This document shows positions 1-64,000 of a DNA stretch of 64,000 nucleotides, in pieces (within the stretch, counting starts at the first letter, position 1; every line of letters starts with the position of its first letter). Origin of the DNA: Bdellovibrionales bacterium (GTDB taxonomy: Bacteria; Bdellovibrionota; Bdellovibrionia; Bdellovibrionales; UBA1609). A model generated the notes under the pieces. It was given only the letters and a program-made list of their open reading frames with translations. It was not told where the DNA came from and did not search any database. The stretch covers positions 834,144-898,143 of the forward strand of contig OZ241967.1 in assembly GCA_965204055.1 (NCBI GenBank). Reading direction: 5' to 3'. The position numbers were made by a program, and so were the translations under genes.

Positions 1-32
1 AAAGATTTATTTACGGACTACTATACACACCT

Positions 33-806
33 TTAAATTTGTAAATTTATTTTTTTAAAATAAGAGATAAGGGTTTCAGAGGATAATGTTTGCAAAAAAG
101 GCAGTTCTAAAAGCACAGGAGCTTTGGCGGAAATATCTTTTTTATTCAAGGGATGAGGGGGGCCGACCATGATTACTCCCATTACAGAAATTTTTTTTAC
201 CTTTAAAGCAGAAAGAGTGAGAAAGGTATGGTTAAGAGTTCCCAATCCGCTTCGGGCTACCACAATAACAGGGCAGTCCCATTTTTTCATTAAATTGGTC
301 ATGTCTTCTTTATCATTAAAAGGAACTAACGCGCCCCCCGCTCCCTCTATTACTAAACGAGTGGGGCCTTTCGGTAGTGTGATATTTTGGCTGTTGATAT
401 AAATATTTTCTATATTTCCTGCTTGATTTGGAGAGAGAGGGTTTTTAAGCGTGTAAGCAGAGGGATAAATATTTTTTACTGGGATAAATTGGCTAAGTAC
501 TTCATTGTCTGTTTTTGGTAGAATATGGTTATTTTCTTTTAGATCTGAAAGAGTTTCATTCTCCTTGTTTATTTTTGGCAAAATAGGGATTTTTAGATTG
601 GCTTTGTTTGTTTTTTTGTATTTAAGAGTTGAATGGGTAGTTCTATAAGAAGCTCCAGGAGGAGGCAAACTTTTCTCATCCTCCTTATAATGATAACCAG
701 CTTGAATGGGTTTCCAATAGTGGGCTGGCCAGGTTAAGCATAATCCTACCGAGACAATGGTTTTTCCTACATCAGTGTCTGTTCCTGTTATAAATATTTT
801 TTTCAT
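33..806 (-). CDS. bioD: dethiobiotin synthase
   Basis: N-terminal P-loop MKKIFITGTDTDVGKT and the EGAGGALVP motif. It is the last gene of a bioB-bioF-bioD string on the minus strand. It carries a ~60-aa K/N/P-rich insertion after WKPIQAG. Confidence 0.85.
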   Translation of the reverse strand: MKKIFITGTDTDVGKTIVSVGLCLTWPAHYWKPIQAGYHYKEDEKSLPPPGASYRTTHSTLKYKKTNKANLKIPILPKINKENETLSDLKENNHILPKTDNEVLSQFIPVKNIYPSAYTLKNPLSPNQAGNIENIYINSQNITLPKGPTRLVIEGAGGALVPFNDKEDMTNLMKKWDCPVIVVARSGLGTLNHTFLTLSALKVKKISVMGVIMVGPPHPLNKKDISAKAPVLLELPFLQTLSSETLISYFKKINLQI

Positions 807-846
807 TGTTTTTTTATCTGTGAAAGTTTTTTATCCCTAAAAACCT

Positions 847-1977
847 TTATTTTACAATTTGTTTTAAAATTCCAGTTAGTTGTTCTAACTGTTTCAAGGT
901 GTGGTTATAGTGAATGCAAATTCTAAGTCTTTCTTTTCCTCGTGGGACAGTGGGGTAGCGGATAGCTCTTATGTCATAGCCTGCTTTTTGCAATTTTTTT
1001 TCCATTTGTAAAGCAGAGTTTGTATGGCCTGTGATAATAGGAAAGATAGCACTTTCTGAGTCTCCTGTGTCAGCAAAGCCTTTAATTTTATCTCTAAAAA
1101 ATGTTACTTTTTTTTTTAACAATAACCGGCGGTTAGATTCTTTTTTTAAAGTGTTTAACACACATTGAATATGAAAAAGCAAAATAGGGGAGGGGGCTGT
1201 GGTGTAAATAAAAGCCCGGCATTTATTGATAAGATATTTTTTAAGAAGCATTGGTCCAGCTATAAAAGCCCCATTGCTGGCCAGAGCTTTTCCACAGGGA
1301 TGAACACTAATAATATGCTCTTTTTTTTTTAATGCTCCACAAAGGCCCACTCCTTTTGGGCCGTAAACACCTGTAGCATGCGCTTCATCCACTATGAGCA
1401 AAGCTTGGTATTTTAAAGCTAAATGAGATATTTCTTCCAGAGGTGCAAAGTCTCCATCCATACTAAAAAGGCTTTCTGTAATAATTACTTTTTTTTTATG
1501 TTTTTCTTTTTTTAACAGTTTTTCTAGCTTATTTATGTTTTTATGTGGATAAATATGACAGGGATTTTTACTAAACTGGCAGGCATCAATTAAGCTTGCA
1601 TGATTAAGTTGATCCGAAAACAAAACAGAATTTTTACAAACTGTTCCGATAAGGCTTATATTAGCCAAATAGCCTGAACTAAAGAACAAAGCAGAAGGGC
1701 GGTTGATCCATTGTTGAAATTGCTTTTCTGTTTCTTCGTGCCAAGGAGTATTTCCTCTAATGAGCCTGGAAGCATTGGCACTTAAAGGGAGATTGTTTTT
1801 TAAAGCTTGCATAAGGGATTTTCTTATGCCGGCATGTTTAGAAAGAGAAAGATAATCGTTGGAGCTAAAATCTAAGCCAGAATCATGTTTTAATTTTCTT
1901 GTTAAATTTTGTTCTTTAAAATTTTTTAATTCGTTATCCCATTCAGAAAAAAAATAATTTTGCGGTTTCTTTTTCAT
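847..1977 (-). CDS. bioF: 8-amino-7-oxononanoate synthase (PLP-dependent)
   Basis: 376-aa class-II aminotransferase-like protein with DEAHATG and FSMDGD motifs and a candidate PLP-lysine in HPCGKALAS. It sits between bioB and bioD. Confidence 0.85.
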   Translation of the reverse strand: MKKKPQNYFFSEWDNELKNFKEQNLTRKLKHDSGLDFSSNDYLSLSKHAGIRKSLMQALKNNLPLSANASRLIRGNTPWHEETEKQFQQWINRPSALFFSSGYLANISLIGTVCKNSVLFSDQLNHASLIDACQFSKNPCHIYPHKNINKLEKLLKKEKHKKKVIITESLFSMDGDFAPLEEISHLALKYQALLIVDEAHATGVYGPKGVGLCGALKKKEHIISVHPCGKALASNGAFIAGPMLLKKYLINKCRAFIYTTAPSPILLFHIQCVLNTLKKESNRRLLLKKKVTFFRDKIKGFADTGDSESAIFPIITGHTNSALQMEKKLQKAGYDIRAIRYPTVPRGKERLRICIHYNHTLKQLEQLTGILKQIVK

Positions 1978-2084
1978 TAGTATTTTGCCTTTGTTTCATA
2001 CAACATCATTAGTTTTTTTATTTTTGTTGTGTGTAGTTTATAACAACTTAAATACATTCTTTTTAAAAATTTCTGAATTTTAGT

Positions 2085-3059
2085 CTATGCCAATTCTTTT
2101 TGAGGGGAGGCGGTAAAACCCCATCGCTTTAGTAGTTTTTGATCGGTTGACAAATCAGGATTAGAAGAAGTAAGAAGTTTTTCTCCAATAAAAATAGAAT
2201 TGGCTCCGGCAAAAAAACAAAGAAACTGATCAGATTCTGACATACCTGTTCTACCTGCACTAAGGCGAATCATAGATCGAGGCATAATAATGCGGGCTGT
2301 GGCAATAACACGCACTACCTCTATAGTAGATATAGGCTTTTGTTTTTCCAAGGGAGTGCCAGGGATAGGGATTAATTTGTTAATCGTCACACTTTCTGGT
2401 TGAGGATCAAAAATCGCAAGTTGATGTAAAAACTCAATTCTATCCTGATCAGATTCTCCCATTCCCAATATGCCACCTGTGCAAACAGTAAGACCGGCCC
2501 CGCGCACATTGTGAATAGTTTGAATGCGATCTTGATATTTTCGGGTGGTGATAATGTTAGGATAAAAATTTTCGGAACAATCTATATTATGGTTATAAGC
2601 ATATAGCCCCGCCTGTTTAAGCCTTTTGGCTTGTGATTTTGTAAGCAAGCCCAAGGTGCAACATACCTCCATGTTAAGCTTTTGCACTTCAGAAACCATT
2701 TCTAAAACTCGATCAAATAAAGGGCCGTCTCTAACCTCTCGCCAGGCGGCTCCCATGCAAAAACGAGTGGCCCCTTTAGCTTTCGCAGACTTAGCAGAAG
2801 ACACCACTGTGTCTATGTCCATCAGTTTTTCTTTTTTTACATTAGTTTGATAATGAGCTGATTGAGGGCAGTAAGCGCAGTTTTCAGAACATCCCCCGGT
2901 TTTTATGGAAAGAAGCATACTGGTTTGCACTTTATTGGGGTTAAAGTGTTTTCGATGTATGGCGTGAGCTTTGTATAAAAGGTCGGTTACAGGAAGTTGA
3001 TAAATATTTTTTATTTCTTCCACAGAAAGGGGGGTAGGGGATAAGGACATAAGACACAC
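2085..3059 (-). CDS. bioB: biotin synthase (radical SAM)
   Basis: CxxxCxxC cluster motif in GGCSENCAYCPQ, plus YNHNIDCS and GGILGMGES motifs typical of BioB. Confidence 0.95.
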   Translation of the reverse strand: MCLMSLSPTPLSVEEIKNIYQLPVTDLLYKAHAIHRKHFNPNKVQTSMLLSIKTGGCSENCAYCPQSAHYQTNVKKEKLMDIDTVVSSAKSAKAKGATRFCMGAAWREVRDGPLFDRVLEMVSEVQKLNMEVCCTLGLLTKSQAKRLKQAGLYAYNHNIDCSENFYPNIITTRKYQDRIQTIHNVRGAGLTVCTGGILGMGESDQDRIEFLHQLAIFDPQPESVTINKLIPIPGTPLEKQKPISTIEVVRVIATARIIMPRSMIRLSAGRTGMSESDQFLCFFAGANSIFIGEKLLTSSNPDLSTDQKLLKRWGFTASPQKELA

Positions 3060-3327
3060 TCCTATTTAAAAGCAGTAAAGTATTTCATTAGGAGATGTCA
3101 AGTGAAAAACATATATCTTATCCCCTTTTTTACCCATAAGGAGTTTTGCTCAAGAGTCTGGTCCAAGAATCTTGCGCAGGAGTTTTGCTCAGGAGCGATT
3201 TAATAAGGTTTCTTTAGTCTAAGATGAGGGATTAGGAGCAAAAAACTCCAAAAATATATAAAAAATGGAGTTTTTGACTCCTATATTTTATTGCATTTTT
3301 CATTAAAATCTTTATACTATCAAGACT

Positions 3328-3635
3328 ATGTATCGCAGAAAATTCACTTCTCCTTCTGAGCAAAGTTATTTCCTGTTAGGTCCCAGAGGAACAGGAAAGT
3401 CCTTTTTTGTGAGGTGGATTTTATTCTCTATGGAGAAAGGGGAATAAAAGCGATTGAGGTTAAGCTGTCTGAAAGAATTAGGCCAGCAGACTGCAAAGGC
3501 CTCCTGGAATTTATGAAAGATTATCCTCAAGCTAAGTCTTTTTTGCTTTACACTGGCCAAAAAAGTTATATTTTAAACGATATTTTAGTTTTACCTGTCG
3601 AAAGATTTTTAAAAAAAATATCCGCTGTCTTATAA
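3328..3635 (+). pseudogene. remnant of an AAA+ ATPase (DUF4143-type) with internal deletion and frameshift
   Basis: The ATG at 3328 gives MYRRKFTSPSEQSYFLLGPRGTGKS (Walker A) and stops after ~39 codons. A second frame from 3414 encodes the family C-terminus VDFILYGERGIKAIEVKLSE...LLYTGQ. The ~300 aa normally lying between these two parts are absent. Confidence 0.6.
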
Positions 3636-3817
3636 AATAGTTTCACCAATTTGTGCTTGACATGAAAAATAAATAAAGGGAGTGTTACCCATTATGATTC
3701 GTAGGAATAGGGAAAAAATAGGGAGGGAATAGAAAACAAATATAAAGTAAGAGGATAACAATGAACTGCCGACTATTAAAAATAAACTGCAAAGAACATA
3801 ATAAATAAGAGGACATA

Positions 3818-4141
3818 ATGAACCGCCGACTATTAAAAATAAACCGGAATCTGCAAAAAATTCTGATGGAATATTTTTTGACAAAGAAAAAACATTCTTA
3901 CCCAGGTTTTATTTCTGTAAAAGAAACAGCGGTAGCGGGGGATATGAAATCGGCCAAAGTGTTTTTGTCGGTTATGAGCGAAAAAGATTACTCTGAACAG
4001 ATATATACTACCTTAGAGCAAGAAAGGTATTTTATTCAGAAGGCAGTCTCTCGTGCTTTGCGGGTAAAATTTTGCCCTCGTTTAAATTTTTTTGTAAACC
4101 ATGTTCCCTATACCTTAAGCCAAGTAGTAAAAGAAGAATAA
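3818..4141 (+). CDS. rbfA: ribosome-binding factor A
   Basis: 107 aa with the RbfA layout: N-terminal R..K.N..LQK, then ISVKETAVAGDMKSAKVFLSV, then a C-terminal LRVKFCPRLNFFVNH (cf. LR..PEL.F). Not in the usual nusA-infB context. Confidence 0.7.
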   Translation: MNRRLLKINRNLQKILMEYFLTKKKHSYPGFISVKETAVAGDMKSAKVFLSVMSEKDYSEQIYTTLEQERYFIQKAVSRALRVKFCPRLNFFVNHVPYTLSQVVKEE

Positions 4142-4365
4142 AAAATGAGTTTATTTTATAACCTTCTTTGATAAATTAGCTCATTTTTTCCTATTGCACT
4201 CATAATAAAAGTAGGTAATTTTTACACCTTTTTTTGAAATATCATTTACCAATAAGTTATATATATAAAAAATCAGTTTATTGTATAATTCTCTTTGACA
4301 AATTAAAAAATATTAAGCAGATGAAACTCATTATGTGTAATATATTTCTTCGAATTTCAAAACAG

Positions 4366-5145
4366 ATGAGTAAAGTTTTTCTTTTCGGTATTATGGTGTA
4401 TTCTTTTTCCTCTCGTGCTGATATGGTTGATGTTTGTCGCCAGGCCTTTAGAGTAACAGCCCCTTTTACAGTTAGAAAAAATGTAGTAAAGAGTCTGATG
4501 AAATTATCAAGACACGAAAGGTTGAAACCGATAGTGGAAGTTTTAAGTGGAGTAAATACTGTTAGCACAGATCACATAAAACCAGATATTGAGATTAGAA
4601 AAATTACAGATATAAAACCTATTACTCCAGAATTAGGTTATATTGGTCCCTTTTTTTCATATACAAACTTTTTTAAGATTGGCTTTTTGAAAGGAGAAAA
4701 AATTTTTCTAAAACCAATAGTTTTAAAAAGACACCTGTTGGAGCTTTCTGCCATTCGTCTCTTGGTTGAATTAGGAGTACCTGTTTTATTTAAAGGGGTT
4801 ACGCAGGCAGAGGATGGTACTCTCTACATGGTTAGTCACTTTCAAGAAGGTGTATTGGTGAAAGTTCAACAAAATCAAATTTTAGGTTTGTATAAAAACC
4901 ATAATGTTAGCTATGCTACTTACAATCAGTTAAATCAAATTAAAAAAATGTTTCTTGAAAATGGGATATTGCCTCTTGACTTTCAGTTTTTGATTTCAAA
5001 AGAAGGAGATATTTATCTTATTGATTTTGATCAATATATAATTTCTGGAAAAAGCAGTATCTTATATAGGATGTTTATGTATCAACTTACCCAAAAAATT
5101 TTTGAAAAAACAGAAGAAATGCTTAAAATAAGGCTTTGGGAGTAG
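4366..5145 (+). CDS. hypothetical secreted protein with faint protein-kinase-like motifs
   Basis: The ORF is open from a TTG at 4234. I prefer the ATG at 4366 because MSKVFLFGIMVYSFSSRA looks like a signal peptide. Kinase-like landmarks are GEKIFLKP, a hinge-like YMVSHFQEG, and ILPLDFQFLISKEGDIYLIDFD. Function is uncertain. Confidence 0.45.
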   Translation: MSKVFLFGIMVYSFSSRADMVDVCRQAFRVTAPFTVRKNVVKSLMKLSRHERLKPIVEVLSGVNTVSTDHIKPDIEIRKITDIKPITPELGYIGPFFSYTNFFKIGFLKGEKIFLKPIVLKRHLLELSAIRLLVELGVPVLFKGVTQAEDGTLYMVSHFQEGVLVKVQQNQILGLYKNHNVSYATYNQLNQIKKMFLENGILPLDFQFLISKEGDIYLIDFDQYIISGKSSILYRMFMYQLTQKIFEKTEEMLKIRLWE

Positions 5146-5247
5146 TGTTACAATTATTTTGAGCAGTAAGTGAATAATAGTTTTTTATTTGCTTGAAAGA
5201 TAACTCAAAAAGGGACGAGATTAATAATTAAATTTTGTTCCATAATC

Positions 5248-7902
5248 TTAATCTGGCTTAAAAATCCTGTTCAAAGCGTTTCGCCATTTATCCTGTAGAA
5301 TGAGATCAAAGGTCATTTTTTGATCCTGTATTTCAATGGTTCCGGCATCTATGGATTTATGGGAATATTCTGTAAAAAGCTCAAAGAGCTTTTTCTTGTA
5401 TTCTGTGTCGGGGTTTCCCATAAGATGCTGTCCCTTTGTTTCCAGAATGGAGAAAGAGGCATTGCCAGTTTTAGATGACTCGACACAAACCAAAAAATCA
5501 GGATAGATTTTATTTTTTTGCCAGCCTTGCAAATGCCAGTCTTGCCTTTCAATAATCCTATGCCACCATTTTATGGCTGAATCCTCATCTAAATACCAAG
5601 CCACTTTTTTTTCTAAATCATTAAACTTAAATTTCTCAGTCCAAATATTTTCAAACAGGGATAGTTGCAAATTTTCGTTACTTTTCCTTCTCAATAATGT
5701 ATCTTCTCCTGATACGGAGAGATTTAAAGTTTTTGCCATTTCCCAATTCAAATCCGGATCTCCTGCGCTTACAAGTTTAAATATAATCTCATGGTTTTTC
5801 AGCTTCTCTCTGAAAATCTTTTCTGTTTTTTGGCTTATTTGATTTTGAAGATCATTTCTCAAACAATCCAGAATATGGAACCGGCTCAAATAAACTTTTT
5901 CCTTTCCGTACTTCCTCTTTAAAGAAGAGAGAGCTTTATCCACTATCTTACTTGCATCCCAAAGGTTAGGGATAATATCAGAGAGTCTTTGACACATAAA
6001 ACCAAAATCCATAGCAAAATCTTCAGGCACCTTTCCTTTTTCTCTTCCATGAAAAGAGGAAATCAGTTCTAACTGCTCTTTTATATCAACTTGTGTATGG
6101 GATATGTCCGGAACTTTTTCATTCAAATACGGATCTTGATTTAATTTCAGTTTTGACCAGTCAATAGGAAAAAGCAAATCTCTTTCATAGCTTAACTCTT
6201 TTAAGCTCTTCCCGTCTCTATGCAAAACTTTTGGCAAAAAGATTTTTAAACTCCTAAACGGCTTTCTTCTTCGGACAACAACTTCTCGAGTTAAAGGCTT
6301 ATCAATGCCTGAACTTTTTATATCTCCGGCTAAGCCATCCATTCCTTCGCCTTCCAATCCTTTTCGTATGCCTTCCACGGCTCCAGCTGTGTCCTGATCC
6401 ATACAAATCACATAACATTGATTTAAAGATTCTATACTGGTTTTTTTTGTTTCTGGCTGTCTTAAAACTCTTCCTATCATTTGCTCTATAGCCACAGGGG
6501 CTTTTGTCTTGGATAAAATGGTTAGAATATAGGCAAAAGGGCAGTCCCAGCCCTCTTTCAGAGCTTCTTTGGTTATAATATACCGGACCCTTGAATATTC
6601 AGATAGCAAATCTTCATTTTTTAGCTCGTCGTTTGTTGCGGATTTGACTTTTATCTCATCTGGATCTACGCTAAAATTATTTATAAGATATTCCCGAACA
6701 TCCTCTGCATGGATAAACTTCTTCTCTCTTTGATCTTTTCCTGTTCTTTCAACTCTTATTAACTGTATAGGGCGGACATAGCGGTTTCCTTTTTTTTGGA
6801 GCCTTTGCGTATCTTCTGATAGGCTTTCCAAGGTTTCATGGCCTTTGGCCAGAGCTTTTTTCCAGTCTTTGCTTTTTAAGTTGTAAATATTAATAGGAAG
6901 TTTGATCATTTCCTCTTTTTTTAACAACTCTCCTGAAACAGAAACCAAAACATTGCTGTGATGTTCTTTTTTATTAGGAGTGGCGGAAAGTTCCAAAATA
7001 AATCGGGGATTAAAATCCATTAAGACCCTCTTTGCTTTTTCTGTATAAGCCCGGTGGCCTTCATCAATGACAACTAAAGGTTGTATCAGCTTTAAAACAT
7101 TGCCTAAACTGTGTTTTAAGGGAATCTTTTTTAAGCCTCCGGCAAGGCTGGAGTCTATACAACTATAAGTGTCAAGATTGGGGCAGGTTTCAAGAAGTTT
7201 TTGATTGGTATGATAATCATCAATTTCCGGAAAAAAATAAGGAAATTTTCCAGAATCCCTGAATATTCTCAAGGTCTCCTTTGACTGCCTTCCAGCACTT
7301 TGAAGCATCAACAACATAATGCATAAAAAATTATCTGTGTCTTGAGGATGAAAGCTGTCGGTTTTTTGAAGGATTTTAACTTTTCGGGCGGAAGCACGAT
7401 CCAGAATTTGCCTGTAAAGGCTTTCTCGATTAGTAAGAGCTTTCAGAGTTTGTTTATAAATGGAATCGCTTGGAACTACCCATAACACAAAACCACTATT
7501 TCTTTCGAAAAAATCTGTATTGATTCTCTCAATACCTGAAGTGCCAAGCAGTGTTTTCCCTCCCCCTGTGGGAACTTTAAAGCATATATTTGGAACAGGG
7601 CGATCCATACCACTTAATCGATCTTTATGGGGGGCCGGGATCAGCTCTTTTTCTTTAGGAATAAATAAATCTTCTGTTTTAGGGATAATTTTTCTGGAAA
7701 TCAAAGGTAAAAAATTTTTTTCATTCAATTCATCCCATGCTCTTTTGCAAAAGTTAAAATCACCAGAAGTCCACGGGGAGGGCAACTGTCTTTTTTTTCT
7801 AATTCCCACCAAATCCAAAGCGTCTTGTTTTTTTTCCTTAAGAACCTTAAGGTAAGCGGACAGTTTGTCAAGAACAGCTTGTTGATAATCTTTTAACTCC
7901 AC
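5248..7902 (-). CDS. res: type III restriction enzyme, Res subunit
   Basis: SF2 helicase motifs (FKVPTGGGKT as motif I, VVIDEGHRA as motif II, SATP). C-terminal PD-(D/E)xK-like YPDFLV...ILETKG. Lies immediately downstream of mod on the same strand. Confidence 0.9.
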   Translation of the reverse strand: MELKDYQQAVLDKLSAYLKVLKEKKQDALDLVGIRKKRQLPSPWTSGDFNFCKRAWDELNEKNFLPLISRKIIPKTEDLFIPKEKELIPAPHKDRLSGMDRPVPNICFKVPTGGGKTLLGTSGIERINTDFFERNSGFVLWVVPSDSIYKQTLKALTNRESLYRQILDRASARKVKILQKTDSFHPQDTDNFLCIMLLMLQSAGRQSKETLRIFRDSGKFPYFFPEIDDYHTNQKLLETCPNLDTYSCIDSSLAGGLKKIPLKHSLGNVLKLIQPLVVIDEGHRAYTEKAKRVLMDFNPRFILELSATPNKKEHHSNVLVSVSGELLKKEEMIKLPINIYNLKSKDWKKALAKGHETLESLSEDTQRLQKKGNRYVRPIQLIRVERTGKDQREKKFIHAEDVREYLINNFSVDPDEIKVKSATNDELKNEDLLSEYSRVRYIITKEALKEGWDCPFAYILTILSKTKAPVAIEQMIGRVLRQPETKKTSIESLNQCYVICMDQDTAGAVEGIRKGLEGEGMDGLAGDIKSSGIDKPLTREVVVRRRKPFRSLKIFLPKVLHRDGKSLKELSYERDLLFPIDWSKLKLNQDPYLNEKVPDISHTQVDIKEQLELISSFHGREKGKVPEDFAMDFGFMCQRLSDIIPNLWDASKIVDKALSSLKRKYGKEKVYLSRFHILDCLRNDLQNQISQKTEKIFREKLKNHEIIFKLVSAGDPDLNWEMAKTLNLSVSGEDTLLRRKSNENLQLSLFENIWTEKFKFNDLEKKVAWYLDEDSAIKWWHRIIERQDWHLQGWQKNKIYPDFLVCVESSKTGNASFSILETKGQHLMGNPDTEYKKKLFELFTEYSHKSIDAGTIEIQDQKMTFDLILQDKWRNALNRIFKPD

Positions 7903-7964
7903 TTAAAAATCCCTTGATTTTTCATTCTGAGAAGAATAAAGGACAATTCCTTTTTAGTCATTCT

Positions 7965-9635
7965 CTAAACCCCTATAATTTTATGAATGGCAGTTGGAAG
8001 TTGGCAAAACTGAATATTGTAATCTTTTAATAGCTCTTTTTGTGTTATATAGCTTGCCGGAGCAAAAACCAAACTGATTTTTTTTGAACCTTTACTAAAG
8101 TTTTTTACTTTTTCCGCCAAATCTAAATGCAAAGCACTTTCCTTGCTTTTTAAAAATTCCAAATTGGATTTATAAACAAGATGAAACTTATAAATTTCTG
8201 TTTCACCAATAAACCATGATGGATTGGGTTTGGAAATCATATTGAGACTTTTTCCCGTCGCTGTGTAAAAGATATATTCCGCAAGTTGTTTGTATTCTGG
8301 AAGTTTGCCTAGCAACATATTTTCTGCGTTGATCTCATCTCCCAAGGAGCAATAAGTGAAAGAACCACCTAAGCCTTTCTTTAGCTTTTCATCTTTGGCT
8401 TTTGGTCTGCCCTTTATGACCCGGCGGATCCGCTCTGCTGTAATTTTGTCCGCATAATTCTCACACTCAATAAGGATGAATTTGCGGTGGCCTCCATCCT
8501 CTTTATTCAAGTTCAAGACAGCATGGGCTGTTGTGCCGGAACCGGCAAAGGAATCCAAGATAATGGCGTCTTTTCCACCTCCAATTTTAAACAAGCGAAA
8601 CAACAGGCTTGATGGCTTGCTGTTATCGAATTTTTTTCCGCCAAATATGTCTTTTTGCTCATTTGTAGCATCAGTTGTTGTCGCTAAATCATAAAAAATG
8701 GTTCGCTCTTTGATGATTTTTAGCTGTCCGTTCAACTCATCAAGATATTTAACCTCAAAAGGAGTCCATCGGCCACTTCGCTTTTCCCAGTGAATATGTT
8801 GCTTGTCCAAGTTTAAAGGCCGTGTCCGCCAATTCCCATCTTTGCCGTCAGGGGCTTTAGGGTAAAAATCCGCGCCGTCAGGAGCTTTAATAGGATAAAA
8901 CATTGTTGGTCGATCTTCACGATAAGCGTTTGACCCCCATTTTTCTAATTTTATAAATCGGCATTTTCTTTTATTTTTTTCTTTATTAAAAAAGCTCTCT
9001 TGAATCTCTGTTTTTCGAAAATTCATGCGATATTTTTCTGTTTTTCGATAACATAGAATATAATCATGCTCTCCGGCAAAATACTCACTGTCCTGCCCTC
9101 CCCCGGCTTTTTTTCTCCATATAATCACATTGATAAAATTCTCTTCTCCAAAAATTTCATTCATTATCATTCGCAAATGATGTTGCTCATTATCATCGCA
9201 ACTAATGAAAATCACTCCATCATCAGCAAGTAATTCTCTTAATAACTGTAGCCTGGGCCACATCATGCAAAGCCATTTATCATGTCTTTCCAAATCATCT
9301 ATTCCAATGCCGTTTTGTTTCAACCATTCCTTTATTATGGGGCTGTTCACCCTATCGTTGTATTTCCAGCCCTCATTTCCGGTATTATAGGGTGGATCGA
9401 TATAAATACATTTGACTTTCCCTGAATACCTGGGCAAAAGGGCCTTCAGGGCATGAAGGTTGTCCCCATAAATGATTAGATTGTCATCTAAACTTGATGC
9501 GTGCTGTTTCCCTTTGGGTTTTCCTCGTCCAGCCGGGGAGAGTGATTTTTTTTCATCTATTTTTAACGTTCGGAAAGGAACGCCTAAATGGTGCGAATAG
9601 ATGACAGACTTCCCTTTAAAATGTAGAAACGGCAT
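7965..9635 (-). CDS. mod: type III R-M DNA methyltransferase, Mod subunit (N6-adenine, beta class)
   Basis: Motif IV DPPYNTG precedes motif I FAGSGTTAHAV, with a central variable region between them. Gene order mod-res. Confidence 0.9.
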   Translation of the reverse strand: MPFLHFKGKSVIYSHHLGVPFRTLKIDEKKSLSPAGRGKPKGKQHASSLDDNLIIYGDNLHALKALLPRYSGKVKCIYIDPPYNTGNEGWKYNDRVNSPIIKEWLKQNGIGIDDLERHDKWLCMMWPRLQLLRELLADDGVIFISCDDNEQHHLRMIMNEIFGEENFINVIIWRKKAGGGQDSEYFAGEHDYILCYRKTEKYRMNFRKTEIQESFFNKEKNKRKCRFIKLEKWGSNAYREDRPTMFYPIKAPDGADFYPKAPDGKDGNWRTRPLNLDKQHIHWEKRSGRWTPFEVKYLDELNGQLKIIKERTIFYDLATTTDATNEQKDIFGGKKFDNSKPSSLLFRLFKIGGGKDAIILDSFAGSGTTAHAVLNLNKEDGGHRKFILIECENYADKITAERIRRVIKGRPKAKDEKLKKGLGGSFTYCSLGDEINAENMLLGKLPEYKQLAEYIFYTATGKSLNMISKPNPSWFIGETEIYKFHLVYKSNLEFLKSKESALHLDLAEKVKNFSKGSKKISLVFAPASYITQKELLKDYNIQFCQLPTAIHKIIGV

Positions 9636-10114
9636 AAGCTTCTCCTGTTTTATTACCCCATTAAATTATTATATTTCCCTGCAATTTTTTACGGTGACTT
9701 TACCAAATGGGTTACAATCCATAGACTTTAAGTAAAAGTTGTTCCAGTAGGCATTCAAAGACTTCTGATTACACTCCTGAAAGATGGGAAATCTGAAAAC
9801 TAAAATGGGAGACTTTCGGGAGGATTATACTCCTTATAGTTAACCTTCAACAAATTAACTGAAACTGGCCTTTAATGGCAAGAGAAAAACTAGTCGTCCA
9901 GACGGTTTTTAATAATTTTCCTGACGATTATCTTCAAATCCTTTTTCGTCCCCTTTTTCGTAAAAATCCAATAATAACAAGGTGTTAACAGTTTTTTTTC
10001 GGATGACTGTTTAATCTAAAAAAAACTGTTGACATTTACCCCCCCCCATTAGTCTGGGAGCTGGGCTTGTTTTTCAAGTGCCATAATAAAAACAAAAATT
10101 AAGGAGGTGTAGTT

Positions 10115-10546
10115 ATGAAATATGTAGTTGGGATTTTTATGCTTTTAGGCTGTGGTTTAGCTGGAGCTGTGTCTCCCTTCAATCATGGATCGAGGTGTTT
10201 AGAACATGCGTATATTGGGGGACAGGTTACCTGTGTTGAGTCTTATATTTGTCGTCCAGCAAAGGGGGGTGAGGTAGCCACAGTGCAATGTGTTTGTGAA
10301 TTAGATAGAGGACAGACGCTGGAAGGTTTTAACAGTACTGGGGAGAATTTGTCTGCTCAATTAGCAGAAGAAGAGGCCAGGGCAATTTGTAACTTTATTT
10401 TGGATGAAGAGTTAGCAAAAAAGAAAAACCCTCAATCTTGGACAAAAAATATAACTTGTAGTGAACCAAGTTATTGTTTTTATTGCGATCCAGACCAAGA
10501 TCTGGACTGTTCTGCTGAAGCTACAGACGGTTCTGGAGGGGAATGA
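10115..10546 (+). CDS. small secreted Cys-rich protein
   Basis: Strong SD (AAGGAGG) upstream. Signal peptide MKYVVGIFMLLGCGLAGA. Many Cys residues. Shares a TVxCxC...SAQ...C motif with the next gene. Confidence 0.6.
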   Translation: MKYVVGIFMLLGCGLAGAVSPFNHGSRCLEHAYIGGQVTCVESYICRPAKGGEVATVQCVCELDRGQTLEGFNSTGENLSAQLAEEEARAICNFILDEELAKKKNPQSWTKNITCSEPSYCFYCDPDQDLDCSAEATDGSGGE

Positions 10547-10601
10547 TTATGAGAAAGGTTTGTATTACCTGTGTCGTGCAAAAACCAAACTCTGAAGGGG
10601 A

Positions 10602-10916
10602 ATGATTATGAGAGTTTATATAAAATATCTGCTTTTTATAGGGCTTTTTAGTTTTTTGTTTATTTCCTGTGGAGAGGGAGAGAAAACAAAAGACTCTAAT
10701 AATAAAACCACCAGTGGAAAAACTAATAGTTCAATAAAGAAGGAAACTCCAGCAACTAATATTAAGGTTGAGGGGCAATCTGTGACTGTGCTTTGCCAGT
10801 GCGATAATAAGAGCTTTGTTCGAGGATCGGGGGATGATCAAAATTCAGCTCAAGAAAATGCTAAAAGTAAATGTTCTGATAAAACCGCATCTGTTAAAAA
10901 TTGTAGAAGCTTTTAA
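10602..10916 (+). CDS. small secreted protein or possible lipoprotein, paralog of the preceding gene
   Basis: Signal peptide ending FLFISCGEG (lipobox-like). VTVLCQCDN...NSAQENAKSKC parallels ATVQCVCEL...LSAQLAEEEARAIC in the upstream protein. Confidence 0.6.
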   Translation: MIMRVYIKYLLFIGLFSFLFISCGEGEKTKDSNNKTTSGKTNSSIKKETPATNIKVEGQSVTVLCQCDNKSFVRGSGDDQNSAQENAKSKCSDKTASVKNCRSF

Positions 10917-11013
10917 GACAGTCAAAGAAAAGCTGTTAAGAATGGTAGAAGCTTTTAAGATAGCCAAAGTAGTATAGGAATAATTTGTTTTTCGTATCCT
11001 TTACAGGTTTTTA

Positions 11014-11040
11014 CCCCTCGCTTAAAAGGCGAGGGGTTTT
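11014..11040 (+). terminator. intrinsic terminator hairpin
   Basis: CCCCTCGC-TTAAAAG-GCGAGGGG followed by TTTT. Sits between convergent genes 10602-10916 (+) and ahcY (-). Confidence 0.55.
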
Positions 11041-11058
11041 ATTTGGTGCAAAAAAATT

Positions 11059-12408
11059 TTAATATTTATAATCATTTGGTTTGTAGGGGCCGTTCACACT
11101 TAAGCCTAAGTATTCTGCTTGGGTAGGGGTAAGCTTAGTGAGCTTGGCGTTTATATGATCTAAATGCAAATGAGCTACTTTTTCATCCAAGGTTTTAGGT
11201 AGACGGTAAACTCCGGGTGTATAGTTACCTTTATTTTTCCATAAATCCATCTGAGCCAGTGCTTGGTTACAAAAAGAGTTACTCATTACAAAAGAGGGAT
11301 GACCAGTAGCACACCCTAAGTTTACTAAACGGCCTTCTGCTAAAATAATAATCTCCCGCCCGTCTAAAAAGCGATGCAGATCCACTTGGGGTTTTAAGGT
11401 TGTTTTTTTACTGTTTTGGTTCAACCACTTCATATCTACTTCTAAATCAAAATGACCAATGTTGCAGACAATGGCCCCACTTTTCATTTTCAAAAAATGC
11501 TGTTGTGTAATGATGTCTCTACACCCTGTGGCTGTAACAAAAATATCTATCTGATCCGCTACATCGTCTATACGAACCACGCTATAACCTTCCATACCAG
11601 CCTGTAAAGCACAGATAGGATCCACTTCAGAAATAAGGACACGCGCCCCATAAGAGCGAAGGCTTTGAGCAGATCCTTTTCCCACATCTCCATAGCCCGC
11701 CACTAAGGTGGTTTTTCCGGCCAGCATAATGTCGGTGGCTCGCTTTATGCCATCTACTAAAGACTCTCTACACCCGTAAAGGTTATCGAACTTGGACTTG
11801 GTTACAGAATCATTAACATTAATAGCCGGTGCTTTTAGTTTTCCTTCCCTGTGCAGTCTTTCCAGATTTCTTACACCTGTGGTAGTTTCTTCAGAAATGC
11901 CCACTATTTTTTTCATAAGGTGGTTATATTCTGGTTTGTGCATGACATTGGTTAGATCTCCCCCATCATCTAAAATAAGATCAAAGCCCTCCGACCCCCA
12001 ACCTTTAAGGGTTTGTTGGATACACCACCAGTATTCTTCTTCTGTTTCTCCCTTCCAAGCAAAAACAGGAACTCCCGCTTGCGCCATAGCCACTGCCGCG
12101 TGATCTTGGGTGGAATAAATATTGCAAGAACTCCACCGAACTTTAGCACCTAATTCTATCAGAGTTTCTATCAGAACGGCTGTTTGAATGGTGAGGTGCA
12201 GGCAACCTGTTATGCGCGCGCCTTGTAAAGGCTTTGATTTTGCATATTCTTTTCTTAAGGACATCAATCCGGGCATTTCGTTTTCAGCCAGGCGAATCTC
12301 CTCTCGCCCATATTGGTTAAGGGCTTTCATTTTTTCTGGATTATCCATAGCGGTTTGGCAAACTCGATAATCTTGTTTTTCGTTTTCTTTTCTTTTTAAC
12401 TCTCCCAT
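11059..12408 (-). CDS. ahcY: adenosylhomocysteinase
   Basis: 449 aa with the NAD-binding GYGDVGKG motif and conserved SAHH blocks (DDGGD, EETTTGV, HFD.E). Confidence 0.95.
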
Positions 12409-12760
12409 TGATCTGGTCTCCTTTTTAATTAAGTGTGTTTTTGCTTTTTAACCTCTAAAAAAATAAAAATCCAATATAGACTGTAAAAAAACTGGTTCTT
12501 TACTTCTCTAAAGGACTTCTTCTTACAGCCGTATGTGTTCCTGACCAAGGTGGAGCAGGTCAGGGATGTCAATATTGTCAATAAAATGTAACACCATATA
12601 TCCTGAAAATCAACTAAAGTGCATATTTTATAATTGTTTTTAGAATAAAATACTGTATTATTTAGAGATCAGTAGTAGTTGGATATTTATACGCGGAAAC
12701 GTATAGAAGAAAATACTATATTATTAAGGGGAAGTAATAGTCCGTATAAAGGAGGACAAT

Positions 12761-14911
12761 ATGGGAAGTAAAAAGCAGAGCAGTAAAAATCAAAATGTGG
12801 GTGTTTTTATATTTATATTTGTTTTTTTGACAATAAACTGCACCGGAAAAAAAGATGTTGTTGTAAAACCATTAACCGCAGATGATGTAAAACGCGCGCC
12901 TTTAGAAAACAAACAATTAGAAGGTGAAGTGTCTCAGAACAATAAAGCTACCTCCGCTGGAATGGCGACAAAGGAACAAAAAACAGATGGAACAACAGAA
13001 GCGAAGGGAATAAAACAGACAGGTAGTAGGGCATGGATAACAGGCAGAGTAACCGAAACAAAAGAAAATAATGATAACAAAGCAGATGAACCACAACAAG
13101 TTGCAAAAGAAGGTGAAGACGATCTAAAGAAGCAGGTTGTTGCAAAAAAAGATGAAGACGAACCAAAAATCGCAAAAAAAGTGGATGATTGGCAGTTTAC
13201 TCCCTCTTTAGCTTTATCTGATGGGTTAGGAGTAGTCACGCAGAAGGGGGGTGTTAGACGCAGAACTTTGCAGGTAGATTCCCTTGCCAGTTCTTCTATA
13301 GCCTCTGCTTCATTAGGGTTTTCTGTTGGTGGAGCTAAAAGTATTAACTCTTTTCGAGAAAATATTAAAAATAACTTTTTACCTCTTCTAACAGACATAA
13401 CTTATGAAGGCTTGTTTTACGATTACTTTTTTGATACTTCCGTTAAAAAACCTATTTCCTGTGATAAGCTTTTTTGCCCTTCCTATACCACGGCAATATC
13501 TAAAGATCCTTTTTCCAAAAAATCTGAGTATTTTTTATCCGTAGGGCTTAATTCTAATATTAAAAAAAGCGATTTTTCTCGCAAAACATTAAACTTGATT
13601 ATTGTCCTGGATATTTCCAGCTCCATGTCATCCCCCTTTAATCGCTATTATTATGATCAACTTAGTGCTGTTGTCCATCCAAGAGCCCCTGTCCATCCAG
13701 GAGAACAACCTAAAAAGCCAAGCTTTGATGAGGAAAAAGAATGGAATAAAACAAAAATGCAAGTAGCTAAGGAATCAGTAGTAGGTTTGCTGAAACACCT
13801 TAAACCGGAAGATAGTTTGGGAGTGGTATTATTCGACGATCAAGCTTACCTGGCTAAACCTCTTCGAAAAGTAGTAGAAACGGATATGAAAGCCATAGAA
13901 GGACATATTATGGAGCTTGAATCCCAAGGAGGAACAAATATGTCTGCTGGTTTGCAAAGGGCTGGTGATTTGTTTAAACAACTGGGATTTAACAATAGTG
14001 ACAAAGTAGAAAATCGTATTATTTTTTTGACAGATGCCCAGCCTAACCAAGGGGATTTGAGTGAAAAAGGCCTGGCCGGCTTAGCTAAATCCTTAGCTCA
14101 AAATCAGGTTTACACTACTTTTATAGGTGTGGGGGTGGATTTTAACACGCAGTTAATTGAATCCATTACAAAACTCAGAGGGGCTAATTATTATTCTGTT
14201 CATTCTCCTAAGGAGTTTAAAGATCGAATGGATAAAAACTTTGATTACATGGTTACCCCTTTGGTGTTTAACTTGAAATTGCAAGTGGAGACGGAGGGGT
14301 TTGAAATTCAAAAAGTGTATGGTTCACCAGAGGCGAACCAGGTGGAAGGGGAAATTATGACAGTCAACACGCTTTTTCCCTCTGAAAGTGTAGAGGGTAA
14401 AACACGTGGCGGGTTGGTGTTGCTTCACTTAAAGAAAACAGGGGATAAAGAAGAAAACCACATTCAGTTAAAGGTCAGCTATGAGAACAGGCAAGGGAAT
14501 AAAGACACTGACACCACTGAAATTGAATTTGAGAAACAAGAGGATTATTATGCTAATACTGGAGTGCAAAAAGGGATTTTGTTGGTTCGTTATGCCAATT
14601 TATTGAGAGATTGGATAGTATTCGAAAGATTAGACAAAACAGGCTGGGAGGTGGAGGATTCGGGGGGGCAAAATTCTTTTGTTATTCAGGAGTGGTATAA
14701 GGAGTTAGGTATTCCATCTAACACAGATAGACATTTTGGTTCGTCCACTCGGTGGGAGAGGAAGTCTAAACCTTTAGTGGTTTCTCCTGAGTATAAAAAA
14801 ATATTTACGCAATTTTTACTTTATTTGGAACAAGAGATAAAAGCCATAGGTGACCAAACTATAAAACAGGAAGCAGAAATTTTAAGGACTTTAATCGACT
14901 TGGATAGGTAA
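12761..14911 (+). CDS. secreted von Willebrand factor type A domain protein (YfbK-like architecture)
   Basis: SD AAGGAGG upstream and an N-terminal signal peptide. MIDAS motif in IIVLDISSSMS, with later GGTNM and FLTDAQPN. K/E/D-rich linker near the N-terminus. Confidence 0.8.
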   Translation: MGSKKQSSKNQNVGVFIFIFVFLTINCTGKKDVVVKPLTADDVKRAPLENKQLEGEVSQNNKATSAGMATKEQKTDGTTEAKGIKQTGSRAWITGRVTETKENNDNKADEPQQVAKEGEDDLKKQVVAKKDEDEPKIAKKVDDWQFTPSLALSDGLGVVTQKGGVRRRTLQVDSLASSSIASASLGFSVGGAKSINSFRENIKNNFLPLLTDITYEGLFYDYFFDTSVKKPISCDKLFCPSYTTAISKDPFSKKSEYFLSVGLNSNIKKSDFSRKTLNLIIVLDISSSMSSPFNRYYYDQLSAVVHPRAPVHPGEQPKKPSFDEEKEWNKTKMQVAKESVVGLLKHLKPEDSLGVVLFDDQAYLAKPLRKVVETDMKAIEGHIMELESQGGTNMSAGLQRAGDLFKQLGFNNSDKVENRIIFLTDAQPNQGDLSEKGLAGLAKSLAQNQVYTTFIGVGVDFNTQLIESITKLRGANYYSVHSPKEFKDRMDKNFDYMVTPLVFNLKLQVETEGFEIQKVYGSPEANQVEGEIMTVNTLFPSESVEGKTRGGLVLLHLKKTGDKEENHIQLKVSYENRQGNKDTDTTEIEFEKQEDYYANTGVQKGILLVRYANLLRDWIVFERLDKTGWEVEDSGGQNSFVIQEWYKELGIPSNTDRHFGSSTRWERKSKPLVVSPEYKKIFTQFLLYLEQEIKAIGDQTIKQEAEILRTLIDLDR

Positions 14912-14937
14912 AAATCTAAAAAAACTGATAAAATGTT

Positions 14938-15005
14938 ATTTGGATAAGTAAAAATTCGGATAAAAATTCGGATAAATTCGGATAAAATTCGGAATCCGAA
15001 TTTTT
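14938..15005. repeat. TTCGGA(TA) short tandem repeats ending in a palindrome
   Basis: TTCGGA occurs at 14955, 14967, 14977 and 14988, with inverted TCCGAA at 14995. The last pair forms AAAATTCGG-AAT-CCGAATTTT, which may also be the terminator of the vWA gene. Confidence 0.8.
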
Positions 15006-15061
15006 ACAGATCAAAACCGCGTTTTTTTTAAGTTTTCAGGTATCTGGACTTTGCTGATATA

Positions 15062-16507
15062 TTGAGTATGAAAATTTTTTCTTTTACTCAAGATGGAAAT
15101 AAAATCATTCCTGTAGAGGTGCAATTAAGCTTGATTCCGGGTTTGCCTCAGGTGCAATTTACGGGATTGCCGGATATGGCTATTAAAGAAAGCGTTATGC
15201 GGATTAAATCTGCTATTCGTGCTCAAGGGTTTGAGTGGCCTAAAACCCGGCAAATGATAATCAATCTAAGACCTGCTCATTTAAAGAAAAGCTCGCAAGG
15301 TGTGGAGTTGGCTATTGCTTGTGCTTTACTGTGGAAAACAGGGCAATTAAAACCTCCGCCTGATATGTCTTCTCCTTTTTATGTTTATGGAGAGCTATCC
15401 TTGGATGGGACTGTATCCGCGCCCGATGATTGGGAGAGCTTGCCCTCAAGAAAAGAAGGAATATTGACGGGCAGAATAGAAAAAGAAAATTATCTGTGTC
15501 CTTTGTTTCAAGTTAGTTGTTTAAAGGAGTTAGAAAACCCAGGTTTTGTTCCTGCACAGCCTTTAAGCCAGCTTTTGCAAAAACCTCCTATTCCTGATAT
15601 TTGTTTTTCCGAGAAATCAGCTTTTATTTTAGCTGTTACAGCTGTAGGTGCGCACCCTCTTTTACTGGCTGGGGAGGCGGGATCTGGAAAGAGTACATTA
15701 TCAGAACACTTGCCATATCTTCTACCCCCTCCTTCGTTATCTGAATTTCAGCAAGCTCGGCGAATTTGGTCTCGGACCGGGCAACAGTTAACATGGCGAC
15801 CATTTGTAAATCCTCATCATAGCATTACCGCGCTTTCTATGATAGGGGGAGGTTATCCTTTGTTTTTTGGAGAAATTACAAAGGCACATGGTGGGGTTTT
15901 GTTTATGGACGAATACCTGGAATTTCATCCCAGGGTGCAGGAGGCTCTTAGAGAACCTATAGAAAAAGGAGAAATTTGCATTTCCCGCAGAGGGCAAAGT
16001 GAGAAGTTTCCAGCTCGTTTTTTATTAGTGGCGGCAACCAATCTTTGCCCTTGTGGGGATTTAGTGCCAGGAAAATCCAATTCCTGTTCTTATTCTCTTA
16101 GGAGATGTTTTTCTGTTATGGATAGACTGAACGGCCCCATGTTGGATCGATTTGATATTTTGGCTTTTTCCACTCAATGGAAAAAGGGTGCACTGTCCGT
16201 TTCTTTAAAGGATATATACAAAAGGGTAATAAAAGCCTCAGAATTTCGCCAAAAAAGGAAACAAGAAAAAGTTAATGCTCAGCTTACTCTTCAGGAGTTA
16301 GAGTCTTCCTTGAGCACGTTTTTAAAGGAGACTCAGCTGGCCTCCAGTGTATCTTCTAAAAGGAGGAAAAAGGCTGTACTTAAAGTGGCACGCACTTTAG
16401 CGGATTTGAATGAGGAAAGTGAGATAAAAGCAGAGCATATTGAGCAAGCTAAGGAGTTAAGTTATTTACCCTTTGTGCAACTAAAAAATAGAGGCTTATT
16501 CCCTTGA
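15062..16507 (+). CDS. comM: Mg-chelatase-like AAA+ ATPase (YifB/ComM family)
   Basis: Lon-like N-terminal domain, Walker A GEAGSGKST, and FMDEYLEFHPRVQEALREPIEKGEICISR typical of the family. The ORF opens at a TTG at 15062; ATG at 15068 is an alternative start. Confidence 0.85.
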   Translation: MSMKIFSFTQDGNKIIPVEVQLSLIPGLPQVQFTGLPDMAIKESVMRIKSAIRAQGFEWPKTRQMIINLRPAHLKKSSQGVELAIACALLWKTGQLKPPPDMSSPFYVYGELSLDGTVSAPDDWESLPSRKEGILTGRIEKENYLCPLFQVSCLKELENPGFVPAQPLSQLLQKPPIPDICFSEKSAFILAVTAVGAHPLLLAGEAGSGKSTLSEHLPYLLPPPSLSEFQQARRIWSRTGQQLTWRPFVNPHHSITALSMIGGGYPLFFGEITKAHGGVLFMDEYLEFHPRVQEALREPIEKGEICISRRGQSEKFPARFLLVAATNLCPCGDLVPGKSNSCSYSLRRCFSVMDRLNGPMLDRFDILAFSTQWKKGALSVSLKDIYKRVIKASEFRQKRKQEKVNAQLTLQELESSLSTFLKETQLASSVSSKRRKKAVLKVARTLADLNEESEIKAEHIEQAKELSYLPFVQLKNRGLFP

Positions 16508-16608
16508 AGTGTATAATATAATCTTGGGTGTGACTTGTTTAGTGGATCAATAAAAATAAAACCAAAACTTTTAACTTGAAGTGTGTTCAAATTTTAGGTC
16601 TAAGCTGT

Positions 16609-17625
16609 TTAGTATCTAAGTAAAACTGCTCCGCTTGTCATACCCCCTCCCACCGCGAGCATTAAAATATTTTGTCCTCTTTTGATTTTTCCTTTTTCCA
16701 CGGCGCGAGCCATAGACAAAGGGATGGAAGCAGAAGAAGTATTGCCTGTCTCTTTAATATCAAAAATCACTTTTTCCTCAGGAAAGTTAACTAATTTAGA
16801 AAATTTTTTTAAAATTCTTTCGTTAGCCTGGTGAGGGACTATCCAATCAATTTGTTCTGGGGAAAATGAAGTTTTATTTAAGGCATTTTTATAGGATTCG
16901 CACATAATCTGGACTGCTTTTTTAAATACGGTTTGTCCATCCATTTGGATATAGGGTTCTGCTTTGTCTTCTGAAGAGGTGTCTTCTGAAGAGGAATAAT
17001 TATCTTTCTTTGCTGAATGTTTTGCCCCTGGTGCAGATATAAAAAGGGCTGACCCTAACTCTCCGTAGGCTTTTAATTCCTGGTAAAACACGCGCCCTCC
17101 TGTTTTAGGATCTTTGTTTTGGGATAGCACAAAAGCTCCTGCTCCGTCTCCAAACAAAATACAAGTGGAGCGATCTTTATAATCGGTTACATGGTGTAAG
17201 GTTTCTGTTCCCACTAAAAGAATATTTTTATAAGTTCCCGTTTGGATATATTGATCAGCTATACTCAGTCCATACATAAAACCACTGCAAGCTGAGGAAA
17301 TATCTAAACAGGGGATATGAGAGATATTCAGTTTTTTTTGTAATTTACAGGCCGTGTTGGGCATTATTTGATCGGGATAGAGGGTGGCGATCAAAATAAA
17401 ATCTAAATCTTCTGGCTTAAGTTGGCTTTGTTCAAAAGCTTTTAAAGAGGCTTTTAGAGCCATATCACTGGGCAATTCATTTTCATTAGAGATATGTCTT
17501 CTTTCGATACCGGTCCTTTGTTTAATCCATTTATCAGAGGTGTCTACCATTTTTTCCAGATCCTGGTTGGTTAGTATTTTTTTTGGCAGGTAGTATCCCA
17601 TTCCACTAATATGGCAATAATTCAT
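16609..17625 (-). CDS. fabH: 3-oxoacyl-ACP synthase III
   Basis: Active-site context ISSACSGF, plus HQAN and GNTSSASIP motifs. Contains a Ser/Asp/Glu-rich insertion that includes a 15-bp tandem duplication (16966-16995). Confidence 0.9.
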   Translation of the reverse strand: MNYCHISGMGYYLPKKILTNQDLEKMVDTSDKWIKQRTGIERRHISNENELPSDMALKASLKAFEQSQLKPEDLDFILIATLYPDQIMPNTACKLQKKLNISHIPCLDISSACSGFMYGLSIADQYIQTGTYKNILLVGTETLHHVTDYKDRSTCILFGDGAGAFVLSQNKDPKTGGRVFYQELKAYGELGSALFISAPGAKHSAKKDNYSSSEDTSSEDKAEPYIQMDGQTVFKKAVQIMCESYKNALNKTSFSPEQIDWIVPHQANERILKKFSKLVNFPEEKVIFDIKETGNTSSASIPLSMARAVEKGKIKRGQNILMLAVGGGMTSGAVLLRY

Positions 17626-18002
17626 TTTTTATATTCCTGTTGTTGTTTCGTTGTTTCTTCAAAAATGAGACGGGTTTTTGGGACCCGCCTAAAGGCGCAA
17701 ATCATATTGATTTAAGCCGGGCTATCACCTTATATTTACATGATGTGGGTTATGTTACAATTCTTTTATGCTTGAGGCTTTTCCTAAAGAGATGTTTTGT
17801 TTTAATGCTTTTATGTTGTTATGAGTGCATTGGTGATATTATTTACAGGAATAGGCTTAATTTTGAATCTAAAATTTCTGTAAAAAAGCGGGTTAAAGGC
17901 TTGTTTCGTCAAATTTGTCAAAAAAACCTTTTTTATTATGAGTGTTTTTGTGTTAAAATAGCTTTTTATAGTTTTTTCTGCTTTAAAATATGTGGAGATT
18001 TT

Positions 18003-18359
18003 ATGAGTTTTGACGCTTTAAAATATGTGGAAAATTTAAGAAAAGCAGGTGTTCCAGACAGGCAGGCAGAAGCTCAGGTGCGTATCCTGAATGAAACCAT
18101 TGACTCCAACTTAGCTACTAAAAGAGATATGAAGGAGATGGAACAGAAGCTGACCAGAGATATGAAGGAGATGGAACAGAAGCTGACCAGAGATATAAAG
18201 GAGATGGAACAGAAGCTGACCAGAGATATAAAGGAGATGGAACAGAAGCTGACCAGAGATATGAAAGAGATGGAACAAAGAATTGTAATCAAACTGGGAT
18301 CTCTGCTTACAGCTGGTCTTGTAGCTCTTGTGGCTTTATCTAAACTGAACTTAATTTGA
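18003..18359 (+). CDS. DUF1640-like coiled-coil protein with C-terminal membrane anchor
   Basis: MSFDALKYVENLRKAGVPDRQAEAQV... matches the DUF1640 N-terminus as I recall it. Five RDMKEMEQKLT repeats follow. C-terminal hydrophobic helix LGSLLTAGLVALVAL. The 239-aa ORF opening at 17640 looks like a spurious 5' extension. Confidence 0.65.
   Translation: MSFDALKYVENLRKAGVPDRQAEAQVRILNETIDSNLATKRDMKEMEQKLTRDMKEMEQKLTRDIKEMEQKLTRDIKEMEQKLTRDMKEMEQRIVIKLGSLLTAGLVALVALSKLNLI
18123..18281 (+). repeat. 33-bp in-frame tandem repeat, ~4.8 copies
   Basis: AGAGATATGAAGGAGATGGAACAGAAGCTGACC is repeated head-to-tail starting at 18123, 18156, 18189, 18222 and 18255, with 1-2 substitutions. Confidence 0.95.
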
Positions 18360-19637
18360 TAAGAAAGGAAAAGCTTTTTTTCCTAAAAATTTGGCTTTGG
18401 AGCTTAATTTCTCCTCTATCCTCAACAGGCGATTGTATTTTGCTGTTCTTTCTCCTCTACAAACAGATCCCGCTTTTATTTGCTCCGCTCCCCATGTCAC
18501 TGTTAGATCGGCTATACTGGTGTCTTCAGTTTCTCCACTGCGATGAGATACAGAACGGGTGTAACCCGCTTTGCCTGCCATCTGAATGGCTGAGTAAGTT
18601 TCTGTAATTGTGCCTACTTGGTTTATTTTAGCTAACAGGCCATTTCCAGCCTGGCAATCAATGCCTTTTTTTAAACGAACTATATCAGTGACAAATAAAT
18701 CATCCCCCATGAGTTGGGTGTTTTTTCCCATTTCCTTTGTGAGCTTAACCCATCCGGTCCAATCTTCTTCTGCCAAACCATCTTCTATACTAATAAGAGG
18801 GTAGAGTGTGCGCCAGTCTTTGTAGATGTTAATTAGTTCTTCTGCTGTTAGAAAATCTTTTTCCCATTTATATCCTTTTTCTGGGTGGTAAAATTCCGAG
18901 GCCGCTATGTCTAAAGCCAAGGCTATTTGCTTTTCAGGTGCGTATCCTGCTTTTTCAATAGCTTGCAGTAAAAGCTTAAGGGCGACTTCATTATTAGAAA
19001 GAAGGGGAGCAAACCCTCCTTCATCTCCTACGGTAATACTTAAGTTTTGTTGTTTTAAAATTTGTCGAAGACAATAAAAAACTTCTGCTCCAGCGCGTAA
19101 AGCCTCTTTTAGAGAACTAAAACCATAAGGAACTATCATAAACTCCTGAACAGATAAACCATTGTGGGCGTGTACTCCTCCGTTTAAAATATTAATAAGA
19201 GGGACGGGCAAGGTATAGTTTTTATTAGGTATATTTTCAAAAGATTCAAACAGATCTTGATCTTGGTTCAAGGCACGCGCTTTAGAATAGGCTAAAGAGA
19301 TCGCCAATAAAGTGTTAGCTCCTAAACGGGACTTATTTTGGGAGCCGTCTAATTTTTTTAATAAAGAGTCTACTTCATATTGATTTTTCAAACTGTATTT
19401 TTTTAACTCTTTAGATAGGGTATTTATGTGGGATAGGGCTGTTAATAGTCCTTTTCCGTGAAATCGTTTAAGATCTTGATCTCTTAATTCCAGGGCTTCG
19501 TGTGTGCCTGTGGAGGCACCAGAGGGAACGCTGGCCCGCGCTGTAATGGCATTATTTAAAGTTAACTCCACTTCCAGGGCTGGCAATCCTCGGCTGTCTA
19601 AAATTTCCCTGCCGTAAATATGAGAAATAACTGACAT
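18351..19637 (-). CDS. eno: enolase
   Basis: 428 aa with SRGLPALEVE, SHRSGETED and IKAGSVCRGERTAKYN motifs. Confidence 0.95.
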   Translation of the reverse strand: MSVISHIYGREILDSRGLPALEVELTLNNAITARASVPSGASTGTHEALELRDQDLKRFHGKGLLTALSHINTLSKELKKYSLKNQYEVDSLLKKLDGSQNKSRLGANTLLAISLAYSKARALNQDQDLFESFENIPNKNYTLPVPLINILNGGVHAHNGLSVQEFMIVPYGFSSLKEALRAGAEVFYCLRQILKQQNLSITVGDEGGFAPLLSNNEVALKLLLQAIEKAGYAPEKQIALALDIAASEFYHPEKGYKWEKDFLTAEELINIYKDWRTLYPLISIEDGLAEEDWTGWVKLTKEMGKNTQLMGDDLFVTDIVRLKKGIDCQAGNGLLAKINQVGTITETYSAIQMAGKAGYTRSVSHRSGETEDTSIADLTVTWGAEQIKAGSVCRGERTAKYNRLLRIEEKLSSKAKFLGKKAFPFLSN

Positions 19638-19725
19638 TATGATTCCCTTTTTTGTATTTAATTAGGGTGACATGTTCTATGTAATGGTATATTATTAAGA
19701 TAAAGTCAAGGTTTGTTGCAGAGGC

Positions 19726-19848
19726 TAACTAATCATCCGTGAATAATATATTTTCTGAAAAAAATCAGTGGTATATTCCTGCCTTTTAAGGAGATGTATA
19801 AAGTAGTTTCCTTAATTAAATACACTTTTTCACGGGTAATTAACTAAT
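19726..19848. mobile_element. MITE copy (CGTGA-type terminal inverted repeats)
   Basis: Left end TAACTAATCATCCGTGAATAA and right end TTTTCACGGGTAATTAACTAA are inverted repeats (~16/21 match). ~123 bp with no ORF. Same TIR type as the copies at 37899, 48987 and 57028. Confidence 0.5.
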
Positions 19849-19872
19849 AGGGATATAAGAAAGGTATAAGTT

Positions 19873-20142
19873 ATGATGATTGTGGGAGTTAAAATTTTAC
19901 CTAAGAAAGAAGTGTTGGATGTGCAAGGTCGCGCTATAGCAGACACTTTAAAACGGCAAGGTTATGCTATTGAAGATTGTCAGTATGGGAAGGTTATCAG
20001 ATTAAAAATTCAGACGAATGATCAAAAAACGGCTTTAGATCAGGCAAAAAAAATAGCAGAGTCAGTATTATGCAGTGCTCTTGTAGAAACCTACCAATTA
20101 GAAGTTTTATCCCACACACTCGATGATGATACGAGTCTATAA
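19873..20142 (+). CDS. purS: phosphoribosylformylglycinamidine synthase subunit PurS
   Basis: 89 aa; KILPKKEVLDVQGRAIADTLKRQGY is typical of PurS. Lies upstream of purQ. Confidence 0.85.
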   Translation: MMIVGVKILPKKEVLDVQGRAIADTLKRQGYAIEDCQYGKVIRLKIQTNDQKTALDQAKKIAESVLCSALVETYQLEVLSHTLDDDTSL

Positions 20143-20267
20143 AAAACCTGTCCTCGTGGAGGTGGGGATATATTATTTCTCTGGGTTGCCGTTTTTCAAG
20201 GGGCAGGAAGGCAACACAACACAGTTTTTTTTTACAGAGGATTAATTAAGAGAGAAAGTCAGGAATA

Positions 20268-20942
20268 ATGAAAATGAACTATAGTAAAATAAGAAAGAAG
20301 CCCATTGGGGTGCTGGTTTTTCCAGGTACTCAATGTGATCAAGATGTTATCCAAGCCCTAAAAGGTTTAAACTATCCTGTCCGCAAAATGTGGTATACAG
20401 AATTTTTTGCTCCAAAGGATTATTCTGCTTTTATTTTGCCTGGGGGGTTTTCCTACGGGGATTATTTGCGCGCGGGAGCTTTAGCAGGACATTCTCCAGC
20501 TATGAGAGATATCCATAAGGCGGCTAAACAGGGTTGGCCTATCTTAGGGATATGTAATGGCTTTCAAATTTTATGTGAAGCGGGTCTTTTAGAGGGAGTG
20601 TTAAGAATCAATAAAAGCCTTCGGTTTATTGATGATTGGGTAGAACTTGAGCTTTGTCATTCTTGTCGAGTGTGGGGAGGAGATGAAATGGCTAAAGTGG
20701 TTTGCATCCCTATTGCTCATAAGGAAGGTTCTTTTTACATAGATTCAGATGGGGTAAAAAAGCTGGAGGATAGGGGACAAATTTGGTGGAGATATAGAAA
20801 TAACCCCAATGGTTCTGTGGGAAATATAGCAGGTATAATGAATGAAAAGAAAAATGTGGCGGGTTTGATGCCTCACCCGGAAAGGGCTATGGCAGAATGG
20901 ATGGGAAGCTCTGATGGGGCTCTTTTCTTTAATTTTTTATAG
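20268..20942 (+). CDS. purQ: phosphoribosylformylglycinamidine synthase glutaminase subunit PurQ
   Basis: Class I glutamine amidotransferase with nucleophile context GICNGFQIL and the MPHPER motif. Confidence 0.9.
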   Translation: MKMNYSKIRKKPIGVLVFPGTQCDQDVIQALKGLNYPVRKMWYTEFFAPKDYSAFILPGGFSYGDYLRAGALAGHSPAMRDIHKAAKQGWPILGICNGFQILCEAGLLEGVLRINKSLRFIDDWVELELCHSCRVWGGDEMAKVVCIPIAHKEGSFYIDSDGVKKLEDRGQIWWRYRNNPNGSVGNIAGIMNEKKNVAGLMPHPERAMAEWMGSSDGALFFNFL

Positions 20943-20959
20943 TCAATCAGGGTGATGGA

Positions 20960-21292
20960 TTAGTGTGTTGAACCTAAAATTTTTTTTTGATATTCATGGT
21001 AAGAAATACGATCTTGATCCTGCCCCACTATACCTATGACTGGGCGATTAAACTGTTGTAATTCTTTTTGAGCTTTTTCATATTCACTGGCTCCAAGGCG
21101 ACTGTGGTTTAAGTATTGGAAAGTCGTTTTAGTGACTAACTTTTGATCACTAACTGATAAATGAGTGTATAGACCATCTTCCGCACCCTGGGGGTTAATA
21201 GTGCCTTTTGTGCCCTGAAAGTTAAAGTTAGAGTATAGGGAAGGGGTAATGACAAAAATAAAAAAACAAAAAATAATTTTATATAGTTTCAT
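20960..21292 (-). CDS. hypothetical small secreted protein
   Basis: Signal peptide MKLYKIIFCFFIFVITPSLYS. No recognisable domain. Confidence 0.5.
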   Translation of the reverse strand: MKLYKIIFCFFIFVITPSLYSNFNFQGTKGTINPQGAEDGLYTHLSVSDQKLVTKTTFQYLNHSRLGASEYEKAQKELQQFNRPVIGIVGQDQDRISYHEYQKKILGSTH

Positions 21293-21792
21293 AATATACT
21301 GTTTTCCTAATCTAAAACTGCCGTTTTAGAAATGGGGGTTAAAACATTAGGATAGAGGATAAAATAATTTTTTTTATTGTTCGTCAATGGATTAATTTTT
21401 TTATTTTTAGAGTTGATTTTTTGGAATAATATTGAAACATCGCGTCAAAAAATTTTAAGTGAGATATTTTAAACTTACATTGAAGTTATGAATACAATTA
21501 AATAATTTTAACAAACGGGTTTTAAAAAAGAGGCACTTTTAGAGACTTTTCCTACTGAGGACCCATTATTTAATGGTTATGTGGCTTTATTTATGATATG
21601 TTTAAAATTTGTAATCCATAATTTTGACACTTTTAAAATCATTTTCTTAACTTATATTACATCTGTTTAAAGTTTGTAGCTCACAATTTAGACAGTATAT
21701 AAACAAAGCAAGAATTATTAGTTATTTGCTTTTATTTTAAAAATGGTTTTTAAGGGCAATGTATCTTAAATAAGTTTGGTAAGGGGGGCACT

Positions 21793-23097
21793 TTGAGAAT
21801 ATTAGATCCAGTGCATAAGTATATTGTTTTTTCTGAGCAGGAACGTCCTCTTGTGGATTCTATAATTTTTCAGCGACTTCGCTATATTCGACAGTTAGGG
21901 TTTGCGGAGTTGGCTTTTCCTGGAGCAGTTCATAATCGTTTTTTGCATTCTTTAGGGGTTTGTCATTTGGCAGGTAAAGCTTTTGACTCCCTTTTGCTTT
22001 TAGATAATTTTTTAACCCCCTCTAAAAAAAAAGATTTTCGAAAGCTTGTTAGACTGTCCGCTCTTTTGCATGACATAGGTCACGGACCTTTATCTCATAT
22101 TTCTGAAACAGCTATGCCTTTGTTGTCAGATTTGTCTCTTCCTTTCTGTAATATAGACAAAAAAGATGATAATAAAAAAAAAGCCACCCATGAGCACTAT
22201 ACAATTAAACTCATTTTGGAATCAGAAATCAAAAGCCTTATTTCTGCTATGGATGTGTCTGCCCAATGTGTAGCGCATTTGATTGACGATCGGGTGCCTT
22301 TTTCTGATACGGATTTTTTTATTTCTGCAGGGGTAAATTTTAAACCTTTGTTAAAACAAATTATCAGTTCTGATTTGGATATGGATCGTGTTGACTACAC
22401 TCGAAGGGATGCTTTTTTCTGTGGAGCAGATTATGGGTTTTGTGATCATGAATGGATACTGAATAATTTGCGTGTTCATATCCAAGAGGGGCAGGCTTTC
22501 TTAGGTATTGGACAAAAGGCGGTATACAGTGTGGAAAGCTTTTTTCTGGGTAGGAGGCATTTAGGGTTGGCTATTTACTTTCATAATAAAATGGTGGCAA
22601 TGGATGAGATGCTTTATCATTATTTTGTTAGTCCTAACTGTAATTTTCATATTCCGGCTGATTTAGATGGTTATCTCAAATGTACAGACACTTCCCTTTT
22701 TGAAAACTTAAGGGAAGCGTCTTCTAAAAATGAATGGGCACGTCGAATCACCGAAAAAAAACCTTATGAAAAACTATATGAAATTCAATACACCTTAATT
22801 GAGAAAGAAAAAAAACTGGACCACTTGCAAAAAGTAAAACAATTATTGAAAAAACAAGGTATTTCTTTTATCCATACTAATTCTTTAAATCATGTTAAAA
22901 GATTTTATTTTCAGGATACGGACCAACATTTACCTTTATATATTGTGGATGAGTCCACAGGGAAAGCTGTAACTTTGAGGGCAAGAATGAAAATGTTTAA
23001 TCAAAAGGAGTTTATGCTTTTGATGGATCGGATATATGTTTCTCCTGAGAATAAACAAGAGGTCAGTAATTTGCTAAAATTGTGTAATAATGAGTGA
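21793..23097 (+). CDS. HD-domain phosphohydrolase (dNTP triphosphohydrolase-like)
   Basis: HNRFLHSLGV...LLHDIGHGPLSH...DLDMDRVDY is the HD metal-binding pattern of the dGTPase/SAMHD1-like group. TTG start. Confidence 0.75.
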   Translation: MRILDPVHKYIVFSEQERPLVDSIIFQRLRYIRQLGFAELAFPGAVHNRFLHSLGVCHLAGKAFDSLLLLDNFLTPSKKKDFRKLVRLSALLHDIGHGPLSHISETAMPLLSDLSLPFCNIDKKDDNKKKATHEHYTIKLILESEIKSLISAMDVSAQCVAHLIDDRVPFSDTDFFISAGVNFKPLLKQIISSDLDMDRVDYTRRDAFFCGADYGFCDHEWILNNLRVHIQEGQAFLGIGQKAVYSVESFFLGRRHLGLAIYFHNKMVAMDEMLYHYFVSPNCNFHIPADLDGYLKCTDTSLFENLREASSKNEWARRITEKKPYEKLYEIQYTLIEKEKKLDHLQKVKQLLKKQGISFIHTNSLNHVKRFYFQDTDQHLPLYIVDESTGKAVTLRARMKMFNQKEFMLLMDRIYVSPENKQEVSNLLKLCNNE

Positions 23098-23134
23098 GAA
23101 AGGAAGTATAATAGTCAAAGAGAGGGGATATGAT

Positions 23135-24976
23135 ATGTGTGGTATTATGGGGTATATGGGTTTTCGTGATTCAAAAGAGGTTTTGCTGAACGGGCTGGAA
23201 AAAATTCAGTATCGCGGTTACGACAGCATGGGGTTAGTGGTGGCCACAAAAAACGGATTTAAAAGAATTCGATCTGTGGGTGATATTAAACAACTTAGAA
23301 AAAAAGTAGTTAGTACAGGTGATATTTCCCATTCCTCTTACGGGCTGGCTCACAGTCGATGGGCCACGCATGGCGCGCCTTCTGAAGCCAATGCGCACCC
23401 TCATAAGGCAGAACATATTTATATTGTTCATAACGGGATTATCGAAAATGCCCAAGAATTAAAAAAAACTCTTCCTTATTTTTTTTCCTCTGAAACGGAT
23501 TCGGAGGTAATAGCTTATAGTTTGTTGGATCTTTATAAAAAAACAGGTTCTCTAAAAGAGGCTTTGTTTGATACCTTCTCCAAGATAAAAGGTGAGTATG
23601 CTTGCGCAGTTATGTCTGAAAAACATCCTAAAGAATTTTTTGCTTTTAAAAAAGGACCTTCTTTGTTGATAGGGGTAGGGGAAAGGGAAATATTTTTATG
23701 TAGTGATGCTCAAGGAATCCTGCCTTATACGAATAAAATATTTTTTTTAAAAGACGGAGAAGTAGCACACATTAAAGATGGAAAAGAGCTTTCTTTTTAC
23801 TCTTCTGAAAACTCTGAAAAAAAAATTAAAAAAAATATCACAACATTAAAATCTCAGGAGGATCGGACAGATAAGCAAGGCCACCCTCATTATATGCTGA
23901 AAGAAATTTATGAGCAACCAGGTTGCGTTTCTCGACTAATTCAGCAGAATATTAACAATAAAAATCACTTGGTAAAGATAAACGAAGGTGGAAAATATAA
24001 CCTTTTAGATCAAATTGTTCAAGAGGGAAGGCTTAGCATTGTGGCCTGTGGTAGTAGCTATTACTCAGCTCTTTATGGAAAATACACCATCGAACAACTT
24101 AGTCGTATTGCAGTGGAAGTGGATATGGCCAGTGAGTTTCGTTATCGAGCCCCTGTGTTACCGGATCGTACTCCCATTATGTTGATTTCTCAAAGTGGAG
24201 AGACCGCAGACACCCTGGCTGTTTTGAAAATGGCAAAGGAGCTAAACTGGCCTGTTTTAAGCTTGTGCAATGTGGAGCACTCTTCTTTAGATAGAGGTTC
24301 TACTACCCAACTTTATATGTGTTCAGGGGTGGAAAAAGGAGTAGCCAGTACTAAGGCTTTTGTGTCAACTTTAACAATGTTGTTTTTGTTGGCCCTGTTT
24401 TTAGGGAGACAAAACAAATATATTAATTCCTCTACAGAAAAAAAATATATTCAATCTTTACTCACTCTTCCCTCTCTTATGGAGGAGGTTTTATCTTGTG
24501 AGCGGGAATACACAGCTTTAGCTCATTTGGCAAAGCCACTTAAAAGTTTTATTTACTTAGGTAGAAATATCTATTACCCCCTGGCTTTAGAGGGGGCTTT
24601 AAAAATGAAAGAGTTAACTTACAAGCACGGGTCGGCTTATCCGGCGGGGGAAATGAAACATGGGCCCTTAGCTTTAGTGGATAAGGATATGTTAGTGGTA
24701 GGAATTGCACCTAAGTCTTCTGTTCGTCAAAAAACGCTGACCAACTTAGAGGAGGTGCGCTCGCGAGGGGGGAAGTTGATTGTGCTTGGGACTCAAGGGG
24801 ATAAGGAGGTAAAAGGGCTTGCCAAACATTTTTTATCTGTTCCTGCTTGCAATGAATATCTATCCGCCATTTTATGCGCTTTACCTCTTCAGTTAATGGC
24901 TTATCGGACGGCTTGTACTCTTGGGCACAATGTGGATCAGCCCAGAAATTTGGCCAAATCTGTTACTGTGGAATAA
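23135..24976 (+). CDS. glmS: glutamine--fructose-6-phosphate aminotransferase
   Basis: The start was chosen at MCGIMGY, because the Ntn amidotransferase needs Cys2; an SD AGAGGGGA lies upstream. Two SIS domains (SQSGETADT). C-terminal KSVTVE. The ORF is open from 23090. Confidence 0.95.
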   Translation: MCGIMGYMGFRDSKEVLLNGLEKIQYRGYDSMGLVVATKNGFKRIRSVGDIKQLRKKVVSTGDISHSSYGLAHSRWATHGAPSEANAHPHKAEHIYIVHNGIIENAQELKKTLPYFFSSETDSEVIAYSLLDLYKKTGSLKEALFDTFSKIKGEYACAVMSEKHPKEFFAFKKGPSLLIGVGEREIFLCSDAQGILPYTNKIFFLKDGEVAHIKDGKELSFYSSENSEKKIKKNITTLKSQEDRTDKQGHPHYMLKEIYEQPGCVSRLIQQNINNKNHLVKINEGGKYNLLDQIVQEGRLSIVACGSSYYSALYGKYTIEQLSRIAVEVDMASEFRYRAPVLPDRTPIMLISQSGETADTLAVLKMAKELNWPVLSLCNVEHSSLDRGSTTQLYMCSGVEKGVASTKAFVSTLTMLFLLALFLGRQNKYINSSTEKKYIQSLLTLPSLMEEVLSCEREYTALAHLAKPLKSFIYLGRNIYYPLALEGALKMKELTYKHGSAYPAGEMKHGPLALVDKDMLVVGIAPKSSVRQKTLTNLEEVRSRGGKLIVLGTQGDKEVKGLAKHFLSVPACNEYLSAILCALPLQLMAYRTACTLGHNVDQPRNLAKSVTVE

Positions 24977-25037
24977 CCTTGTTACTGTGGAATAACCTTG
25001 TTACTGTGGAATAACCTTGTTACTGTGGAATAACCTT
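24962..25037 (+). repeat. 19-bp exact tandem repeat x4 containing the glmS stop codon
   Basis: GTTACTGTGGAATAACCTT occurs at 24962, 24981, 25000 and 25019. Copy 1 encodes the last glmS codons (VTVE) plus the TAA stop. Confidence 0.95.
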
Positions 25038-25040
25038 GGT

Positions 25041-26021
25041 ATGAAAAAAATAGATTTTTTATTAATTATTGGAATTTTGATCTTGTGTTTCGGATATTAT
25101 TTGTGGCAGGAGCAAAGTCATCCAGATCAGCAAAAACAACAAGGGCAAAAAATGTTCCGAAGACACCAGAAAGACATAAAACCTTGGAAAAAAAATGTGC
25201 CAGTTCGTTCTGAACGCCTTGAACAAGAAATAACAGATCCTTATGAAAAGGCCCTTCAAATTTATTTATCAATAAATGAGGGGATAAAAATATCTGCTAA
25301 CCAATATGAAATGAAACAGCGCAAATATTCAGAAGACTTAACACAGGCAAAAGAATCTCTTGCACAATACCTGGAGGTCACTAAAAAGAGTTCTGTAGAA
25401 GGAGAGGTTGTTAAGGAAATGGTGCGAAAAAATTATGAAGTGGCTTTTAAGGAACTTTATATCATAGTTCAAAGTTCTGCAATGGGTATGCAGTCTATTA
25501 GTGGAGTGGGTGAAAAACTTAAAAAATCTGTTGAGTTTTATAAAAAGTCAGGTCGTCCCTGGAGAAAAGGTTCAGAGGTTTTTTTTATTAAATCTGTAAG
25601 CGATCATTTATACCATAGAGAAAAAATGAAAGAAATTTTTCAGAATATGGAAAACTCATTGAATGAATATGGTGAATCTATACAGAAACTAATTTCACTT
25701 TCTTCTTCCTCAGTAGATTTGTCTAAAGAGCTTAAAGGGTATTACAGATTAAAAGAAACAGACCCTGATAAAGCTAAAAAACTTTTTAAAGAAAATAAGG
25801 GTAAACTGGTTATAAAACAAAAAGATATTAAAGAGTCGATGACTGCTCTGGAAAAAACAGTGGAGCTTAAAATAGATGAATTTACAAAAATGGTTCCTGA
25901 TTTTATTTATCATATGGAATTGTCTTTAAGGGCACTTGAAAAAGTAAGTAAATATTCCCCAATACAGAGAGGGCTTTCTAATTCCATAAAACATCTTTCT
26001 ACTGCAATATTAAAACAGTAG
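25041..26021 (+). CDS. hypothetical membrane-anchored coiled-coil protein
   Basis: ATG at 25041 gives MKKIDFLLIIGILILCFGYYLW (N-terminal TM helix), followed by a K/E-rich helical region. The track ORF start at 25017 lies inside the 19-bp repeat. Confidence 0.55.
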   Translation: MKKIDFLLIIGILILCFGYYLWQEQSHPDQQKQQGQKMFRRHQKDIKPWKKNVPVRSERLEQEITDPYEKALQIYLSINEGIKISANQYEMKQRKYSEDLTQAKESLAQYLEVTKKSSVEGEVVKEMVRKNYEVAFKELYIIVQSSAMGMQSISGVGEKLKKSVEFYKKSGRPWRKGSEVFFIKSVSDHLYHREKMKEIFQNMENSLNEYGESIQKLISLSSSSVDLSKELKGYYRLKETDPDKAKKLFKENKGKLVIKQKDIKESMTALEKTVELKIDEFTKMVPDFIYHMELSLRALEKVSKYSPIQRGLSNSIKHLSTAILKQ

Positions 26022-26032
26022 CTTTACTTCTT

Positions 26033-26069
26033 CCCGCGGTGTCACTAAACAATAATAACACACGCGGGG
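26033..26069. terminator. possible bidirectional terminator hairpin between convergent genes
   Basis: CCCGCGGTGT ... ACACGCGGGG is an imperfect inverted repeat with a ~17-nt loop. No clear T-run. Confidence 0.35.
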
Positions 26070-26085
26070 GCAATAAATAACCCAA

Positions 26086-26553
26086 TTAACGACAGAGTTT
26101 AAACTTAAGTTGCATTTTAGTGATAAGCTGTATGGCCATTTTTTCGTGAATTTTACACATTTTCAGCTCATCTTTGCGATGAGTTTTTTGGCTGGTAGTC
26201 AAAGAACTGGTTTCTAACTCCATTTCATAATCTAATTTATTAGATCGGATAGCTTCTAACTCTTTAGCCTGTTGCTTGAACAGCTTGTTTACTTTATGCA
26301 CAGGGGCCACATCTAACCAGTCCTTTTTAGCTTTATACCATATCAGCTTTTTTTTAAACCGAGCTTTATTTTTAGCCAGGACAAACGAAGGGTATTGAGA
26401 CTCATCCACATCCAAGATGTTTTTGATTTTGTCTAAATTGGCAATATCTTCATCTTCCATAATAGAAGAAAACGCACTTACGGGCGGTTGGGTTGTATTG
26501 GCCTGAGGTGATTGATTGGTTTGCGATAACGCAGAATTTACGGGAACACTCAC
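26086..26553 (-). CDS. hypothetical protein
   Basis: GTG start preceded by GGAGGA at good spacing. Q/T/P-rich N-terminus and K-rich helical C-terminus. No recognisable motif. Confidence 0.5.
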   Translation of the reverse strand: MSVPVNSALSQTNQSPQANTTQPPVSAFSSIMEDEDIANLDKIKNILDVDESQYPSFVLAKNKARFKKKLIWYKAKKDWLDVAPVHKVNKLFKQQAKELEAIRSNKLDYEMELETSSLTTSQKTHRKDELKMCKIHEKMAIQLITKMQLKFKLCR

Positions 26554-26814
26554 TTTGATCCTCCTTATTTTATTTTATGTTGTAACTGATTTTATATTTA
26601 TATAAGAACACGCCTTCTAACACTCATTGACGAGATTAAATCTAACAAATATTTTTCTTTTTGTCAAATTATGCATAAAAACCGTTTTTTTGAGGATAAT
26701 TCAAAGAATAACGCACCGCAAAAAAGTGAATATTGGCGTAAAAGAGCTTTTTTATTGAGAATTAGCCTCTATTTTTTATTTGTGCTCTGCTTTTTTTGAA
26801 GATAGTATCAGCTC

Positions 26815-28137
26815 ATGTCTGCTAAAACCTCCTCCAGTGTTTTATCCAGCTGGGGAATTTTTGCTGGTCTCATAGTGGGGACCCTGATTGGTTTTCTATT
26901 CCACGAATGGGGAGCAAACCCTGTTCGGGACTGGCTCTTGGTAAATCTTGTTGCTCCCTTAGGGGATGTGTTTCTTTTTTCTCTTAAAATGATTATTGTT
27001 CCCCTGGTAGCGGGTTCTCTCTTGGTGGGTGTGGTGAACTTAGGAACAGGAAAATTGCTAAAAACCCTGGGTTGGAAAGTTATTTTGTTCTATATGACCA
27101 CTACTTTTTGTGCCATTTTGGTTGGGCAATCCATGATTAACACTTTTAAACCCGGAGTGGGGTTTTCTGAGGAAGTAGCAGAACAGCTGGTTGAGTCTGA
27201 AAAAGACAAGGTGGAAACCTATAAAGAAAAAAGTTCATGGGTGGGTAAATCGCTTTGGCCAGGCATTGTGAGTAAAATTATCCCACAAAATATTCTGCGG
27301 GAATATGCTAATACTAATATGCTGGCTATTATCTTTGTATCCATTTTATTTGGAATGGCCTTGTTGGGAATGCAAACAGGCCCTCCTAAAGAGGCTTTTG
27401 TGGGCTTTTTTTCTGCTTTAGCGGATATTTCTGTCAAAGTGGTGGGATGGATCATGAAAATAGCTCCTTATGCCGTGGCCGCCCTCATGATTAAAGTGGT
27501 TGCTAATTTTGGCATAGAGGTCATGTTTAAAGTAATCAAATATGTTTTAGTGGTTGCAGGTGCTCTTCTATTGCAGTTTTTTGTTGTATATGGCTGTATT
27601 CTTAAGTTTTTGCTGAAAATTTCTCCCTTTCAATTTTATAAAAAAGCTATGCCTATTTTTCTAACGGCTTTCAGCACCAGTTCTTCTGCCGCTACCATGC
27701 CCGTCACCATACGTACTTTAGAAAAATCATTTGGAGTTCCAGACAGTATTACCACTTTTAGTGTCCCCATTGGTGTTACAGTCAATATGGACGGCACAGC
27801 CATGTTTGAGGTTGTGGCGGCTCTTTTTATAGCCCAGGTGTTTGGAGTAGATCTTTCCCTTATGGAACACTTTACGCTTATTTTTTTGGTTTTAATCACT
27901 TCTATTGGAGTAGCTGGGGTGCCCGGAGGTTCAATTCCCATTTTAGTAGCCGCTATGGTGTCTATGGGTATACCGGCAGAAGGCATAGCCTTGATTATAG
28001 GTGTGGATCGCCTCTTGGATATGTGTAGAACTGTTACCAATGTTACTGGGGACTCTGTAGCCGCTTTATTCCTGGCCCGCTCAGAAAAAGTCCAGCTTAA
28101 CTTGGACTCCTCTTTTCATTCTAACCATTCCGTATAA
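26815..28137 (+). CDS. dicarboxylate/amino acid:cation symporter (GltP/DctA, SLC1-like)
   Basis: Polytopic membrane protein with FSTSSSAATMP, NMDGTA and VDRLLDMCRTVTNVTGD motifs. Confidence 0.9.
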   Translation: MSAKTSSSVLSSWGIFAGLIVGTLIGFLFHEWGANPVRDWLLVNLVAPLGDVFLFSLKMIIVPLVAGSLLVGVVNLGTGKLLKTLGWKVILFYMTTTFCAILVGQSMINTFKPGVGFSEEVAEQLVESEKDKVETYKEKSSWVGKSLWPGIVSKIIPQNILREYANTNMLAIIFVSILFGMALLGMQTGPPKEAFVGFFSALADISVKVVGWIMKIAPYAVAALMIKVVANFGIEVMFKVIKYVLVVAGALLLQFFVVYGCILKFLLKISPFQFYKKAMPIFLTAFSTSSSAATMPVTIRTLEKSFGVPDSITTFSVPIGVTVNMDGTAMFEVVAALFIAQVFGVDLSLMEHFTLIFLVLITSIGVAGVPGGSIPILVAAMVSMGIPAEGIALIIGVDRLLDMCRTVTNVTGDSVAALFLARSEKVQLNLDSSFHSNHSV

Positions 28138-28146
28138 TATATATAT

Positions 28147-31100
28147 ATGCGAAATGGCTCTCTGTTTATTTTTTTTCTATTGTTTTTCTCATCTGGACGC
28201 GTTTTCTCTATGAATAAGGTCCAACCCTCCGATGTGGATTACTACATACATAAAAACCCCTCCTTTTCTTTGATTTTTAATAAGGATTTCTTAAAAAATA
28301 ACAAAAGGGATTTGATATATATTCATAAAAAGCTTTCCTATTACGATGATATTTACCGAGAAATATTTACTAAAAAACTAAAAGAAACCCCTATTTATAT
28401 TTTTGCTTCTTCAAATAATCAAATTTCAAATGCAGTTACCTCAGGTATACCTTTTTTAAAGGTGTTATTTTTCCCAACAGGAGTGGAAAAAATGACACAT
28501 ATAGCTACTACTTCGTGGGAGGACACTGTAATAGCACATGAATTGGCTCACACCTTTCAGTTGGGGCAAATGTCAGACAGCTTGAAATACATAAAGCCCG
28601 TTTTTAAAAATTCAGAAGTTATCTTTCTGCCTATCCCTATTTTTTTAAATGTCAATTTAACTATGCCTCTTTTTTTATTGGAAGGTCATGCCGTTCTTAG
28701 TGAATCTCTTTTTGCTCCAGGGGGTAGGCTTTACAGTGGATCGGCTCGCGCTATGGTTTTTTCTCAAATAAAAAACAAATTTCAAACAACCAATCAGTTT
28801 ATAAAACATTATTTGATAAACAGAACAAGAGACTCCTTTTCCGTCCAGCAACAATACACTCACGGAGGGTATTTTTTTAATTCTTTATTGCAAAAATATG
28901 ATATAAAAACTATTAACAACATTTTTAAAAAACATGCAGAACATTTTATTGCCCCTTTTTCTTTTATTTCTGTTAAATCTACTTTTGAAAGTGTTTTTGG
29001 TGCCAGTTTTGAAAGTCTGGTTAATCATTATATCCAAAAATATCTCCTTCTATCTGAACAGCAAAAAAAATCTCCTGAAAAAACTTTATTTAAAAGTGCT
29101 ATTTGCCCCCCTTTTAATAGAACTCAAAAAGAGATTTTTTTTCTTACTTCAAATTTAAAAAGCACACCCACCTTAAGAATCTTAAATCTTTCTACAAAAA
29201 AATGGAGAAAAAGAAAAAAAGTTTTTTCAGTAGGAAAAGTTTTTAAAATTAAAAATCGCTACTATGTTTCTACTTCTGCAAAAATTAGCTCAAAAAAGAT
29301 AATTTACGGATTATTTTCTGAAGGTATGGGCAGTATGTATTTTAAAAAATATAAATCACAGAATATGCAAGATATATATAAAGATCAGACACTTTCTATT
29401 GATACAAGTAATAATATGCACGGCTTTAACCTTATGTTAAATGGCAAATTTTACGATACAACCCATTCTCCTGCTCTATTTGGCCCAGAAGGGGATATAT
29501 ATTACTTTAAACAAGAAGGGGACCAAAGAGTTATGCACAAAAACAAAATCCCTTTGTTTCAATTTAGGGGGTTTTATGGAAAACCTGTGGGAGTGGATTT
29601 AGGTGGCATTGTTTATTTTATATCTGCTTCTCTTTTTGGTTCTTCTTTATACGCATGGATTCCTGAAGTGGGTATTCAGAGGGTATCCCCGTCTGATGTG
29701 ATAATAGATGCTGTTCCAGGGCCAAACCATCAGTTTCTGGTCTGTGAAGTGGAGCCAGAGTCTTATGCTTATAAAATAATACCTATAAGAGCCTCTAATG
29801 AACAACCGGTTTTTTATGAATATCCTTTTGAAACTGTTTCGAACTCTTTGTCTACTCTACCTTCTTTATCTCACATTAAAACGGAGCAATCTCGTAAAAT
29901 GTTAACAGAAAATCCAGATCCTTTTCAAGAAGATGCTTCGTATCTGGAAGAGCTAAAAAAAATAGATCAAACAGAAGACGCAACATATAAGTCTAAAGAA
30001 GAAACGGAAGGGGTAGGAGGGGCAGATCCATTAAGCTCTCCCGTATCTCCTCACTTTGATTTGTCTTATTCTTCATCTGTAAAACCTCATTCCCATAATA
30101 TTCCCTATTCCCGTTATAATTCCCTGATGAATATTAGTTTTAGTGGCATAGAGTTAGGGGCGTTTCGTGATCCTATTACGGAATATAATAGCCTGGTAAA
30201 AGCTCATTTTCAGGATCCTTTGGAATACAATTCTTTTCACTTTGCTTATCAGCAATCCCTTGAAAACTGGATAAATGTTAAAAGTTGGGCACCAAAAAAT
30301 TGGATGTTTCAAACAAAATACATGAATAGGGCTTATATTTTATCATGGGATGTCCAATACACTTACAAACAAGGACCGGAAAACTTTTCTGGTTCCAGAG
30401 CTTACTCTTATATCCATGAATTTAGTCAAGGGTTTTTATTTCCGATATTTGAATTTGGTTATTGGAACTCGGCCTTTTCCGTTAAAAATAGTCTTTCTTC
30501 TCTGGAAATAAAAGACAGATCAGACACCTCTTATTATTTTAGCACAGAACCAACCCTTCAGCTTCAATATAGAAGAAAATACAAAAAAAACTTTGATTTT
30601 TATAGAAAATTTTTATTAAAAACCGGATTACAGTATCGTTTAAAACTCTCCCCGGATAGTGAGTCTAACTATAAAATAAAAGCGCAATCTTATTATCTTT
30701 TTAATTGGGGGTGGGAATTTTACACTCAACCTTTCTTTAATTATCAAACAGCTTTAAAACCAAAGTCTGTTCCTTTTCGTTATTTAAAACCATTAGATAT
30801 AGTGGGCGCGCCTACTTTAAATCTTTTTTTAGAAAAAAGACTACTGGAAGAAACTAATGAATATCTTTCTACAGGGATAAATTTTCAAAAATTTATTGAA
30901 ACCCCAGTTTACTTTTCACGATACCCTCTTTCTTTAAGAGGGATAGCCCCTTTATTTAAAGGCAAGTATTTTTCTTTTTTGGACAATGACGATAATAAAT
31001 ATTTGCATTTTGCGGAATGGACTTTTGGTATCAAAACAGAATTGTTGTTTCACCATAAAGTGAAGGTGACACTCAATTTTTATACAGGTTATAGCCATCC

Positions 31101-31242
31101 TCTGAATTTTAATTTTTTAGATAAGGATATAAAAAAGAAAAGGGGAAACCAGGCAAAAAAACCAGGAAAAACCTCTCGAACCTTAAAAGCAGGTTTAAGC
31201 CATAATTTTCAATTTGGTATTCAACTTAAGTCCCACTTTTAA
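28147..31242 (+). CDS. large secreted protein with an HExxH motif and an OMP-like C-terminus
   Basis: Signal peptide. HELAH at 28537-28551 (VIAHELAHTFQLG), followed by LLEGHAV. C-terminal third is rich in alternating aromatic/polar residues and ends ...FQFGIQLKSHF (terminal Phe). Confidence 0.6.
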   Translation: MRNGSLFIFFLLFFSSGRVFSMNKVQPSDVDYYIHKNPSFSLIFNKDFLKNNKRDLIYIHKKLSYYDDIYREIFTKKLKETPIYIFASSNNQISNAVTSGIPFLKVLFFPTGVEKMTHIATTSWEDTVIAHELAHTFQLGQMSDSLKYIKPVFKNSEVIFLPIPIFLNVNLTMPLFLLEGHAVLSESLFAPGGRLYSGSARAMVFSQIKNKFQTTNQFIKHYLINRTRDSFSVQQQYTHGGYFFNSLLQKYDIKTINNIFKKHAEHFIAPFSFISVKSTFESVFGASFESLVNHYIQKYLLLSEQQKKSPEKTLFKSAICPPFNRTQKEIFFLTSNLKSTPTLRILNLSTKKWRKRKKVFSVGKVFKIKNRYYVSTSAKISSKKIIYGLFSEGMGSMYFKKYKSQNMQDIYKDQTLSIDTSNNMHGFNLMLNGKFYDTTHSPALFGPEGDIYYFKQEGDQRVMHKNKIPLFQFRGFYGKPVGVDLGGIVYFISASLFGSSLYAWIPEVGIQRVSPSDVIIDAVPGPNHQFLVCEVEPESYAYKIIPIRASNEQPVFYEYPFETVSNSLSTLPSLSHIKTEQSRKMLTENPDPFQEDASYLEELKKIDQTEDATYKSKEETEGVGGADPLSSPVSPHFDLSYSSSVKPHSHNIPYSRYNSLMNISFSGIELGAFRDPITEYNSLVKAHFQDPLEYNSFHFAYQQSLENWINVKSWAPKNWMFQTKYMNRAYILSWDVQYTYKQGPENFSGSRAYSYIHEFSQGFLFPIFEFGYWNSAFSVKNSLSSLEIKDRSDTSYYFSTEPTLQLQYRRKYKKNFDFYRKFLLKTGLQYRLKLSPDSESNYKIKAQSYYLFNWGWEFYTQPFFNYQTALKPKSVPFRYLKPLDIVGAPTLNLFLEKRLLEETNEYLSTGINFQKFIETPVYFSRYPLSLRGIAPLFKGKYFSFLDNDDNKYLHFAEWTFGIKTELLFHHKVKVTLNFYTGYSHPLNFNFLDKDIKKKRGNQAKKPGKTSRTLKAGLSHNFQFGIQLKSHF

Positions 31243-31255
31243 ATTAAACAGAGGA

Positions 31256-31412
31256 TTAACTGAGTCACCTGTGCAAAACCCTGCTCATCCTTGTTAAACT
31301 AAAAATCCAAGTTGTTGGCTCTGCAAAGCCAAATCATTGGCTTTGCAGTCCCTTGAGGAGCTGGAATCTTGCTGGTTTTAAGAGGATGTGACTCAAGCCA
31401 TTTACTTAACTG
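31256..31412. mobile_element. MITE-like repeat module (variant TIR) with CTGCAAAGCC hairpin
   Basis: TTAACTGAGTCACCTGTGCAAAAC ... GATGTGACTCAAGCCATTTACTTAACTG. Internal perfect hairpin CTGCAAAGCC-N8-GGCTTTGCAG (31321-31348), followed by the CCCTTGAGGAGCTGGAATCTTGCTGG module that is also seen at 37815-37850. Confidence 0.45.
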
Positions 31413-31483
31413 AACGGATTTATTCAGGATTGGTTCATTTTTCTTGCAATTATTTTCAAAACTTTTTATACAAACATTAGATT

Positions 31484-32500
31484 ATGGAATTAAAAAATAA
31501 AAAAAAACTTAAAGTGGGTATTAATGGTTTTGGCCGGATTGGCCGTTGCCTGTTTCGCCTCAGTTTTAAAGATCTGGATATTGTAGCTATAAACAGTCGC
31601 TCTTCTGTTCAGATGGCGGGGCATTTATTAAAATACGACAGTGTTCACGGGATATACCCTCATCCGATTTCTATTGTAGACAATCATCAGCTAAAGGTGG
31701 GAGATAAAAAGATCGCGTATAGCTCTTATCCTCATCCTTCTGAAATTCCTTGGGATAAGTGGGAGGTGGATTGGGTATTGGAATGTTCTGGGTTTTTTAA
31801 AAAAAGGGAAGATTTAAAAGGGCATTTTAAAGAAGGTGCAAAACGGGTTTTTGTATCCGCACCCGCAGAAGGGGAAGATTTTACTCTCATATACGGAGTA
31901 AACCACAAAAGCTTTCAGCCGGAAAAACATAAAATCATCAGTAACGGTTCTTGCACTACCAACTGTTTAGCTCCTCTGATAAAAGTGTTGGACAAAAATT
32001 TTAAGCTTCAAGATTTAATATTTACAACTGTGCATGCCTATACTCAGGATCAAAAGCTTTTAGATTCTTCACACAAAAAAGATTTGCGACGGGCGCGCTC
32101 TGCCCCTCTTTCTATGATTCCCACTACGACGGGTGCAGTTAAAACATTAACCCGTGTGTTTCCGAACTTAAAAGGCCGGATTAACGGGATGGCCGTTCGT
32201 GTCCCTACCGCTAATGTGAGTTTGATAGATTTGGTATTTCGATCTCAGGTTAAAACCAGTGTGCAGGCTGTAAACTCTGCTTTTTTATCCGCTGAAAAAT
32301 CAGATTTAAAAGGGGTGCTGGCTTGTGAAGAAAAAGAACTGGTGAGTATGGATTTTAATGGGAGTCTTTATAGTGCTATTTTGGATCTTTCCTGCACAAT
32401 GCAGACGGAAGAAGGGTTGGTAAAAGTGTTGGCTTGGTATGACAATGAAATGGGTTTTTCCCAAAGAATGATCGATTTTATAAAATGTGTGCCTGTTTAA
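31484..32500 (+). CDS. gap: glyceraldehyde-3-phosphate dehydrogenase
   Basis: NGFGRIGR Rossmann motif, active site SNGSCTTNCLAP, and WYDNE near the C-terminus. Confidence 0.95.
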   Translation: MELKNKKKLKVGINGFGRIGRCLFRLSFKDLDIVAINSRSSVQMAGHLLKYDSVHGIYPHPISIVDNHQLKVGDKKIAYSSYPHPSEIPWDKWEVDWVLECSGFFKKREDLKGHFKEGAKRVFVSAPAEGEDFTLIYGVNHKSFQPEKHKIISNGSCTTNCLAPLIKVLDKNFKLQDLIFTTVHAYTQDQKLLDSSHKKDLRRARSAPLSMIPTTTGAVKTLTRVFPNLKGRINGMAVRVPTANVSLIDLVFRSQVKTSVQAVNSAFLSAEKSDLKGVLACEEKELVSMDFNGSLYSAILDLSCTMQTEEGLVKVLAWYDNEMGFSQRMIDFIKCVPV

Positions 32501-32507
32501 TTTATAG

Positions 32508-33748
32508 ATGAGTAGCCTTTTTATGTCTAATTCAAAATTATATTCTATTGATGACTTTGATTTAAAAAATAAAACCGTTTTTATTCGAACAGATTTTAAT
32601 ATTCCTGTTAAAGATGGAAAGGTAGAAGATCATATTCGTCTTAAACGGTCCTTGCCCACTCTCCAATACGGTTTAGAGCAAAAAGCTAAAATTATTATTG
32701 GGAGTCACCGAGGACGCCCTACAGCAACTAATAAACAGAAATTAAGTTTAGAACCTTTTGGCTATTATCTATGCAAAAAATTAAACTGTGAGATCCTGTT
32801 TATTGAGGACCTAAGCGAGGCTTTGCCATCTCCTTTGCTTTCCTCTTTAAGTGAAAAAAAAATTATTTTGTTAGAAAATTTGCGCTTTCATCCTGGCGAA
32901 GAAAAGGGGGATGAAGATTGGGCAGAGCAAATTTCTTCTTATGTGGATGTTTACATTAATGAGGCTTTTAGCGTTTGTCATAGGCACCATGCCAGCGTGG
33001 GAGTCCTTCCTCGGAAGGTGAAAATGAGAGGGCAAGGTTTTTCCATGAGAAAAGAAAGAGAGACATTGGATTACCTGCGTAACCACTCTTTATCTCCTTT
33101 TTTGTTGTTAGTAGGGGGGGTGAAGGTGGGTGATAAGATAAAAGCTATTAGCCGTTTAATGGATCGTGTGGATTCGGTTTTAATAGGGGGGGTGATGCTT
33201 ATATGGCTTATACTTTTTTAAAAGCGAAAGGGATGTTTACAGGAGAGGCTTTTGCACAAGAAGAAAATCTAAAGCTTGCAGAAGAGTTTATGAATCGTCT
33301 CCAGGTTCGAGGGAAAAAGTTATTATTGCCTGTGGATCATATTGTGTCGCCGGTTAACGGAGATAAAAATCAAGCACGAGTTGTTCCTATTGCTGAAATG
33401 CCAAAAGGATTTTGTCATAAAGATATAGGGCCTGAGACTGTTAAACTTTTTTCAGAGGCTTTAAGCACAGCTCGCACAATATTTTGGAACGGCCCTCTTG
33501 GCCAGTTTGAAGATCCATTATTTGCAAGTGGCACTTTTTCTATATGCGAGGCCATATCTAATGCAAAAAAAGCTTTTCGGGTGGTAGGAGGAGGAGATTC
33601 CCTATCCGCTGTTTTAAAGTCCGGCCAACAAGATGGTTTTGATTATATCTCTACAGGAGGTGGGGCGAGTTTAAAATACTTAGAACAAGGGAGCCTCCCT
33701 GGCATTCAAAGTTTAATAACCCATTTCTCAAACAAAAAGCCCACCTAA
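32508..33748 (+). pseudogene. pgk: phosphoglycerate kinase, split into two ORFs by an 8-nt duplication
   Basis: ORF 32508-33221 is the Pgk N-domain (FIRTDFNIP, GSHRGRP) and ends ...LIGGVMLIWLILF*. ORF 33203-33748 starts MAYTFLKAKG and holds the C-domain (WNGPLGQFE, GGGDS, STGGGASL). The DNA reads GTG ATG CTTAT ATG GCT TAT. Deleting the 8 nt at 33198-33205 joins both ORFs as ...LIGGVMAYTFLKAKG. Confidence 0.9.
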
Positions 33749-33768
33749 AAGATGGGCTAATGTTTTTT
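33738..33768 (+). terminator. possible intrinsic terminator after pgk
   Basis: AGCCCA-CCTAAAAGA-TGGGCT, then AATGTTTTTTT. The stem is short (6 bp). Confidence 0.4.
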
Positions 33769-33803
33769 TCAGTAAGATTTCTGTGTTACTTTCTTGCAAT
33801 TTT

Positions 33804-34886
33804 TTATTTGGCTCCCATTACAGTTTGTGCATGTTTGGCCCAGTCTCCTGAGGGATAAGGGAGGAACCTTTGTGTCATATAAGGCACAACACCAACAAGT
33901 GTAGTCATTATCAATCCAGCATATCCAATGGGAGCTGTTGGCGGAAAAACACTTAGTATAACACTAACCGCCATCGCTCCTAATACTGTCATTGTAAGGA
34001 TCTCACAAGTTTGACGATTCATATCTCCACAGATAAGGCTTACTGTTCGGTTTTCATTTTCTTTCGAAAAATACTCTCCAAAGATTTTAGTACTAATTCC
34101 AACGGCACCTAATCCACCAGCTACCAACAAAAAACCCGCTCCCATTCCAGTTATGGGCGTAAAGCTGAGAATACCCCCTATAATAGCAAAAACAGTAGCT
34201 ATTTTTAGTACGATACATTTTTCATCGTCTCCACAGGCAAAATCCATAAACCAGCTTTTTTCTTCACTCATCGAAGCCTCAAGGTGACTTAATACCTCTA
34301 ACTCTTCTGAAGAAATATTGTTTAAGGCTTCAATTCCACCTGTTTCTATTAAAGTGTTAGCTTTATCTATTACACCTTTGTTTACACCTTCCAGAACAGA
34401 TTCTGTAGAAGAGGTAACTCTTTCTTTTAAATTGTCATTGGCTTGTTGTGCCTTCTTAAGAGCCAGTTCTTCCCGCTGAGCTTGAAAATCGCTCGCTTCC
34501 TTTGAACTGCATTCTGCAGTGATTGACGGTATACCTTGTTTAACATACTTTAAGCATTTTCCTTCAGTGTTTAAAAACACCACTACTTCCCGACCGGAAA
34601 TATCACCTTCCTCCAGGTTAGGACCCGCATACAGAACACCCGTGTTATCCACTGGTATTTTCTTAAGCAGGAGATCAAGTCCTGCCAGTATAATATAACC
34701 TTTATGCTCTTCCAGCTCTTGCTCAGTAAAGACTTGTGTAGTTATGTCATCTGTTAAGTTTGCAGGGTTCTGTTTTGTTGTTGATTCTTCAACAGGGTGA
34801 GGTCCTACTGAAAATCCACTTACTGGCAATAAAGACAGGGAAAGCCCTATCAAACAAGTGATGGTTTGGTTATGAGATTTTTTCAT
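33804..34886 (-). CDS. hypothetical exported protein with C-terminal Gly-rich TM helices
   Basis: Signal peptide MKKSHNQTITCLIGLSLSLLPVSG. The C-terminal third has hydrophobic Gly-zipper-like segments (GMGAGFLLVAGGLGAVGIS). Confidence 0.55.
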   Translation of the reverse strand: MKKSHNQTITCLIGLSLSLLPVSGFSVGPHPVEESTTKQNPANLTDDITTQVFTEQELEEHKGYIILAGLDLLLKKIPVDNTGVLYAGPNLEEGDISGREVVVFLNTEGKCLKYVKQGIPSITAECSSKEASDFQAQREELALKKAQQANDNLKERVTSSTESVLEGVNKGVIDKANTLIETGGIEALNNISSEELEVLSHLEASMSEEKSWFMDFACGDDEKCIVLKIATVFAIIGGILSFTPITGMGAGFLLVAGGLGAVGISTKIFGEYFSKENENRTVSLICGDMNRQTCEILTMTVLGAMAVSVILSVFPPTAPIGYAGLIMTTLVGVVPYMTQRFLPYPSGDWAKHAQTVMGAK

Positions 34887-34953
34887 TTTATTACTCCTTT
34901 ATTTATAATTTGTTTATGTTTATTTTATTCATTTTTTTGTTGTTTTTTTATTT

Positions 34954-36618
34954 TTAGTTGTAAAGCTGTTCTAAAAAAGTTTTTTTATCTTTTGTAAAAA
35001 CAGCTTGTATCAGATCTTCAAATATAGGATCTAAAAATACACCAATATGGCCTCCATATTTAGGATTAAACACAGTGATAGCAGGATTCTTTCCGGCAGA
35101 CTTTAAAATTTCTGTAATCGCTTGGGGCTGGCCTCCCGCATTGTAAGATGAAAGCACAGGATCATCCTGAGAGAGATAAATAGTTAAGGGGCGGTCTATT
35201 TGATCCAAGGCTGGTTTTATGTTTGTTTCTTTATCGTAAAGGGTATCTAATTCCCCTTCAGGTAAAACCATCCCACCCAAGTTGACTGGTTTACCTTGAT
35301 AAGCTTCTATTTCAGTCTGAAGGGCACTGTGTAATGTTTCCCTAAAACCAGTGTTAACATAAGCGTTGTAATAACTTAGCTCACCATTAATATTTAATGG
35401 ATCCACTCCTACTGCCTTTAAAGTATCTGCTAAGTCAACATGGGTAAATTCATTAAAAGCTCTTTCTAAAAAGTCCTGAGGATCGTATTCATAATAATCA
35501 ATAATATCTTCCCAGTTCATTTTGAGGTCTCTATGCGCCAGAGCCATAAACACTATATTTTTAAACCCTATTGTGGTAAGGGCTTTGGTGTGTTCAATCT
35601 CGCTAATGGCAGTGTCTAAATTATGGAATATAACTCTCCCGTGCAAAGTAGGGCTAAAAACAGCTCCACCTAAGCCAAAAAGCCTGTTTTCTTTTGTTTG
35701 GGATTCTAACTCTGCATGAAGTGTATTTCTTTGATCCATTTGTGTTTGGCTATCTGTGGCCAATAATTCAATAGCTAAACCTCCGCCTCCTGAAAATCCA
35801 ATAACGCCAGTTTTGAAAGGGTTAGAGTTTATTGTGTTCAAATAAACTCTTAGTCTGGAATATAAATCCCTGGCAATGGATAAGGCGTCCCAAGGGATTT
35901 CGTCACACACTCCTTCTAAAAAGGCAGGAGACAGATAACCTGCAAAAGAGATAATATTAGGATCGTTAAAATGGTTTTCTAAAGCCGATATGGTTTGGTT
36001 GTTAAAAGAACCTCTTTTCCAGGTGGCATAAGCTCCGGGCAATAAGATAAAGGTATGGGGATTTTTTTGTTTAGAAAGCTTTACAAAAGCCTTAATGGGG
36101 TTGGGGCAAACATCAGAATACTTCATAACTTTTCTATAATTTGAATCAGAAATAGGAGGAAGATTAACTTGGTTGTATTGGCTATCGTCCCGCTCTGGTA
36201 AACGGGAATACATACTGGAGACAATAGCCAAATACATAGGATCGTAAGTGGTGACTTGCCCATTGGCTAAAGATTGAGGAGGGGTATCGTTCCCAAAAAC
36301 ACTTTCTTTTAGAACATTTAAAACAGTGCTTCTTTTTTCTTTGTAAGGAGTTTGTATATATGGATAAGTTGTTATCTTTGGGAGCTGGTTCTTTGTTTGT
36401 GGCAAGATAAGGGTATCATCAGTCTTTGGGTTCTGTGGCAGGCCCTTCTTTGGGGTCAGGTCCTTCTTTAGGGGCAGGTCTGGGATATCAGCTAAAGTTT
36501 GAGAAGTGAAAGTGAGTAGAAATAAGCCAATGATCCATGTTAAAAAATGTTTTTTCATTTTTTTAGCATGGGTTGATAATGTTATGTATGTAAGAGTATT
36601 GTCTAAAATTTTTTTCAT
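34954..36618 (-). CDS. secreted alpha/beta-hydrolase-like protein
   Basis: SD AAGGAGA before the 36618 start. Hydrophobic signal segment FLTWIIGLFLLTFTSQTLA. GxSxG-type elbow in VIGFSGGGGLA. Candidate catalytic His in YGGHIGVF near the C-terminus. Confidence 0.5.
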   Translation of the reverse strand: MKKILDNTLTYITLSTHAKKMKKHFLTWIIGLFLLTFTSQTLADIPDLPLKKDLTPKKGLPQNPKTDDTLILPQTKNQLPKITTYPYIQTPYKEKRSTVLNVLKESVFGNDTPPQSLANGQVTTYDPMYLAIVSSMYSRLPERDDSQYNQVNLPPISDSNYRKVMKYSDVCPNPIKAFVKLSKQKNPHTFILLPGAYATWKRGSFNNQTISALENHFNDPNIISFAGYLSPAFLEGVCDEIPWDALSIARDLYSRLRVYLNTINSNPFKTGVIGFSGGGGLAIELLATDSQTQMDQRNTLHAELESQTKENRLFGLGGAVFSPTLHGRVIFHNLDTAISEIEHTKALTTIGFKNIVFMALAHRDLKMNWEDIIDYYEYDPQDFLERAFNEFTHVDLADTLKAVGVDPLNINGELSYYNAYVNTGFRETLHSALQTEIEAYQGKPVNLGGMVLPEGELDTLYDKETNIKPALDQIDRPLTIYLSQDDPVLSSYNAGGQPQAITEILKSAGKNPAITVFNPKYGGHIGVFLDPIFEDLIQAVFTKDKKTFLEQLYN

Positions 36619-36682
36619 CAGAAGTCTCCTTATTTTTAGTTTATAATTCCAAAATTGGTTTAAAGTTCTTTATATTTTATTT

Positions 36683-37050
36683 ATTCCTCTGTAAAGCCAA
36701 GTACTTGGCTTTACAGTCTCGCGCTTCAGTGGGAATCTCTTGACTCTAAAACCGCAAAAAAGCTTTTTTTCAAAATCAATATCTTACTATATGCAAGATA
36801 GAGAGCATATTAGAAGATATTTTTATAACATACTGGAATCACTAAAACTTTTTATTTTACTAAAGTAAAGAAAAAAAGGTGGAGATTGTATTTTTTTTAA
36901 ATAGGTGTGAATTTTTTACATACCCTCATATAAATATTTTACAGGAATTATTCCTCCGTGCAAAATCTTTATTATTTTCTCTAAACTGAAAAGTCCAACT
37001 GCTTACTTTTTAGTTCTGCCTTGAGCTGGAGTTTTGCCGGTTTGGAGCAA
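36683..37050. repeat. degenerate MITE-derived modules downstream of lipB
   Basis: Hairpin CTGTAAAGCC-AAGTACTT-GGCTTTACAG (36689-36716). TTCAGTGGGAATCTC module. A TIR-like AATTATTCCTCCGTGCAAAATC at 36947, followed by a decayed copy of the hairpin and the GAGCTGGAGTTTTGCCGG module. Confidence 0.4.
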
Positions 37051-37100
37051 AATAAGTTCTGTGTTACTTTGTTATAACAATTTTTTTCACTTTCCACAGA

Positions 37101-37793
37101 TTATTTGTTAAGGTGGGAATGAAAAAAAGATTTTGCAGTTTTACACCAAAAAGAAAACACTTCTTTTAGATTTGCAGACACACCTTGATTTTTAAAAGAG
37201 TCGTGTGGGCGATTAAGCACACCACAACTTCTGATTAACTGAAATAGTTTAAGATCATTTTGTATATTGATAGCCAGTCCATGTTGGCTTACCCCACCTG
37301 AAATATGAATACCGAAAAAAGCAATTTTTCCTTTGTTTGTCCAAAGCCCAGCTGAAGTTTCTTTTTTTACAGCAAAGATTCCATATTCTTTTAAAGTAAT
37401 GATGGTGATTTTCTCTAACATAGATAAAAAATCTCTAAGGCGAATTTTCCACTTTAAAAGCTCCATGATGGGGTAAATGACTAATTGTCCTGGGGAGTGT
37501 AAAGTGGCTTGTCCTCCTCTTTTTATAGGCACAATTTCTATTTGTTTTTTTTTGTATTCCTCAATATTGGCACTAAGATCTTTTTCCTTTGTTCCTCTTA
37601 ACCCCAATGTGATGCAGGCAGGGCATTCAAAGCCCAGCAAGAAAGCTTGTCTGTTTTTACTTGCGGATTCTTTTAATTTTTCCTGTAAAGTAAGGCTTTC
37701 TCGATAAGGTAGTCTATCCTTCCAGATAAACTGAATATCTGAACAGTTATTAAAACTTTCTGATGAAAAAGAATTAACAATAGATTTTTCCAT
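37101..37793 (-). CDS. lipB: octanoyltransferase (lipoyl(octanoyl) transferase)
   Basis: RGGQATLHSPGQLVIYPI and KIAFFGIHISGGVSQHGLAINI motifs. The start was set at MEKSIV (37793) because the upstream 25 codons of the track ORF run into a MITE module. Confidence 0.9.
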   Translation of the reverse strand: MEKSIVNSFSSESFNNCSDIQFIWKDRLPYRESLTLQEKLKESASKNRQAFLLGFECPACITLGLRGTKEKDLSANIEEYKKKQIEIVPIKRGGQATLHSPGQLVIYPIMELLKWKIRLRDFLSMLEKITIITLKEYGIFAVKKETSAGLWTNKGKIAFFGIHISGGVSQHGLAINIQNDLKLFQLIRSCGVLNRPHDSFKNQGVSANLKEVFSFWCKTAKSFFHSHLNK

Positions 37794-37804
37794 ATTGTCC
37801 TTTC

Positions 37805-38074
37805 CAGTCGTCATTCTTGCTGAGGAGCTGGAATCTCTGGGTTTTTTAAAAAGATACGCCCCAAGCAATTTATTTAACTAAACACATCACAGTCGACCAA
37901 TTAGTCCTCCGTGATAAACCTTTTTCATCTCTAAACTGCAAAGCCAAGTACTTAGCTTTGCAGACCCTTGAAAGCGGGTATCCAAGACCTAAACTGAAAG
38001 CCTAAAAGTCTTTCAGCCTTTTTCAAGTGGGAATCTAGTTAAAAAAACAATCTTTTTCACGAGGCACTAATTAG
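37805..38074. mobile_element. MITE nest: a partial module followed by a full ~176-bp MITE
   Basis: 37815-37850 CTTGCTGAGGAGCTGGAATCTCTGGG is a module. The full element at 37899-38074 has TIRs AATTAGTCCTCCGTGATAAAC and CTTTTTCACGAGGCACTAATTAG, with internal hairpin CTGCAAAGCC-AAGTACTT-AGCTTTGCAG (37936-37963). Confidence 0.55.
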
Positions 38075-38205
38075 TTGAACTGGTAGTTTAGCATATTTTT
38101 TAAAAATGGAACAGGAATTTTATCAAAAAATGGCTCCTATTTTGTCATGGAAAAGAGCCTATAAAATGGAGCAAAACCCTTCAGGAAGAGGATTTTTCAG
38201 AAAAT

Positions 38206-38601
38206 TTGTCTAAAATTCCTGTTGAATTTCGAAAACTCATGTTAAACTATGGGATAAAGATATTGGACGCTCATTCGCCTCGCATTCAAAGAGCTTATAA
38301 AAGGCTTAAGAGCCGTGGAGCTATAAAACTACTTTCAGAGATATGGAGTATAAAAAAACCTGATCCGGAAAAGGTTCGAGACATTTTTATTGAGTTTAAA
38401 GATCTTTTAAAGAAAGCCAAGGGGCAAGAAAAAAAGAACACAGTTTTAAAGATATTGGAGTATTTGACAGACAATACTGGTTTGGATTTAAAAACATGGA
38501 AAAAAGCGGAAGAGTTAATTGTGGAAGAGGGAATTTTAACCAAAGGAGGGATTATGGATATAAGAGAGCATATTAAAGAAAAAGGTCGTTGGGAAGATTA
38601 A
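38206..38601 (+). CDS. hypothetical protein (possibly frameshifted)
   Basis: TTG-initiated 131-aa ORF. A 35-codon ATG ORF (38106-38213) overlaps its start in another frame, so a single gene broken by a frameshift is possible. No recognisable domain. Confidence 0.35.
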   Translation: MSKIPVEFRKLMLNYGIKILDAHSPRIQRAYKRLKSRGAIKLLSEIWSIKKPDPEKVRDIFIEFKDLLKKAKGQEKKNTVLKILEYLTDNTGLDLKTWKKAEELIVEEGILTKGGIMDIREHIKEKGRWED

Positions 38602-38641
38602 ATTAAGACATTTAACCCATAAAATTAGAATTAAAAATAGG

Positions 38642-39316
38642 TTAAGAAAAGATTTTGGGTTTAAAATTTTCCTTATTTTGAATAATAACATCGCCTGTAG
38701 CCTCAATAACGAAAAAACCCTGCTTCTCAGCTAAACTGTTTGCTTGCCTGTTGGCCTTTATTAAAAAAGCCATCGCTCCATAAATGGTTTTGTTTTTAAA
38801 TTCTGGCCACCATACTTTAAAGTTCTTAATATCCTCTGTAAACTCCCTTACATCGGCAGGGTCTAAAGTGGCTTTAACTTCCACAACCACAACTTCTTTC
38901 CCATTAACAGCAATAATATCAAACTCTGTTTTAGCATTTTTTGCATTGGTAATCACTCTTTCTACTTCGATTCCTCTTTCTTTTAATCGTTGAACCAGAC
39001 TACCTTTGACCAGGTTTTCACCCAGTTTACCCCAACGATTTCCAAAATCTCCGATAATAGCATTGATTTTTTTATCAGTTTCTTTCATTTGTTGACCAGT
39101 TTCTTTTTGGTTTTCTTGAAGTTCTTTTTGACTTTCCTGAAGTTCTTTTTGACCAGTTCTCAACTCAGCTGAAAGATTTTTTAAATATCTATCAGTTTCT
39201 TTTTGGCTTTCTTGAAGTTCTTTTTGGCCGGCAGAAAATGCTTTTAAGTTTTTTTGTGTTTCCTTTATCATTCTCCAGATTTCATCTGAAACAGGTAAGG
39301 CTGACGGGCGACTCAT
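38642..39316 (-). CDS. coiled-coil plus PD-(D/E)xK-like protein (DUF3782-like)
   Basis: N-terminal repeats GQKELQESQKE. The C-terminal EFDIIAVNGKEVVVVEVKATL pattern (D...EVK) is typical of the restriction-endonuclease-like fold. The overall layout matches the DUF3782 family as I recall it. Confidence 0.55.
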   Translation of the reverse strand: MSRPSALPVSDEIWRMIKETQKNLKAFSAGQKELQESQKETDRYLKNLSAELRTGQKELQESQKELQENQKETGQQMKETDKKINAIIGDFGNRWGKLGENLVKGSLVQRLKERGIEVERVITNAKNAKTEFDIIAVNGKEVVVVEVKATLDPADVREFTEDIKNFKVWWPEFKNKTIYGAMAFLIKANRQANSLAEKQGFFVIEATGDVIIQNKENFKPKIFS

Positions 39317-39705
39317 TATAGACTCCTTATGATTATTGGCTTTATAATATTATAAATTTTACTGAAAATCAATTCAAAAAGGTGATATGGTTGCCCAGTT
39401 TATCATTTATGCTGTTTACTTTTATAACCATAAAAATCATAAGAATAAGTAGAACCCAGGAAATAGGGACTTTTTTATCTAAAGAATTAAAAAGGTTTGC
39501 TAAAGATTCTATACTCCTATTATGCCACAGAGCTTAACTTTTGTCAAAAAAGGCCAGCTGGTGCTCTTTTAGGTGGTCTATTTTTTAGTACGGGGAAAAG
39601 GGCAATCCGTATTGTGCTGAAGTTAGGACAAAATCTTCTTGACTATTATGCAATGTATCAAAATAATCAAAAGTATGTCAAAAACTAAAATTTAAGGAGG
39701 TAATT

Positions 39706-40419
39706 ATGCAAAGGCAAGGGATAATAAGCAGAAACATAGGTTTTGTGGTGGTTTTGTTTTGCCTGGGGACAACATTTGCATACGCTCATAAGGGGGGCAA
39801 AAAAGGTTCGAAATGTCCATCGGCCAATTTGTCTGAGGAGCAAAAAGCTAGTAAGCAGGCAATGTGGCAAGCGTTTAGATCTGAAGCTGAGGGTATGAGT
39901 AAAGCCGAGAGGCGCGAAGCCAGGGCAGAGTTAAGGCAAAGGATTTTAGACATAATCCCTGAGACGGAGGAACAAAGGAACGCGCTTGAAAAATGTATGA
40001 ATCGGCACCGCAGAGATTGGTGTTCATCGATAAATTTATCTGAGGCGCAGAAAGCTCGTAAGCGGGCGATGATACAAGCATATAGAGCTGAAGTTAGGGA
40101 TATGAGTAATAAAAACGATAGGCGCAAGGCCAGGACAGAATTAGATCAAAGGATTTTAGACACAATTCCTGAGACAGAAGAACAAAGGAGAGCAATTGAA
40201 GAATGTATAAATCGTAGTCGAAGCTGGTGTCCACCGGCAAATTTATCTGAGGAGCAGAAAGCTCGTGAGCAGGCAATGATACAAGCACATGAAGCTGAAA
40301 TTAAGGGTATGACTAAAGCTGAGAGGCATAAAGCTGGTAAAAGATTAATGCAAAGGATTTTAGACACAATCCCTGAGACAGAGGAACAAAGGAGCGTGCT
40401 TGAAGGATGTATACTTTGA
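39706..40419 (+). CDS. secreted triple-repeat protein, Spy/CpxP-like (LTxxQ-type) motif
   Basis: SD AAGGAGG and a signal peptide. Three 69-aa repeats, each C-x3-NLSE(E/A)QKA...ER..A...L.QRILD.IPETEEQR...E.C. Confidence 0.6.
   Translation: MQRQGIISRNIGFVVVLFCLGTTFAYAHKGGKKGSKCPSANLSEEQKASKQAMWQAFRSEAEGMSKAERREARAELRQRILDIIPETEEQRNALEKCMNRHRRDWCSSINLSEAQKARKRAMIQAYRAEVRDMSNKNDRRKARTELDQRILDTIPETEEQRRAIEECINRSRSWCPPANLSEEQKAREQAMIQAHEAEIKGMTKAERHKAGKRLMQRILDTIPETEEQRSVLEGCIL
39814..40419 (+). repeat. 207-bp in-frame tandem repeat, ~2.9 copies
   Basis: Repeat units start at the TGT codons at 39814, 40021 and 40228. Confidence 0.9.
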
Positions 40420-40632
40420 AACAAAAAGAGCAATGAATTTTTTTTTTTAGAAAAATGAGATAATTTTTTTAAGTTTTGCGTCCAAAAAGCATGTAAAAAA
40501 AGCAGTATAACTTAAAAATAGTCCAATTATTTTTTTAACTCATAGCATTGAGTTAAAATTAGGGTAAAATAACAAGGAAGACAGCTCAAACTAACTTTGC
40601 TATAGTGAGCCAATTAAACAAAGGCAAAATAT

Positions 40633-43600
40633 ATGAGCACTGTCCTAACCCTTAAAAAAGAAGAAAAGGCTTTATCGCCACAGGTGCTAAAAAACGCCCC
40701 CACTATGGCTACTAAAGCAGAAAAAGAAGAAAATTTATCGGCAAAGACGATAAAAGACGCATCTGCTACTGCAACTAAAGATTCCTCAACCCATAACGCA
40801 AAAACACAAAGCAAGAATCAGGAGAATGTCGCCGAATCTACTATTCATAACCCTATTCATAATACCAGCCACAGCACAAAATCGCCACACAGTAAGAGTC
40901 AGGAGAGTAGCCTGAACCCAAATAAACCAGCCTCGTTTGTGCATCTTCATGTGCACACCCATTACTCCCTTTTAAAGTCTTCTTGCACAGTTTCAGGTGT
41001 GGTAAATAAATGTGTAGAATACTCCCAACCCGCTGTGGCCATTACGGACTATGGCAATATGTTTGGTGTATTAGATCTGTATTTTAAAGCTAAGGAAAAA
41101 GGTATTAAACCTATTTTAGGGTTGGAAATTTATCTCACTCCAGGCCATCGCTCAGAGAAAAAAAGTTATTCTTTATCTGGCCCCACTCCCTCTGTTTCTT
41201 CTGTTTCTTCTGCCTTTCAAGTTAGAAACCCCTCTTTAATTTTGTTGGCACAAAATGTGGAAGGTTATAGAAACCTTTGCCGTATTAGCACCATTGCTTA
41301 TCAAGAAGGCTTTTATTATGTCCCCAGAGTGGATTATGAAACTTTAAAAAAATATAATAATGCAATTATTGCACTATCCGGGGGGTTTAATGGGGAGATT
41401 CCTCAAATTTTCTTAAAAAAAGGACCTGATAGAGCTTTGGAAACTATTAAAAAACTAAAAAATATTTATCACGATCGCTTTTATCTTCAGCTTAACCGCA
41501 CAGGGCTTTTAGAGTGGGATAAGGTAAATAATTTTTTGCAATCGGCGGGAAAAATAACCCAAACAACCCTCACGGCTGGCAATGATGTGCATTACCTTGA
41601 TAAGAAAGATCATCTGGCACAAGATGTGTTATTTTGCATTGGATCTAATAGAACTTTAAGGGATCAAGAGCGATTTAAGTTAAAATCAGATCAATTTTAT
41701 TTTAGAGATTCTAATGAGATGAGAGAATTATTTAAAGATATTCCTGAAGTATGTGACAGCACTTTAGAAATCAGCTCTCGTTGTCAGGTTCAGTTTCAAC
41801 TAAAAAGAGATGGCCGGCCTATTTATCATCTTCCCAAATTAAACCGCACTGGATTTGAAGATGAATCTTTGAAACAACTAAAGATGGAGAAAGCAGAAGA
41901 AGAAGGCCCACAAAGAGATCAGGAGAAAAGTCCATCAACGAAAGTCCAAACATTAAGTTCACAAAACCAAAAAGTTACAGCCAAAGGTCCACAACAAATA
42001 GATCAGGAGAAATCAGTTTCAGAGGACTTATCAGCAGAAACTCAAACATTAAATTCGCAAAACAGGAAAGTTGAAGAAAAACAGGAAAAAGAGTCAACAA
42101 AAACATTAAGAGATTTAAGTTTTTCAGGATTGGAAAAAAGATGTAGGGAATTTAAGAAAAGTTTAACAGAAGAAGAAAAACAAAAATATAAAAAGAGGTT
42201 GGAAGAAGAATTAAGAATTATTATAGATATGGGTTTTGCGGATTATTTCTTAATTGTTTATGATTTTGTTCATTGGGCAAAAAAAGAAGACATTCCCGTA
42301 GGGCCTGGGCGAGGTTCAGGGGCCAGCTCCTTGGCGGCTTATTGTTTAGAAATCACAGACTTAGATCCTATGCCTTATAATCTTTTGTTTGAAAGATTTT
42401 TAAACCCGGAAAGGATTTCTCTTCCTGATTTTGATATTGATTTTTGTCAAGAAAACAGGAACCGTGTTATTGAATATGTAAGTAAAAAATATGGCAAAGA
42501 TTATGTAGCTCAAGTGATGACTTACGGAAGGTTACAGGCGCGTGCGGCTATTCGGGATGTAGGGCGTGTGTTGGGAATGAGCTATGCAGAAGTGGATCAG
42601 ATTGCCAAGCTGATACCAGAGAAATTAGGCATCACCTTAGAGTCAGCTATAAAAGACAATCAAAGACTTAATGAGCTAATAGAGGCTGATCCTCAAATTG
42701 AAACTCTGATCAGCCTGGCTCGTCAGATTGAAGGTCTTATCCGCCATGTCAGCATTCATGCGGCAGGGGTGATTATTGCAGATCATCCTATTATTAACTA
42801 TGCTCCTCTTTATAGAGGGACAGAGGGAGAAAATATTATTCAATGTGACTTAAATCTTTCTAAAAAAATAGGTTTAGTTAAATTTGATTTCTTGGGATTA
42901 AAAACTCTAACTCAGGTGCGTTCTGCTTTTCAGATGATTACTCAAAATAAAAACAAACTACTTTCTGTTAAAGATATTTCTTTAGAAGATAAGGGTATTT
43001 ATGAAATTATGCGAGAAGGTGATACTAAAGGTGTGTTTCAGTTTGAGGGAGAGGGAATCACAGATCTAATCATTAAAGCAGAGCCTTCTTGTTTCGAAGA
43101 TATTGTGGCTATTAACGCGCTTTTTCGTCCGGGCCCTATGGATATGATTCCCTCTTATTTGAACAGAAAAAAAGGGAAAGTAAAAGTAGATTATTTATTT
43201 CCTGAGTTAGAACCTATATTAAAGGAAACTTATGGAATTATCGTGTATCAAGAGCAAGTCCAGCTTATTGCCGCAAAAATTGCAGGCTATAGCTATGGGG
43301 AGGCTGATGTTTTACGAAGAGCAATGGGAGAGAAAAAGCCCGCTGTGATGAAAAAACAAAAGAGCCGTTTCCTGAAGGGAGCAAGAGAAAATGGATATGA
43401 CAAAAAAAAATCAGAAAGGCTTTTTGATCTGGTGGAGGAGTTTGCTAAGTACGGGTTTAACAAATCTCATGCCGCGGCTTATTGTGTGTTGGCGGCTCAA
43501 ACTGCCTGGCTTAAAAAATATTATCCTGTGGAGTTTTTTGCCTCTCTTCTTTATATGGAAATCAACAACACGGATAAAATAGTTCGTTATGTTCAAGATG

Positions 43601-44661
43601 CAAAAAAACATAATATAAAATTGTTGCCACCTCATATTAATCATTCTAAGTATTTTTTTACTCCTGTTAAAAATAAAATTTATTTTTCTCTGGGAGCAAT
43701 AAAAGGGGTGGGACATTCTGCTGTAAACCATATTATTCAGGTTAGGGAACAGTTAAAAGAGGGTGGTTTTGTATCTGTTCAGCAGTTTTTTGAAAAAGTA
43801 GATATAAAAAAAGTAATAAATAAAAAATGTATAGAATCTCTTGTAAAAGCAGGAGCTTTTGATGGCATGGAGTTAAACAGAAATGAAATACTTTCTAACT
43901 ATGAAAGTTTTATAGAACAAGTGGAGAAGAAAAAAGAAGAAGAGGAATCTGGGCAAATAAATTTATTTTCTACTCAAGCAAAGTCTCAAAATTTTGTATA
44001 TAAACGGCAACCAGAGTGGAGTTTTTCAGTTCGATTGGATAATGAAAAATCTGTAATTGGATTTTATTTAAGTGGTCATCCGATGGACTATTTAAAGCCT
44101 TTTAGAAAGATCTGTGGTTGTGGGCCTATTTCGTCTCTTGATGAGAAAGAGCATAAAACGGAAGTTTGTGTTTGGGGCCTATTAAATGGGTTTCGAGAAG
44201 TCACCACCAGAAAAGGAACGCGGATGGCTTTTGGTAGATTGGAAGATGGCACAGGGGTTTTGGAAGTTGTGTTTTTCTCGGATGTGTATTTAAAGTTTGA
44301 AACACAGATCCGCCGGACAGAAGAACCTTTAGTAATTAAAGGGAGTCTTGTAAAAGACAAAGATAAGTATACAAGATTATTTGTTCAAGAAGTGTTATCA
44401 ATAAGGGCACAGATGAGTAACCACGCGCGCGGAATGATTTTGCTGTTAGGGGAGCATGAAAAACAGAAACTCCCAGTGTTAAAAAAACTATTAGAGCAAT
44501 ATACCGGTCCAGTGCCTGTGTATTTTAATGTTCAGCTGGAAGCCCCCCCCAGAACAGTATGTTTAAAGCCCAGTTCTCTTTTAGGTGTAACTCTTAGCCC
44601 GCACTTTTTAGAGCAAATACAGAAAACAATGGGTGGGAAAAATAAAGTACAAATTTATTGA
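40633..44661 (+). CDS. dnaE: DNA polymerase III alpha subunit
   Basis: PHP motif FVHLHVHTHYSLL, PDFDIDF catalytic aspartates, and finger/OB-fold regions. Has a ~100-aa low-complexity N-terminal extension and a ~75-aa Q/K/E/S-rich insertion (about 41880-42110). Confidence 0.95.
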   Translation: MSTVLTLKKEEKALSPQVLKNAPTMATKAEKEENLSAKTIKDASATATKDSSTHNAKTQSKNQENVAESTIHNPIHNTSHSTKSPHSKSQESSLNPNKPASFVHLHVHTHYSLLKSSCTVSGVVNKCVEYSQPAVAITDYGNMFGVLDLYFKAKEKGIKPILGLEIYLTPGHRSEKKSYSLSGPTPSVSSVSSAFQVRNPSLILLAQNVEGYRNLCRISTIAYQEGFYYVPRVDYETLKKYNNAIIALSGGFNGEIPQIFLKKGPDRALETIKKLKNIYHDRFYLQLNRTGLLEWDKVNNFLQSAGKITQTTLTAGNDVHYLDKKDHLAQDVLFCIGSNRTLRDQERFKLKSDQFYFRDSNEMRELFKDIPEVCDSTLEISSRCQVQFQLKRDGRPIYHLPKLNRTGFEDESLKQLKMEKAEEEGPQRDQEKSPSTKVQTLSSQNQKVTAKGPQQIDQEKSVSEDLSAETQTLNSQNRKVEEKQEKESTKTLRDLSFSGLEKRCREFKKSLTEEEKQKYKKRLEEELRIIIDMGFADYFLIVYDFVHWAKKEDIPVGPGRGSGASSLAAYCLEITDLDPMPYNLLFERFLNPERISLPDFDIDFCQENRNRVIEYVSKKYGKDYVAQVMTYGRLQARAAIRDVGRVLGMSYAEVDQIAKLIPEKLGITLESAIKDNQRLNELIEADPQIETLISLARQIEGLIRHVSIHAAGVIIADHPIINYAPLYRGTEGENIIQCDLNLSKKIGLVKFDFLGLKTLTQVRSAFQMITQNKNKLLSVKDISLEDKGIYEIMREGDTKGVFQFEGEGITDLIIKAEPSCFEDIVAINALFRPGPMDMIPSYLNRKKGKVKVDYLFPELEPILKETYGIIVYQEQVQLIAAKIAGYSYGEADVLRRAMGEKKPAVMKKQKSRFLKGARENGYDKKKSERLFDLVEEFAKYGFNKSHAAAYCVLAAQTAWLKKYYPVEFFASLLYMEINNTDKIVRYVQDAKKHNIKLLPPHINHSKYFFTPVKNKIYFSLGAIKGVGHSAVNHIIQVREQLKEGGFVSVQQFFEKVDIKKVINKKCIESLVKAGAFDGMELNRNEILSNYESFIEQVEKKKEEEESGQINLFSTQAKSQNFVYKRQPEWSFSVRLDNEKSVIGFYLSGHPMDYLKPFRKICGCGPISSLDEKEHKTEVCVWGLLNGFREVTTRKGTRMAFGRLEDGTGVLEVVFFSDVYLKFETQIRRTEEPLVIKGSLVKDKDKYTRLFVQEVLSIRAQMSNHARGMILLLGEHEKQKLPVLKKLLEQYTGPVPVYFNVQLEAPPRTVCLKPSSLLGVTLSPHFLEQIQKTMGGKNKVQIY

Positions 44662-44781
44662 TTTTTTTGTTAGTTATTGAGAATTTACTGCTTGTTAAAG
44701 CAACATTTCAGAAATTTTTGTTTGTAAGTTTACTCTGGTCAGGTTCAAGGTTTTTGTCGAAAGCAAATTTTAGGGGTTTTT

Positions 44782-45930
44782 ATGTGGTGGGGCGTTTTAT
44801 ATTATTTGTTTTTTTTAGTTCCGTTTGCTTATGGTGGAGAAATCTCTATGGAAATAGAACAGGATTCTCCAAACTCAAAAAAAGCCGTTCAAACTGCTAT
44901 TAAAGAGGTGTCCAACAACTTAATGGAGCAATTTATTGAGCCAACAAAATTAAAGGAACAAAAAAAACAAATACAAAAAATAATATCAACATATTCTAAC
45001 CGTTATATTTTACATACACAGACAGATCCTCCTGTTAAAAAGGAGGATAATTCTTTTGTTATCAATGTAACTATCGGATTTTCCGAAGAAAATTTAAAAA
45101 AAATTTTACTGGAAGAGGATCTTTTTTACTCAGGAGCTTCGCAGTTAAGAATTTTACCACTTATTTTGTTTGAAGATTTAGTTCATAAGGAAAGTTACGG
45201 TTGGTGGAAAAAGAAAAAAGCTTCTTCTGAAGACATAAAACGGCAAATAAATGCACTTTTAAGTGAGATGCAGTCTGTGCTTCTCATTTATGGTTTTTTT
45301 CTTATCCATCCAGAACAAGCGGGTCTATCTTACTTTATCCCAGAAGATTTAGAGTTTAAAACTCCCAAAAAAAAGAGTGTATTTAAGTTGGCTCAGTTTT
45401 TTAGGTCTCATTTAGCTCTTATTGGCTCTGTAAAAATTAGAGAATCCGACACAGATTCTATTTTAAATTTAAAATTATATTTAACAGTTTATCACACGAA
45501 AAGCGGTCGATTGTTGTCTGAGACAGAGCGATTGGCAAATATTCAGGTGGAAAAAGGGAAAAAAGTTATGCCTGTTGCTGTTTTTTTGAAAAAAAACAAA
45601 AATTTTGCAAAAAGCCTGGGAGCACAACTTAAATCTATTTATTCGGCAGGTCAGATTTCAGCTAATTTACTTAAATTGACTTTAAAGGGTGATTTGAGCT
45701 ATAGAGCTTCCAATCAATTTCAACAGCTATTAATTGCTAAAATCAGTGCTATAAAAAATTTAACAGAAAATATTATAAGGTCTGATTCCATTACCTACAC
45801 AGCTAACACAAGTGCCGATATTAAAAATATTTCACAAAAAATTAAAGACACCTTATTTCCTGGTTTTAAAGTGAGAGTTTCTAAGGTCAAAAAAAACGAA
45901 ATCATTTTAAAAGTGGCTATTAAAGAATAA
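44782..45930 (+). CDS. hypothetical exported protein
   Basis: N-terminal hydrophobic segment MWWGVLYYLFFLVPFAYG. No recognisable catalytic motif. Confidence 0.5.
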   Translation: MWWGVLYYLFFLVPFAYGGEISMEIEQDSPNSKKAVQTAIKEVSNNLMEQFIEPTKLKEQKKQIQKIISTYSNRYILHTQTDPPVKKEDNSFVINVTIGFSEENLKKILLEEDLFYSGASQLRILPLILFEDLVHKESYGWWKKKKASSEDIKRQINALLSEMQSVLLIYGFFLIHPEQAGLSYFIPEDLEFKTPKKKSVFKLAQFFRSHLALIGSVKIRESDTDSILNLKLYLTVYHTKSGRLLSETERLANIQVEKGKKVMPVAVFLKKNKNFAKSLGAQLKSIYSAGQISANLLKLTLKGDLSYRASNQFQQLLIAKISAIKNLTENIIRSDSITYTANTSADIKNISQKIKDTLFPGFKVRVSKVKKNEIILKVAIKE

Positions 45931-45945
45931 AAGATTTTTTTGTAA

Positions 45946-46539
45946 CTATTTAACAATTACTTTAATAGAGCTAATTTTTGCATCTGGTGGGTTATCCTCG
46001 CCTGTTATGGGTGGAAAATTATCTGGGTTAAAAATATGGTATTCCAGGTCTTTGTAATTTTTAATAAGATAATCTAAAATTTCTTTTGGCCGGGCATTAG
46101 CATTGATATTAAGATATAAAGTGAGAGTTGTTGAACTATAAGACCCGACAGGAGTGTGAGAAGTGCCGGAACCTAATAAAGCCCAAAAAAGGGAATCTCC
46201 TTTTTCAGGATCGGCATTATGAGAAACCAGGTCCATTCGATGTGTTTTTTTTGTTTTTCTGTTAAAAAAATATCCCACAGGGCTGTTATTGATATAACGA
46301 AACTTTTTTTTCTTATCCTTTGTATTAAGTAAAACTACAGAACCTGCATCTACAGAGTAACTTTTTGTAAAATCAAAAGTGACCTCAGAAGGTACACTAT
46401 ATTGATATTCAAAAGAATAACGAGTGTCATCTACACAAGCGGAGTTTGCACTGAATAAAAAAGCATAGAGGAAGAGCAACTTCCATAGCAAATTATTTAG
46501 CTTGTTCTCTGGCTTATTTTTTGTTTTTCCATTCATTTT
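45946..46539 (-). CDS. hypothetical exported protein, possible lipoprotein
   Basis: The start was set at MNGKTKNK (46539). The signal segment LLWKLLFLYAFLFSANSAC has a lipobox-like Cys. The track ORF start at 46590 reads through the neighbouring gene's repeats in another frame. Confidence 0.5.
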   Translation of the reverse strand, partial: KMNGKTKNKPENKLNNLLWKLLFLYAFLFSANSACVDDTRYSFEYQYSVPSEVTFDFTKSYSVDAGSVVLLNTKDKKKKFRYINNSPVGYFFNRKTKKTHRMDLVSHNADPEKGDSLFWALLGSGTSHTPVGSYSSTTLTLYLNINANARPKEILDYLIKNYKDLEYHIFNPDNFPPITGEDNPPDAKISSIKVIVK

Positions 46540-47137
46540 GTTTACTCCATTCCGGTTGTTTACTCCATTCTGGTTGTTTGCTCCAGTCATTTTGTTTGCT
46601 CCATTCTGGTTGTTTTTCCAGCTCTTTTGTGTGTTCCTTCTCTAACTTTGTTTTCTCCTGTTTTTTTGATTGTGCGGGTTGGTTTGCTAACTCCGTGCTT
46701 GTTTTAAGAGGGTCTGCTCCATATTTATTAACACCTTTTGTTCCTTTTTTTAATAACAATACACCTTCAAAAATTGAAAACATCCCTGTGCAAATTTTGG
46801 ATAAAGCAGGTATATCAGTTATAAAATCAATATGGGTTATAATCATTATTAACCAATAAACCCAACCTGGCAAGCCTAAATCATGCAGTCTTTTTATACT
46901 GGGAAAAGAGAATAAAAAACAAAGAGGGATTATAAGAAAAATAAAGGTTGTTACATCTGATTCCCCCTCTGACAGTTCTCTATCTATTAGTGACTCTATT
47001 CCAATACTTATAATTGCGAACAATAGCAAAAAAAGACCTCCTCCTATAAGTAATATTATTAAGTGTTGAAAGAAATATTTTTTTCGGCCTATTCTGCCTT
47101 TGTAACCGAATAAAGAAGTTTTATTTTTTATAGACAT
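46514..47137 (-). CDS. DUF805-family inner membrane protein with C-terminal W-S-K-Q repeat tail
   Basis: N-terminus SLFGYKGRIGRKKYFFQHL plus KRLHDLGLPGW are DUF805 hallmarks. The C-terminus is KQPEWSKQNDWSKQPEWSKQPEWSKQNEW. Confidence 0.7.
   Translation of the reverse strand: MSIKNKTSLFGYKGRIGRKKYFFQHLIILLIGGGLFLLLFAIISIGIESLIDRELSEGESDVTTFIFLIIPLCFLFSFPSIKRLHDLGLPGWVYWLIMIITHIDFITDIPALSKICTGMFSIFEGVLLLKKGTKGVNKYGADPLKTSTELANQPAQSKKQEKTKLEKEHTKELEKQPEWSKQNDWSKQPEWSKQPEWSKQNEWKNKK
46524..46619. repeat. 18-bp in-frame tandem repeat, ~5 copies
   Basis: Plus-strand units TTACTCCATTCCGGTTGT, TTACTCCATTCTGGTTGT, TTGCTCCAGTCATTTTGT and TTGCTCCATTCTGGTTGT. Confidence 0.9.
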
Positions 47138-47196
47138 TTTTCATTAATTCCTTTCTATTACTATTATATAGAATAGGGGTTAATTAAAATCAACCA

Positions 47197-48561
47197 TTAA
47201 TCAAATATTTTTCCTATGTTTAAGATATTTTTTGGATCAAAAACTTTTTTTATAGCTTTCATATATCTTAACTCTTCTTCAGAACAGGAGTAAAGCAGAT
47301 AAGGTTTTTTTAAAAGTCCCACTCCATGTTCTGCAGAAATAGAGCCTTTATATTTTTTTATAACAGTAAATAAAATGTTATTTACTGCTTCGCATTTCTT
47401 TATAAACAGGGCTTTTTTCATGTTTTCTGGTTTTAAAATATTAATATGCAGGTTTCCATCTCCTATATGGCCAAACCAAATTACTTTAAAATCAGGATAT
47501 TCTTTCTTTAAAACTTGATTCATTTCAGATAAAAAGTGAGGAAGGCAGGAGATACGAACCGATATATCATTTTTATAAGGAGAATAGGGAGAAAGAGATT
47601 CACTAATGTTTTCTCTAATAGTCCAAAGCTCTTTAACTTGGCGCGAATTTTCGCTTACTACCCCATCTGCAACATAACCTTTTTCTAAAGCAGACTCAAA
47701 AAGAGAGAGTGCTTTTTCCTGATCGCTTTGGTTGCATTCTATAAGGGCATAATATTCTTCTTTTTCTTTTAAAGGGAAGGAAACAGAAGAGTTTTTTTGC
47801 ACGTACTCTAAAGCAAGGCTGGTAAACATTTCAAAGGCTCTTAAAGTAAGCTTTGTTTTAAACAAATAATAAAGCTTCATTAATGAGTCTGTTCCCGGAA
47901 CAGAGAATAAAAACACGCAAGGGGATTCTGGTTTTTTTGTAAGCTGTAAGGTGATCTCTGTAATTAAACCTAAAGAACCTTCCGAACCAATAAAAAGATT
48001 AAGTAAATCATAACCGGCTGTGTTTTTAATCAACCCTCTTCCTAAAGTTAATGTTTTTCCTTCTCCTGTAACCACTTTTAGGCTTGTGATCCACTTTCTA
48101 AGAGAACCATAATTTATAACATGTACTCCGCCTGCGTTGGTGGCTACATTGCCTCCAATTTGGCTTGAACCTTCCGAGGCAAAAGAAATAGGAAAATAAA
48201 AAGATTTTTCTTTAGCTTTTTCTTGAACAGTTTGGGTGATAACTCCGGGTTGAACTGTCAAGGTTTGTTCTATTTCATTAAACTCCAGGATTTGGTTCAT
48301 ACGTTCAAACGATAAAACCGCTTCTTGATTTTGAGCCACAGCTGATCCGCTAAGCCCTGTGCGTCCTCCTGAGGCCACCAGGGGGGTATGGGTTTGAAGG
48401 GCCCACTTAACAATATCTTCTACATTTTTATGGGATTCAGGAAAAAGAACCATAGAAGGGGAGGGATTATATAGCTCTAACCAGTCACTCCCGTATTTTT
48501 GCAAGACATCTGGGTTTGTGCTCACTTGATCTTCTTTAAGAATTTTTTTTAAGCTTTCCAT
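47197..48561 (-). CDS. FAD-linked oxidase (GlcD / D-lactate dehydrogenase family)
   Basis: FAD_binding_4-type N-domain (VASGGRTGLSGSAV, ATNAGG) and a C-terminal SAEHGVG motif. Confidence 0.85.
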   Translation of the reverse strand: MESLKKILKEDQVSTNPDVLQKYGSDWLELYNPSPSMVLFPESHKNVEDIVKWALQTHTPLVASGGRTGLSGSAVAQNQEAVLSFERMNQILEFNEIEQTLTVQPGVITQTVQEKAKEKSFYFPISFASEGSSQIGGNVATNAGGVHVINYGSLRKWITSLKVVTGEGKTLTLGRGLIKNTAGYDLLNLFIGSEGSLGLITEITLQLTKKPESPCVFLFSVPGTDSLMKLYYLFKTKLTLRAFEMFTSLALEYVQKNSSVSFPLKEKEEYYALIECNQSDQEKALSLFESALEKGYVADGVVSENSRQVKELWTIRENISESLSPYSPYKNDISVRISCLPHFLSEMNQVLKKEYPDFKVIWFGHIGDGNLHINILKPENMKKALFIKKCEAVNNILFTVIKKYKGSISAEHGVGLLKKPYLLYSCSEEELRYMKAIKKVFDPKNILNIGKIFD

Positions 48562-48575
48562 AGTGATATTGAGAT

Positions 48576-48809
48576 TTATATTTTGCCATTGTGTTTAAGT
48601 GTTTGAACAAAATCACTAAAGCTTACTGAAGGTTCTTTTTTTCTCCTTTTGATGGTTTTTATATCTTCCTTATCCTCTTCCAAAGATTCTTTTATCATTT
48701 CTTCAGCTAAATCAGACATAGAGCACCTTCTAAGAGTGGATTGCAGTTTTAGAGCTTTATGTGTTTCCGGGTAAAAATAAATTGTAGCTGGCTTTCTTTT
48801 TGTTTTCAT
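48576..48809 (-). CDS. ribbon-helix-helix (CopG/ParD-like) antitoxin-type protein, orphan
   Basis: 77 aa. ATIYFYPETHKALKLQSTLRRCSMSDLAEEMIKESL is the RHH beta-strand plus two helices. No toxin-sized ORF follows; the next gene, 14 bp downstream, is the FAD oxidase. Confidence 0.5.
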   Translation of the reverse strand: MKTKRKPATIYFYPETHKALKLQSTLRRCSMSDLAEEMIKESLEEDKEDIKTIKRRKKEPSVSFSDFVQTLKHNGKI

Positions 48810-48970
48810 AATAGCTATTTTCTAATATTTTAATAGTGTGATGTCAAATAATAATTCAAGAATATATTTGTTAGAAAGACAGGTGTTCTGAGAGCCTCAT
48901 TCTGGCTTTTAATAAGTCAGTTTAGTTAAGTCAAATTCTTGGTACATCTCCTTAAAAGTCAAAAAAAACT

Positions 48971-49115
48971 TTATCACGGGTGACTAATTAGTTGCCCGTG
49001 ATAAAATATGTTTTCTTAAGAAAAAAACTTGCTTTGCTTCAAAACAAGCGTGGATTCCCGCTTACGCGGGAATGACAGCGAGGACGAACAAGCTTTTTCA
49101 CGGGCGATTAATTAG
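48971..49115. mobile_element. MITE (129 bp) with an abutting solo TIR
   Basis: The full element at 48987-49115 has TIRs AATTAGTTGCCCGTGATAAAA and CTTTTTCACGGGCGATTAATTAG, with internal palindrome ATTCCCGCTTACGCGGGAAT (49054-49073). An extra inverted TIR, TTATCACGGGTGACTAATT (48971-48989), abuts it. Confidence 0.6.
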
Positions 49116-49362
49116 TTAAAGCGATTTGTAAGACCATAGTCCTATTTATGAAATATAGATCTGTTAAACAGTATTTTTATTTGCTGATTGTGGGCTGTTC
49201 AATAGTCTTATTTATGAAGTGCAGACCTATCAAAAATCTGCATATATGGGACAATTTACAAGACTTTATTAGCGATTCCTGCGTGTTCTAATAGTCAAAC
49301 ATCTGCATATATGGGACAATTTACAAAACAACTTAAAAACTACTTCTATGAGGTCAAAATAA

Positions 49363-49803
49363 ATGAGTGATAATAAAATAGTCAGTTTTATCTGGCAAGT
49401 GGCTGAGCTTTTGCGTGGCCCTTATCGTCCCAATCAATATAAAAAAGTTATACTTCCTCTTATAGTTTTAAGAAGGCTGGATTGTGTATTAGAGCCAACA
49501 AAAGAGAAGGTCTTAACAAAAGAAAAAAGTTTAAAAAAAAGCAAAATGAGAAACATAGAATCTATTTTAAATAGAGTAGCTGGTCAAAAATTTTATAACA
49601 AAAGCCATTTTACTTTTGAAAAGTTGAAAGCTGATCCAGATAACATTTCAGCTAATCTTACAAATTTTATAAAAGGTTTTTCTGAAAGAGCCAGGAAAAT
49701 TATTGAACATTTTAATCTTGAAAAAGAGATTGCGGAAATTGAGGCAGATTTAAAAGAGATTGAGGAAGAGATTACAGAGATATTATTGGAGACAGTGGGA
49801 TGA
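49363..49803 (+). pseudogene. hsdM: type I R-M methyltransferase HsdM, in-frame internal deletion remnant
   Basis: The N-terminal HsdM_N domain is present (IVSFIWQVAELLRGPYRPNQYKKVILPLIVLRRLDCVL). It joins directly to a short coiled C-terminal tail. At 146 aa it lacks any SAM-binding or NPPF/Y catalytic motifs. Confidence 0.75.
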
Positions 49804-50858
49804 GTAAAAAAAGAAGTGTGGGAAGCAGTATGATGGAGTTTCTTATTTTTAAAGAGCCATCCGATGGGCCTCAAATTGAAGTCCGCTATGAAAAGGGCAC
49901 TATATGGCTCACACAAAAGCTTATGGCAGAGTTATTTTCTGTGGAAAGATCAGTTATTACAAAGCATTTGGCCAATATTTTTAGCGAAGGGGAGCTGAAC
50001 AAAAATTCAGTATGTGCAAAATTTGCACATACTGCCCCAGATGAAAAAAGCTATAACACCCTGTTTTATAGCTTGGATGCTATTATTTCTGTAGGTTATC
50101 GAGTTAATTCTCACCGGGCGACCCAATTTCGCCAATGGGCCACCCATATTTTAAGAGAATTTGCCATTAAAGGTTATATTTTAGACAAAAAAAGAATGGA
50201 AAACGGCTATTTTCTGGGAGAGGACTATTTTGAACAGTTACTTTCTGAAATCCGGGAAATCCGTCTGAGTGAAAGGCGTTTTTATCAAAAAATCACTGAT
50301 ATTTACACAACCAGCATAGACTACGATAAGGATGCGCCTACCACCCGTGAATTTTTTGCCAAAGTGCAAAATAAGCTTCATTTTGCTGTTCATGGCAAGA
50401 CTTCTGCGGAGCTTATCAGGCAGAGGGCGGGCAGCAAAAAACAAAATATGGGCCTCACAAATTGGGCTAAAAGTCCTGATGGCAAGATTTTAAAAACGGA
50501 TGTTTCTATCGCCAAGAATTATCTTAATTCAGAAGAATTATCAGCTTTAGGTAGAATTGTAAGTGCTTATCTGGACCTGGCAGAAGAAAGAGCTAAGCGC
50601 AAGATTCCTATGACTATGGAGGATTGGGCTAATAGGTTAGATCGTTTTTTGGAGTTTGACGAAAGAGAAATTTTAAAAGATTCTGGAAAAATCAGCCATG
50701 AGTTGGCAAAAAGCTTTGCAGAAAGTGAGTTTGAAAAATATCGTATCATTCAGGACAAGCTTTTTGAATCTGATTTTGATCAGGAAGTTGGGAAATTGGA
50801 AAAGCAGTTAAGAGAAAAACAGAGCGTTGTTAGTCAAAAAACAGATAGAAAAAAATAA
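49800..50858 (+). CDS. rhuM: RhuM-family protein
   Basis: IEVRYEKGTIWLTQKLMAELF...SVCAKF...DAIISVGYRVNSHRATQFRQWATHILREFAIKGY is characteristic of RhuM. The ATGA at 49800-49803 overlaps the hsdM remnant stop. Confidence 0.85.
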   Translation: MSKKRSVGSSMMEFLIFKEPSDGPQIEVRYEKGTIWLTQKLMAELFSVERSVITKHLANIFSEGELNKNSVCAKFAHTAPDEKSYNTLFYSLDAIISVGYRVNSHRATQFRQWATHILREFAIKGYILDKKRMENGYFLGEDYFEQLLSEIREIRLSERRFYQKITDIYTTSIDYDKDAPTTREFFAKVQNKLHFAVHGKTSAELIRQRAGSKKQNMGLTNWAKSPDGKILKTDVSIAKNYLNSEELSALGRIVSAYLDLAEERAKRKIPMTMEDWANRLDRFLEFDEREILKDSGKISHELAKSFAESEFEKYRIIQDKLFESDFDQEVGKLEKQLREKQSVVSQKTDRKK

Positions 50859-50934
50859 AGAAAATGGTTTATCCAAAATCCAGAAGAGTATTGGCCAATG
50901 AAAATTAAAGGCAAATGGGCCATGAGGCGGTGAA

Positions 50935-52521
50935 ATGAAAAAAATATCTTATACAAAGTATAAAGATTCTGGTATAGAATGGCTTGGGAAAATCCCAGAA
51001 CATTGGAAAATAAAAAGGTTAAAATTTTTATTATCTAAACCATTAAAATATGGTGCAAATGAATCTGCTGAATATGACGAGCCTTCATGGCCAAGATATG
51101 TGAGGATTACTGATATAGATGAAAATGGTATGTTAAAAAAAGAAACTTTTAAATCTATTCCTAAAGAAATAGCATACCAATATTTATTGAAAGATGATGA
51201 CATATTGTTTGCTCGTAGTGGTGCTACTGTTGGAAAAACTTTTCTTTATCAAAAGTGTTATGGGCAAATTGCATTTGCTGGATATCTAATTCGTGCAAGA
51301 TTTGAAATGTCGGATAATATCCCAAAATTTATTTACTATTTTTGTCAGTCGCAAGTTTATTGGAAATGGATTAAAAATAATTCTATACAAGCTACCATTC
51401 AAAATATTAGTGCTGAAAAATATTCTAACTTATATATATCCTTGCCTGATATATATGAACAAAAATCTATTACTATCTTCCTGAATAAAGCAACTTCTTG
51501 GATTGATTCCTTGATAGAAAAAATTAAAAAATCTATCACTCTTTTAAAAGAATACCGCTTGGCTTTAATCACTTCCGCAGTCACTGGACAAATTGATGTT
51601 CGTAAATCCCAAGCACAAGAAATAACAGTTCAAGCCCAAAAGACAGAAAGACAAAAACTTGCCAACTCTTTAAAAGTTCTGGATTTCCGCTTTCGCGAGA
51701 ATAACCGCCATGTCGGCGGTGACAAAGTTGCTCTGGCTCTTGTGTCTGATCATGAATTTGCAACCAAGCTACAAAGAGATTCCCGCTTTCGCGGGAATGA
51801 CCGCCGTGTCGGCGGTGACAAAGTCGCTGTAGCTCTTGTATCTGATCGTGACTCTATGTCTAAGTCACAAAAAGATTCCCGTTTTTGCGGGAATAACAAG
51901 CTTGTTGCTAAAAAAAGATCAAAAAAGTTAGCTTCACCTATATTTAAAAAAGCTGTTTTTGGAGCAGAAATTGTTGCTCAGTTAAAAGATGATCCTCATT
52001 TTGGCAGAACAAAATTTATGAAAACCCTTTATTTGTGTGAAGCTCATTTGCAAATCCCTCTAAAAGGAGAATACAAAAGAGAAGCCGCAGGACCTTTAGA
52101 TAGTTCTATTTATACAATAGAAGGGATTATGAAAAGAAACAAATGGTTTGAGGTTGTTAAAACAGGTTCTATGTTCAAATACAAACCTTTTAAAAACCCT
52201 GATGGACATAAGCAGTATTTTAATAAATACTGGGGAGATTATACAAAGGAATTAAACCGGCTTTTATCTATTATGAAGAATTTTACAACGGAACAATCAG
52301 AAATTGTAGATACCATTTATGCCGTATGGAATGATTTTTTATTGGAAGGGAAAAAACCCTCAGTTAGTGAAATTGTTTATGAAGTAAAAAACAACTGGCA
52401 TAAAAGAAAAAAAAGATTTTCTGATAATCAACTGCAAAAAGCCATTCAGTGGATGAAACAGCAAAATCTTGTTCCTAAAGGTTATGGACCTAAAACTAAA
52501 ACTTTAGAGGAAACAAAATGA
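50935..52521 (+). CDS. hsdS: chimeric ORF: half-size HsdS, a repeat-derived linker, and a Panacea(DUF4065)-like C-terminal module
   Basis: The N-terminus (YKDSGIEWLGKIPEHWKIKRLKFLL, DDILFARSGATVGKTFLY, LLKEYRLALITSAVTGQIDVRK) is one HsdS TRD plus a conserved helix. Then 96-bp GC-rich repeats are translated as DSRFRGNDRRVGGDKVA.ALVSD. Then comes GRTKFMKTLYLCEAH...AAGPLDSSIY. The Panacea assignment is tentative. Confidence 0.65.
   Translation: MKKISYTKYKDSGIEWLGKIPEHWKIKRLKFLLSKPLKYGANESAEYDEPSWPRYVRITDIDENGMLKKETFKSIPKEIAYQYLLKDDDILFARSGATVGKTFLYQKCYGQIAFAGYLIRARFEMSDNIPKFIYYFCQSQVYWKWIKNNSIQATIQNISAEKYSNLYISLPDIYEQKSITIFLNKATSWIDSLIEKIKKSITLLKEYRLALITSAVTGQIDVRKSQAQEITVQAQKTERQKLANSLKVLDFRFRENNRHVGGDKVALALVSDHEFATKLQRDSRFRGNDRRVGGDKVAVALVSDRDSMSKSQKDSRFCGNNKLVAKKRSKKLASPIFKKAVFGAEIVAQLKDDPHFGRTKFMKTLYLCEAHLQIPLKGEYKREAAGPLDSSIYTIEGIMKRNKWFEVVKTGSMFKYKPFKNPDGHKQYFNKYWGDYTKELNRLLSIMKNFTTEQSEIVDTIYAVWNDFLLEGKKPSVSEIVYEVKNNWHKRKKRFSDNQLQKAIQWMKQQNLVPKGYGPKTKTLEETK
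51683..51894. repeat. 96-bp tandem repeat (~2.2 copies) built from GC-rich palindromes
   Basis: ATTTCCGCTTTCGCGAGAAT at 51683, ATTCCCGCTTTCGCGGGAAT at 51779 and ATTCCCGTTTTTGCGGGAAT at 51875. The first two are followed by ACCGCC-N5-GGCGGT. The same ATTCCCGC...GCGGGAATGAC core is present in the MITEs at 49054 and 57095. Confidence 0.9.
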
Positions 52522-53624
52522 AAACAAAGTTTTTACCAAAATTTAAAATTACAAAGTCCCTACTCAACCATTTAATGGAAATTGAGCAGGCCAGAGGTTT
52601 TTTGAAAGCCGCCCATTTATCCCCTCAATGGATCAAAAAAATGAGTCAAAAAAGCTTTTTATTGGAAGCGCACCACACTACCCATATAGAAGGAACACAG
52701 CTTACTTTTGAACAATCAAAAAGAATTTTAGCTGGTAAAAAACTTATATCCGATGCCAATAAAGAGGATATAAAAGAAGTTCAAAACTATAAAGATGCCT
52801 TTAACCTTATATCTTCTCTAAGTAGCAATAAATCAACAAAACTTGGAGAACCACCAATTACAGAAACTCTTATTAAACAGATTCATAAAGAACTGGTTAA
52901 AGGAGTGCGGGGAGGGAGTGCTCAACCCGGAAGATACAGGAGCATACAAAATTATATTGGCAACTCTGTCACCAAAGAGATTATTTACATACCTCCTAAG
53001 CCAAAGGAAGTGCCAGCTCTTATGAAAGATTTTGCGAAATGGATCAATCAAGAATCGGATATTCATCCTGTTTTAAAAAGTGGTATTATTCAATTTCAGT
53101 TTGTGCATATTCATCCCTTTGTGGATGGCAATGGACGCACATCGCGATTGCTTTGCACAGCTTTTCTTTATCAAAAAGACTATGATTTTAAAAAGCTTTT
53201 TTCTATTAGTGAGTATTACGACAAAGACAGACAAAATTTTTACAAGGCCATTCAGTCTGTCAGAAATAATAATATGGATATGACGGGTTGGTTAGAGTAT
53301 TTTGTTAAAGGTTTTTTATTTCAAATGAATTTAGTTATGGATATTGGAAAAAAAGTTATTTTTAAAGATGCTTTAATACAAGACTACAATTTATCTCAAA
53401 GGCAAGGTGTTATTATTGAGCATATTTTAGAGAACGGAAAACTCTTTCCAAAAGATTTTGAAGAATTGAAAAAGGAAATGCAAAAAGTGAGTAAAACAGC
53501 CACCGGTAAAAAAGTAACAATCACTAAAAGAACTCTGCAAAGAGATTTGAAAGATATGGTAGATAAAAAAATTATTAAGGTAGAAGGAAAGACCAATCGA
53601 CAATTTTACCGCCTTTTAAAATAG
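52518..53624 (+). CDS. Fic family protein (Fic_N plus Fic core plus C-terminal wHTH-like region)
   Basis: Fic motif HPFVDGNGRTSR. N-terminal inhibitory-type motif TTHIEG ([ST]xxxE[GN]). The start overlaps the upstream stop (ATGA). Confidence 0.9.
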   Translation: MKTKFLPKFKITKSLLNHLMEIEQARGFLKAAHLSPQWIKKMSQKSFLLEAHHTTHIEGTQLTFEQSKRILAGKKLISDANKEDIKEVQNYKDAFNLISSLSSNKSTKLGEPPITETLIKQIHKELVKGVRGGSAQPGRYRSIQNYIGNSVTKEIIYIPPKPKEVPALMKDFAKWINQESDIHPVLKSGIIQFQFVHIHPFVDGNGRTSRLLCTAFLYQKDYDFKKLFSISEYYDKDRQNFYKAIQSVRNNNMDMTGWLEYFVKGFLFQMNLVMDIGKKVIFKDALIQDYNLSQRQGVIIEHILENGKLFPKDFEELKKEMQKVSKTATGKKVTITKRTLQRDLKDMVDKKIIKVEGKTNRQFYRLLK

Positions 53625-53629
53625 GGTTA

Positions 53630-53707
53630 AACTTGCGACAAACTTGCGACAAGCTTGCGACAAACTTGCGACAAGCTTGCGACAAACTTGCGACAAACTT
53701 TGCGACA
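53630..53707. repeat. 11-bp tandem repeat x7 (A[A/G]CTTGCGACA)
   Basis: Units start at 53630, 53641, 53652, 53663, 53674, 53685 and 53696; the last has one extra T. Lies between the fic stop (53624) and the SD/GTG of the hsdR remnant (53733). Confidence 0.95.
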
Positions 53708-53861
53708 TATTGTAACACAAGGAGGTGTCTAAGTGTCTGATAATACTAAAGAAATCGCCTTTGAGAAGGCTATAGAATGGCACTTATTAAATAAAGGTGG
53801 ATATAGTAAAGGAAAAAGAGAACAATTTGACCCCGTTCGAGGGATGGATCCTGAATTTTAA

Positions 53862-54432
53862 TCTTCACGGGTTTAATTCCCCGTGGCTTGCCACGCTCCT
53901 TATAAGGCGTTAGCCTTATTATATGGGGAAGTATATTTATAAAAGTCACAATGTATCGATTTTGCTTTATCATTTAGTATGTCCGATAAAGTATAGAAAG
54001 CTTGTGTTGTCGGATAAAGTTTCGCTGGAATTAAAGTGGATATGTAAAGAGATTAGTCAGCGTTATGAGATGGAGTTTATAGAGATAGGTTTAGATGGGG
54101 ATCATGTTCATTTTTTGATTCAGTCTGTGCCGATGTATAGTCCTACACGGATTTGTCGGATAGTGAAGAGTTTAACGGCTCGTGAGTTATTTAGGCGGTG
54201 TCCTGATGTGAAGAAGTTTTTGTGGGGTGGTGAGTTTTGGACGAAGGGATATTTTATAAGCACGGTGGGTCATCATGGTGATGAGCAGAAGATCAGTGAT
54301 TATGTGAAGAATCAAGGTAATAAGTCAGGTTATAAGAAGATTTACAGTCAGCAACTGCGGTTGTTTTGAGAGCACAGATATTGGCGATAGACAACAGTGA
54401 TACCCCGTGGCTTGCCACGGGGAGGCTTCATT
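53862..54432 (+). mobile_element. IS200/IS605-family element (tnpA only)
   Basis: Subterminal hairpins CCCCGTGGCTTGCCACG (53879-53895) and CCCCGTGGCTTGCCACGGGG (54403-54422) flank a Y1 transposase gene. No terminal inverted repeats, as expected for this family. Boundaries are approximate. Confidence 0.8.
53923..54369 (+). CDS. tnpA: IS200/IS605 family Y1 (HUH) transposase TnpA
   Basis: 148 aa with YHLVCPIKYRK, HUH motif in GDHVHFLIQ, and catalytic Tyr region TKGYFISTVG. Confidence 0.9.
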   Translation: MGKYIYKSHNVSILLYHLVCPIKYRKLVLSDKVSLELKWICKEISQRYEMEFIEIGLDGDHVHFLIQSVPMYSPTRICRIVKSLTARELFRRCPDVKKFLWGGEFWTKGYFISTVGHHGDEQKISDYVKNQGNKSGYKKIYSQQLRLF

Positions 54433-54519
54433 TGATTTTATTAAAGAAACTACCAAGAAGAGACTCAGGTCCTTCTTATTATTTTGATGATGATGTTACT
54501 CTTCAGTATTACCGCCTCC

Positions 54520-54784
54520 AGAGAATAAGCGAAAGTTCTATCTCTCTTGAGAGTGGGATAGAAAGTGAAGTATCTGGGCCTACCTCTGTAGGAACAGGAG
54601 TATCAATAGATGAAACCATTGAACTTTCTCATCTGATAGATATTTTAAATGAGCGGTTTGGAACAAGCTTTACACCGGCAGATCAACTGTTCTTGGATTC
54701 CATTAAGGAAGATGCGGTTGCTGATTCTAATTTAAGAGAGGTAGCAATGGCTAATCCGATGGAAAATTTTGGATATATTTTTTT
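54520..54784. repeat. 265-bp direct repeat, copy 1 (target-site duplication of the IS1634-like element)
   Basis: AGAGAATAAGCGAAAG...GGATATATTTTTTT reads identically to 56736-57000 by eye. It ends exactly at the left IR. Confidence 0.95.
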
Positions 54785-56735
54785 CCTGACTTCAGCACAA
54801 CGCAATGCAATAAATGAGTGATTTCCGATATTTACAAATTTTTGGGGGAACACATTTTTAAGATTTAGTTCAAGAAGTGGAGATAAATTTAGACACTCTT
54901 TTAAGACCTAAGGCCTCGTATATGGATCTTATCTCTTGTGTGCTTTTAGAGGGCATACGATAAAGATTTTTGTTTGCGTCCTCTATAAGGCTATATTGAT
55001 CTCTTTTTAAAATCTCTCTCATCTGCCTTATGCTGAAGTTTAATCCTCTTTGTTCCATCCGATACTTCATAGTATAGGAAAGAGAGTAAGCTAAGAAGCA
55101 TATAGCTATATGGGACTCTATTCTTTTCCTCTTCCAATGGTAAATGGGTCTCATCTTAAGGTTGTGTTTGCACACACGAAAAGCCTCTTCTATCTTCCAA
55201 AGTCTCCTGTATCGGGTCAGTATCTCTTGAGGGGTTTGCTCTGTTCTTATGTTGGTTATTACTCCATGCAGACCATCCCACTGACTATCTTCTTTTATCT
55301 TTTGTTCGTTTAATGTAGCTTTTGTCTTTTGAACTGTGACATACTTTTTTGTTCCATAATTAGAGATAAGGCTTTTTATAGGAATTTGGTTTTTCTTTAC
55401 TTTTTTCATCAGTCTTTCAATGAGTCTTAGTCTATCGGACTTGTTCTTCTTGGCTCTCTTCTTAGAGTAGCTGACAATCAGTCTTCTTTCCTTATGCTCA
55501 AACTCCTTTATCCAATGAAACTCATTGGCCACAACAGCGGGTTTAAAGTCTTGGTTTAATATCTCCTCTTTTTTAGTTTTAGAAAGAGTTTTTAGTTTAC
55601 AGGCCACTACATACTGAATACCCTCTTCTTCCATAAGCTTAAGGTTTTTTTCATTAAACATAGCTCTATCAGCGACTAATACCGCCTTTTTAACAGTGAA
55701 TCTTTGTTTTAGCTTTTTCACTGTGGAGATAAGGGTAGAACCTTCGCTTGTGCTTCCTGGAAAAAGCTCATAGCTTAGAGGGTGGCCTTCTTGGTTGGTG
55801 ATAAGGGCTAAGACGACTTGAGTCTCTTTAAACTTTAAGTCTTTGCTAAAGCCGAACTGTCTTAGGTCATCTTCTTCAAAGCTTTCAAAGTAAAGGGTGG
55901 TGACATCAAAGAAGAGGACATCTACTTCTTGGTTAAAGAGGCTGAGGGTGTTTTTAGCTACTGTGTCTTTTACTTGGTCTATTCGGGGGTGAAGTCTATC
56001 CATCATTCGATACATCTGATCTAAGTGCACCTGTTCGTTAAAGTCTTCTTTTAAAGTCTCTACAGTTTTTCTTTTAGAATCAGGATGAGCTACACGAGAA
56101 AGGACGCAGTATTTTAAAATATCGTTCCACTGCTTATCTTTTTTAGTGTTTTGTATGAGAGTGTGGAAGCCTAACTGTTCATAGACAGCCCCACATACTC
56201 CTTTAATGCCATGATGAACACGTGCTTTTTCGTATGGTTTTTTAAGAGAGAAAAGGGAAGGAGACTTGGACTTTTTCTTTTGGTTCTGGTTCTTAGTTTT
56301 TTTGTTTAAAGGATCTTTGCTGTAGATGATCTCAGCCATACCGGGTAAAGCGGGTTGGCGATCATTGCAGAGCTTTATAATCATTCTTTGTGATATTTTT
56401 TCTAAAGAGGAAATGACTTCTGGTTTTGAAGAAGAGCCCACAAAATGTATTGTTTTATGTTTTGTTTTTAAACCTTCTCGGACAGACTCCACAATCCGAA
56501 AGGATTTAATTTTACGGTCTTTGTTTTTCCCTGAGATTTTTGTAGTAACTTTTACAAACATATTTTTACAGTGCCAGAAGAGATATAGGGTGTAAAGGTC
56601 TGGGAGTGGACTACAAGTGGTGTTTTTAGTATATTTTACCCTTCAAAACTACATGAAAACAGCCTGGCGGTGCATCAAAAACCCTAAAAAACATCAAAAT
56701 ATTTTTTTAACACATAGCGTTGTGCTGAAGTCGGG
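54785..56735 (-). mobile_element. IS1634-like (IS4 superfamily) insertion sequence, 1951 bp
   Basis: Terminal IRs CCTGACTTCAGCACAACGCAATG (54785-54807) and the reverse complement of 56713-56735, CCCGACTTCAGCACAACGCTATG (21/23 match). Single transposase ORF. Flanked by the 265-bp direct repeats. Confidence 0.85.
54870..56561 (-). CDS. IS1634/IS4-family DDE transposase
   Basis: 563 aa. N-terminus MFVKVTTKISGKNKDRKIKSFRIVESVREG resembles the IS1634-type start. DDE regions are VLFFDVTTLYFES, VLVADRAM and LWKIEEAFRVCKH. Confidence 0.85.
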   Translation of the reverse strand: MFVKVTTKISGKNKDRKIKSFRIVESVREGLKTKHKTIHFVGSSSKPEVISSLEKISQRMIIKLCNDRQPALPGMAEIIYSKDPLNKKTKNQNQKKKSKSPSLFSLKKPYEKARVHHGIKGVCGAVYEQLGFHTLIQNTKKDKQWNDILKYCVLSRVAHPDSKRKTVETLKEDFNEQVHLDQMYRMMDRLHPRIDQVKDTVAKNTLSLFNQEVDVLFFDVTTLYFESFEEDDLRQFGFSKDLKFKETQVVLALITNQEGHPLSYELFPGSTSEGSTLISTVKKLKQRFTVKKAVLVADRAMFNEKNLKLMEEEGIQYVVACKLKTLSKTKKEEILNQDFKPAVVANEFHWIKEFEHKERRLIVSYSKKRAKKNKSDRLRLIERLMKKVKKNQIPIKSLISNYGTKKYVTVQKTKATLNEQKIKEDSQWDGLHGVITNIRTEQTPQEILTRYRRLWKIEEAFRVCKHNLKMRPIYHWKRKRIESHIAICFLAYSLSYTMKYRMEQRGLNFSIRQMREILKRDQYSLIEDANKNLYRMPSKSTQEIRSIYEALGLKRVSKFISTS

Positions 56736-57000
56736 AGAGAATAAGCGAAAGTTCTATCTCTCTTGAGAGTGGGATAGAAAGTGAAGTATCTGGGCCTACC
56801 TCTGTAGGAACAGGAGTATCAATAGATGAAACCATTGAACTTTCTCATCTGATAGATATTTTAAATGAGCGGTTTGGAACAAGCTTTACACCGGCAGATC
56901 AACTGTTCTTGGATTCCATTAAGGAAGATGCGGTTGCTGATTCTAATTTAAGAGAGGTAGCAATGGCTAATCCGATGGAAAATTTTGGATATATTTTTTT
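56736..57000. repeat. 265-bp direct repeat, copy 2
   Basis: Starts immediately after the right IR and reads identically to 54520-54784. Confidence 0.95.
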
Positions 57001-57027
57001 TAAAAAGCTTGAAGATTTGTTTATAGA

Positions 57028-57151
57028 TAGTCGGTCGTGAAAAAGTATGTTGCAACAAAGTAAACATGGCTTACTTTGTCCTAAAACAGGCGAGATTCCC
57101 GCTCAAGGCGGGAATGACAGCAGGGGTGACAGGGTTTATCACGGGCCACTA
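57028..57151. mobile_element. MITE (124 bp) inserted in the hsdR 3' region
   Basis: TIRs TAGTCGGTCGTGAAAAAG and TTTATCACGGGCCACTA. Internal ATTCCCGCTCAAGGCGGGAATGACAGC (57095-). Removing exactly 57028-57151 rejoins the hsdR frame as ...LEDLFIENRMEQNEDII. Confidence 0.65.
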
Positions 57152-57363
57152 GAATAGAATGGAACAAAACGAAGATATAATAGCTAAGTTTATGAATGAA
57201 AGACAGTTCAAAGATATAGTTGGAAAGCATCTTTTAAAGAAAGTATATGAGCAAATTAGAAAGGAAAATTGCTCTTGATCTTCATATAAAAATGGTCAAA
57301 ACTGCGGTATTTCGCTGTTTTGAAACTTTTTGACAGACTTTAATCTTATGTTATAGTAGGAGT

Positions 57364-57621
57364 ATGGAAAATTTAGAAATTTTATGGCCAGCGGTCACTT
57401 TTCTTGTTCTGTATACAGGTTTTCTTTTTGCAGGTTTTAGCTGGATGCTTAAGTCTCAAATTGATCCTGTTAAAGAATTATTGACTAATCATATCACTGA
57501 TACTAACAAAAAGATCGATGATACTAACAAAAAGATCGATGATACCAACAAAAGGATCGATGTTCTTAGCCAAGAAATGAAAGAAGGTTTTAAAGAAATA
57601 AAAGAGATAGTAAAGAAATAG
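57364..57621 (+). CDS. small membrane-anchored coiled-coil protein with 7-aa repeats
   Basis: N-terminal TM helix WPAVTFLVLYTGFLFAGFSWML, then TDTNKKID DTNKKID DTNKRID. Confidence 0.5.
   Translation: MENLEILWPAVTFLVLYTGFLFAGFSWMLKSQIDPVKELLTNHITDTNKKIDDTNKKIDDTNKRIDVLSQEMKEGFKEIKEIVKK
57499..57561 (+). repeat. 21-bp in-frame tandem repeat x3
   Basis: GATACTAACAAAAAGATCGAT at 57499 and 57520, then GATACCAACAAAAGGATCGAT at 57541. Confidence 0.95.
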
Positions 57622-57662
57622 ACAACAAAACAAAATCAAAATTCCAGTTACAGATTAAAAGC

Positions 57663-58361
57663 TTAAATAACAGGAAGGGTGAATGTAAAAACAGCCCCTT
57701 TTTTATTAGGGTGGTTTTGAGCATAAACTTTTCCGCCATGCGCTTGGATAATTTCCTGGACAATAGTTAATCCTAATCCAGTAGATTTTATTATTTTGTT
57801 CTTTTTTTTCTTTTCTTTGTAAAAAGGCTTAAATATTTTATCTTTATCTTTTGGACTAAGACCTGGTCCTTCATCTATTACTTGTGTTTCAAGATAGCCG
57901 TTTTTTATCTTCCATAAAACTTCTATTGTGCTGTTTTTAGGAGAGTATTCAATGGCGTTTAAAATTAGATTCCACAAAGCTTGTTTGATGTAAAAAGGAT
58001 CAATAGATACTTCTATTTCCTGCTTGGTGGAATAGAACTTTAATATTCTATCTAAAAGGCTTGCTTTTTTTTGCATATCTCCCTTTATGGTTTGAAACCA
58101 TTTGTTCCATTTATGTTGACTTATGTTTAAAGTAGCTTTTGTGCCGACTTTGCTTAAATCCAAAGTGTTAGAAATAAATTGGATCATCCAGTCTACTTCC
58201 TCATCCATAATTTCTATTAGTCTTTTTTCTTTAGGAGATACAACGGTTTTTAACATCTCCACATTGAGTTTAAGAGTAGAAAGAGGGGTCTTAAGCTCGT
58301 GGCTAACGAAACTTAATAGATCCAAGTTAAGGTGTTTTTTTTTACTTATATTTTTATTCAT
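57663..58361 (-). CDS. sensor-less histidine kinase core (HisKA plus HATPase_c)
   Basis: H-box SFVSHELKTPLS, N-box LILNAIEYSP, G-boxes DEGPGL and GLGLTIV. Only 232 aa, with no TM or sensor domain. No response regulator nearby. Confidence 0.8.
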   Translation of the reverse strand: MNKNISKKKHLNLDLLSFVSHELKTPLSTLKLNVEMLKTVVSPKEKRLIEIMDEEVDWMIQFISNTLDLSKVGTKATLNISQHKWNKWFQTIKGDMQKKASLLDRILKFYSTKQEIEVSIDPFYIKQALWNLILNAIEYSPKNSTIEVLWKIKNGYLETQVIDEGPGLSPKDKDKIFKPFYKEKKKKNKIIKSTGLGLTIVQEIIQAHGGKVYAQNHPNKKGAVFTFTLPVI

Positions 58362-58388
58362 TAAAATTCTTTATCATAGGATACTAAA

Positions 58389-60380
58389 TTAAATATTTTT
58401 TTGTATATACTCTAAAACCCTTGGATTAAATTCAAATACAGCTTCTACTTTAAAACCAGAGGAGTAGTTTGGCCTGTCCCTACAGTAGTCACTGCAAAAA
58501 CAAGCTTGATTTTTATCAGGTCCGCAGGTTTTTTTATTGGTTTTTATTTCCACATGGCCATGCTTGCTTCCTGATTGCATAACCACAATAGCTCCTTCTG
58601 GGATCTGAGTTGTGTCATCTTGAAATTTTTTAGCTTGTTCTTCTGATATTTTATTAAACAAGGGAATGTTTTCGATACTGCCATCGTCTTTTTTAATAGG
58701 AAAGGAAGTTAAAGACTGATTTAAAAGATCCCATGCTTCACATTTTTTCCGGACAGATGGGTCTTCAATGTTTTTAAAGCTTTCTTTGTTTTGGCCGTCT
58801 AAGTTAAGAGCACATAGGGCAGAAGGAAATACAAAACTGTTTTTACAAATATTGTTTTTCTCAGAAGGAGAAGTGAATTTGTTCACACATTGGCCGTAAC
58901 TGTCTTTACTTTCGTTTTTTTGGGTGTCTTCACAGTATTTTGTTAAGTATTTATGCACTGTATTCATAATAGCACTTGTTACATGGCGCATACAGTTAGC
59001 TGTAGAATTTCCTATCTCCTTTTTACCAGAGCATTTATTAACAGGAGGGGATTCACTTTTTTTTACCTCACCCCTGGGTTTACACCCTCTTTTGCAGGCA
59101 TCATTGCTCTGGCATTTACAAGTAGAATTATCAAAAACAGTTTCTGAAAAATAATTTATCATGTCTTTGTATGCTGGATTTGGTTCTAAAAGTGTTTGTA
59201 TATTTATTATTTCCTTGAAAGTGGATCCTGTGTTGGTATCGGGGCAGTTATTTTCGTCGCAAACAGGAGCACTGGCCTCCGTTTGCGCAGGTGGGGGCAA
59301 AGAAACTACAGGAGACGGGGTAGAAGTTGTGCTTTTTGCTGACCTTGGAGGTGTATCATCTGCTGTTTGATTTAGCTCTAATTGGGTAGAATTAATTTCC
59401 TTTACTCTGTTCCTAACATTAATACATCCCGCCCAGGACTTCCTTTTTCCTTTACAATATTGGTTGATAATATTTTCTAAAGATTTTTTGTAAGACGCGT
59501 AATCTGCTGGGTTAATAGAAGTTCCTTGGGAAGCCTGATAACATCGTTTAGATAAGGATCGCACTGGGTTAATAGAAATACATTTGTTGTTAAAAACCAC
59601 TCCACATTGAAAGGTGTTTTCGCGGTTTTCGCAATTTCTGCCATAAACTGGACAAACTTTTCTTTTTAATTTTGAAGAATAAGCTGTATCCCTTATTACC
59701 CCTCCAATTAAACATTTTCCAGAGGTAGAGGCTAAGGCAGATGGGATAAGAAAGTTAAAAATCGTAGTTTTTGCTTGAAGAGGGAATAATCCTTCATCAA
59801 CATTTCTTTCAAATTGGAGATAACTTTGTTTTATCTTTTTAATATAGTTTTCACGGGAAGAAGGAGAAAAAGAGCTATAATCACTTGAAGAAAGCAGTTG
59901 GACAGGTTTCCATATTATTTTTGCTTGGAATTTTTTTGAGTTGTCGCCATTTCCTGTTTTTTGCTCCTTATCACATAACTTCAGCATTCTTTTAAACTTT
60001 TTTTGTTTTTTTTTGGAAAGTATTTTTTTACTTAGATTCAAAATCTCTGTTGGTTCAGCAGATTCGTAATAATTATATACACAATACATTATAAAATGCT
60101 CGCCTGAAAAATCCAATACTTTATCGTAAATTTTTACTACTTCTTTTAAAAACTTTTTTCGATTTGTTTGACTGATTTTATTTTTTGACTCTAAAGATTT
60201 TAATTCCTTCATATAATGGCAAATTTTTTGATAAACTGTGTTTTCGTAATTGTTATAGTTTAGGCTTTGCCTTGAAGTTTTTAAATCTGTGATATAAAAA
60301 TCAGGTTTTTTATAAACAGCAGAGTGCGTAGTAGGAAGGAATAGCCCATAGAAAAATAGAATAATACTTAAAAGTTGCAT
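58389..60380 (-). CDS. large secreted Cys-rich protein; C-terminal region possibly a papain-fold amidase
   Basis: Signal peptide MQLLSIILFFYGLFLPTTHSA and more than 35 Cys residues. The C-terminal ~200 aa contain STANCMRHV / SALCALN and PEGAIVVMQSGSKHGHVEI, a Cys...GHV pattern reminiscent of NlpC/P60, CHAP or Tae4-type enzymes. This domain assignment is speculative. Confidence 0.55.
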   Translation of the reverse strand: MQLLSIILFFYGLFLPTTHSAVYKKPDFYITDLKTSRQSLNYNNYENTVYQKICHYMKELKSLESKNKISQTNRKKFLKEVVKIYDKVLDFSGEHFIMYCVYNYYESAEPTEILNLSKKILSKKKQKKFKRMLKLCDKEQKTGNGDNSKKFQAKIIWKPVQLLSSSDYSSFSPSSRENYIKKIKQSYLQFERNVDEGLFPLQAKTTIFNFLIPSALASTSGKCLIGGVIRDTAYSSKLKRKVCPVYGRNCENRENTFQCGVVFNNKCISINPVRSLSKRCYQASQGTSINPADYASYKKSLENIINQYCKGKRKSWAGCINVRNRVKEINSTQLELNQTADDTPPRSAKSTTSTPSPVVSLPPPAQTEASAPVCDENNCPDTNTGSTFKEIINIQTLLEPNPAYKDMINYFSETVFDNSTCKCQSNDACKRGCKPRGEVKKSESPPVNKCSGKKEIGNSTANCMRHVTSAIMNTVHKYLTKYCEDTQKNESKDSYGQCVNKFTSPSEKNNICKNSFVFPSALCALNLDGQNKESFKNIEDPSVRKKCEAWDLLNQSLTSFPIKKDDGSIENIPLFNKISEEQAKKFQDDTTQIPEGAIVVMQSGSKHGHVEIKTNKKTCGPDKNQACFCSDYCRDRPNYSSGFKVEAVFEFNPRVLEYIQKNI

Positions 60381-60466
60381 TTTATAATATTAACATTTTT
60401 TTATATTTTCAGGGTATTTTACAGGTTAATGGATAAAATAAGTAAAGAAATAAAACTAAAGTCTTA

Positions 60467-60915
60467 GTGCTAAATGCTCTTTTTGGTCGCATTCATCACA
60501 GGTCGCTTCTTCCCTTCGAATCCTGCATTATTGAATTAATTTATGGGGTGGCAGGATGTCGCCTACTTTGTTCGTTCGCATCCAGCTCACTCACTGCGCA
60601 GGCCCCCCTCAGTCGCTCAAAAAATCGTCAATGATTTTTTGTCCTGTGCTAAATGCTCTTTTTGGTCGCATTCATCACAGGTCGCTTCTTCCCTTCGAAT
60701 CCTGCATTATTGAATTAATTTATGGGGTGGCAGGATGTCGCCTACTTTGTTCGTTCGCATCCAGCTCACTCACTGCGCAGGCCCCCCTCAGTCGCTCAAA
60801 AAATCGTCAATGATTTTTTGTCCTGTGCTAAATGCTCTTTTTGGTCGCATTCATCACAGGTCGCTTCTTCCCTTCGAATCCTGCATTATTGAATTAATTT
60901 ATGGGGTGGCAGGAT
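60467..60915. repeat. 179-bp perfect tandem repeat, 2.5 copies, each carrying the last 15 nt of tRNA-Gln
   Basis: Units start at 60467, 60646 and 60825 and look identical by eye. ATGGGGTGGCAGGAT (complement of the tRNA 3' end) occurs at 60543, 60722 and 60901. Only the last copy continues into the tRNA body. Confidence 0.95.
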
Positions 60916-60972
60916 TCGAACCTGCGAATGACAGAACCAAAATCTGTTGGCTTACCACTTGCCGACACCCCA
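60901..60972 (-). tRNA. tRNA-Gln (anticodon UUG)
   Basis: Reverse complement is TGGGGTG TC GGCAAGTGGTAAGCC A ACAGA TTTTGGT TCTGT CATTC GCAGG TTCGAAT CCTGC CACCCCA T. The cloverleaf folds by hand and closely parallels the E. coli tRNA-Gln layout. CCA is not encoded. Confidence 0.9.
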
Positions 60973-61088
60973 TTAAGGAAAATATCTGTGATTTTAAAGA
61001 AAAAATCAAGCTTTTTTGCTGTTATTGTCTAAAGGGCAAAAAAGGAGGGGATTAAAACCTCGTTTTATTTCAGAACTTCATTTCAAAA

Positions 61089-61394
61089 TCATATTTCTGG
61101 TTCATTTTTTTTTAAGACCGATCTAGCCTCTAATTGAAATTGATTCAGTTTTTTTTTGTAGGTTTCAAAAACCGCCTCTTGAATCATAGATCTGGTTTTT
61201 TGGTCTAAAGGATGGGCAATATCACGAAAAATATTTTTATATTTTTTGCTGGGCATGGCAATAAACAGTTTATTATCTGTTCGTATTATTTTTAAGTCAT
61301 TCACTATAAAACAGTTGTCAAAAACGATGCTGGCGTAAGCCTTCAATCGCTCTTCATTGGGGACAATAGTGATTCTAACTTCTGTAATTTTCAT
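61089..61394 (-). CDS. spoVG: SpoVG family protein
   Basis: MKITEVRITIVPNEERLKAYASIVFDNCFIVNDLKIIRTDNKLFIAMPS is the classic SpoVG N-terminal domain. Confidence 0.9.
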   Translation of the reverse strand: MKITEVRITIVPNEERLKAYASIVFDNCFIVNDLKIIRTDNKLFIAMPSKKYKNIFRDIAHPLDQKTRSMIQEAVFETYKKKLNQFQLEARSVLKKNEPEI

Positions 61395-61506
61395 TTTTTG
61401 TATTCCTTGATAATGGTCTAATTTATAAAATATTGTTACACTTATCGGAAAGAAATCCAGGAAATTTTACTTTTTTATTCTCACCTTCCCCTAACCTAAA
61501 GGCGGG

Positions 61507-62844
61507 TTATTGTTGAAAAGAGTAAATACAGTCTAATTTTAACATTCTGCTTAGCTCATCTAAAGCGGTCCTGCTTTCTGATATTAAAAGAGGATCTAAA
61601 AGATCATCGGCCTTAAGATGATCGCGATAGTGCTTTTTAATCCATGCTTTAATTTGCTCATATAAATTTAGGCTTAAGAAAACCCCTTTATTTGTAGCTT
61701 TTTCTTCTTCCGGGCGGAGTACTACTCTTAGCCTCAGACAGGCCGGTCCCCCCCCGTTTTGCATACTTTGTCGAATAGGAATAAAACACACCTTTTTAAT
61801 TACAGTGGTTTTGGTAAGAGAATCTAAATACTCTTTAACGATAGGGTTTTTTTCGCATTCCCTGGGGGCTAACAGCATCCATTGGTTTTTTCCCTTGGGT
61901 AACAGCTGGGAGTTAAATAAATAAGAAGATACAGACTCCTTTAAGGAGATTTCTTTATTTTGAACAGAAATTTCTATTAAAGGCGTGGGAGAGAGGGCTT
62001 GTTTTATTTCTTTTAAAACTTTTTTTGTATTAGTAAATGCCAGCTCATGGTAAAAAATAAGGTTTTGATCAGCGACACAAATCACATCATTATGAAAGAC
62101 CCCCGTGTCAATAGCAGAGGGATTTTGTTCAGCCATTATGGTTTTTTGTGGCTTAAGCTGGTGTCGGAGGGCAATTATTTCTGAAGCCAATCGGCTTTGT
62201 CTACTGTAAAATTTTTTGGTGTTGTGGGTGGTGGAAAAACCACTATGGCCATAGACAAATACTTCTACCCCTCTTGAACCATAATTTAGGCCAAGGCGAT
62301 TGTGGTTGGCTGATCCTTCATCCGACAAAGCAGGGGAAGAGGGAAGGGGGGGATGATGAGTAAAATAAGCAGGATTGGGAAAGATTTTTTTTAAAATTCG
62401 GTGGGTTTGTTCTGCCTCCAAAGCGCGATGGAGAAAAGACTGTAAATTAGCAGGGGTAAAGTGAACTTTATTATCTTTTGTGTCTGCACTGGGAGAAACA
62501 GTGGCACTGTTGGCGGTCCACATAGCAGAGGCAGAATAACAGCTGGCCAGTAAAACAGGGGAGGTTTTTCCAACAGATTGCACAAGGTCTTTGTCTGAAC
62601 CAGTAAAGCCTAATTTTCTTAAAAAGTTTAAGTTTGGTCTTTCTTGAGGGGGTAAAAGAGCTTGTTTATAGCCTTTTTCCATTAGGAATTTCATTTTTTC
62701 TAAACCTTCTAAGCCGGCTTTTTTAGGGTAGGATATTTTATCTTTGTGCTTCATAGAGGCCCTGTTGCCAATAGAAAGCCCTGCATAGTTATGGGTAGGG
62801 CCTATTAGTCCGTCAAAATTATATTCTTGTGTTTGAAATGTCAT
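61507..62844 (-). CDS. astB: N-succinylarginine dihydrolase
   Basis: 445 aa with FDGLIGPTHNYAGLSIGNRAS, FHNDVI and NGGGPACLRLRVV (catalytic Cys context). Confidence 0.9.
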   Translation of the reverse strand: MTFQTQEYNFDGLIGPTHNYAGLSIGNRASMKHKDKISYPKKAGLEGLEKMKFLMEKGYKQALLPPQERPNLNFLRKLGFTGSDKDLVQSVGKTSPVLLASCYSASAMWTANSATVSPSADTKDNKVHFTPANLQSFLHRALEAEQTHRILKKIFPNPAYFTHHPPLPSSPALSDEGSANHNRLGLNYGSRGVEVFVYGHSGFSTTHNTKKFYSRQSRLASEIIALRHQLKPQKTIMAEQNPSAIDTGVFHNDVICVADQNLIFYHELAFTNTKKVLKEIKQALSPTPLIEISVQNKEISLKESVSSYLFNSQLLPKGKNQWMLLAPRECEKNPIVKEYLDSLTKTTVIKKVCFIPIRQSMQNGGGPACLRLRVVLRPEEEKATNKGVFLSLNLYEQIKAWIKKHYRDHLKADDLLDPLLISESRTALDELSRMLKLDCIYSFQQ

Positions 62845-62884
62845 AATAGATCTATTGCATTTTAGATATTGTGGTATAAATACA

Positions 62885-64000
62885 TTAACGGGTTCTAAGT
62901 TGAAAAATCATATTAACATATTGGCGAGAATAAAAGCGGTATCTCAAAACATTTAATGTATTGATTCTGTTTTTAGAAAGCCGTCTTTGCACATCCCGTG
63001 CGGATTGCACCTGCCACCCATTGACCTTTAGGATAATATCTTTTTTTCTGAATCCAGCAAAACCAGCCGGAGAGCCTGGTTTTACTTCTGTTACTACAGG
63101 ATGATTGCGGTTTAAAGGGGGTAACCCCAGAGACTGCATAACCTCTTTAGTTCCCGTGACCATTACCAGACCTAGGTTAAAAGGAGCTTTCTTTTTGTGG
63201 CCAGGAGAGGGAGAGGATTGCATATTTTTTGCCAATATTTCTTTTCTTTCCGCGACAGTGATATCTATTTGCATAGTGTTTCCAGCTCTCTTAATTTTCA
63301 TTGGGACAGTTTGATTTACAGGGGTAGAAAACACAGCTTTAAAAAGATCTCTATAGGTTTTAATTTTTTTTTCGTTAAAAGAGGTAATAATATCTTGTGG
63401 TTTTATGCCCGCTTTTTCTGCTGGAGAGTTTGGTATAACTTCTAAAATAAGAGCTCCAGCTTGTGTTTTTTCTGGATTTTGAGCCATCTGCACACCAATA
63501 AAACCTCCTCTTACTCGCCCATACTTTTCTAAATCCTTTAATACCACTTTAACATTGTCAATAGGAATGGCAAAGCTAATTCCCTGTGTGCGCATAGCTG
63601 TATTAACGCCAATGACTTCTCCTCTTGTGTTCACTAAAGGTCCGCCGGAGTTACCAGGATTGATAATAGCATCTGTTTGCAAAAAAGGAAATAAGTTAAG
63701 CTCATCAATTTCACGATTGATAGCGGAGATAATCCCTTTTGTCATGGTGTGTCCGTGTCCATAAGGATTTCCAAAAGCAGACACCCATTCTCCTACTTGC
63801 AACTCACTGCTATTACCTAAGTGGGCTGTAGGTAAGGGCTTATCGGCCTTAATTTTTATAATGGCAATATCTGTGTGCTCATCTTTCCCTATAACTTTAG
63901 CTGTATATAGCTTGGGATTGTCCTTCAGCTGAACCTGAATGGTGTCGGCCTTATTGATAACATGGGTGTTAGTGAGAATTAAGCCACTGGAGCGAATAAT
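62885..64000 (-). CDS. htrA: HtrA/DegP-family serine protease with two PDZ domains (5' end beyond the window)
   Basis: The frame is open to the window edge. It translates ...LTNTHVI...EHTDIAIIKI...GNSGGPL (His/Asp/Ser triad), followed by two PDZ-like segments. Confidence 0.9.
   Translation of the reverse strand: MIRSSGLILTNTHVINKADTIQVQLKDNPKLYTAKVIGKDEHTDIAIIKIKADKPLPTAHLGNSSELQVGEWVSAFGNPYGHGHTMTKGIISAINREIDELNLFPFLQTDAIINPGNSGGPLVNTRGEVIGVNTAMRTQGISFAIPIDNVKVVLKDLEKYGRVRGGFIGVQMAQNPEKTQAGALILEVIPNSPAEKAGIKPQDIITSFNEKKIKTYRDLFKAVFSTPVNQTVPMKIKRAGNTMQIDITVAERKEILAKNMQSSPSPGHKKKAPFNLGLVMVTGTKEVMQSLGLPPLNRNHPVVTEVKPGSPAGFAGFRKKDIILKVNGWQVQSARDVQRRLSKNRINTLNVLRYRFYSRQYVNMIFQLRTR

Follow-up and report, generated by a model that had tools for sequence, protein, structure and literature searches.

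A MITE family of probable IS5-type origin from uncultured bacteria

The window, by which we mean the whole 64-kb stretch of DNA analysed, contains nine copies or fragments of a short repeated element, in addition to one weak candidate. Most of the copies are intergenic, and several lie between divergent genes. The elements are 109–165 bp long and non-coding, and none has an open reading frame of its own; the element length is mostly 133–136 nt in related assemblies. The element proper reads 5'-GTnnCCCGTGAWAAA ... TTTWTCACGGGnnAC-3', with terminal inverted repeats that are each other's complement. The 21-nt end motif TAATTAGTNNCCCGTGAWAAA was found six times in the window at up to three mismatches, as compared to 0.09 times expected from shuffled sequences, and CCGTGAWAA was found seven times (0.70 expected). 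Thus, the similarity of the ends exceeds the shuffled background against which an earlier note on this DNA had proposed to check it. The same note had counted the outer TAATTA as part of the inverted repeat, but this sequence lies outside the ends and is a target-site duplication of 6 bp, rarely 7 bp.

The four copies that had been described as clear (starting at 19726, 37899, 48987 and 57028) are all present at these positions. The eno–purS intergenic region holds an intact copy at 19726..19846, the element of which (19732–19840, 109 nt) belongs to the CTTTTAAGGAGATGTA module subfamily and is flanked by the non-palindromic direct repeat TAACTA at 19726–31 and 19841–46. Another intact copy, at 37898..38073, consists of a 164-nt element (37904–38067) with two internal hairpins, flanked by CAATTA (37898–903) and TAATTA (38068–73). 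The CAATTA is common with the preceding copy (37794..37897), which has no recognisable left end, a right end reading TCACAGTcgAC at 37897 and the module GAGGAGCTGGAATCT. The variant previously placed at 37805–37895 is a copy, and one that abuts its neighbour at 37898–37903. A third intact copy is located upstream of hsdM at 48985..49114 (element 48991–49108, 118 nt), with the hairpin GATTCCCGC-TTAC-GCGGGAATGAC and with TAATTA at 48985–90 and 49109–14. Its left TAATTA is common with a partial copy, consisting of the right-hand part, at about 48911..48984, which ends in TTTATCACGGGTGAC at 48984. The partial copy is of the same subfamily as 19732–19840, the interior of which it matches in the opposite orientation, and the supposed solo inverted repeat at 48971 is simply its right end.

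The remaining copies are decayed to various degrees. The copy upstream of gap (31264..31392) has the ends GTCACCTGTGCAAAA and TTTTAAGAGGATGTGAC, the perfect hairpin CTGCAAAGCC-N8-GGCTTTGCAG and the module GAGGAGCTGGAATCT, but no recognisable duplication. It is common to the window and a close relative, where the orthologous copy (L057, position 6622) reads TAGTCAACTGTGAAAAA, closer to the consensus. A single stretch given earlier as 36683–37050 is indeed decayed but consists of two copies, the second of which exceeds that end. One is internally shortened, at approximately 36684..36780, and carries the hairpin CTGTAAAGCC-N8-GGCTTTACAG and AGTGGGAATCTC. The other, at 36945..37103, contains an element at 36951–37097 with the ends TTCCTCCGTGCAAAA and TTTTTCACTTTCCAC; its flanks GAATTA and AGATTA are alike at 4/6 positions, and the right flank overlaps the stop codon of a lipoate-ligase-like gene. 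The weak candidate, a possible and heavily decayed copy in the interval that separates purS from the following gene (20149..20248), has a weak left end and a weak right end (TTTTTACAGAGGATTA-ATTA), was detected only at four mismatches and was not relied on. An isolated end-like 21-mer, AATTTAGTATCCTATGATAAA, is located on the minus strand in a 27-nt spacer between two genes (58370..58390) and is also found in the close relative, with one mismatch to a 17-mer there; it may be either a relic or a chance match.

The hsdR gene, which is present here as a remnant only, contains a copy in its C-terminal part at 57024..57156 (element 57030–57149, 120 nt; same subfamily as 48991–49108). The left duplication is TAGATA (57024–29) and the right one is TAGAATA (57150–56), with one extra A. 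This copy fits the model of a 6-bp duplication only with that extra nucleotide. It had been described as clean, on the grounds that removal of exactly 124 nt restores the reading frame. However, homologues of hsdR read FID-RMEQNE, which requires 127 nt to be removed, and the frame is restored by any deletion length equal to 1 modulo 3.

The flanks of 115 end-to-end pairs were tabulated, and identical 6-mers were observed in 56 pairs and identical 7-mers in 3. Duplicated 6-mers that are not palindromic (TAAATA, TATTTA, TAAGTA and TAACTA) are direct repeats. TAATTA was absent from at least one side in 70 pairs, 11 of which were exact, a number that was reached in 0 of 2,000 shuffles. The earlier note had suggested a tabulation of the flanking dinucleotides; the 2-nt flank is equal in 52 of 73 pairs, but the duplication that emerged is one of 6 bp. 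With the ends set at GT/AC, abutting copies have one common 6-mer at 36 of 40 junctions. Neighbours with one common TAATTA explain both the apparent solo end and the head-to-tail arrays.

When 185,579 species genomes were searched for the 21-mer, 50 stretches were obtained, about 40 of them from the 2.0-Mb assembly OZ241921.1 and the others mostly from four assemblies labelled Bdellovibrionales, Oligoflexia or "Rickettsiales". OZ241921.1 contains syntenic orthologues of the window genes with 56–84% amino-acid identity. Approximately 400 kb from related assemblies, which are labelled as Bdellovibrionales or Oligoflexia, contained more than 100 elements with the same ends. Further copies were identified in approximately 58 kb of the close relative, which is 95–98% identical to the window and the contigs of which break at or inside copies. 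At one site, the relative is filled by a 172-nt copy (L058, 6698–6869) between TAGTATA and TAATATA, whereas the window has an empty site at about 12720 that reads CCCCTTAATAATATAGTATTTTC, confirming the duplication. At another, the relative has a copy (L059, 16575) and the window has a 59-nt spacer (47137–47197). A copy in such a similar strain opposite a clean empty site indicates that the family has moved recently; a comparison of insertion sites among related strains had also been proposed before. Short length, lack of coding capacity, inverted repeats, target-site duplications, many copies and filled and empty sites all agree with the original designation as a MITE family.

No transposase of the NF033578 type (NCBIfam, IS5-family transposase) was detected by tblastn in the window or in the sequences examined from the close relative (approximately 58 kb) and from related assemblies (approximately 400 kb), which make up a small part of each genome. 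This bears out the earlier statement that the window has no autonomous partner. A longer element with the same ends and a transposase does exist, but in other bacteria. The Halieaceae assembly JAAENL010000155.1 (locus L044) contains a full-length 1.6-kb element with the ends GTCACCCGTGAAAAA and GTCGCCCGTGATTTT and the flanks TAATTA and TAGATA, the 450-aa open reading frame of which scores 497 bits on NF033578 (cut-off 275 bits). The MITE ends are identical at 13–15 of 15 positions to the termini of NF033578-type elements in other bacteria; one copy in the close relative starts with GTCGCCCGTGAAAAA, which is identical at 15/15 positions to many autonomous left ends. Relatives identified solely from the similarity of their proteins carry these ends too, and all three plasmid copies have perfect 6-bp duplications (GATATG, TACCTC and CAGCTT). 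The exact duplications among 43 complete metagenome copies include TACCTG, CCGCTA, TAGCGG, GAGATC, GATCTC and TAATTA, with a flank consensus of TAGCTA/G as compared to TAATTA for the MITEs. Perfect duplications were observed in 7 of 39 autonomous copies of metagenome contigs, a low number that we assume to result from chimeric assembly of multicopy elements. All 80 autonomous relatives from metagenomes are G+C-rich (52–68%), so that none is obviously from this AT-rich lineage.

The interiors are mosaics of hairpin modules that are shared between copies and differ between subfamilies, as the earlier note had recognised. The hairpin ATTCCCGC..GCGGGAAT is present at 49054 and 57095, the module GAGGAGCTGGAATCT at 31354 and 37821, and the CTGNAAAGCC-N8-GGCTTTNCAG hairpin was confirmed as common to copies. 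Of three N8 hairpins called perfect, the one at 31321 is so, as is the one at 36689, with a compensatory T:A pair, but the one at 37936 has one mismatch. The hairpin CTGNAAAGCC..GGCTTTN'CAG in the source species has C:G, T:A or A:T as the N:N' pair. In OZ241921.1, the stems of 36 aligned units fall into four or five sequence types, unrelated to one another yet each complementary, around a conserved 32-nt centre; 20-bp stems are swapped wholesale with complementarity kept, and one pair of the centre is GC in 21 units, AU in 9 and UA in 6. The copies fold much better than shuffled sequences (z −4 to −7). The module GATTCCCGC..GCGGGAATGAC is also found in frame within hsdS (51682–51969). In a search of Rfam with the window and six copy-rich loci, no family matched the elements; only tRNA-Gln reached the gathering score, and hits below threshold were weak. 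By eye, the MITE interiors showed no similarity to the loci L044 and L060–L063 beyond the 15-bp ends. With the ends alone matching, this comparison would not point to an origin by internal deletion of a parent element.

Given the ends, duplication, arrays and strain polymorphism, together with the end identity with autonomous elements elsewhere, we conclude that the copies are very probably non-autonomous elements (MITEs) that stem from an IS5-family element and owe their movement to a DDE transposase of the NF033578 type, acting in trans. We infer that such a transposase is or was present in the source lineage. It would bind to the terminal 15 bp and place the element in a 6-bp staggered cut, preferably in the palindrome TAATTA (general form TA-NN-TA), and the cut would be duplicated on both sides. 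Each insertion would thereby provide a fresh TAATTA at either side, where later copies could land beside earlier ones. This would account for head-to-tail arrays in which neighbours have one TAATTA in common, suggesting that arrays grow by re-insertion into the duplicated target.

The junctions can also be parsed as those of an IS30-family derivative with the ends TAGT...ACTA, a duplication of the central 2–3 bp and arrays of joined ends with a 2-bp spacer. IS30-family elements duplicate 2 bp of AT-rich targets and join end to end across spacers of 2 bp (PMC5821093, PMC6349718), and the equal 2-nt flanks and the two nucleotides between ACTA and TAGT at 36 of 40 junctions make this parse possible for the MITEs alone. 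It is nevertheless very unlikely, since the 6-mers duplicated by the autonomous relatives differ at the two positions beside GT/AC (TACCTG, TAGCGG, GAGATC, CAGCTT), which shows that these positions are part of the target and not of the element. Moreover, autonomous elements with these termini encode IS5-family transposases, the ends of IS30 itself are unrelated to those in the window, and the IS30 transposase of E. coli, used as a tblastn query, gave no match in the window and the sequences of relatives examined. The IS30-type reading with TAGTnnCCCGTGA ends was accordingly disfavoured, being excluded by the duplications of the autonomous relatives. We consider it equally hard to believe that the elements are REP/REPIN-like or IS200/IS605-derived palindromes, moved in single-stranded form by a Y1 transposase that recognises CACGGG...CCCGTG hairpins. 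The copy junctions are long palindromes, the interiors are hairpin mosaics as in BIMEs, and the window does contain an IS200-like Y1 transposase gene (53923–54369) with CCCCGTGGCTTGCCACGGGG hairpins at its ends and a left end that reads TTCACGGGTTTAATTCCCCGTGG. Those end hairpins are, however, its own and different from GTnnCCCGTGAWAAA; Y1 transposases make no target-site duplications, whereas duplications in direct orientation are present here, and the element ends match DDE-type elements.

The hairpins raise the question of host use. The copies could be immobile relics, kept for transcript stability, processing or small RNAs, or as protein-binding palindromes, with transposition as their origin only. 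Stems that stay paired through compensatory changes in both the source species and OZ241921.1, the folding scores and the mostly intergenic locations, several between divergent genes, are in line with this proposal. We nonetheless hold it to be improbable in view of the recent movement seen as strain polymorphisms, the lack of a matching Rfam family and the copy within a pseudogene; in addition, each stem type may represent a single amplified lineage, with arms that were complementary from the start. For the MITE family itself, we put forward only as a doubtful suggestion that the hairpin interiors may be a selected structured nucleic-acid module, an RNA or single-stranded DNA hairpin used in movement, carried on IS5-type ends. 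In that case, the family would serve to distribute a functional hairpin among the intergenic regions of a reduced genome.

The family is new but of an ordinary, known kind, and existing knowledge of transposition is unchanged by it. For an AT-rich lineage that is poorly known and represented by assemblies only, it provides a repeat of which the ends, duplication and target are defined, and its copies explain the break points of these assemblies. The family also points to places of rearrangement and of disrupted genes and gives markers for strain comparison. A TAATTA target that renews itself offers a simple explanation for how small elements come to lie in head-to-tail arrays, and the tie to one IS5-family subgroup means that the mechanism can be tested using a transposase cloned from other bacteria.

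The closest known systems are the NF033578-type IS5 elements, such as the 1.6-kb copies on the Sphingobium yanoikuyae plasmid NZ_CP060123.1, on Acidiphilium multivorum pACMV1 and pACMV2 and in JAAENL010000155.1. They resemble the MITEs in the 15-bp termini GTCRCCCGTGAAAAA and the 6-bp duplication. Their preferred target is TAGCTA instead of TAATTA, both palindromes of the form TA-NN-TA, and one metagenome copy has TAATTA on both sides like the MITEs. These elements are 1.56–1.65 kb long with a transposase, whereas those in the window are much shorter, lack a transposase gene and differ in their unrelated hairpin interiors, high copy number, head-to-tail arrays and AT-rich lineage.

The Correia elements (NEMIS) of Neisseria are similar in size (100–160 bp), terminal inverted repeats and a target that contains TA; they too are numerous, mostly intergenic and variable between strains. 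They are transcribed into hairpin-forming RNA, to which the predicted hairpins of the window elements can be likened, but their end sequence is different and their duplication is the dinucleotide TA instead of 6 bp. To our knowledge, they have no established parent among insertion sequences on the basis of matching ends, whereas one kind has been identified for the window family. The BIMEs and REP sequences of enterobacteria and the BOX elements of pneumococci are likewise clustered mosaics of short hairpin units. REP sequences have neither transposon-type inverted repeats nor target duplications and are linked to Y1 (RAYT) transposases, in contrast to the duplications and DDE-type ends of the window family. 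The Rickettsia palindromic elements, to which we know of no sequence similarity, are also short palindromic repeats of a reduced, AT-rich genome; the source genome here is reduced and AT-rich as well, and probably host-associated. The occurrence of GATTCCCGC..GCGGGAATGAC inside hsdS adds to this likeness, but the window elements are bounded by transposon ends with duplications.

The four copies that the earlier note had considered clearest were all recovered at their places in the window, which has a G+C content of 36%. They align end to end, yet their interiors are only about half identical. The end motif TAATTAGTNNCCCGTGAWAAA was matched six times in the window with at most 3 mismatches, as compared to 0.09 matches expected from dinucleotide-preserving shuffles, and the 9-mer CCGTGAWAA was matched seven times, as compared to 0.70 expected. 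Thus, the AT-richness of the background, which the note had raised as a possible source of the similarity, does not account for the end motif. Further copies were located by reading the remaining intergenic regions of the window. An end previously taken for a solo terminal inverted repeat is real, but it belongs to a partial copy that stops at 48984, the interior of which is a reverse match to the copy at 19732-19840. Decayed copies are indeed present in the region proposed at 36683-37050, but there are two of them (approximately 36684-36780 and 36951-37097), the second of which extends beyond the proposed end. Another decayed copy is located at 31264-31392, and a copy ending at 37897 abuts the copy at 37904-38067. 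The total for the 64-kb window is nine copies or fragments. A further candidate (20149-20248) is weak, and an end-like 21-mer (58370-58390) stands in isolation. Three interior types were observed among the copies: a GATTCCCGC..GCGGGAATGAC hairpin (48991-49108 and 57030-57149), a CTTTTAAGGAGATGTA module (19732-19840 and 48911-48984), and a CTGNAAAGCC-N8-GGCTTTNCAG hairpin with GAGCTGGAATCT in the copies at 31-38 kb.

A scan with the 21-mer, in which each bacterial and archaeal species was represented by one genome, returned 50 stretches. About 40 of these derive from a single 2.0-Mb assembly labelled Bdellovibrionales (OZ241921.1), and most of the remaining ones from OZ241877.1, OZ241456.1, one Oligoflexia assembly and one assembly labelled Rickettsiales; three were isolated matches in unrelated taxa. 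The genes of the window have syntenic orthologues in OZ241921.1 at 56-84% amino-acid identity, which makes this assembly a relative of the source organism. In the loci from the related assemblies, more than 100 end-to-end pairs were identified, mostly of 133-136 nt, and the family that had been proposed from the window alone thus has many further copies. When the OZ241921.1 copies were compared with the window by BLAST, almost nothing matched except the ends; the interiors have diverged between OZ241921.1 and the window species. In the literature searched, no paper was found to mention MITEs in Bdellovibrionota or Oligoflexia. Further repeat families in the related genome include a long (GAAT)n microsatellite (locus L009, 1210-1270) and the repeat TTTGTGAAAAGGGGGTTCAAAACGAGTTCGGC... 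(L009 1465 and 3045, L016 4270). In an OZ241456.1 ORF for a repeat protein (L038 105-561), end-like 17-mers recur at 114-nt intervals, which is probably a coincidental resemblance inside a coding tandem repeat.

Solitary copies have the arrangement xxTAATTA/GTnnCCCGTGAAAAA ... TTTTTCACGGGnnAC/TAATTAxx. Flanking 6-mers that are not palindromic (TAAATA, TATTTA, TAAGTA, TAACTA) have the same orientation on both sides, and therefore represent a target duplication rather than a part of the inverted repeat. The flanks are identical over the 6-mer in 56 of 115 pairs and over the 7-mer in 3 of 115. An exact duplication was observed in 11 of the 70 pairs without TAATTA on both sides, as compared to none in 2000 shuffles, and one 6-mer is common to both abutting copies at 36 of 40 junctions. 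An IS30 model would instead imply a 2-bp duplication, 2-bp spacers and ends of the form TAGT...ACTA, and since the outer TA hardly varies, the 2-bp and 6-bp readings cannot be separated from the MITEs alone. In the duplications of the autonomous relatives, which are full-length IS5-family elements with the same ends as the MITEs, the two bases adjacent to the element vary and recur on the far side. The ends of the element are therefore GT...AC and the duplication is 6 bp, and the IS30 model was dropped. The window contains TAATTA at only 22 positions in 64 kb. An insertion into TAATTA would leave this sequence on both sides of the new copy, and with a strong preference for TAATTA the next insertion would often hit one of the flanking sites. 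Such re-insertion would place neighbouring copies exactly one TAATTA apart, which matches the observed arrangement.

The autonomous relatives were identified from one of the isolated matches of the genome scan. This locus, in a Halieaceae assembly (L044, 54% G+C), is a complete 1.6-kb element with the left end GTCACCCGTGAAAAA, the right end GTCGCCCGTGATTTT and the flanks TAATTA and TAGATA. DUF772 and DDE_Tnp_1 are both present in its 450-aa ORF, for which the NCBIfam model NF033578, "IS5 family transposase", gives a score of 497 bits (cut-off 275). A plasmid search with the L044 protein, which is independent of the end sequences, recovered homologous elements in Sphingobium (ends GTCGCCCGTGAAAAA and GTCGGCCGTGAACAA, duplication GATATG), in Acidiphilium (two copies, left end GTCACCCGTGAAAAA, duplications TACCTC and CAGCTT) and in Hoeflea. 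A profile built from these transposases was then used to scan metagenomes, which added 80 loci, of which 43 are complete, with a length of 1.56-1.65 kb, GTCGCCCGTGAA... at both ends and the flank consensus TAGCTA/G. The exact duplications include TACCTG, CCGCTA, TAGCGG, GAGATC and GATCTC, and TAATTA in one case. No transposase of the NF033578 type was found in the window, in the loci of the close relative or in those of related assemblies labelled Bdellovibrionales, Oligoflexia or Rickettsiales, and no AT-rich autonomous relative was found among the metagenome loci, all of which are G+C-rich and none obviously from the source lineage. We therefore infer, rather than observe, a source of transposase in the lineage.

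Other candidates for a longer element were rejected. The stretch at L045 3570-6090, considered as a 2.5-kb two-ended element, consists of two separate copies around aminotransferase and lipoprotein genes. A Transposase_31 (Rpn/YhgA-like) gene (L009 1610-2746) and the gene for a 994-aa protein with no Pfam hits (L011) are both multicopy beside OZ241921.1 copies, and neither is bounded by the ends. The ORFs beside single ends in other assemblies encode membrane or secreted proteins, not transposases. Multicopy Transposase_31 genes are often separated from a MITE by 0-100 nt (besides L009, at L058 7361-8377 and in L010, L021, L022, L027, L028 and L046). The close relative has one such gene that the window lacks at approximately 12640, some 100 nt from the polymorphic MITE site.

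Recent movement was evident from the comparison with this close relative. Near-identical versions of some of the window proteins were found by exact look-ups on contigs of ENA assemblies ERZ25068284 and ERZ25070167, and the fetched contigs (among them L058 and L059) are 95-98% identical to the window at the DNA level. The relative contains a 172-nt copy (L058 6698-6869) at a site where the window reads CCCCTTAATAATATAGTATTTTC. The filled site is CCCCTTAA-TAGTATA-[GT...AC]-TAATATA-GTATTTTC, in which TAATATA is duplicated (7 bp) with a single substitution. The window has no more than a 59-nt spacer at the position where, in the relative, a copy with a perfect end begins (L059 16575). Both strains have the decayed copy at 31264, the relative with the better-preserved end. 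Contig ends in the relative fall beside the hsdR region, within the copy at L059 16575 and 5 nt short of the copy at 19732, and contig ends at copies fit the behaviour of assemblers at repeats. Two larger strain differences adjoin copies. The window segment 5231-9867 (4.6 kb, with two large ORFs of 884 and 556 aa) is missing from the relative, in which approximately 230 nt (L058 11169-11402) ending in a MITE right end abut the same AT/TATTAATCTCG junction. A rearrangement breakpoint at approximately 38070-38138 lies next to a pair of MITE copies.

Synteny with the relative (L058 17702-18160 and L059 8712) is broken at window positions 38070-38138 (approximately) and 38600-38630. The window segment 38138-38596 is located elsewhere in the relative, where fab genes precede the Hjc-like gene. 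Several tandem repeats were also observed. Two coding repeats differ in copy number from the relative: one with 33-nt units at 18090-18287 (ORF 17640-18359), for which approximately 360 nt are missing in the relative, and one with 21-nt units at 57509-57560 (ORF 57364-57621), of which the relative has two more. The region 60467-61003 contains a 179-nt unit in two identical tandem copies and, after these, a third copy of 63% identity, which overlaps tRNA-Gln (60900-60973); the relative seems to have fewer copies. The 19-nt unit TGTTACTGTGGAATAACCT is present in four and a half tandem copies at a gene boundary (24961-25055).

The hsdR gene (53734-57270) is a remnant of approximately 42 N-terminal and 210 C-terminal codons. 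The N-terminal codons are followed by an element with an IS200-like Y1 transposase (approximately 53860-54420) and then by the C-terminal codons, which are broken by an IS4-like element and a MITE. The note had stated that deletion of exactly 124 nt restores the reading frame, but the frames rejoin after any deletion with a length of 1 modulo 3. The motif F-[IV]-[DE]-R-M-x-x-N, lacking any extra residue, was found in every HsdR homologue obtained from plasmids by tblastn, which makes the ancestral sequence TTTATAGATAGAATGG and the length to be removed 127 nt. These 127 nt comprise the 120-nt element, one TAGATA and one extra A, the right-hand copy being TAGAATA. A PDB search with the HsdR C-terminus returned nothing useful. 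The IS4-like element (54785-56735) encodes a 563-aa DDE_Tnp_1 transposase, of which at least eight near-identical copies are present on the source chromosome; it was excluded as a partner of the MITEs since its ends, CCTGACTTCAGCACAACGC, are unrelated. This element is flanked by 265 bp of hsdR sequence in perfect direct duplication (54520-54784 and 56736-57000). No normal target duplication comes near this length, and the duplication could represent a real rearrangement or an assembly artefact. In the relative, the whole segment 53712-57290 is missing and an 11-nt repeat array joins window position 57291 directly. The array, with the unit AAACTTGCGAC(A), is located between fic and hsdR in the window (53607-53711) and is arranged differently in the relative.

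Folding of the copies is far more favourable than that of shuffled sequence, with z values of -4 to -7 for most of them. In the window species, one stem position of the first hairpin is occupied by three different Watson-Crick pairs. In OZ241921.1, a 32-nt centre is conserved across 36 aligned units (TTCGNGACGGAATACCTTGGACN'CTCAC, with covarying N and N'), and one pair inside it is GC in 21, AU in 9 and UA in 6 units. The stems flanking the centre are approximately 20 bp long and have four or five unrelated sequences, with perfect complementarity in every case; an example of these long-hairpin interiors, found in loci L004-L050, is L037 7443-7714. At L045 5929-6090, the centre is broken by a further small hairpin insert. 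The centre motif lies nearly always within an element, with both ends detected for 44 of 54 occurrences, whereas the GATTCCCGC..GCGGGAATGAC hairpin also occurs outside elements and in frame in hsdS (50935-52521). Each of three in-frame 96-bp tandem repeats in this gene (51682-51969) starts with GATTCCCGC-TTTC-GCGGGAATGAC, the hairpin also present inside two MITE copies, and the palindromic module thus lies within coding sequence. No Rfam family matches the elements. Selection may maintain the stem pairing, or the pairing may simply stem from the amplification of a few lineages whose arms were complementary at the outset.

Judged by every sequence-level criterion, the elements are MITEs, of use for the annotation and comparison of these genomes and of modest general interest. 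They are neither derived from IS30, nor REP-like, nor a described RNA. Their interiors show no visible descent from the subterminal regions of the autonomous IS5-family elements. The ends place the MITEs with one subgroup of this family, the NF033578 type, with which they have three features in common: the 15-bp ends, a target of the TA-NN-TA type and a duplication of the same length.

Follow-up and report, generated by a model that had tools for sequence, protein, structure and literature searches.

An 8-nt insertion splits the phosphoglycerate kinase gene of a Bdellovibrionales genome, possibly a very recent loss-of-function allele

We determined that the phosphoglycerate kinase gene (pgk) in a 64,000-nt stretch of a Bdellovibrionales genome (hereafter the window; G+C 36%) carries a net insertion of 8 nt, such that, in place of one continuous Pgk chain of about 400 amino acids, the frameshift at 33198–33205 leaves two open reading frames (ORFs) of 237 and 181 amino acids. 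The insertion is specific to one lineage, cuts the C-terminal domain within its core, and is young. The explanation that we tentatively favor, as the likeliest of those considered, is that it represents a real, very recent loss-of-function or hypomorphic pgk allele in this one lineage; the slippage-type repeat, the lack of any other template in the window, the clean assembly and the structurally poor cut site all argue for it.

Results

The insertion resembles a 9-nt tandem duplication lacking one base

The first-pass annotation had described pgk, next to an intact gap, as split by an 8-nt near-tandem duplication into two open halves of 237 and 181 amino acids, the second of which begins at the native methionine. 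Upon rereading the sequence, we confirmed the interruption, the open state and length of both ORFs, and the start of the C-terminal half at a methionine that restores the native sequence; removing 8 nt (33198–33205 or, equivalently, 33195–33202) yields a single, uninterrupted ORF of 410 amino acids that reads ...LIGGVMAYTFLKAKG... across the junction. The neighboring gap is likewise intact, its product being 95.9% identical to the 338-residue Gap of a close relative, which has both the Gp_dh_N and the Gp_dh_C domain (dN/dS 0.14).

The description of the duplication, however, held only in part. Although the net insertion relative to the relatives is indeed 8 nt, the repeat unit is 9 nt (ATGGCTTAT) and lacks one G. 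The affected segment (33183–33221) reads ATA GGG GGG GTG ATG CTT ATA TGG CTT ATA CTT TTT TAA; the first copy, ATG-CTTATA (33195–33203), equals the second, ATGGCTTATA (33203–33212), without one G, and the sole perfect repeat is GCTTATA (33197–33203 and 33206–33212), with a period of 9 nt. The lesion is better described as a local 9-nt in-frame tandem duplication minus one base than as a perfect 8-nt duplication. Since one added G would give an in-frame ..GGVMAYMAYTF.., the insert could also reflect a real in-frame duplication combined with a consensus error of 1 nt, a possibility that is weighed below. A search for a template of the inserted bases found no further copy of the junction 13-mer in the 64-kb window.

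The two ORFs overlap by 19 nt, the C-terminal one lying in the −1 frame relative to the N-terminal one (Table 1). The true pgk start is likely ATG 32523 (MSNSK..., as in relatives), from which the N-terminal ORF would encode 225 native residues, up to ...LIGGVM, followed by seven out-of-frame residues (LIWLILF) and TAA. Once repaired, the protein aligns end to end with Pgk structures in the PDB (E 1e-94) and retains every invariant column of a 21-sequence alignment, including the equivalents of the ligand-binding residues Lys201 and Tyr223 discussed below. No second pgk was found within the 64-kb window of this 2.31-Mb genome.

Table 1. Features of the gap–pgk region of the window and structural elements around the break. 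Positions are window coordinates or, where stated, residues of the repaired protein.
Feature	Position	Strand	Remarks
gap (glyceraldehyde-3-phosphate dehydrogenase)	31484..32500	+	338-aa ORF, intact, directly upstream of pgk
pgk N-terminal ORF	32508..33221	+	237 aa; Pfam PGK profile 1–218 of 379, E 6e-65
SD-like GGGGGGGTGAT in Gly-Gly-Val-Met codons	33186..33196	+	anti-SD pairing; includes G7 homopolymer 33186–33192
Imperfect tandem duplication ATG-CTTAT / ATGGCTTAT(A)	33195..33212	+	frameshifting lesion; net +8 nt vs all relatives
pgk C-terminal ORF, MAYTFLKAKG... to native C-terminus	33203..33748	+	181 aa; Pfam PGK profile 216–377 of 379, E 1e-48
N-terminal ORF stop TAA	33219..33221	+	16 nt 3' of the C-terminal ORF ATG; T6 run (33213–33218) just before
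G+C-rich hairpin with T/A runs either side	33738..33758		9-pair stem, scored on minus strand; plus strand = AGCCCACCTAAAAGATGGGCTAATGTTTTTTT
Interdomain helix	residues 178–192		AF2 model, repaired Pgk
Strand	residues 198–202		AF2 model, repaired Pgk
Helix	residues 207–217		AF2 model, repaired Pgk
Strand	residues 223–226		AF2 model, repaired Pgk
Helix	residues 228–237		AF2 model, repaired Pgk

It is probable that gap and pgk are co-transcribed, and that the hairpin at 33738–33758, which lies between pgk and the convergent gene at 33804–34886, is a bidirectional terminator closing the gap–pgk unit. Within pgk, we also observed a 23-nt internal near-repeat (33101–33123 and 33173–33195, 83% identity, TAGGGGGGGTGA in each copy), which encodes the Gly-Gly-Val turns of consecutive Rossmann strands (LLVGGVK and VLIGGVM) and gives rise to a pair of G7 runs offset by 72 nt.

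The insertion is absent from all relatives

A protein search with Pgk returned hundreds of full-length relatives. The 38 matches at 57% identity or more are all 394–427 amino acids long; many of these come from single contigs of 1.0–3.0 Mb and, where named, from Bdellovibrionales or Bdellovibrionia metagenome-assembled genomes. The sole short match at 100% identity was the 237-residue N-terminal half itself, from the one contig of the source genome (2,313,606 bp); in exact-protein look-ups of the two halves and of Gap, a record existed for the N-terminal half only. In the closest relative (contig L001; Pgk 89% identical at the amino acid level) the gene is uninterrupted at the break site, where its DNA reads ATA GGA GGG AAG ATG GCT TAT ACT and aligns to the window with a clean 8-column gap, and the motif LIGG-x-MAY(T/A)FLK is unbroken in all 20 aligned relatives. 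Because of this gap and the 20 uninterrupted relatives, we regard the event as a true lineage-specific insertion rather than a chance repeat. Relative to functional orthologues it is a disabling lesion, as in a pseudogene, and the conservation in related genomes that would mark a natural split is lacking (0 of 20 split, the 89% relative included among the uninterrupted).

A scan of a genome collection gave a 76% identical relative as its best match, and two metagenome scans, one permitting either allele and the other based on a 26-mer common with the relative, gave no match. A further contig of interest, L019, with a 96%-identical gap, did not provide an independent copy of the site, as it derives from the relative to which L001 also belongs and stops about 50 nt short of the break.

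Several features of the surrounding DNA differ between the window and this relative. Identity to L019/L001 is 97–99% over 26.0–31.2 kb (dS 0.04–0.10), 95–96% in gap (dS 0.14), 85–91% throughout pgk (dS 0.43) and 87% in an LplA/B-like gene at 36836–37829; in the comparison of window positions 26000–33750, divergence steps up at the gap/pgk junction. This pattern places pgk on a recombination or variable-region boundary, and one of the two lineages probably acquired its pgk allele from a more distant source. In L019/L001, gap and pgk are separated by an array of a tandem repeat of about 14 nt, (TTAGTTTAACTTTG)n (L019 ~7020–7170, L001 ~1–200), at which the contigs of this relative break; the window lacks this array, its gap–pgk spacing being only 7–22 nt. 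On the 3' side of pgk, two minus-strand genes (360 and 554 amino acids; 33804–36618) have no Pfam match and signal-peptide- or membrane-like N-termini; L001 has a 211-residue gene in place of this pair. L019 lacks, in turn, a plus-strand ORF of 334 amino acids found in the window at 25017–26021. Both loci are strain-specific differences in gene content flanking gap–pgk. Downstream of pgk in the 76% relative (OZ241456.1), and with the same orientation, lies a 239-residue ORF, possibly tpiA (L002 7104–7823). The window and L001 have a convergent gene there instead, so that their sublineage has a rearranged glycolytic operon.

The break falls within the core of the C-terminal domain

In an AlphaFold (AF2) model of the repaired Pgk (pLDDT 91.2), the break, between M230 and A231, comes after the second β-strand of the C-terminal Rossmann domain, between the strand at 223–226 and the helix at 228–237. 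It is thus about 40–50 residues past the interdomain helix, inside the C-domain Rossmann sheet, and corresponds approximately to residue 238 of yeast PGK, in which the N domain comprises residues 1–185, the hinge 186–204 and the C domain 205–415 (PMC7002912). In the PGK of B. stearothermophilus, Lys201 is a ligand of the β-phosphate and Tyr223 makes a water-mediated contact with the amino group of adenine (PMC7729029). According to an ungapped alignment to this enzyme (1PHP, offset +164), the Lys201 equivalent is in the N-terminal piece, while the Tyr223 equivalent is the third residue of the C-terminal piece.

Given the placement of these two residues and the yeast domain borders, GG-x-MAYTFLK belongs to the adenine pocket, not to the hinge. 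The first-pass annotation had taken it for the conserved hinge motif and had put the break near the end of the N-terminal domain; neither assignment is tenable, as the motif lines the adenine pocket some 40–50 residues into the C-terminal Rossmann domain and the break lies in the C domain, beyond the interdomain helix at 178–192. The cut is therefore neither at a domain border nor in a permissive surface loop, where a natural split would be looked for, but in the C-domain core.

The lesion is young

Compared with L001, pgk has a dN/dS of 0.139 overall (0.124 in the N-terminal and 0.160 in the C-terminal half; dS 0.43) and, with the 76% relative as the outgroup, 14 unique amino acid changes on the window branch versus 15 on the L001 branch. 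Neither half contains a second stop or indel. As about 4.9% of the possible substitutions would give a stop in pgk, neutrality would put the age of the lesion below about 0.05 substitutions per site; a hand calculation from the 14:15 ratio leaves room for less than about 15% of the branch of this allele to have passed without constraint. The low dN/dS, the lack of an excess on the branch and the lack of a second lesion together imply that either the break is very young or the gene is still selected. With neither relaxed selection nor extra lesions in evidence, the data are compatible only with a very young pseudogene, if with a pseudogene at all.

A recent allele or an artefact of assembly

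A real, very recent allele could have arisen as follows. Replication slippage would have duplicated ATGGCTTAT within the conserved GG-x-MAYTFLK of pgk, and one G would have been lost in the duplication event itself or just after it, for a net gain of 8 bp. Translation from the pgk start would then stop eight codons on, after seven junk residues following ...GGVM, and the N-terminal piece would comprise the N domain, which binds 3-phosphoglycerate, and the interdomain helix, but no more of the nucleotide-binding domain than its first β-α-β. The second ATG, with a Shine-Dalgarno (SD)-like string before it and the upstream stop overlapping, probably permits some translation of the remaining 181 residues, this string and ATG being an accidental by-product, as we envisage it, of the duplicated Met codon and the conserved Gly codons. 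Since the cut crosses the C domain at its core β-sheet and adenine pocket, and since the N-terminal piece gains a hydrophobic tail, activity is expected to be lost or strongly reduced; we infer that the split gene is present in cells and that, with its function reduced, it is a nascent pseudogene or hypomorph. There is precedent in viable Campylobacter coli OR12, which is not dependent on sugar catabolism and in which a pgk frameshift null arose (PMC5366326). Here, all relatives found keep an intact pgk, even where the genome is a single contig of only 1.0–1.9 Mb, and gap and eno of the window are intact, so that a null would be costly. It also counts against a real young allele that the lesion is known from one assembly, and that two steps (a 9-nt duplication and a 1-nt loss) in a very short time are awkward for natural mutation.

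These last points bear on the possibility, which we consider rather doubtful, that the insertion is a consensus or assembly artefact and that pgk in the cells is either intact or has the in-frame 9-nt duplication (..GGVMAYMAYTF..). In that case, the consensus would have dropped one G, or would have merged the reads of co-existing strains column by column, and the 8-nt insert would exist on no molecule. The chief support for this is twofold: the insert differs from a perfect 9-nt tandem repeat by exactly one missing base, such that the frame returns once a G is added, and a core gene that is universally retained is frameshifted without other decay, the classic signature of an error. In addition, the genome is represented by a single 2.31-Mb contig, and the relatives derive from metagenome assemblies of long-read style. 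Moreover, the presence of a closely related strain (97–99% identity upstream) in two samples makes strain mixtures plausible.

However, the assembly appears sound. About 45 other genes of the window, including eno, gap, dnaE, ahcY, glmS, astB and fabH, match Pfam profiles end to end, and many homopolymers of 8–11 nt lie in frame within intact genes, so that random indels are unlikely as a source of error. Across about 6.5 kb of coding sequence shared with L019, all indels are multiples of three, and no other frame-breaking error was detected in the 64 kb despite the many intragenic homopolymers. An 8-nt insertion is atypical of the errors of any platform, a random 1-nt error inside a real 9-nt duplication is very improbable at the error rate of this assembly, and the in-frame insertion of MAY into one of the best-conserved Pgk motifs would itself be odd, there being none in 20 relatives. 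In the course of this survey, we rejected a few other candidates for broken genes: an HtrA ORF that seems truncated merely runs off the window edge, and the pairs at 45946–47137, 49363–50858 and 53923–54821 are not split versions of one family.

An inherited SD-like string precedes the second ATG

The 20 nt upstream of ATG 33203 form a predicted duplex of −17.7 kcal/mol with the anti-SD sequence, which is the strongest among 41 gene starts; these values assume a canonical anti-SD, as the 16S gene lies outside the window. By comparison, pairing of −6 kcal/mol or lower was found at 16 of the 41 gene starts, and of −10 or lower at 2% of random sites. The first-pass annotation had pointed to this string as ready-made and ideally spaced. 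Its strength is real, but its spacing is not ideal: the duplication puts the ATG at a distance of 10 nt from the GGNGG core, or of 6 nt if one counts from where the extended GGUGAU pairing ends, while spacers in the SD-led genes of the source genome are 4–8 nt, which makes a core spacer of 10 nt usable rather than ideal. Nor did the insertion provide the string. Intact relatives already carry GGAGGGAAG and GGAGGAAGT at the homologous place (−10.8 and −10.2 kcal/mol), because Gly-Gly is encoded as GGA GGR, albeit with only some 3 nt between it and the native Met. The SD-like signal is thus an inherited by-product of the conserved Gly-Gly codons. Translation of the C-terminal piece from ATG 33203 is plausible on these sequence features and, with the stop of the N-terminal ORF only 16 nt further on, termination–reinitiation is conceivable too.

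The gene accordingly has one hallmark of a natural split, in that both parts are open and the downstream part has its own start (ATG 33203) and a predicted ribosome-binding site. We nevertheless consider it unlikely that pgk encodes a functional two-piece Pgk, both of whose polypeptides are made, assemble non-covalently into an active enzyme and are kept by selection, and a second piece supplied for this purpose by SD-driven initiation or termination–reinitiation at ATG 33203 is unlikely to the same degree. Aminoacyl-tRNA synthetases and adenylate kinase are enzymes that tolerate being split. For Pgk, the open halves retain all invariant residues, the clade seems unable to dispense with pgk, and both gap and eno are intact. 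Furthermore, the ATG associated with the window's strongest anti-SD match restarts the protein without loss of a residue, shortly before the upstream stop; by our own estimate, a strong SD and an ATG restoring the exact native sequence would be uncommon for a random frameshift (~1–5%), which favors a functional split. The domains of yeast PGK can fold in isolation (PMC7002912), which also speaks for such an assembly.

On the other hand, the string is inherited and its core spacing falls outside the 4–8 nt of the genome, and although dN/dS (0.12–0.16) shows no rate excess, a very recent lesion explains the low values equally well. The split occurs in one genome only and in none of 20 or more relatives, the cut is inside the C-domain β-sheet and adenine pocket rather than at a domain border, and LIWLILF, a hydrophobic tail next to the active site, is appended to the N-terminal piece. 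That selection maintains a natural two-piece Pgk cut in its Rossmann core, in which the latent Gly-Gly SD became usable once the duplication had moved the Met codon, therefore seems less likely still.

Recoding or phase variation, in which a slip on G7 (33186–33192) or T6 (33213–33218) would yield a full-length Pgk with a three-residue insertion, is very improbable, as is each of its modes (a −1 ribosomal slip, +1-nt RNA polymerase slippage, or a DNA-level change from G7 to G8): although the C-terminal ORF is in the −1 frame, both runs lie between the frameshift and the stop and the G8 product would regain the GGG found in the general consensus of Pgk, no X XXY YYZ heptamer occurs in the zero frame, nor one that lets both tRNAs re-pair, and there is no stable downstream structure (33193–33262, 33222–33300 and 33170–33290, z = +0.9, −0.7 and −0.5 versus shuffles), and no conservation of the two-frame arrangement in relatives; ordinary intact genes of the window have G7 runs too, and the products bear insertions or substitutions in the invariant motif (a −1 slip or +1 nt on G7 is predicted to give ..IGGGDAYMAYTFLK.., a slip at TTT-TAA ..GGVMLIWLILFLKAKG..).

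Other features of the window

Apart from pgk, the window contains a mobile/defense island (49363–56561), in which an ORF comprising only the HsdM N-terminal domain (146 amino acids, no methylase domain found) is followed by RhuM, HsdS (528 amino acids) and a Fic protein, and an IS200-type Y1 transposase by a 151-residue ORF; a DDE transposase lies on the opposite strand. The type I restriction-modification (R-M) system in this island looks incomplete or rearranged. Adjoining it, 1.1 kb without a long ORF (56562–57662) borders a short histidine-kinase ORF (232 amino acids; HisKA and HATPase only, with no sensor part; together 56562–58361), and this kinase may have been shortened by insertion of the neighboring transposase. 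On the minus strand at 5248–9635, a ResIII helicase-type restriction subunit (884 amino acids) is encoded beside an N6/N4 DNA methylase (556 amino acids), a pair that is probably a type III R-M system and would be the second restriction system in these 64 kb.

Discussion

A recent pseudogene, a two-piece Pgk and an artefact had all been proposed at the outset for the split pgk. All three stand, in the order of a tentatively preferred young allele, a rather doubtful artefact and an unlikely two-piece enzyme, although the reading of the break as a hinge or domain border, which had accompanied them, was wrong.

As an event, the insertion adds to a known class of frameshifts, those caused by short tandem duplications (slipped-strand mispairing) in bacterial housekeeping genes, which yield young pseudogenes or split ORFs. 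Its nearest parallel is the pgk frameshift null of lab-passaged C. coli OR12, which likewise has a single small insertion and an early stop in an otherwise pristine coding sequence, and which is viable (PMC5366326). However, while the C. coli allele results from a 1-nt change, the insert described here is 8 nt long, its downstream half keeps a start codon and an SD-like string, and it is known from sequence alone. Compared with the canonical monomeric two-domain Pgk (PF00162; 1PHP, 1VPE, 1QPG), the two ORFs jointly cover the profile, keep the invariant binding residues and give a confident model (pLDDT 91), but the chain in the window is interrupted after the second β-strand of the C domain. 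Work on isolated yeast PGK domains (PMC7002912) and on a circularly permuted yeast PGK (1FW8) indicates that the domains are autonomous folding units and that PGK tolerates some change in connectivity; those cuts were made at the domain border or on the N-domain surface, however, whereas the cut in the window lies inside the C-domain core. The literature that we could search on PGK fragment complementation yielded domain boundaries and the independent folding of domains (PMC7002912), and we found no activity data in it for a cut near this site. Programmed −1 frameshifting and transcriptional slippage of the kind found in dnaX and IS elements share with the window overlapping 0/−1 ORFs, homopolymers and a nearby SD-like element; unlike these systems, the window lacks a canonical slippery heptamer, a stimulatory structure and conservation in relatives.

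Whichever explanation holds, current understanding is little changed, and the value of the observation is chiefly for the annotation of the source genome. If the insertion is an artefact, a consensus error in a deposited complete genome will have been flagged. If the two pieces cooperate, it would be a natural, one-step gene fission that turned a monomeric core enzyme into a heterodimer at a structurally unexpected site. If it is real and inactivating, the organism would just have lost its sole link between 1,3-bisphosphoglycerate and 3-phosphoglycerate while keeping gap and eno, in a clade whose other members all have pgk; this would mean that lower glycolysis and gluconeogenesis have very recently become less necessary, for example through dependence on a prey or host.

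What the first reader, a model, noticed from the sequence alone, without database searches (positions are those of the whole stretch)
49363..57278. Type I R-M operon with all three core genes gutted while the passenger genes stay open
The gene order is hsdM', rhuM, hsdS'-fusion, fic, hsdR'. hsdM keeps only its N-terminal domain plus a C-terminal tail (146 aa, no catalytic motifs, in-frame deletion). hsdS has one TRD. hsdR retains 42 N-terminal codons and ~170 C-terminal codons, and is hit by three different mobile elements. In contrast RhuM (352 aa), Fic (368 aa) and the Panacea-like module are uninterrupted. They are linked by ATGA overlaps at 49800 and 52518. This pattern suggests either selection on the passengers after loss of restriction, or recent collapse of the locus.
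Basis: partly seen in the sequence, partly recalled or inferred. Interest (0 to 1): 0.55.

Follow-up and report, generated by a model that had tools for sequence, protein, structure and literature searches.

The report
Decayed restriction operon with surviving passengers
A bacterial restriction-modification gene cluster has recently lost its methylase and nuclease genes to a deletion and three mobile elements, while its specificity gene and two defence-type passenger genes are still intact; this is an ordinary kind of gene decay, though unusually well documented here.

Summary
The features are real and lie at the stated coordinates. Against an intact relative (L003, a Bdellovibrionales MAG, 80-85% nt identity), hsdM carries a 1,569-nt (523-codon) in-frame deletion. 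hsdR keeps codons 1-41 and about 834-997 of 997. It is broken by an IS200/IS605 element that replaces 2.37 kb, by an IS1634-family element with a 265-bp perfect target duplication, and by a 125-nt MITE. The same one-TRD hsdS plus C-terminal module sits beside intact hsdM or hsdR in related loci (L169, L171). The module gives no match to the Pfam Panacea family. By fold and profile it resembles the DarG antitoxin C-terminal domain, and it is a widespread Pfam-less extension of restriction specificity subunits (1,729 clusters). dN/dS is the same in the remnants (0.15-0.18) and in the intact genes (0.14-0.15), so the collapse is recent. Open passengers are not statistically surprising (P about 0.1-0.3). 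An independently decayed homologous locus (L174) keeps fic and a TPR gene but has lost rhuM and the module. So only Fic (SoFic-like) shows a hint of independent retention. Verdict: ordinary recent R-M decay, modest interest.

The parts
49363..49803 (+). mini-hsdM: HsdM N-terminal domain (residues 1-125) joined in frame to the last 21 residues; the catalytic N6_Mtase domain is deleted
   Evidence: Pfam HsdM_N 9.9e-27 with no PF02384 hit. blastn: 49307-49737 matches L003 9948-10375 and 49738-50861 matches L003 11945-13068, giving a 1,569-nt deletion. The junction has short similarity, ATTGCAGAA versus ATTGAAGCAGA.
49800..50858 (+). rhuM, full length; its start overlaps the hsdM stop (ATGA)
   Evidence: PF13310 5e-108. 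PADLOC PDC-S05 2e-152, covering 2-338 of 342. 86% aa identity to the 352-aa L003 orthologue. Overlap shown.
50935..51681 (+). hsdS part of the 528-aa ORF: N-terminal conserved region, one TRD, C-terminal conserved helix
   Evidence: A single Methylase_S stretch at residues 55-202. PADLOC Specificity_I 3.6e-57. The same one-TRD architecture occurs in intact loci L169 and L171.
51682..51897 (+). in-frame 96-nt tandem repeat (2.2 copies) carrying a REP-like hairpin, within the linker between HsdS and the module
   Evidence: TRF period 96, 81% matches. Repeat families D3/D4. One unit fewer in L003 and none in L083 or L169.
51916..52521 (+). C-terminal module of the HsdS ORF (DarG-C-terminal-domain-like, no Pfam family); its stop overlaps the fic start (ATGA)
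   Evidence: AF2 pLDDT 91.6. Foldseek 7yk3_B/D E 4e-4, TM 0.55-0.58, and 7yk3_B is the DarG CTD. The module HMM hits the CTD of DarG-like proteins in L064 and L047. hhalign E 2e-4, probability 45%.
52518..53624 (+). fic, full length, with catalytic motif HPFVDGNGRTSR and inhibitory-helix motif TTHIEG present
   Evidence: PF02661 4.7e-23. PADLOC SoFic 3.2e-65, covering 16-348 of 361. dN/dS 0.12-0.14 against L003 and L174.
53629..53707 (+). 11-nt tandem array (AAACTTGCGAC, 7.1 copies) just upstream of the hsdR start; conserved in related loci
   Evidence: TRF. The same array is present in L002, L003 and L083.
53733..53855 (+). hsdR 5' remnant, 41 codons
   Evidence: tblastn to L083 HsdR residues 1-41, 71% identity. 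Homology to L003 ends at 53855.
53856..54436 (+). IS200/IS605-family element (tnpA 53923-54369) with hairpins near both ends; it replaces about 2.37 kb of hsdR
   Evidence: Y1_Tnp 1.5e-33 and NF033573 4e-36. Hairpins at 53878-53895 and 54402-54423. L003 17943-20314 has no counterpart in the window.
54437..54784 (+). hsdR 3' remnant, first piece (about residues 834-947)
   Evidence: blastn to L003 20315-20381 and L002 10462-10810. tblastn to L083 HsdR.
54785..56735 (-). IS1634-family insertion sequence (transposase 54870-56561, 563 aa)
   Evidence: NF033559 3.6e-109, 366 bits against a cutoff of 100. Inverted repeats of 36 nt, 81% complementary. At least 9 transposase variants on the same 2.31-Mb contig.
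56736..57000 (+). second copy of the 265-bp target duplication (identical to 54520-54784), which is hsdR sequence
   Evidence: Repeat family D1, 100% identity. Long variable direct repeats of 8-514 bp are reported for IS1634 and IS1549 (PMC2266710).
57001..57030 (+). hsdR remnant, 10 codons between the duplication and the MITE
   Evidence: blastn to L002 up to position 10840.
57031..57155 (+). 125-nt MITE-like insertion carrying the REP-like hairpin
   Evidence: Clean insertion relative to L002 at 10839/10840. Related copies at 49028-49105 and 37018-37090.
57156..57278 (+). hsdR 3' end (last about 40 codons plus stop)
   Evidence: tblastn to L083 HsdR residues 957-995, 72% identity.

Best explanation
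This is a type I restriction-modification operon that can no longer modify or restrict DNA. Its family has the gene order hsdM, passenger genes, hsdS with a DarG-CTD-like C-terminal module, fic, hsdR, and it occurs in Bdellovibrionales-like MAG lineages. hsdM lost its catalytic domain through one 1,569-nt internal deletion between short similar sequences. hsdR lost residues 42 to about 833 in association with an IS200/IS605 element. It was later hit by an IS1634-family element, very recently, and by a MITE. hsdS (one TRD plus module), rhuM and fic are structurally intact. The decay is recent compared with the divergence from the nearest intact relative. It took place in a genome where the IS1634-family element is multiplying. 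The intact state of rhuM and the S::module is best read as 'not yet hit'. Fic, a SoFic-like auto-inhibited AMPylase of the abortive-infection type, is probably kept by selection of its own, because it also survives in an independently decayed copy of the operon. Inferred but not shown: the stub operon is still transcribed from the hsdM promoter, and the in-frame mini-HsdM and the HsdS::module ORF are translated to their native stops. Those stops overlap the rhuM and fic starts (ATGA), which would keep translational coupling of the two passengers.
For: Deletion and insertion junctions were defined against L003, L001, L002 and L083. No catalytic domain remains in the mini-HsdM. No other hsdM or hsdR homologue lies in the 64-kb window. 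dN/dS of the remnants (0.15-0.18) equals that of the intact genes (0.14-0.15). Branch-specific synonymous:nonsynonymous counts on the window branch are no worse than on the L003 branch. The IS1634 target duplication is 265/265 identical. At least 9 variants of the IS1634 transposase are on the same contig. A one-TRD S::module lies beside intact hsdM or hsdR in L169 and L171. L174 is an independent decay of the same operon that retains fic and the TPR gene. Fic has an intact motif, a full-length SoFic HMM match and dN/dS of 0.12-0.14. SoFic is a toxic AMPylase acting by abortive infection (PMC12249575). RhuM, Fic and DarTG are known passengers inside type I operons (PMC9881135; PMC5179494).
Against: Only 64 kb of a 2.31-Mb genome was visible, so a second hsdM or hsdR elsewhere could still partner the intact HsdS. 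There are no expression or methylome data. The Fic-retention argument rests on two decayed loci only. Promoter-like sites in the region occur no more often than in shuffled sequence, so transcription of the stub operon is unproven. The sequence comes from a MAG-type assembly, and I could not check read support for the junctions.
Confidence: 0.72

Rival explanations
1. After restriction was lost, all the passengers (rhuM, module, fic) have been kept open by selection. The in-frame stubs of hsdM are themselves selected because they preserve translational coupling to the passengers.
For: All three passengers are full length, with ATGA overlaps to the upstream ORFs. The hsdM deletion is in frame. 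In-frame mini-HsdM ORFs that keep the native stop overlapping the next gene recur elsewhere: L174, L175-177 and P0008. In L174 the hsdS::module stub upstream of fic is also in frame.
Against: In L174 rhuM is broken, with a frame change, and the module is deleted. An in-frame deletion has a prior probability of 1/3. My search used the mini-HsdM as query, which favours in-frame examples. There is no dN/dS contrast between passengers and remnants. The chance that all disruptive events fall in hsdM or hsdR is about 0.1-0.3.
Confidence: 0.15
2. This is a purely neutral, very recent collapse. Nothing in the locus, fic included, is under selection any longer, and everything will erode.
For: The same evidence of recency applies. 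The passengers are short targets.
Against: Fic is intact in both independently decayed loci, while four or five neighbouring genes in L174 carry internal deletions. Fic shows dN/dS of 0.12-0.14 in all comparisons, although these comparisons are dominated by time before the decay.
Confidence: 0.2
3. The locus is still a working system. The intact one-TRD HsdS::module works as a homodimer with HsdM and HsdR supplied from another type I locus elsewhere in the genome, and the local hsdM and hsdR copies are redundant.
For: HsdS is intact and has an architecture seen in intact systems. A half-size S subunit can form a functional symmetric enzyme (engineered EcoR124I_NT, PMC3320862, abstract).
Against: No other hsdM or hsdR homologue lies in the 64-kb window. 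S subunits normally need M subunits of the same family. The rest of the genome could not be searched.
Confidence: 0.07
4. The apparent decay is an assembly artefact, arising from a chimeric MAG, collapsed repeats or misplaced IS copies.
For: The source is a single 2.31-Mb contig of metagenome type. The related long-read contigs L001 and L002 show frameshift-type errors.
Against: The lesions are large and structured and are not homopolymer frameshifts. They comprise an exact 523-codon deletion, an IS with inverted repeats and a family-typical long target duplication, a MITE with related copies elsewhere, and hairpin-ended IS200 boundaries. The flanking 64 kb is densely coding.
Confidence: 0.04

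Closest known systems
Type I R-M operons with embedded passenger defence or toxin genes (PrrC, DarTG, AbiE, Fic, RhuM, DUF1016)
   Same: Passenger genes lie between the hsd genes in the same orientation. RhuM and Fic between core hsd genes are listed in PMC9881135. [quoted passage not shown] Relatives carry Ymh/PD-Lambda-3_B, AbiE or HNH/TPR genes in the same slots.
   Different: Here the host system has lost hsdM catalysis and nearly all of hsdR, so the passengers outlive the R-M function.
IS- and deletion-driven pseudogenisation of R-M systems in genomes undergoing IS expansion
   Same: Multiple IS and MITE hits and internal deletions are confined to a dispensable defence locus, and the IS is present in many near-identical copies in the genome.
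   Different: The neighbouring 64 kb shows no general decay. The same operon type decayed independently in a second lineage, L174, in a similar 'stub' style.
SoFic (Fic-domain AMPylase, single-gene anti-phage abortive-infection system)
   Same: Full-length PADLOC SoFic HMM match at 3e-65, the catalytic HPFxDGNGRxxR motif and the inhibitory (S/T)xxxE(G/N) motif are all present. The mechanism is described in PMC12249575.
   Different: The score is far below the NCBIfam SoFic equivalog cutoff (80.6 against 550 bits). The gene is embedded in an hsd operon. No small downstream AS1-like antitoxin gene was identified.
DarG antitoxin C-terminal domain (PDB 7YK3 chains B/D)
   Same: It is the best structural match of the HsdS C-terminal module (probability 1.0, TM 0.55-0.58). 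The module profile aligns over about 150 residues with the CTD of macro-domain DarG-like proteins. Both occur in type I operons.
   Different: There is no macro domain and no DarT partner here. The domain is fused to specificity subunits (HsdS, MmeI-like, Type ISP, McrBC) and not to an ADP-ribosyl glycohydrolase. Sequence identity is only about 21%.
Panacea (DUF4065, PanA antitoxin domain)
   Same: It is a compact fold of helices plus a small beta-sheet, with a strongly conserved G-P motif in a strand (AAGPLD here; GPV in PanA, PMC8832971). Some PanA proteins neutralise Fic/Doc toxins.
   Different: PF13274 gives no match for the module or for 60 family members. The module occurs without Fic (L167, L168, L084), and Fic occurs without the module (L002).
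Rickettsia palindromic elements (in-frame palindromic repeat insertions in coding genes; from my own knowledge, Ogata et al. 2000)
   Same: A dispersed hairpin element lies in frame inside a protein-coding gene, in the HsdS-module linker, and is read through as peptide ('DSRFRGND').
   Different: Here the insert is tandemly amplified as a 96-nt unit and the host is a different lineage. Tolerance by the protein is inferred only from the open frame in two genomes (window and L003).

Membership tests
Functional type I R-M system | HsdM with an N6-adenine methyltransferase catalytic domain | tested here: not met
   Only PF12161 HsdM_N is found and PF02384 is absent. 523 codons are deleted relative to L003 and L001.
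Functional type I R-M system | HsdR with nuclease and SF2 helicase/translocase domains | tested here: not met
   Only residues 1-41 and about 834-997 of 997 remain, split by IS200, IS1634 and a MITE.
Functional type I R-M system | HsdS with TRD(s) and conserved regions | tested here: met
   One Methylase_S TRD with both conserved regions. The one-TRD form also occurs in intact loci L169 and L171.
Functional type I R-M system | Type I m6A methylation motif in the genome | not testable with these tools
   No methylome data were available.
RhuM family / PADLOC candidate PDC-S05 | Full-length match above the Pfam gathering score | tested here: met
   PF13310 scores 360.6 bits against a cutoff of 33.7. 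PDC-S05 2e-152.
SoFic defence system | Fic catalytic motif HxFx(D/E)GNGRxxR and a full-length SoFic profile match | tested here: met
   HPFVDGNGRTSR is in the translation. PADLOC SoFic 3.2e-65, with residues 7-363 matching model positions 16-348 of 361.
SoFic defence system | NCBIfam equivalog score (NF046030, cutoff 550 bits) | tested here: not met
   80.6 bits.
SoFic defence system | Anti-phage or toxic AMPylation activity | not testable with these tools
   This needs an experiment.
Panacea / DUF4065 antitoxin domain | Match to Pfam PF13274 | tested here: not met
   No hit at E<=10 for the module and none among 60 family members at E<=1. No profile-profile test against a DUF4065 alignment could be run.
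Panacea / DUF4065 antitoxin domain | Conserved two-gene pairing with a toxin | tested here: not met
   The module occurs without Fic in L167, L168 and L084-86, and Fic occurs without the module in L002.
DarG C-terminal (DarT-binding) domain | Fold and profile similarity to the DarG CTD | tested here: inconclusive
   Foldseek 7yk3_B/D E 4e-4, TM 0.55-0.58. HMM E 1.7e-3 among 8,111 ORFs. hhalign probability 45%, E 2e-4. The results agree with each other, but each one is weak.
DarG C-terminal (DarT-binding) domain | Association with a DarT toxin and a macro domain | tested here: not met
   No macro domain or DarT in the window locus or in L003, L083 or L167.
IS200/IS605 | Y1 (HUH) transposase and hairpins near the element ends | tested here: met
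   PF01797 1.5e-33 and NF033573 124 bits against a cutoff of 55. Hairpins at 53878-53895 and 54402-54423.
IS1634 family | IS1634-type DDE transposase, terminal inverted repeats and a target duplication | tested here: met
   NF033559 scores 366 bits against a cutoff of 100. Inverted repeats of 36 nt. The 265-bp duplication lies within the 8-514 bp reported for IS1634 and IS1549 (PMC2266710).

The most novel reading that the evidence does not exclude
The stub-style decay may not be random. When this operon type dies, internal in-frame deletions that keep the 5' and 3' ends of the hsd genes could be favoured, because they preserve transcription and stop-start (ATGA) translational coupling of an embedded abortive-infection toxin (the SoFic-like Fic). 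The passenger would then outlive its R-M host. Separately, the Pfam-less DarG-CTD-like domain fused to the specificity subunits of many restriction enzyme classes (type I S, MmeI-like, type ISP, McrBC; 1,729 clusters) may be an undescribed regulatory or sensor domain of restriction enzymes.
Probability: 0.15. Interest if true: 0.55.

Novelty: new member of a known kind. Interest (0 to 1): 0.3.

Why it matters
As it stands, this is a clean, well-dated example of how a type I R-M operon dies: one microhomology deletion plus IS and MITE hits. It also shows which embedded genes survive. That bears on the idea that toxin or abortive-infection passengers in R-M operons are semi-autonomous. Two by-products may matter more than the decay itself. 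The first is a large uncharacterised domain family (DarG-CTD-like) attached to the specificity subunits of several classes of restriction enzymes. The second is the recurrence of in-frame 'mini-HsdM' stubs whose stop still overlaps the next gene's start. Both are cheap to test experimentally. Neither is yet more than an observation.

Tried and rejected
- Exact look-ups of RhuM and of the mini-HsdM found no contig, so I could not obtain the source record or same-species strains.
- The metagenome scan with RhuM gave only relatives of 73% identity or less. No near-identical intact allele was found to date the decay directly.
- tblastn of this family's HsdM and HsdR against 80 RhuM loci was uninformative, probably because those loci carry other hsdM families. 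I relied on the literature instead.
- The promoter and terminator scan gave counts at shuffle level, so it was not used.
- The 'Panacea' label was tested and not supported: Pfam on the module at E<=10, Pfam on 60 family members, PHROGs, and a PDB sequence search.
- I considered the module plus Fic as an obligate antitoxin-toxin pair and rejected it, because each occurs without the other. No consistent neighbour of the module was found.
- A 'naturally short HsdM family' was rejected. The closest short hits are frameshift-split full-length genes, or they are independent deletions with different junctions.
- A 'MITE read-through artefact' as the origin of the HsdS-module fusion was rejected. The fusion exists without the repeat in L083 and L169, and in about 90 of the top 150 family representatives of 600-700 aa.
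- I first misread L003 hsdR as decayed, because the ORF listing omits ORFs that run off the locus end. tblastn showed one continuous frame.

Full report
**What is in the window.** Between 49363 and 57278 the + strand carries the following:
- a 146-aa ORF (49363-49803);
- a 352-aa ORF (49800-50858);
- a 528-aa ORF (50935-52521);
- a 368-aa ORF (52518-53624);
- a 42-codon ORF (53733-53861);
- a 148-aa ORF (53923-54369);
- a 151-aa ORF (54366-54821);
- short ORFs up to 57278.

A 563-aa ORF lies on the minus strand (54870-56561).

Pfam and NCBIfam assign these as follows:
- HsdM_N only for the 146-aa ORF, with no N6_Mtase domain;
- RhuM (5e-108);
- one Methylase_S stretch in the 528-aa ORF;
- Fic (4.7e-23);
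- an IS200 Y1 transposase;
- an IS1634-family DDE transposase (366 bits, cutoff 100).

The ATGA stop/start overlaps at 49800 and 52518 are present. In PADLOC, RhuM is the candidate system PDC-S05 (2e-152) and Fic matches the SoFic model over its full length (3.2e-65).

**Reference loci.**
- The closest genome locus is L003 (OZ241921.1, MAG Bdellovibrionales; 80-85% nt identity). Its gene order is hsdM (about 669 aa), rhuM (352), HNH/TPR (456), hsdS (701 aa: two TRDs, linker repeat and the same C-terminal module), fic, hsdR.
- L003's hsdR runs off the locus end but is one continuous frame.
- L083 gives a fully intact reference with HsdM of 668 aa and HsdR of 997 aa.
- L002 and L001 are more distant relatives with a Ymh (PD-Lambda-3_B) passenger in place of RhuM.

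**Junctions.**
- hsdM: blastn gives window 49307-49737 = L003 9948-10375 and 49738-50861 = L003 11945-13068. The deletion is therefore 1,569 nt, exactly 523 codons, and it is the same size relative to L001. The two breakpoints share short similarity, ATTGCAGAA and ATTGAAGCAGA.
- hsdR, 5' side: homology to L003 stops at 53855.
- hsdR, 3' side: homology resumes at 54437, which corresponds to L003 20315. About 2.37 kb is replaced by a 581-nt IS200/IS605 element with hairpins near both ends.
- IS1634: the IS1634-family element (54785-56735, 36-nt inverted repeats) is flanked by a 265-bp direct duplication at 100% identity. Duplications of 8-514 bp are documented for IS1634 and IS1549 (PMC2266710).
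- MITE: a 125-nt MITE (57031-57155) is a clean insertion relative to L002 and has related copies at 49028-49105 and 37018-37090.
- In protein terms, hsdR keeps residues 1-41 and about 834-997 of 997.

**hsdS is not gutted.**
- The window ORF has the N-terminal conserved region, one TRD, the C-terminal conserved helix, a linker and a roughly 200-aa module.
- P0135 (418 aa, the closest family member) has the same one-TRD plus module layout. It lies in L169/L170 in the order hsdM (669 aa, intact), rhuM, hsdS::module, fic, which is the window's gene order.
- P0153 (425 aa) lies between an intact hsdM (588 aa) and an intact hsdR (991 aa) in at least three of the six contigs that carry it.
- A half-size S subunit can form a functional symmetric enzyme (EcoR124I_NT, PMC3320862, abstract).
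- One TRD is therefore a normal state, and hsdS groups with the intact genes.

**The C-terminal module.**
- It has no Pfam, NCBIfam or PHROG family. Its profile matches no PDB sequence.
- It does hit the C-termini of the PADLOC Specificity_I and MTase_I models.
- A profile search finds 1,729 clusters at the 50% identity level, mostly as the last ~250 residues of 600-700-aa proteins.
- Of 60 members scanned, 35 carry Methylase_S. Others carry MmeI, Type ISP, McrBC or N6_Mtase domains. None hits PF13274, the Panacea family.
- The AlphaFold model is confident (pLDDT 91.6). Its only significant PDB match is 7yk3 chains B/D (E 4e-4, TM 0.55-0.58), which are the DarG C-terminal domain.
- Independently, the module HMM picks out the C-terminal halves of two macro-domain DarG-like proteins that lie in type I loci L064 and L047 (E 1.7e-3 among 8,111 ORFs, about 150 aligned residues).
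- hhalign gives E 2e-4 and probability 45%.
- I therefore call it DarG-CTD-like, with moderate confidence.
- The resemblance to Panacea (a compact fold with a conserved G-P strand motif) remains an untested lead.
- The module is not an obligate partner of Fic. L167, L168 and L084-86 have the module without Fic, and L002 has Fic without the module.
- The linker contains an in-frame 96-nt repeat (2.2 copies) built around a REP-like hairpin. L003 has one unit fewer, and L083 and L169 have none.

**Age and selection.** NG86 dN/dS against L003:

| Segment | dN/dS |
|---|---|
| hsdM N-domain remnant | 0.18 |
| hsdM tail | 0.15 |
| hsdR first 41 codons | 0.16 |
| hsdS conserved region | 0.18 |
| rhuM | 0.14 |
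| module | 0.15 |
| fic | 0.14 |

dS ranges from 0.5 to 0.97.

Synonymous:nonsynonymous counts on the window branch, using outgroups:

| Gene | Window-branch S:N |
|---|---|
| hsdM_N | 13:14 |
| rhuM | 37:23 |
| fic | 38:29 |
| module | 17:20 |

The L003 branch, where all these genes are intact, is similar. The remnants therefore carry no detectable signature of relaxed selection, so the lesions are young relative to the divergence.

The perfect 265-bp duplication points the same way. So do the at least 9 transposase variants of the same IS on the same 2.31-Mb contig, which indicate a current IS expansion. The rest of the window is densely coding and holds no other copy of these IS elements.

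**Is 'passengers open, core dead' more than chance?** hsdM plus hsdR make up about 5 of about 8.8 kb of the ancestral operon. Four or five events all landing there has P of roughly 0.1. In one search I computed 0.14-0.30 with hsdS counted among the core genes. Once hsdR is dead, further hits in it are neutral. On its own the pattern is not significant.

**Comparative test of the selection hypothesis.** L174 (a 925-kb contig from the same metagenome series) is an independent decay of the L003-type operon:
- hsdM keeps residues 4-126 plus 610-667;
- rhuM keeps residues 64-142 plus 269-336, with a frame change;
- the HNH/TPR gene is intact;
- hsdS::module keeps residues 1-28 plus 492-521;
- fic is intact;
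- hsdR keeps residues 1-39 plus 344-367.

Fic is thus the only passenger intact in both decayed loci, while rhuM and the module are dispensable. Fic keeps its catalytic motif and has dN/dS of 0.12-0.14 in all pairs. SoFic-type Fic proteins are toxic AMPylases that act by abortive infection (PMC12249575). Passenger toxin or Abi genes inside type I operons are well known (PMC5179494; PMC9881135).

**The 'naturally short family' test.**
- The nearest short HsdM_N proteins are frameshift-split full-length genes.
- Several others are in-frame fusions of the N-domain to the C-terminal tail, but with different junctions: the window at 125|~649, P0007 at 126|610, P0073 at 116|~609, and P0008.
- P0106 fuses HsdM_N to the HsdR tail.
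- These are independent deletions and not a family.
- Their native stops still overlap the start of the next gene, which prompts the translational-coupling idea.
- My search query biased the sample towards in-frame cases, and 1/3 of deletions are in frame by chance.

**Verdict.**
- It is wrong in treating hsdS as damaged and the fusion as anomalous.
- The Panacea label is not supported.
- The best explanation is a recent deletion- and IS-driven loss of a type I R-M system in a genome with an expanding IS. Fic is probably retained on its own merit, and rhuM and hsdS::module are simply not yet hit.
- This is an ordinary phenomenon, a new member of a known kind.
- The DarG-CTD-like domain family and the recurrent stub pattern are the parts that deserve follow-up.

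Noticed in passing
window 53629-53707; L002 7877-7950; L003 17719-17795; L083 12125-12185: An 11-nt tandem array (AAACTTGCGAC, 7.1 copies) lies directly upstream of the hsdR ribosome-binding site. It is conserved in the same position in three related loci, and in L083 it appears as the variant ACTAGTGACAA (about 5 copies). It could be an operator or leader element controlling hsdR.
   Followed up: partly
window 60467-60915 and tRNA-Gln 60900-60973 (minus strand): A 179-nt unit is repeated 2.5 times at 100% identity and overlaps the 3' end of the only tRNA gene in the window. This could be the footprint of an integration site.
   Followed up: no
window 49053-49073, 51682-51897, 57094-57116: The REP-like hairpin GATTCCCGC-N3-5-GCGGGAAT has 5 copies in the 64-kb window, and all lie in the hsd locus. 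Three of them sit in frame inside the hsdS::module linker as a 96-nt tandem unit read as 'DSRFRGND'. L003 has one unit fewer, and L083 and L169 have none.
   Followed up: partly
window 51916-52518; proteins P0121-P0281: The HsdS C-terminal module belongs to a large family with no Pfam entry (1,729 clusters at 50% identity). It is fused to type I S subunits and also to MmeI-like, Type ISP and McrBC proteins, and it occurs alone next to a MutH-like nuclease plus methylase (L084-86). Its fold and profile resemble the DarG C-terminal domain.
   Followed up: yes
P0007/L174 10001-10567; P0008; P0073/L175-L177; P0106: In-frame 'mini-HsdM' ORFs (N-domain plus C-terminal tail) recur with different junctions in unrelated samples. 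One of them is fused to the HsdR C-terminal tail. The native stop still overlaps the start of the next gene.
   Followed up: partly
L174 10001-14270: This is an independent decay of the same operon type. hsdM, rhuM, hsdS::module and hsdR are all reduced to N- plus C-terminal stubs by internal deletions, while the HNH/TPR gene and fic stay full length.
   Followed up: partly
L064 about 16.2-17.5 kb; L047 about 11.4-12.5 kb: Macro-domain DarG-like proteins are encoded about 6 kb downstream of hsdM in two proteobacterial-type loci. This fits the reported habit of DarTG inserting into type I operons.
   Followed up: partly
L003 502-2202; window 54785-56735: A 77%-identical IS1634-family element also lies about 8 kb upstream of hsdM in L003. 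The window genome carries at least 9 transposase variants of this IS on one 2.31-Mb contig.
   Followed up: partly
window 38448-38596 versus L003 1-149: The only flanking homology between the window and L003 outside the operon is a 149-nt stretch about 10 kb upstream of hsdM in both. The roughly 10 kb in between is unrelated, which suggests a variable island upstream of the operon.
   Followed up: no

Follow-up and report, generated by a model that had tools for sequence, protein, structure and literature searches.

Why should the specificity subunit (HsdS) of a type I restriction system continue well beyond its expected end, and does the extension serve the Fic gene into which it runs? The question is raised by a plus-strand gene at 50935..52521 in the 64,000-nucleotide stretch of Bdellovibrionales DNA analyzed here (the window), which encodes a protein of 528 amino acids (aa) and whose stop codon overlaps the start of fic through ATGA (52518–52521). 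A GAGGA Shine-Dalgarno sequence for fic sits within the 3′ end of the same gene, hereafter hsdS::module.

Composition of the 528-residue protein

The N-terminal portion (aa 1–224, 50935..51606, plus strand) is a half-size HsdS, with one target-recognition domain and the conserved C-terminal helix. Pfam Methylase_S (PF01420) matches aa 55–202 (5.7e-11), and aa 8–229 correspond to the second half of a full-length HsdS (PADLOC Specificity_I, PDLC03105; positions 222–444 of 448, 3.6e-57), with the alignment reaching the very end of the full-length model. As this end and the conserved S-subunit helix, LLKEYRLALITSAVTGQIDVRK (aa 203–224), both fall here, a normal S subunit would be expected to stop at approximately aa 225–230. 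The target-recognition domain and conserved helical region of an HsdS are thus present by PF01420 and PADLOC Specificity_I, but there is a single recognition domain instead of two per polypeptide; half-size HsdS proteins also occur in two related loci (L006 and L007), where they adjoin a full hsdM. A preliminary description of the window had depicted the ORF as a two-part chimera, with a single HsdS domain ending in the canonical helix, a repeat-bearing linker and a C-terminal module, coupled to the Fic gene by the ATGA overlap, and this layout holds.

The C-terminal module (aa 336–528, 51940..52521, plus strand) comprises ~195 aa; its start lies at ~aa 336 (51940) and not, as first proposed, at ~aa 330. 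No Pfam family covers it, and NCBIfam offers only a weak match to DarG (positions 175–336 of 338, 1.4e-5), with a score of 24.6 against a cut-off of 250. Among PADLOC models, that for DarG matches the module with its C-terminal region (positions 164–328 of 329, 6e-10), and those for HsdS and HsdM contain a C-terminal extension matching it at 5e-33 to 5e-37. AlphaFold2 predicts a winged helix and a helical bundle (pLDDT 95.9, pTM 0.90), and the sole significant PDB match of this model is the DarT-binding C-terminal domain of DarG (7yk3; Foldseek E = 9.4e-4, probability 1.0, TM 0.55–0.60); secondary matches to MarR, RTP, ArsR and ORC winged helices all have E > 0.3. The match to 7yk3 came from the fold search only: searching the PDB chains with a sequence profile from a narrow alignment (A1) gave no meaningful match, and a structure search of BFVD returned weak archaeal-virus and winged-helix matches and no Panacea protein.

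The preliminary description had likened the module to the Panacea/SocA antitoxin domain. The Pfam Panacea model (PF13274, DUF4065) does not match the window module at E ≤ 1 and is absent from the matches listed for 52 members of the module family, whereas it scores 8.4e-18 on the positive control, PanA phi52237; scans of Pfam, NCBIfam and PHROGs likewise found no Panacea domain in the module. Pairwise BLASTP between the module and PanA is not significant (E = 1.9), yet co-linear. In profile–profile comparison (hhalign), the module scores 34.6 against the DarG C-terminal profile and 33.1 against the Panacea profile; column-shuffled profiles gave 13.8 ± 2.6 (maximum 22.5), and none of 150 reached the observed scores. 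The Panacea alignment (probability 49.5%, P = 1.7e-4) covers 126 columns and keeps the motifs in register. A model of validated PanA also has a DarG chain (7yk3_B) as its top PDB match, but with E = 0.2, and homology between DUF4065 and the DarG C-terminal domain has been reported independently (PMC13621843). Together, the HMM, fold and profile–profile matches suggest that the module, the DarG C-terminal domain and Panacea form one superfamily, within which DarG is the better-supported relative of the module and Panacea/SocA a more distant one. Kinship with an antitoxin domain was therefore rightly perceived, and the predicted fold agrees with it, but by the Pfam model the module is not a member of PF13274.

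The likeness to DarG spans the whole domain at the HMM level and includes a K-L/M-x-Y-F/L helix, a GP turn and a W-N/H-x-x-K-K/R-x-F helix. The logic is also the same, a protective enzyme bearing a C-terminal binding domain. However, this enzyme is an N-terminal macrodomain (ADP-ribosyl glycohydrolase) in DarG and HsdS in the 528-aa protein, the module has an extra β-hairpin, and the window encodes no DarT, the downstream gene being fic. In the predicted models, the secondary-structure elements of the module and of PanA follow a parallel order, but the module is ~50 aa longer, and it is fused to restriction-enzyme subunits whereas PanA is free-standing. The charges differ as well: restriction-fused modules are basic (median net charge +5, 89% positive), with several lysines and one arginine among their invariant residues, whereas the medians for DarG C-terminal domains (−3) and PanA proteins (−2) lie on the acidic side. 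The module may therefore have a binding mode different from that of its relatives, and binding to DNA has to be considered.

Inheritance of the fusion and decay of the window locus

An exhaustive profile search with the module retrieved 1716 cluster representatives, where a word-index homologue search had found only 13 relatives. The module was C-terminal in all of the 159 matches examined, with a tail of 28 aa or less, and was preceded by a full HsdS in 89 of them. Its hosts are HsdS, HsdM, Type ISP and MmeI-like enzymes (four architectures); L023 and L026 encode HsdM, module and HsdS, in this order, as a single frame. Carriers are found in many bacterial phyla and include the cultured Tannerella forsythia, Methylobacterium bullatum, Dyella kyungheensis and Prosthecochloris vibrioformis; a single archaeal match comes from a Candidatus Syntrophoarchaeum MAG (L036), and a stand-alone copy of the module is labelled hypothetical in a plasmid annotation. 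Literature searches gave no description of module-bearing restriction subunits, and those for DarG together with hsdS returned strain genotypes only. The architecture is thus undescribed in the literature searched, as had been surmised, but it is not rare.

The linker (aa 225–335, 51607..51939, plus strand) is flexible, basic in composition and, by alignment with relatives, repeat-expanded. As noted previously, it contains 2.2 translated, in-frame copies of a GC-rich double-hairpin repeat of 96 bp (51682..51897, plus strand; Tandem Repeats Finder, 81% matches between copies; repeat search family D11). The G+C content of the repeat is 49%, compared with ~30% in the remainder of the ORF; its RNA is strongly structured (z = −5.4) and its translation reads DFRFRENNRHVGGDK / DSRFRGNDRRVGGDK / DSRFCGNN. 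A DNA search for the 24-nt hairpin core found four copies in the window against zero expected, the fourth standing alone in intergenic DNA upstream of the hsdM remnant (49053..49076, plus strand). An internal promoter or start within the linker, which had been proposed for checking, was rejected: there were no promoter-like plus-strand sites within the linker region (51600–51950), and site counts overall did not exceed those of shuffles.

HsdS and the module had been described as fused through the repeat. In the related locus L005, the corresponding site in the linker contains 1.3 copies, but L001 and L006–L009 encode the HsdS–linker–module protein without the repeat, in L006–L009 with a linker of only ~30 aa, so the fusion does not owe its origin to the repeat. 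Nor does a stop codon separate HsdS from the module in these relatives, as had been suggested might be seen; both parts lie in a single ORF. The repeat would instead have landed in the linker after fusion, in frame, and grown from ~1.3 to 2.2 copies, making the tether longer and joining nothing. Indeed, the repeat-free single-ORF architecture occurs in hundreds of unrelated lineages, and on these sequence comparisons the HsdS–module fusion appears to be inherited, ancestral and widespread. That a dying locus instead lost a stop between hsdS and a separate downstream gene, or had it bridged by the repeat, is extremely improbable: the locus is visibly degraded and a GC-rich repeat is naturally stop-poor, but the repeat-free relatives, the inclusion of the extension in the PADLOC HsdS and HsdM models and a module dN/dS of 0.107 all stand against it, and an accidental read-through origin of the long ORF is refuted by the comparative data. 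The gene encodes a type I specificity subunit of half size whose C-terminal, antitoxin-related domain is inherited, and for its identity and evolutionary history taken jointly our confidence is high.

The restriction system of the window is dead, with large deletions and IS insertions in both hsdM and hsdR. An hsdM remnant of 146 aa (49363..49803, plus strand) retains the HsdM N-terminal domain only (Pfam HsdM_N, 9.9e-27) and lacks ~1.57 kb relative to L005 (L005 1377–2945). Next to it lies a rhuM-family passenger gene (49800..50858, plus strand; Pfam Virulence_RhuM, 5.1e-108), orthologous to L005 2946–4069. On the other side, an IS200-like Y1 transposase gene (53923..54369, plus strand; Pfam Y1_Tnp, 1.5e-33) stands in place of most of hsdR, the body of which (L005 8943–11316) has no counterpart in the window. 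A 3′ remnant of hsdR (54437..54784, plus strand; blastn to L005 11316–11663, within hsdR at 8821–11814) is interrupted by an IS4-like transposase ORF (54870..56561, minus strand), beyond which lie a second copy of the remnant and its continuation (56736..57030, plus strand; blastn to L005 11399–11693). The IS4-like element is bounded by an exact 265-nt direct repeat (54520–54784 and 56736–57000). Inactivation would have proceeded by the 1.57-kb deletion in hsdM and by replacement of hsdR by the IS200-like element, with the IS4-like insertion striking later. The window HsdS has no functional cognate HsdM and HsdR in its locus; hsdS::module and fic are intact survivors. Values of dN/dS (0.11–0.14 for intact genes versus 0.18–0.19 for fragments) cannot tell selective retention of module and fic from recent decay, all segments lying at 0.11–0.19. 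The window copy is a decayed example with a translated, in-frame hairpin repeat in its linker.

The Fic gene and other neighbors

The protein encoded by fic (368 aa, 52518..53624, plus strand) is a SoFic-type class II Fic protein that matches Pfam Fic (4.7e-23) and Fic_N and, over its full length (residues 7–363), PADLOC SoFic (3.2e-65). It shares with SoFic an N-terminal inhibitory motif, TTHIEG (aa 54–59, 52677..52694, plus strand; Glu58), and the HxFxDGNGRxxR active-site motif, here HPFVDGNGRTSR (aa 199–210, 53112..53147, plus strand); it differs in that its gene lies inside a type I restriction operon, translationally coupled to hsdS::module. The full-length match together with the inhibitory and catalytic motifs suggests that this Fic protein is autonomous and self-inhibited, a caveat already voiced in the preliminary description. 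The module is probably not a dedicated antidote of its Fic neighbor.

Neighboring genes were surveyed in 70 loci, 52 of which are complete (with hsdM, hsdS::module and hsdR). Among the complete loci, 22 are compact three-gene M–S–R operons free of passenger genes, and 30, equally module-bearing, contain passengers that are in many cases toxin-like (Fic, RES, TIR, AbiH, Schlafen and DarT); AAA_21 effectors are also found downstream of hsdS::module. The commonest gene directly downstream is hsdR (18/70), and Fic takes this place in 7/70 loci from only three lineages. The hsdS::module–fic arrangement is conserved across six loci of Bdellovibrionales, with independent recurrences in L030 and L056; L001 has an intact hsdM–hsdS::module–fic–hsdR locus. 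Passengers lie about equally often upstream and downstream of hsdS. Modules that are 70–84% identical have unrelated neighbors, Fic-linked modules do not cluster, and module sequence tracks the host lineage, not the downstream gene.

Panacea domains pair with many toxins, Fic/Doc among them (PMC8832971). In contrast to Panacea, the module has no obligatory adjacent toxin: the 22 passenger-free loci and the low frequency of Fic do not fit a conserved two-gene arrangement, and the PanA-like/Fic pair envisaged for the window is not a general one. DarT was found in one of the 70 loci (L044), where a complete DarG follows; this rules out the module as a stand-in for the DarG C-terminal domain beside that DarT.

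Possible roles of the module

By analogy with DarG and Panacea, the module probably serves the restriction complex as an accessory domain that restrains the restriction subunit. The overall explanation of an inherited HsdS variant with an accessory domain restraining its restriction partner is our tentative first choice; for the specific mechanism, in which the module holds the restriction subunit or a nuclease in check, we would claim no more than that it is quite conceivable. In intact systems, the module would have the part that the C-terminal half plays in DarG: the methyltransferase core, as the protective enzyme, would bear a binding domain that checks a dangerous partner, most likely the restriction subunit or a nuclease. 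This partner would be bound at the coiled-coil end of HsdS, where the C termini of HsdM and HsdS meet. That it is intrinsic to the restriction system is suggested by the frequency of compact loci, by hsdR being the commonest downstream gene and by the unlike neighbors of like modules. Fic would then be a self-inhibited, SoFic-type defense gene carried along in the operon between hsdS and hsdR, as rhuM is on the upstream side.

In PrrC–EcoprrI, a type I restriction locus harbors an effector gene whose product the enzyme silences. The module might similarly be a Panacea/DarG-like antitoxin silencing the downstream Fic, and other embedded effectors elsewhere. The restriction complex would then keep the toxin parked, as EcoprrI does the PrrC anticodon nuclease, and release it upon attack. 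Effector-like genes (Fic in the window; RES, TIR, AbiH and Schlafen elsewhere, with AAA_21 effectors also downstream) do lie between hsdS and hsdR, and the two relatives of the module that have been characterized both inhibit toxins by binding them. The translational coupling of fic, whose Shine-Dalgarno sequence lies within the hsdS::module gene, and the recurrence of the hsdS::module–fic arrangement point in the same direction, as do an in-frame repeat insertion kept in two genomes and the survival of hsdS::module and fic beside destroyed hsdM and hsdR, exactly what a toxin–antidote pair predicts. However, differential retention is not indicated by dN/dS, the window Fic is full-length with its own inhibitory Glu, and the one DarT comes with its own complete DarG. 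Unlike PrrC–EcoprrI, many module loci have no embedded gene; given also that passengers are as frequent upstream of hsdS as downstream and that modules do not follow their neighbors, we regard such silencing as unlikely.

Similarly unlikely is that the module lost its toxin-binding role and became a nucleic-acid-binding winged helix, which would aid the specificity subunit in holding or scanning DNA, or autoregulate the operon as controller proteins do. The winged-helix-like N-terminal half of the model, with its weak MarR, RTP, ArsR and ORC matches, the basic charge of the family compared with its acidic relatives, the invariant lysines and arginine, and the constant position of the module beside HsdS, the Type ISP C-terminal domain or the MmeI recognition domain would all suit such a function. 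Yet sequence searches linked the module to no DNA-binding family at a significant level, the only structural match of significance is to an inhibitor domain that binds a protein, and the conserved motifs, being common to Panacea and DarG, look structural.

We give somewhat less credence to the module as a general docking and neutralizing platform that keeps co-encoded effectors inactive on HsdS, Fic in the window lineage and RES, TIR, Schlafen, AbiH and others elsewhere. A phage anti-restriction protein that disabled or displaced the complex would free these effectors; this would be the guard principle of PrrC–EcoprrI made modular, built from a Panacea/DarG-type antitoxin domain. It would also account for the survival of hsdS::module and fic in a dead locus.

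Restriction and toxin–antitoxin systems are usually treated as separate, merely similar classes of defense. Here, a domain that appears to belong to the DarG/Panacea superfamily is covalently joined to the half of restriction enzymes that affords protection, in ~1700 sequence clusters, and both of its possible roles are open to direct testing in cultured carriers. A module that restrains the restriction subunit would add a new level of self-protection to type I, ISP and IIL enzymes, and one that parks embedded effectors would supply restriction-guarded abortive infection with a physical foundation.

The hsdS fusion gene and its locus

The 528-aa ORF (50935-52521, plus strand) and the 368-aa fic ORF (52518-53624, plus strand) are joined by an ATGA overlap, as the preliminary description had it, and the fic ribosome-binding site GAGGA lies inside the upstream gene. 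The former begins, again as described, with a single HsdS recognition domain ending in the canonical helix: Pfam Methylase_S matches aa 55-202 (5.7e-11), aa 8-229 align with the second half of full-length HsdS models up to the model end (3.6e-57), and the helix LLKEYRLALITSAVTGQIDVRK spans aa 203-224, so that a normal S subunit would stop at about aa 225-230. The C-terminal ~195 aa (aa 336-528) are referred to here as the module. Directly 3' of the fic stop codon, the 11-bp unit AAACTTGCGAC is repeated in tandem 7 times (53629-53707, 92% matches), in a stretch that aligns to the region between fic and hsdR in L005 (homologous loci from other genomes carry L numbers).

The linker contains the GC-rich palindromic repeat noted earlier, a 96-bp unit in 2.2 copies (51682-51897; 81% matches, Tandem Repeats Finder) with 49% G+C versus ~30% for the gene, folding as paired hairpins (z = -5.4). 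Its 24-nt core has four matches in the window versus 0 expected, with an extra copy outside the array at 49053. On the minus strand, the first repeat hairpin plus T-rich run scores as intrinsic-terminator-like (51779-51798 and 51875-51894). The element may have originated as a terminator or REP-type hairpin. That the fusion was made through these translated repeats is ruled out by the closest relatives, Bdellovibrionales MAGs with 71-82% module protein identity: in L001 and L006-L009, the HsdS helix, a ~30-aa linker and the module lie within one ORF lacking the repeat, while L005 has 1.3 copies, in frame at the same position. Both half-size (L006, L007) and full-size (L005, L009) HsdS forms occur in this clade. 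The intact L001 locus reads hsdM (668 aa), hsdS (313 + 340 aa), fic (353 aa), hsdR (997 aa), its hsdS, called as two overlapping ORFs, probably being a frameshifted full-size gene.

Relative to L005 (~80-85% nucleotide identity), hsdM is shorter by 1.57 kb in the window, so that only a 146-aa HsdM_N stub remains, and ~2.4 kb of hsdR are missing, their place being taken by an IS200-like transposase; an IS4-like element (transposase gene 54870-56561, minus strand) splits the remaining hsdR 3' end. On the two sides of the IS4-like transposase stand exact 265-nt copies (54520-54784 and 56736-57000) of one part of the hsdR 3' remnant, in direct orientation; target-site duplications are usually far shorter. 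Intact in the window are rhuM, hsdS::module (the whole fusion gene) and fic. Their dN/dS values against L005 lie at 0.11-0.14 and those of the fragments at 0.18-0.19, which indicates that the decay of the restriction locus is recent and gives the intact pair little evidential weight. Just 5' of the hsdM-remnant start codon lie two direct copies of a 35-nt sequence (49230-49264 and 49295-49329, 65 nt apart, 94% identity), which may have served the operon as an operator or promoter when it was whole. An additional 456-aa ORF (4126-5496) separates rhuM from hsdS in L005, the closest relative, and is missing from the window.

Elsewhere in the window there are tandem arrays at 60467-61003 (179-nt x 3, two copies identical), 39811-40418 (~207-nt units x 3, upstream of dnaE), 24961-25055 (19-nt x 4) and 18090-18287 (33-nt x 6). 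The DnaE-like ORF (40633-44661, 1342 aa) carries long low-complexity Ser/Lys/Gln/Glu-rich insertions near its N-terminus and at about residues 430-500.

Identity, distribution and fold of the module

The module has no Pfam match at E<=1, PF13274 (Panacea, DUF4065) included, and no PHROG match; Pfam families were found on it in 0 of 10 tested proteins. In PADLOC it matches the C-terminal extensions of MTase_I PDLC03039 (positions 512-700 of 708, 5e-37), Specificity_I PDLC03196 (599-784 of 792, 5e-33) and Specificity_I PDLC03088 (475-638 of 649), and the C-terminal half of the antitoxin DarG (164-328 of 329, 6e-10), over which the NCBIfam DarG model also matches (1.4e-5). An exhaustive profile search with a threshold of E<=1e-3 returned 1716 cluster representatives, of which 865 reached E<=1e-30. 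The module is C-terminal in all 159 sequences examined (tail <=28 aa), 89 of which have 300-480 aa, a full HsdS, ahead of it; further carriers are Type ISP-like enzymes, MmeI-like enzymes and short stand-alone proteins. In two Acidobacteriota MAGs (L023, 3056-6394; L026, 2-2368), HsdM, module and full HsdS form one uninterrupted frame with the module internal. Its attachment to the part of restriction enzymes that methylates or recognises DNA is constant.

One stand-alone copy, a 268-aa protein labelled hypothetical by PGAP, is encoded within 6100-7546 of Tunicatimonas pelagia plasmid NZ_CP120684.1 (L086), the only plasmid match among 72,556 records; a 203-aa hypothetical gene lies 29 nt upstream, and the pair adjoins a helicase and DNA-methyltransferase pair and a ThiF/multiubiquitin cluster. 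In L002 (8001-10909) another, of 270 aa, is followed after 436 nt by a pair consisting of a MutH-like nuclease and an N6_N4 methyltransferase, so that the association reaches type II-like systems.

A confident AlphaFold2 model from 52 sequences (pLDDT 95.9, pTM 0.90) comprises a first half resembling a winged helix and then a helical bundle. In the PDB it has one significant match, to the C-terminal domain of DarG as seen in 7yk3, the DarTG complex of M. tuberculosis (E = 9.4e-4, probability 1.0, TM 0.55-0.60), the remainder being weak winged helices. DarG is the best-supported relative of the module, by HMM and by fold.

As Panacea reference we used PanA from the Burkholderia prophage phi52237, which has been validated by experiment (PMC8832971) and scores 8.4e-18 against PF13274. 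Pairwise BLASTP of the module against PanA was not significant, though co-linear. Profile-profile alignment links the module to Panacea (P = 1.7e-4 over 126 columns) and to a DarG C-terminal-domain profile seeded from the L044 DarG (P = 1.2e-4), and the latter domain to Panacea (P = 1.4e-3); the two module alignments scored 33.1 and 34.6, respectively, versus 13.8 +/- 2.6 (maximum 22.5) for shuffled columns. In a confident PanA model (pLDDT 95.6) the secondary-structure elements follow one another as they do in the module, and the best PDB match of this PanA model is 7yk3_B, at only E = 0.2. The Panacea likeness first proposed is seen as remote profile similarity and parallel element order; PF13274 does not include the module, whose significant structural match is to DarG. 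We conclude that module, DarG C-terminal domain and Panacea probably belong to a single superfamily, and the homology of DUF4065 proteins to the DarG C-terminal inhibitor domain was stated independently in 2026 (PMC13621843). These comparisons establish the domain identity, fold and superfamily of the module.

Neighbouring genes and possible function

DarG combines a protective enzyme with a toxin-binding domain, and the same logic might hold for a module on a restriction enzyme: by analogy with DarG and Panacea, our favoured but tentative reading is that it would bind the restriction subunit or nuclease encoded with it and hold this partner in check. In type I enzymes, the HsdS and HsdM C-termini lie close together at the HsdS coiled-coil end, which fits the occurrence of the module on either subunit. 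However, modules on restriction enzymes have a basic net charge (median +5, 83 sequences, 89% of them positive), whereas DarG C-terminal domains (median -3, n=120) and PanA proteins (median -2, n=45) are acidic. This difference cuts against a simple DarG-like mode and keeps alive a DNA-binding or regulatory role, which we nevertheless regard as unlikely.

A module-Fic interaction in this lineage would be compatible with the gene neighbourhoods and with Fic itself, but that the module is a tethered antidote of Fic, the PanA-like pairing first envisaged, is improbable. Fic is the downstream gene in only 7 of 70 loci with a callable one (five Bdellovibrionales, L030 and L056), against HsdR in 18, Schlafen/AlbA_2 in four, AAA_21 in three, and DarT, RES, a ThsB-like TIR protein, AbiH, GmrSD_N, DUF3990, Ymh and reverse transcriptase once each. 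Among 52 loci with hsdM, hsdS::module and hsdR, 22 are compact, without space for a passenger gene, and 30 have gaps >300 nt, which lie upstream or downstream of hsdS. Module sequence tracks host lineage rather than neighbour identity: the L056 module (Fic downstream) is 84% identical to that of L050, and the L044 module (DarT downstream) is 76% and 70% identical to those of L077 and L060, both with hsdR directly downstream. The Phycisphaerae contig L044 (425-5652) encodes hsdS::module, darT (Pfam DarT 1e-60), a complete darG (macrodomain and its own C-terminal domain) and hsdR, placing two homologous C-terminal domains in one operon. The window Fic carries TTHIEG (aa 54-59), the inhibitory motif already raised as a caveat, and HPFVDGNGRTSR (aa 199-210), and matches the single-gene SoFic defence model of PADLOC end to end (3.2e-65). 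Taken together, the neighbour counts, the lineage-following modules and the inhibitory motif and SoFic-like character of the protein lead us to argue that Fic is probably a passenger of the operon rather than an obligatory partner; the module is independent of any particular neighbouring gene.

No description of the HsdS-module architecture was found in the literature searched, and the PADLOC HsdS/HsdM models contain the extension silently. We rate the module as a new branch of the DarG-C-terminal-domain/Panacea superfamily, one fused to restriction enzymes; the window copy lies in a decayed locus and has a translated repeat in its linker.
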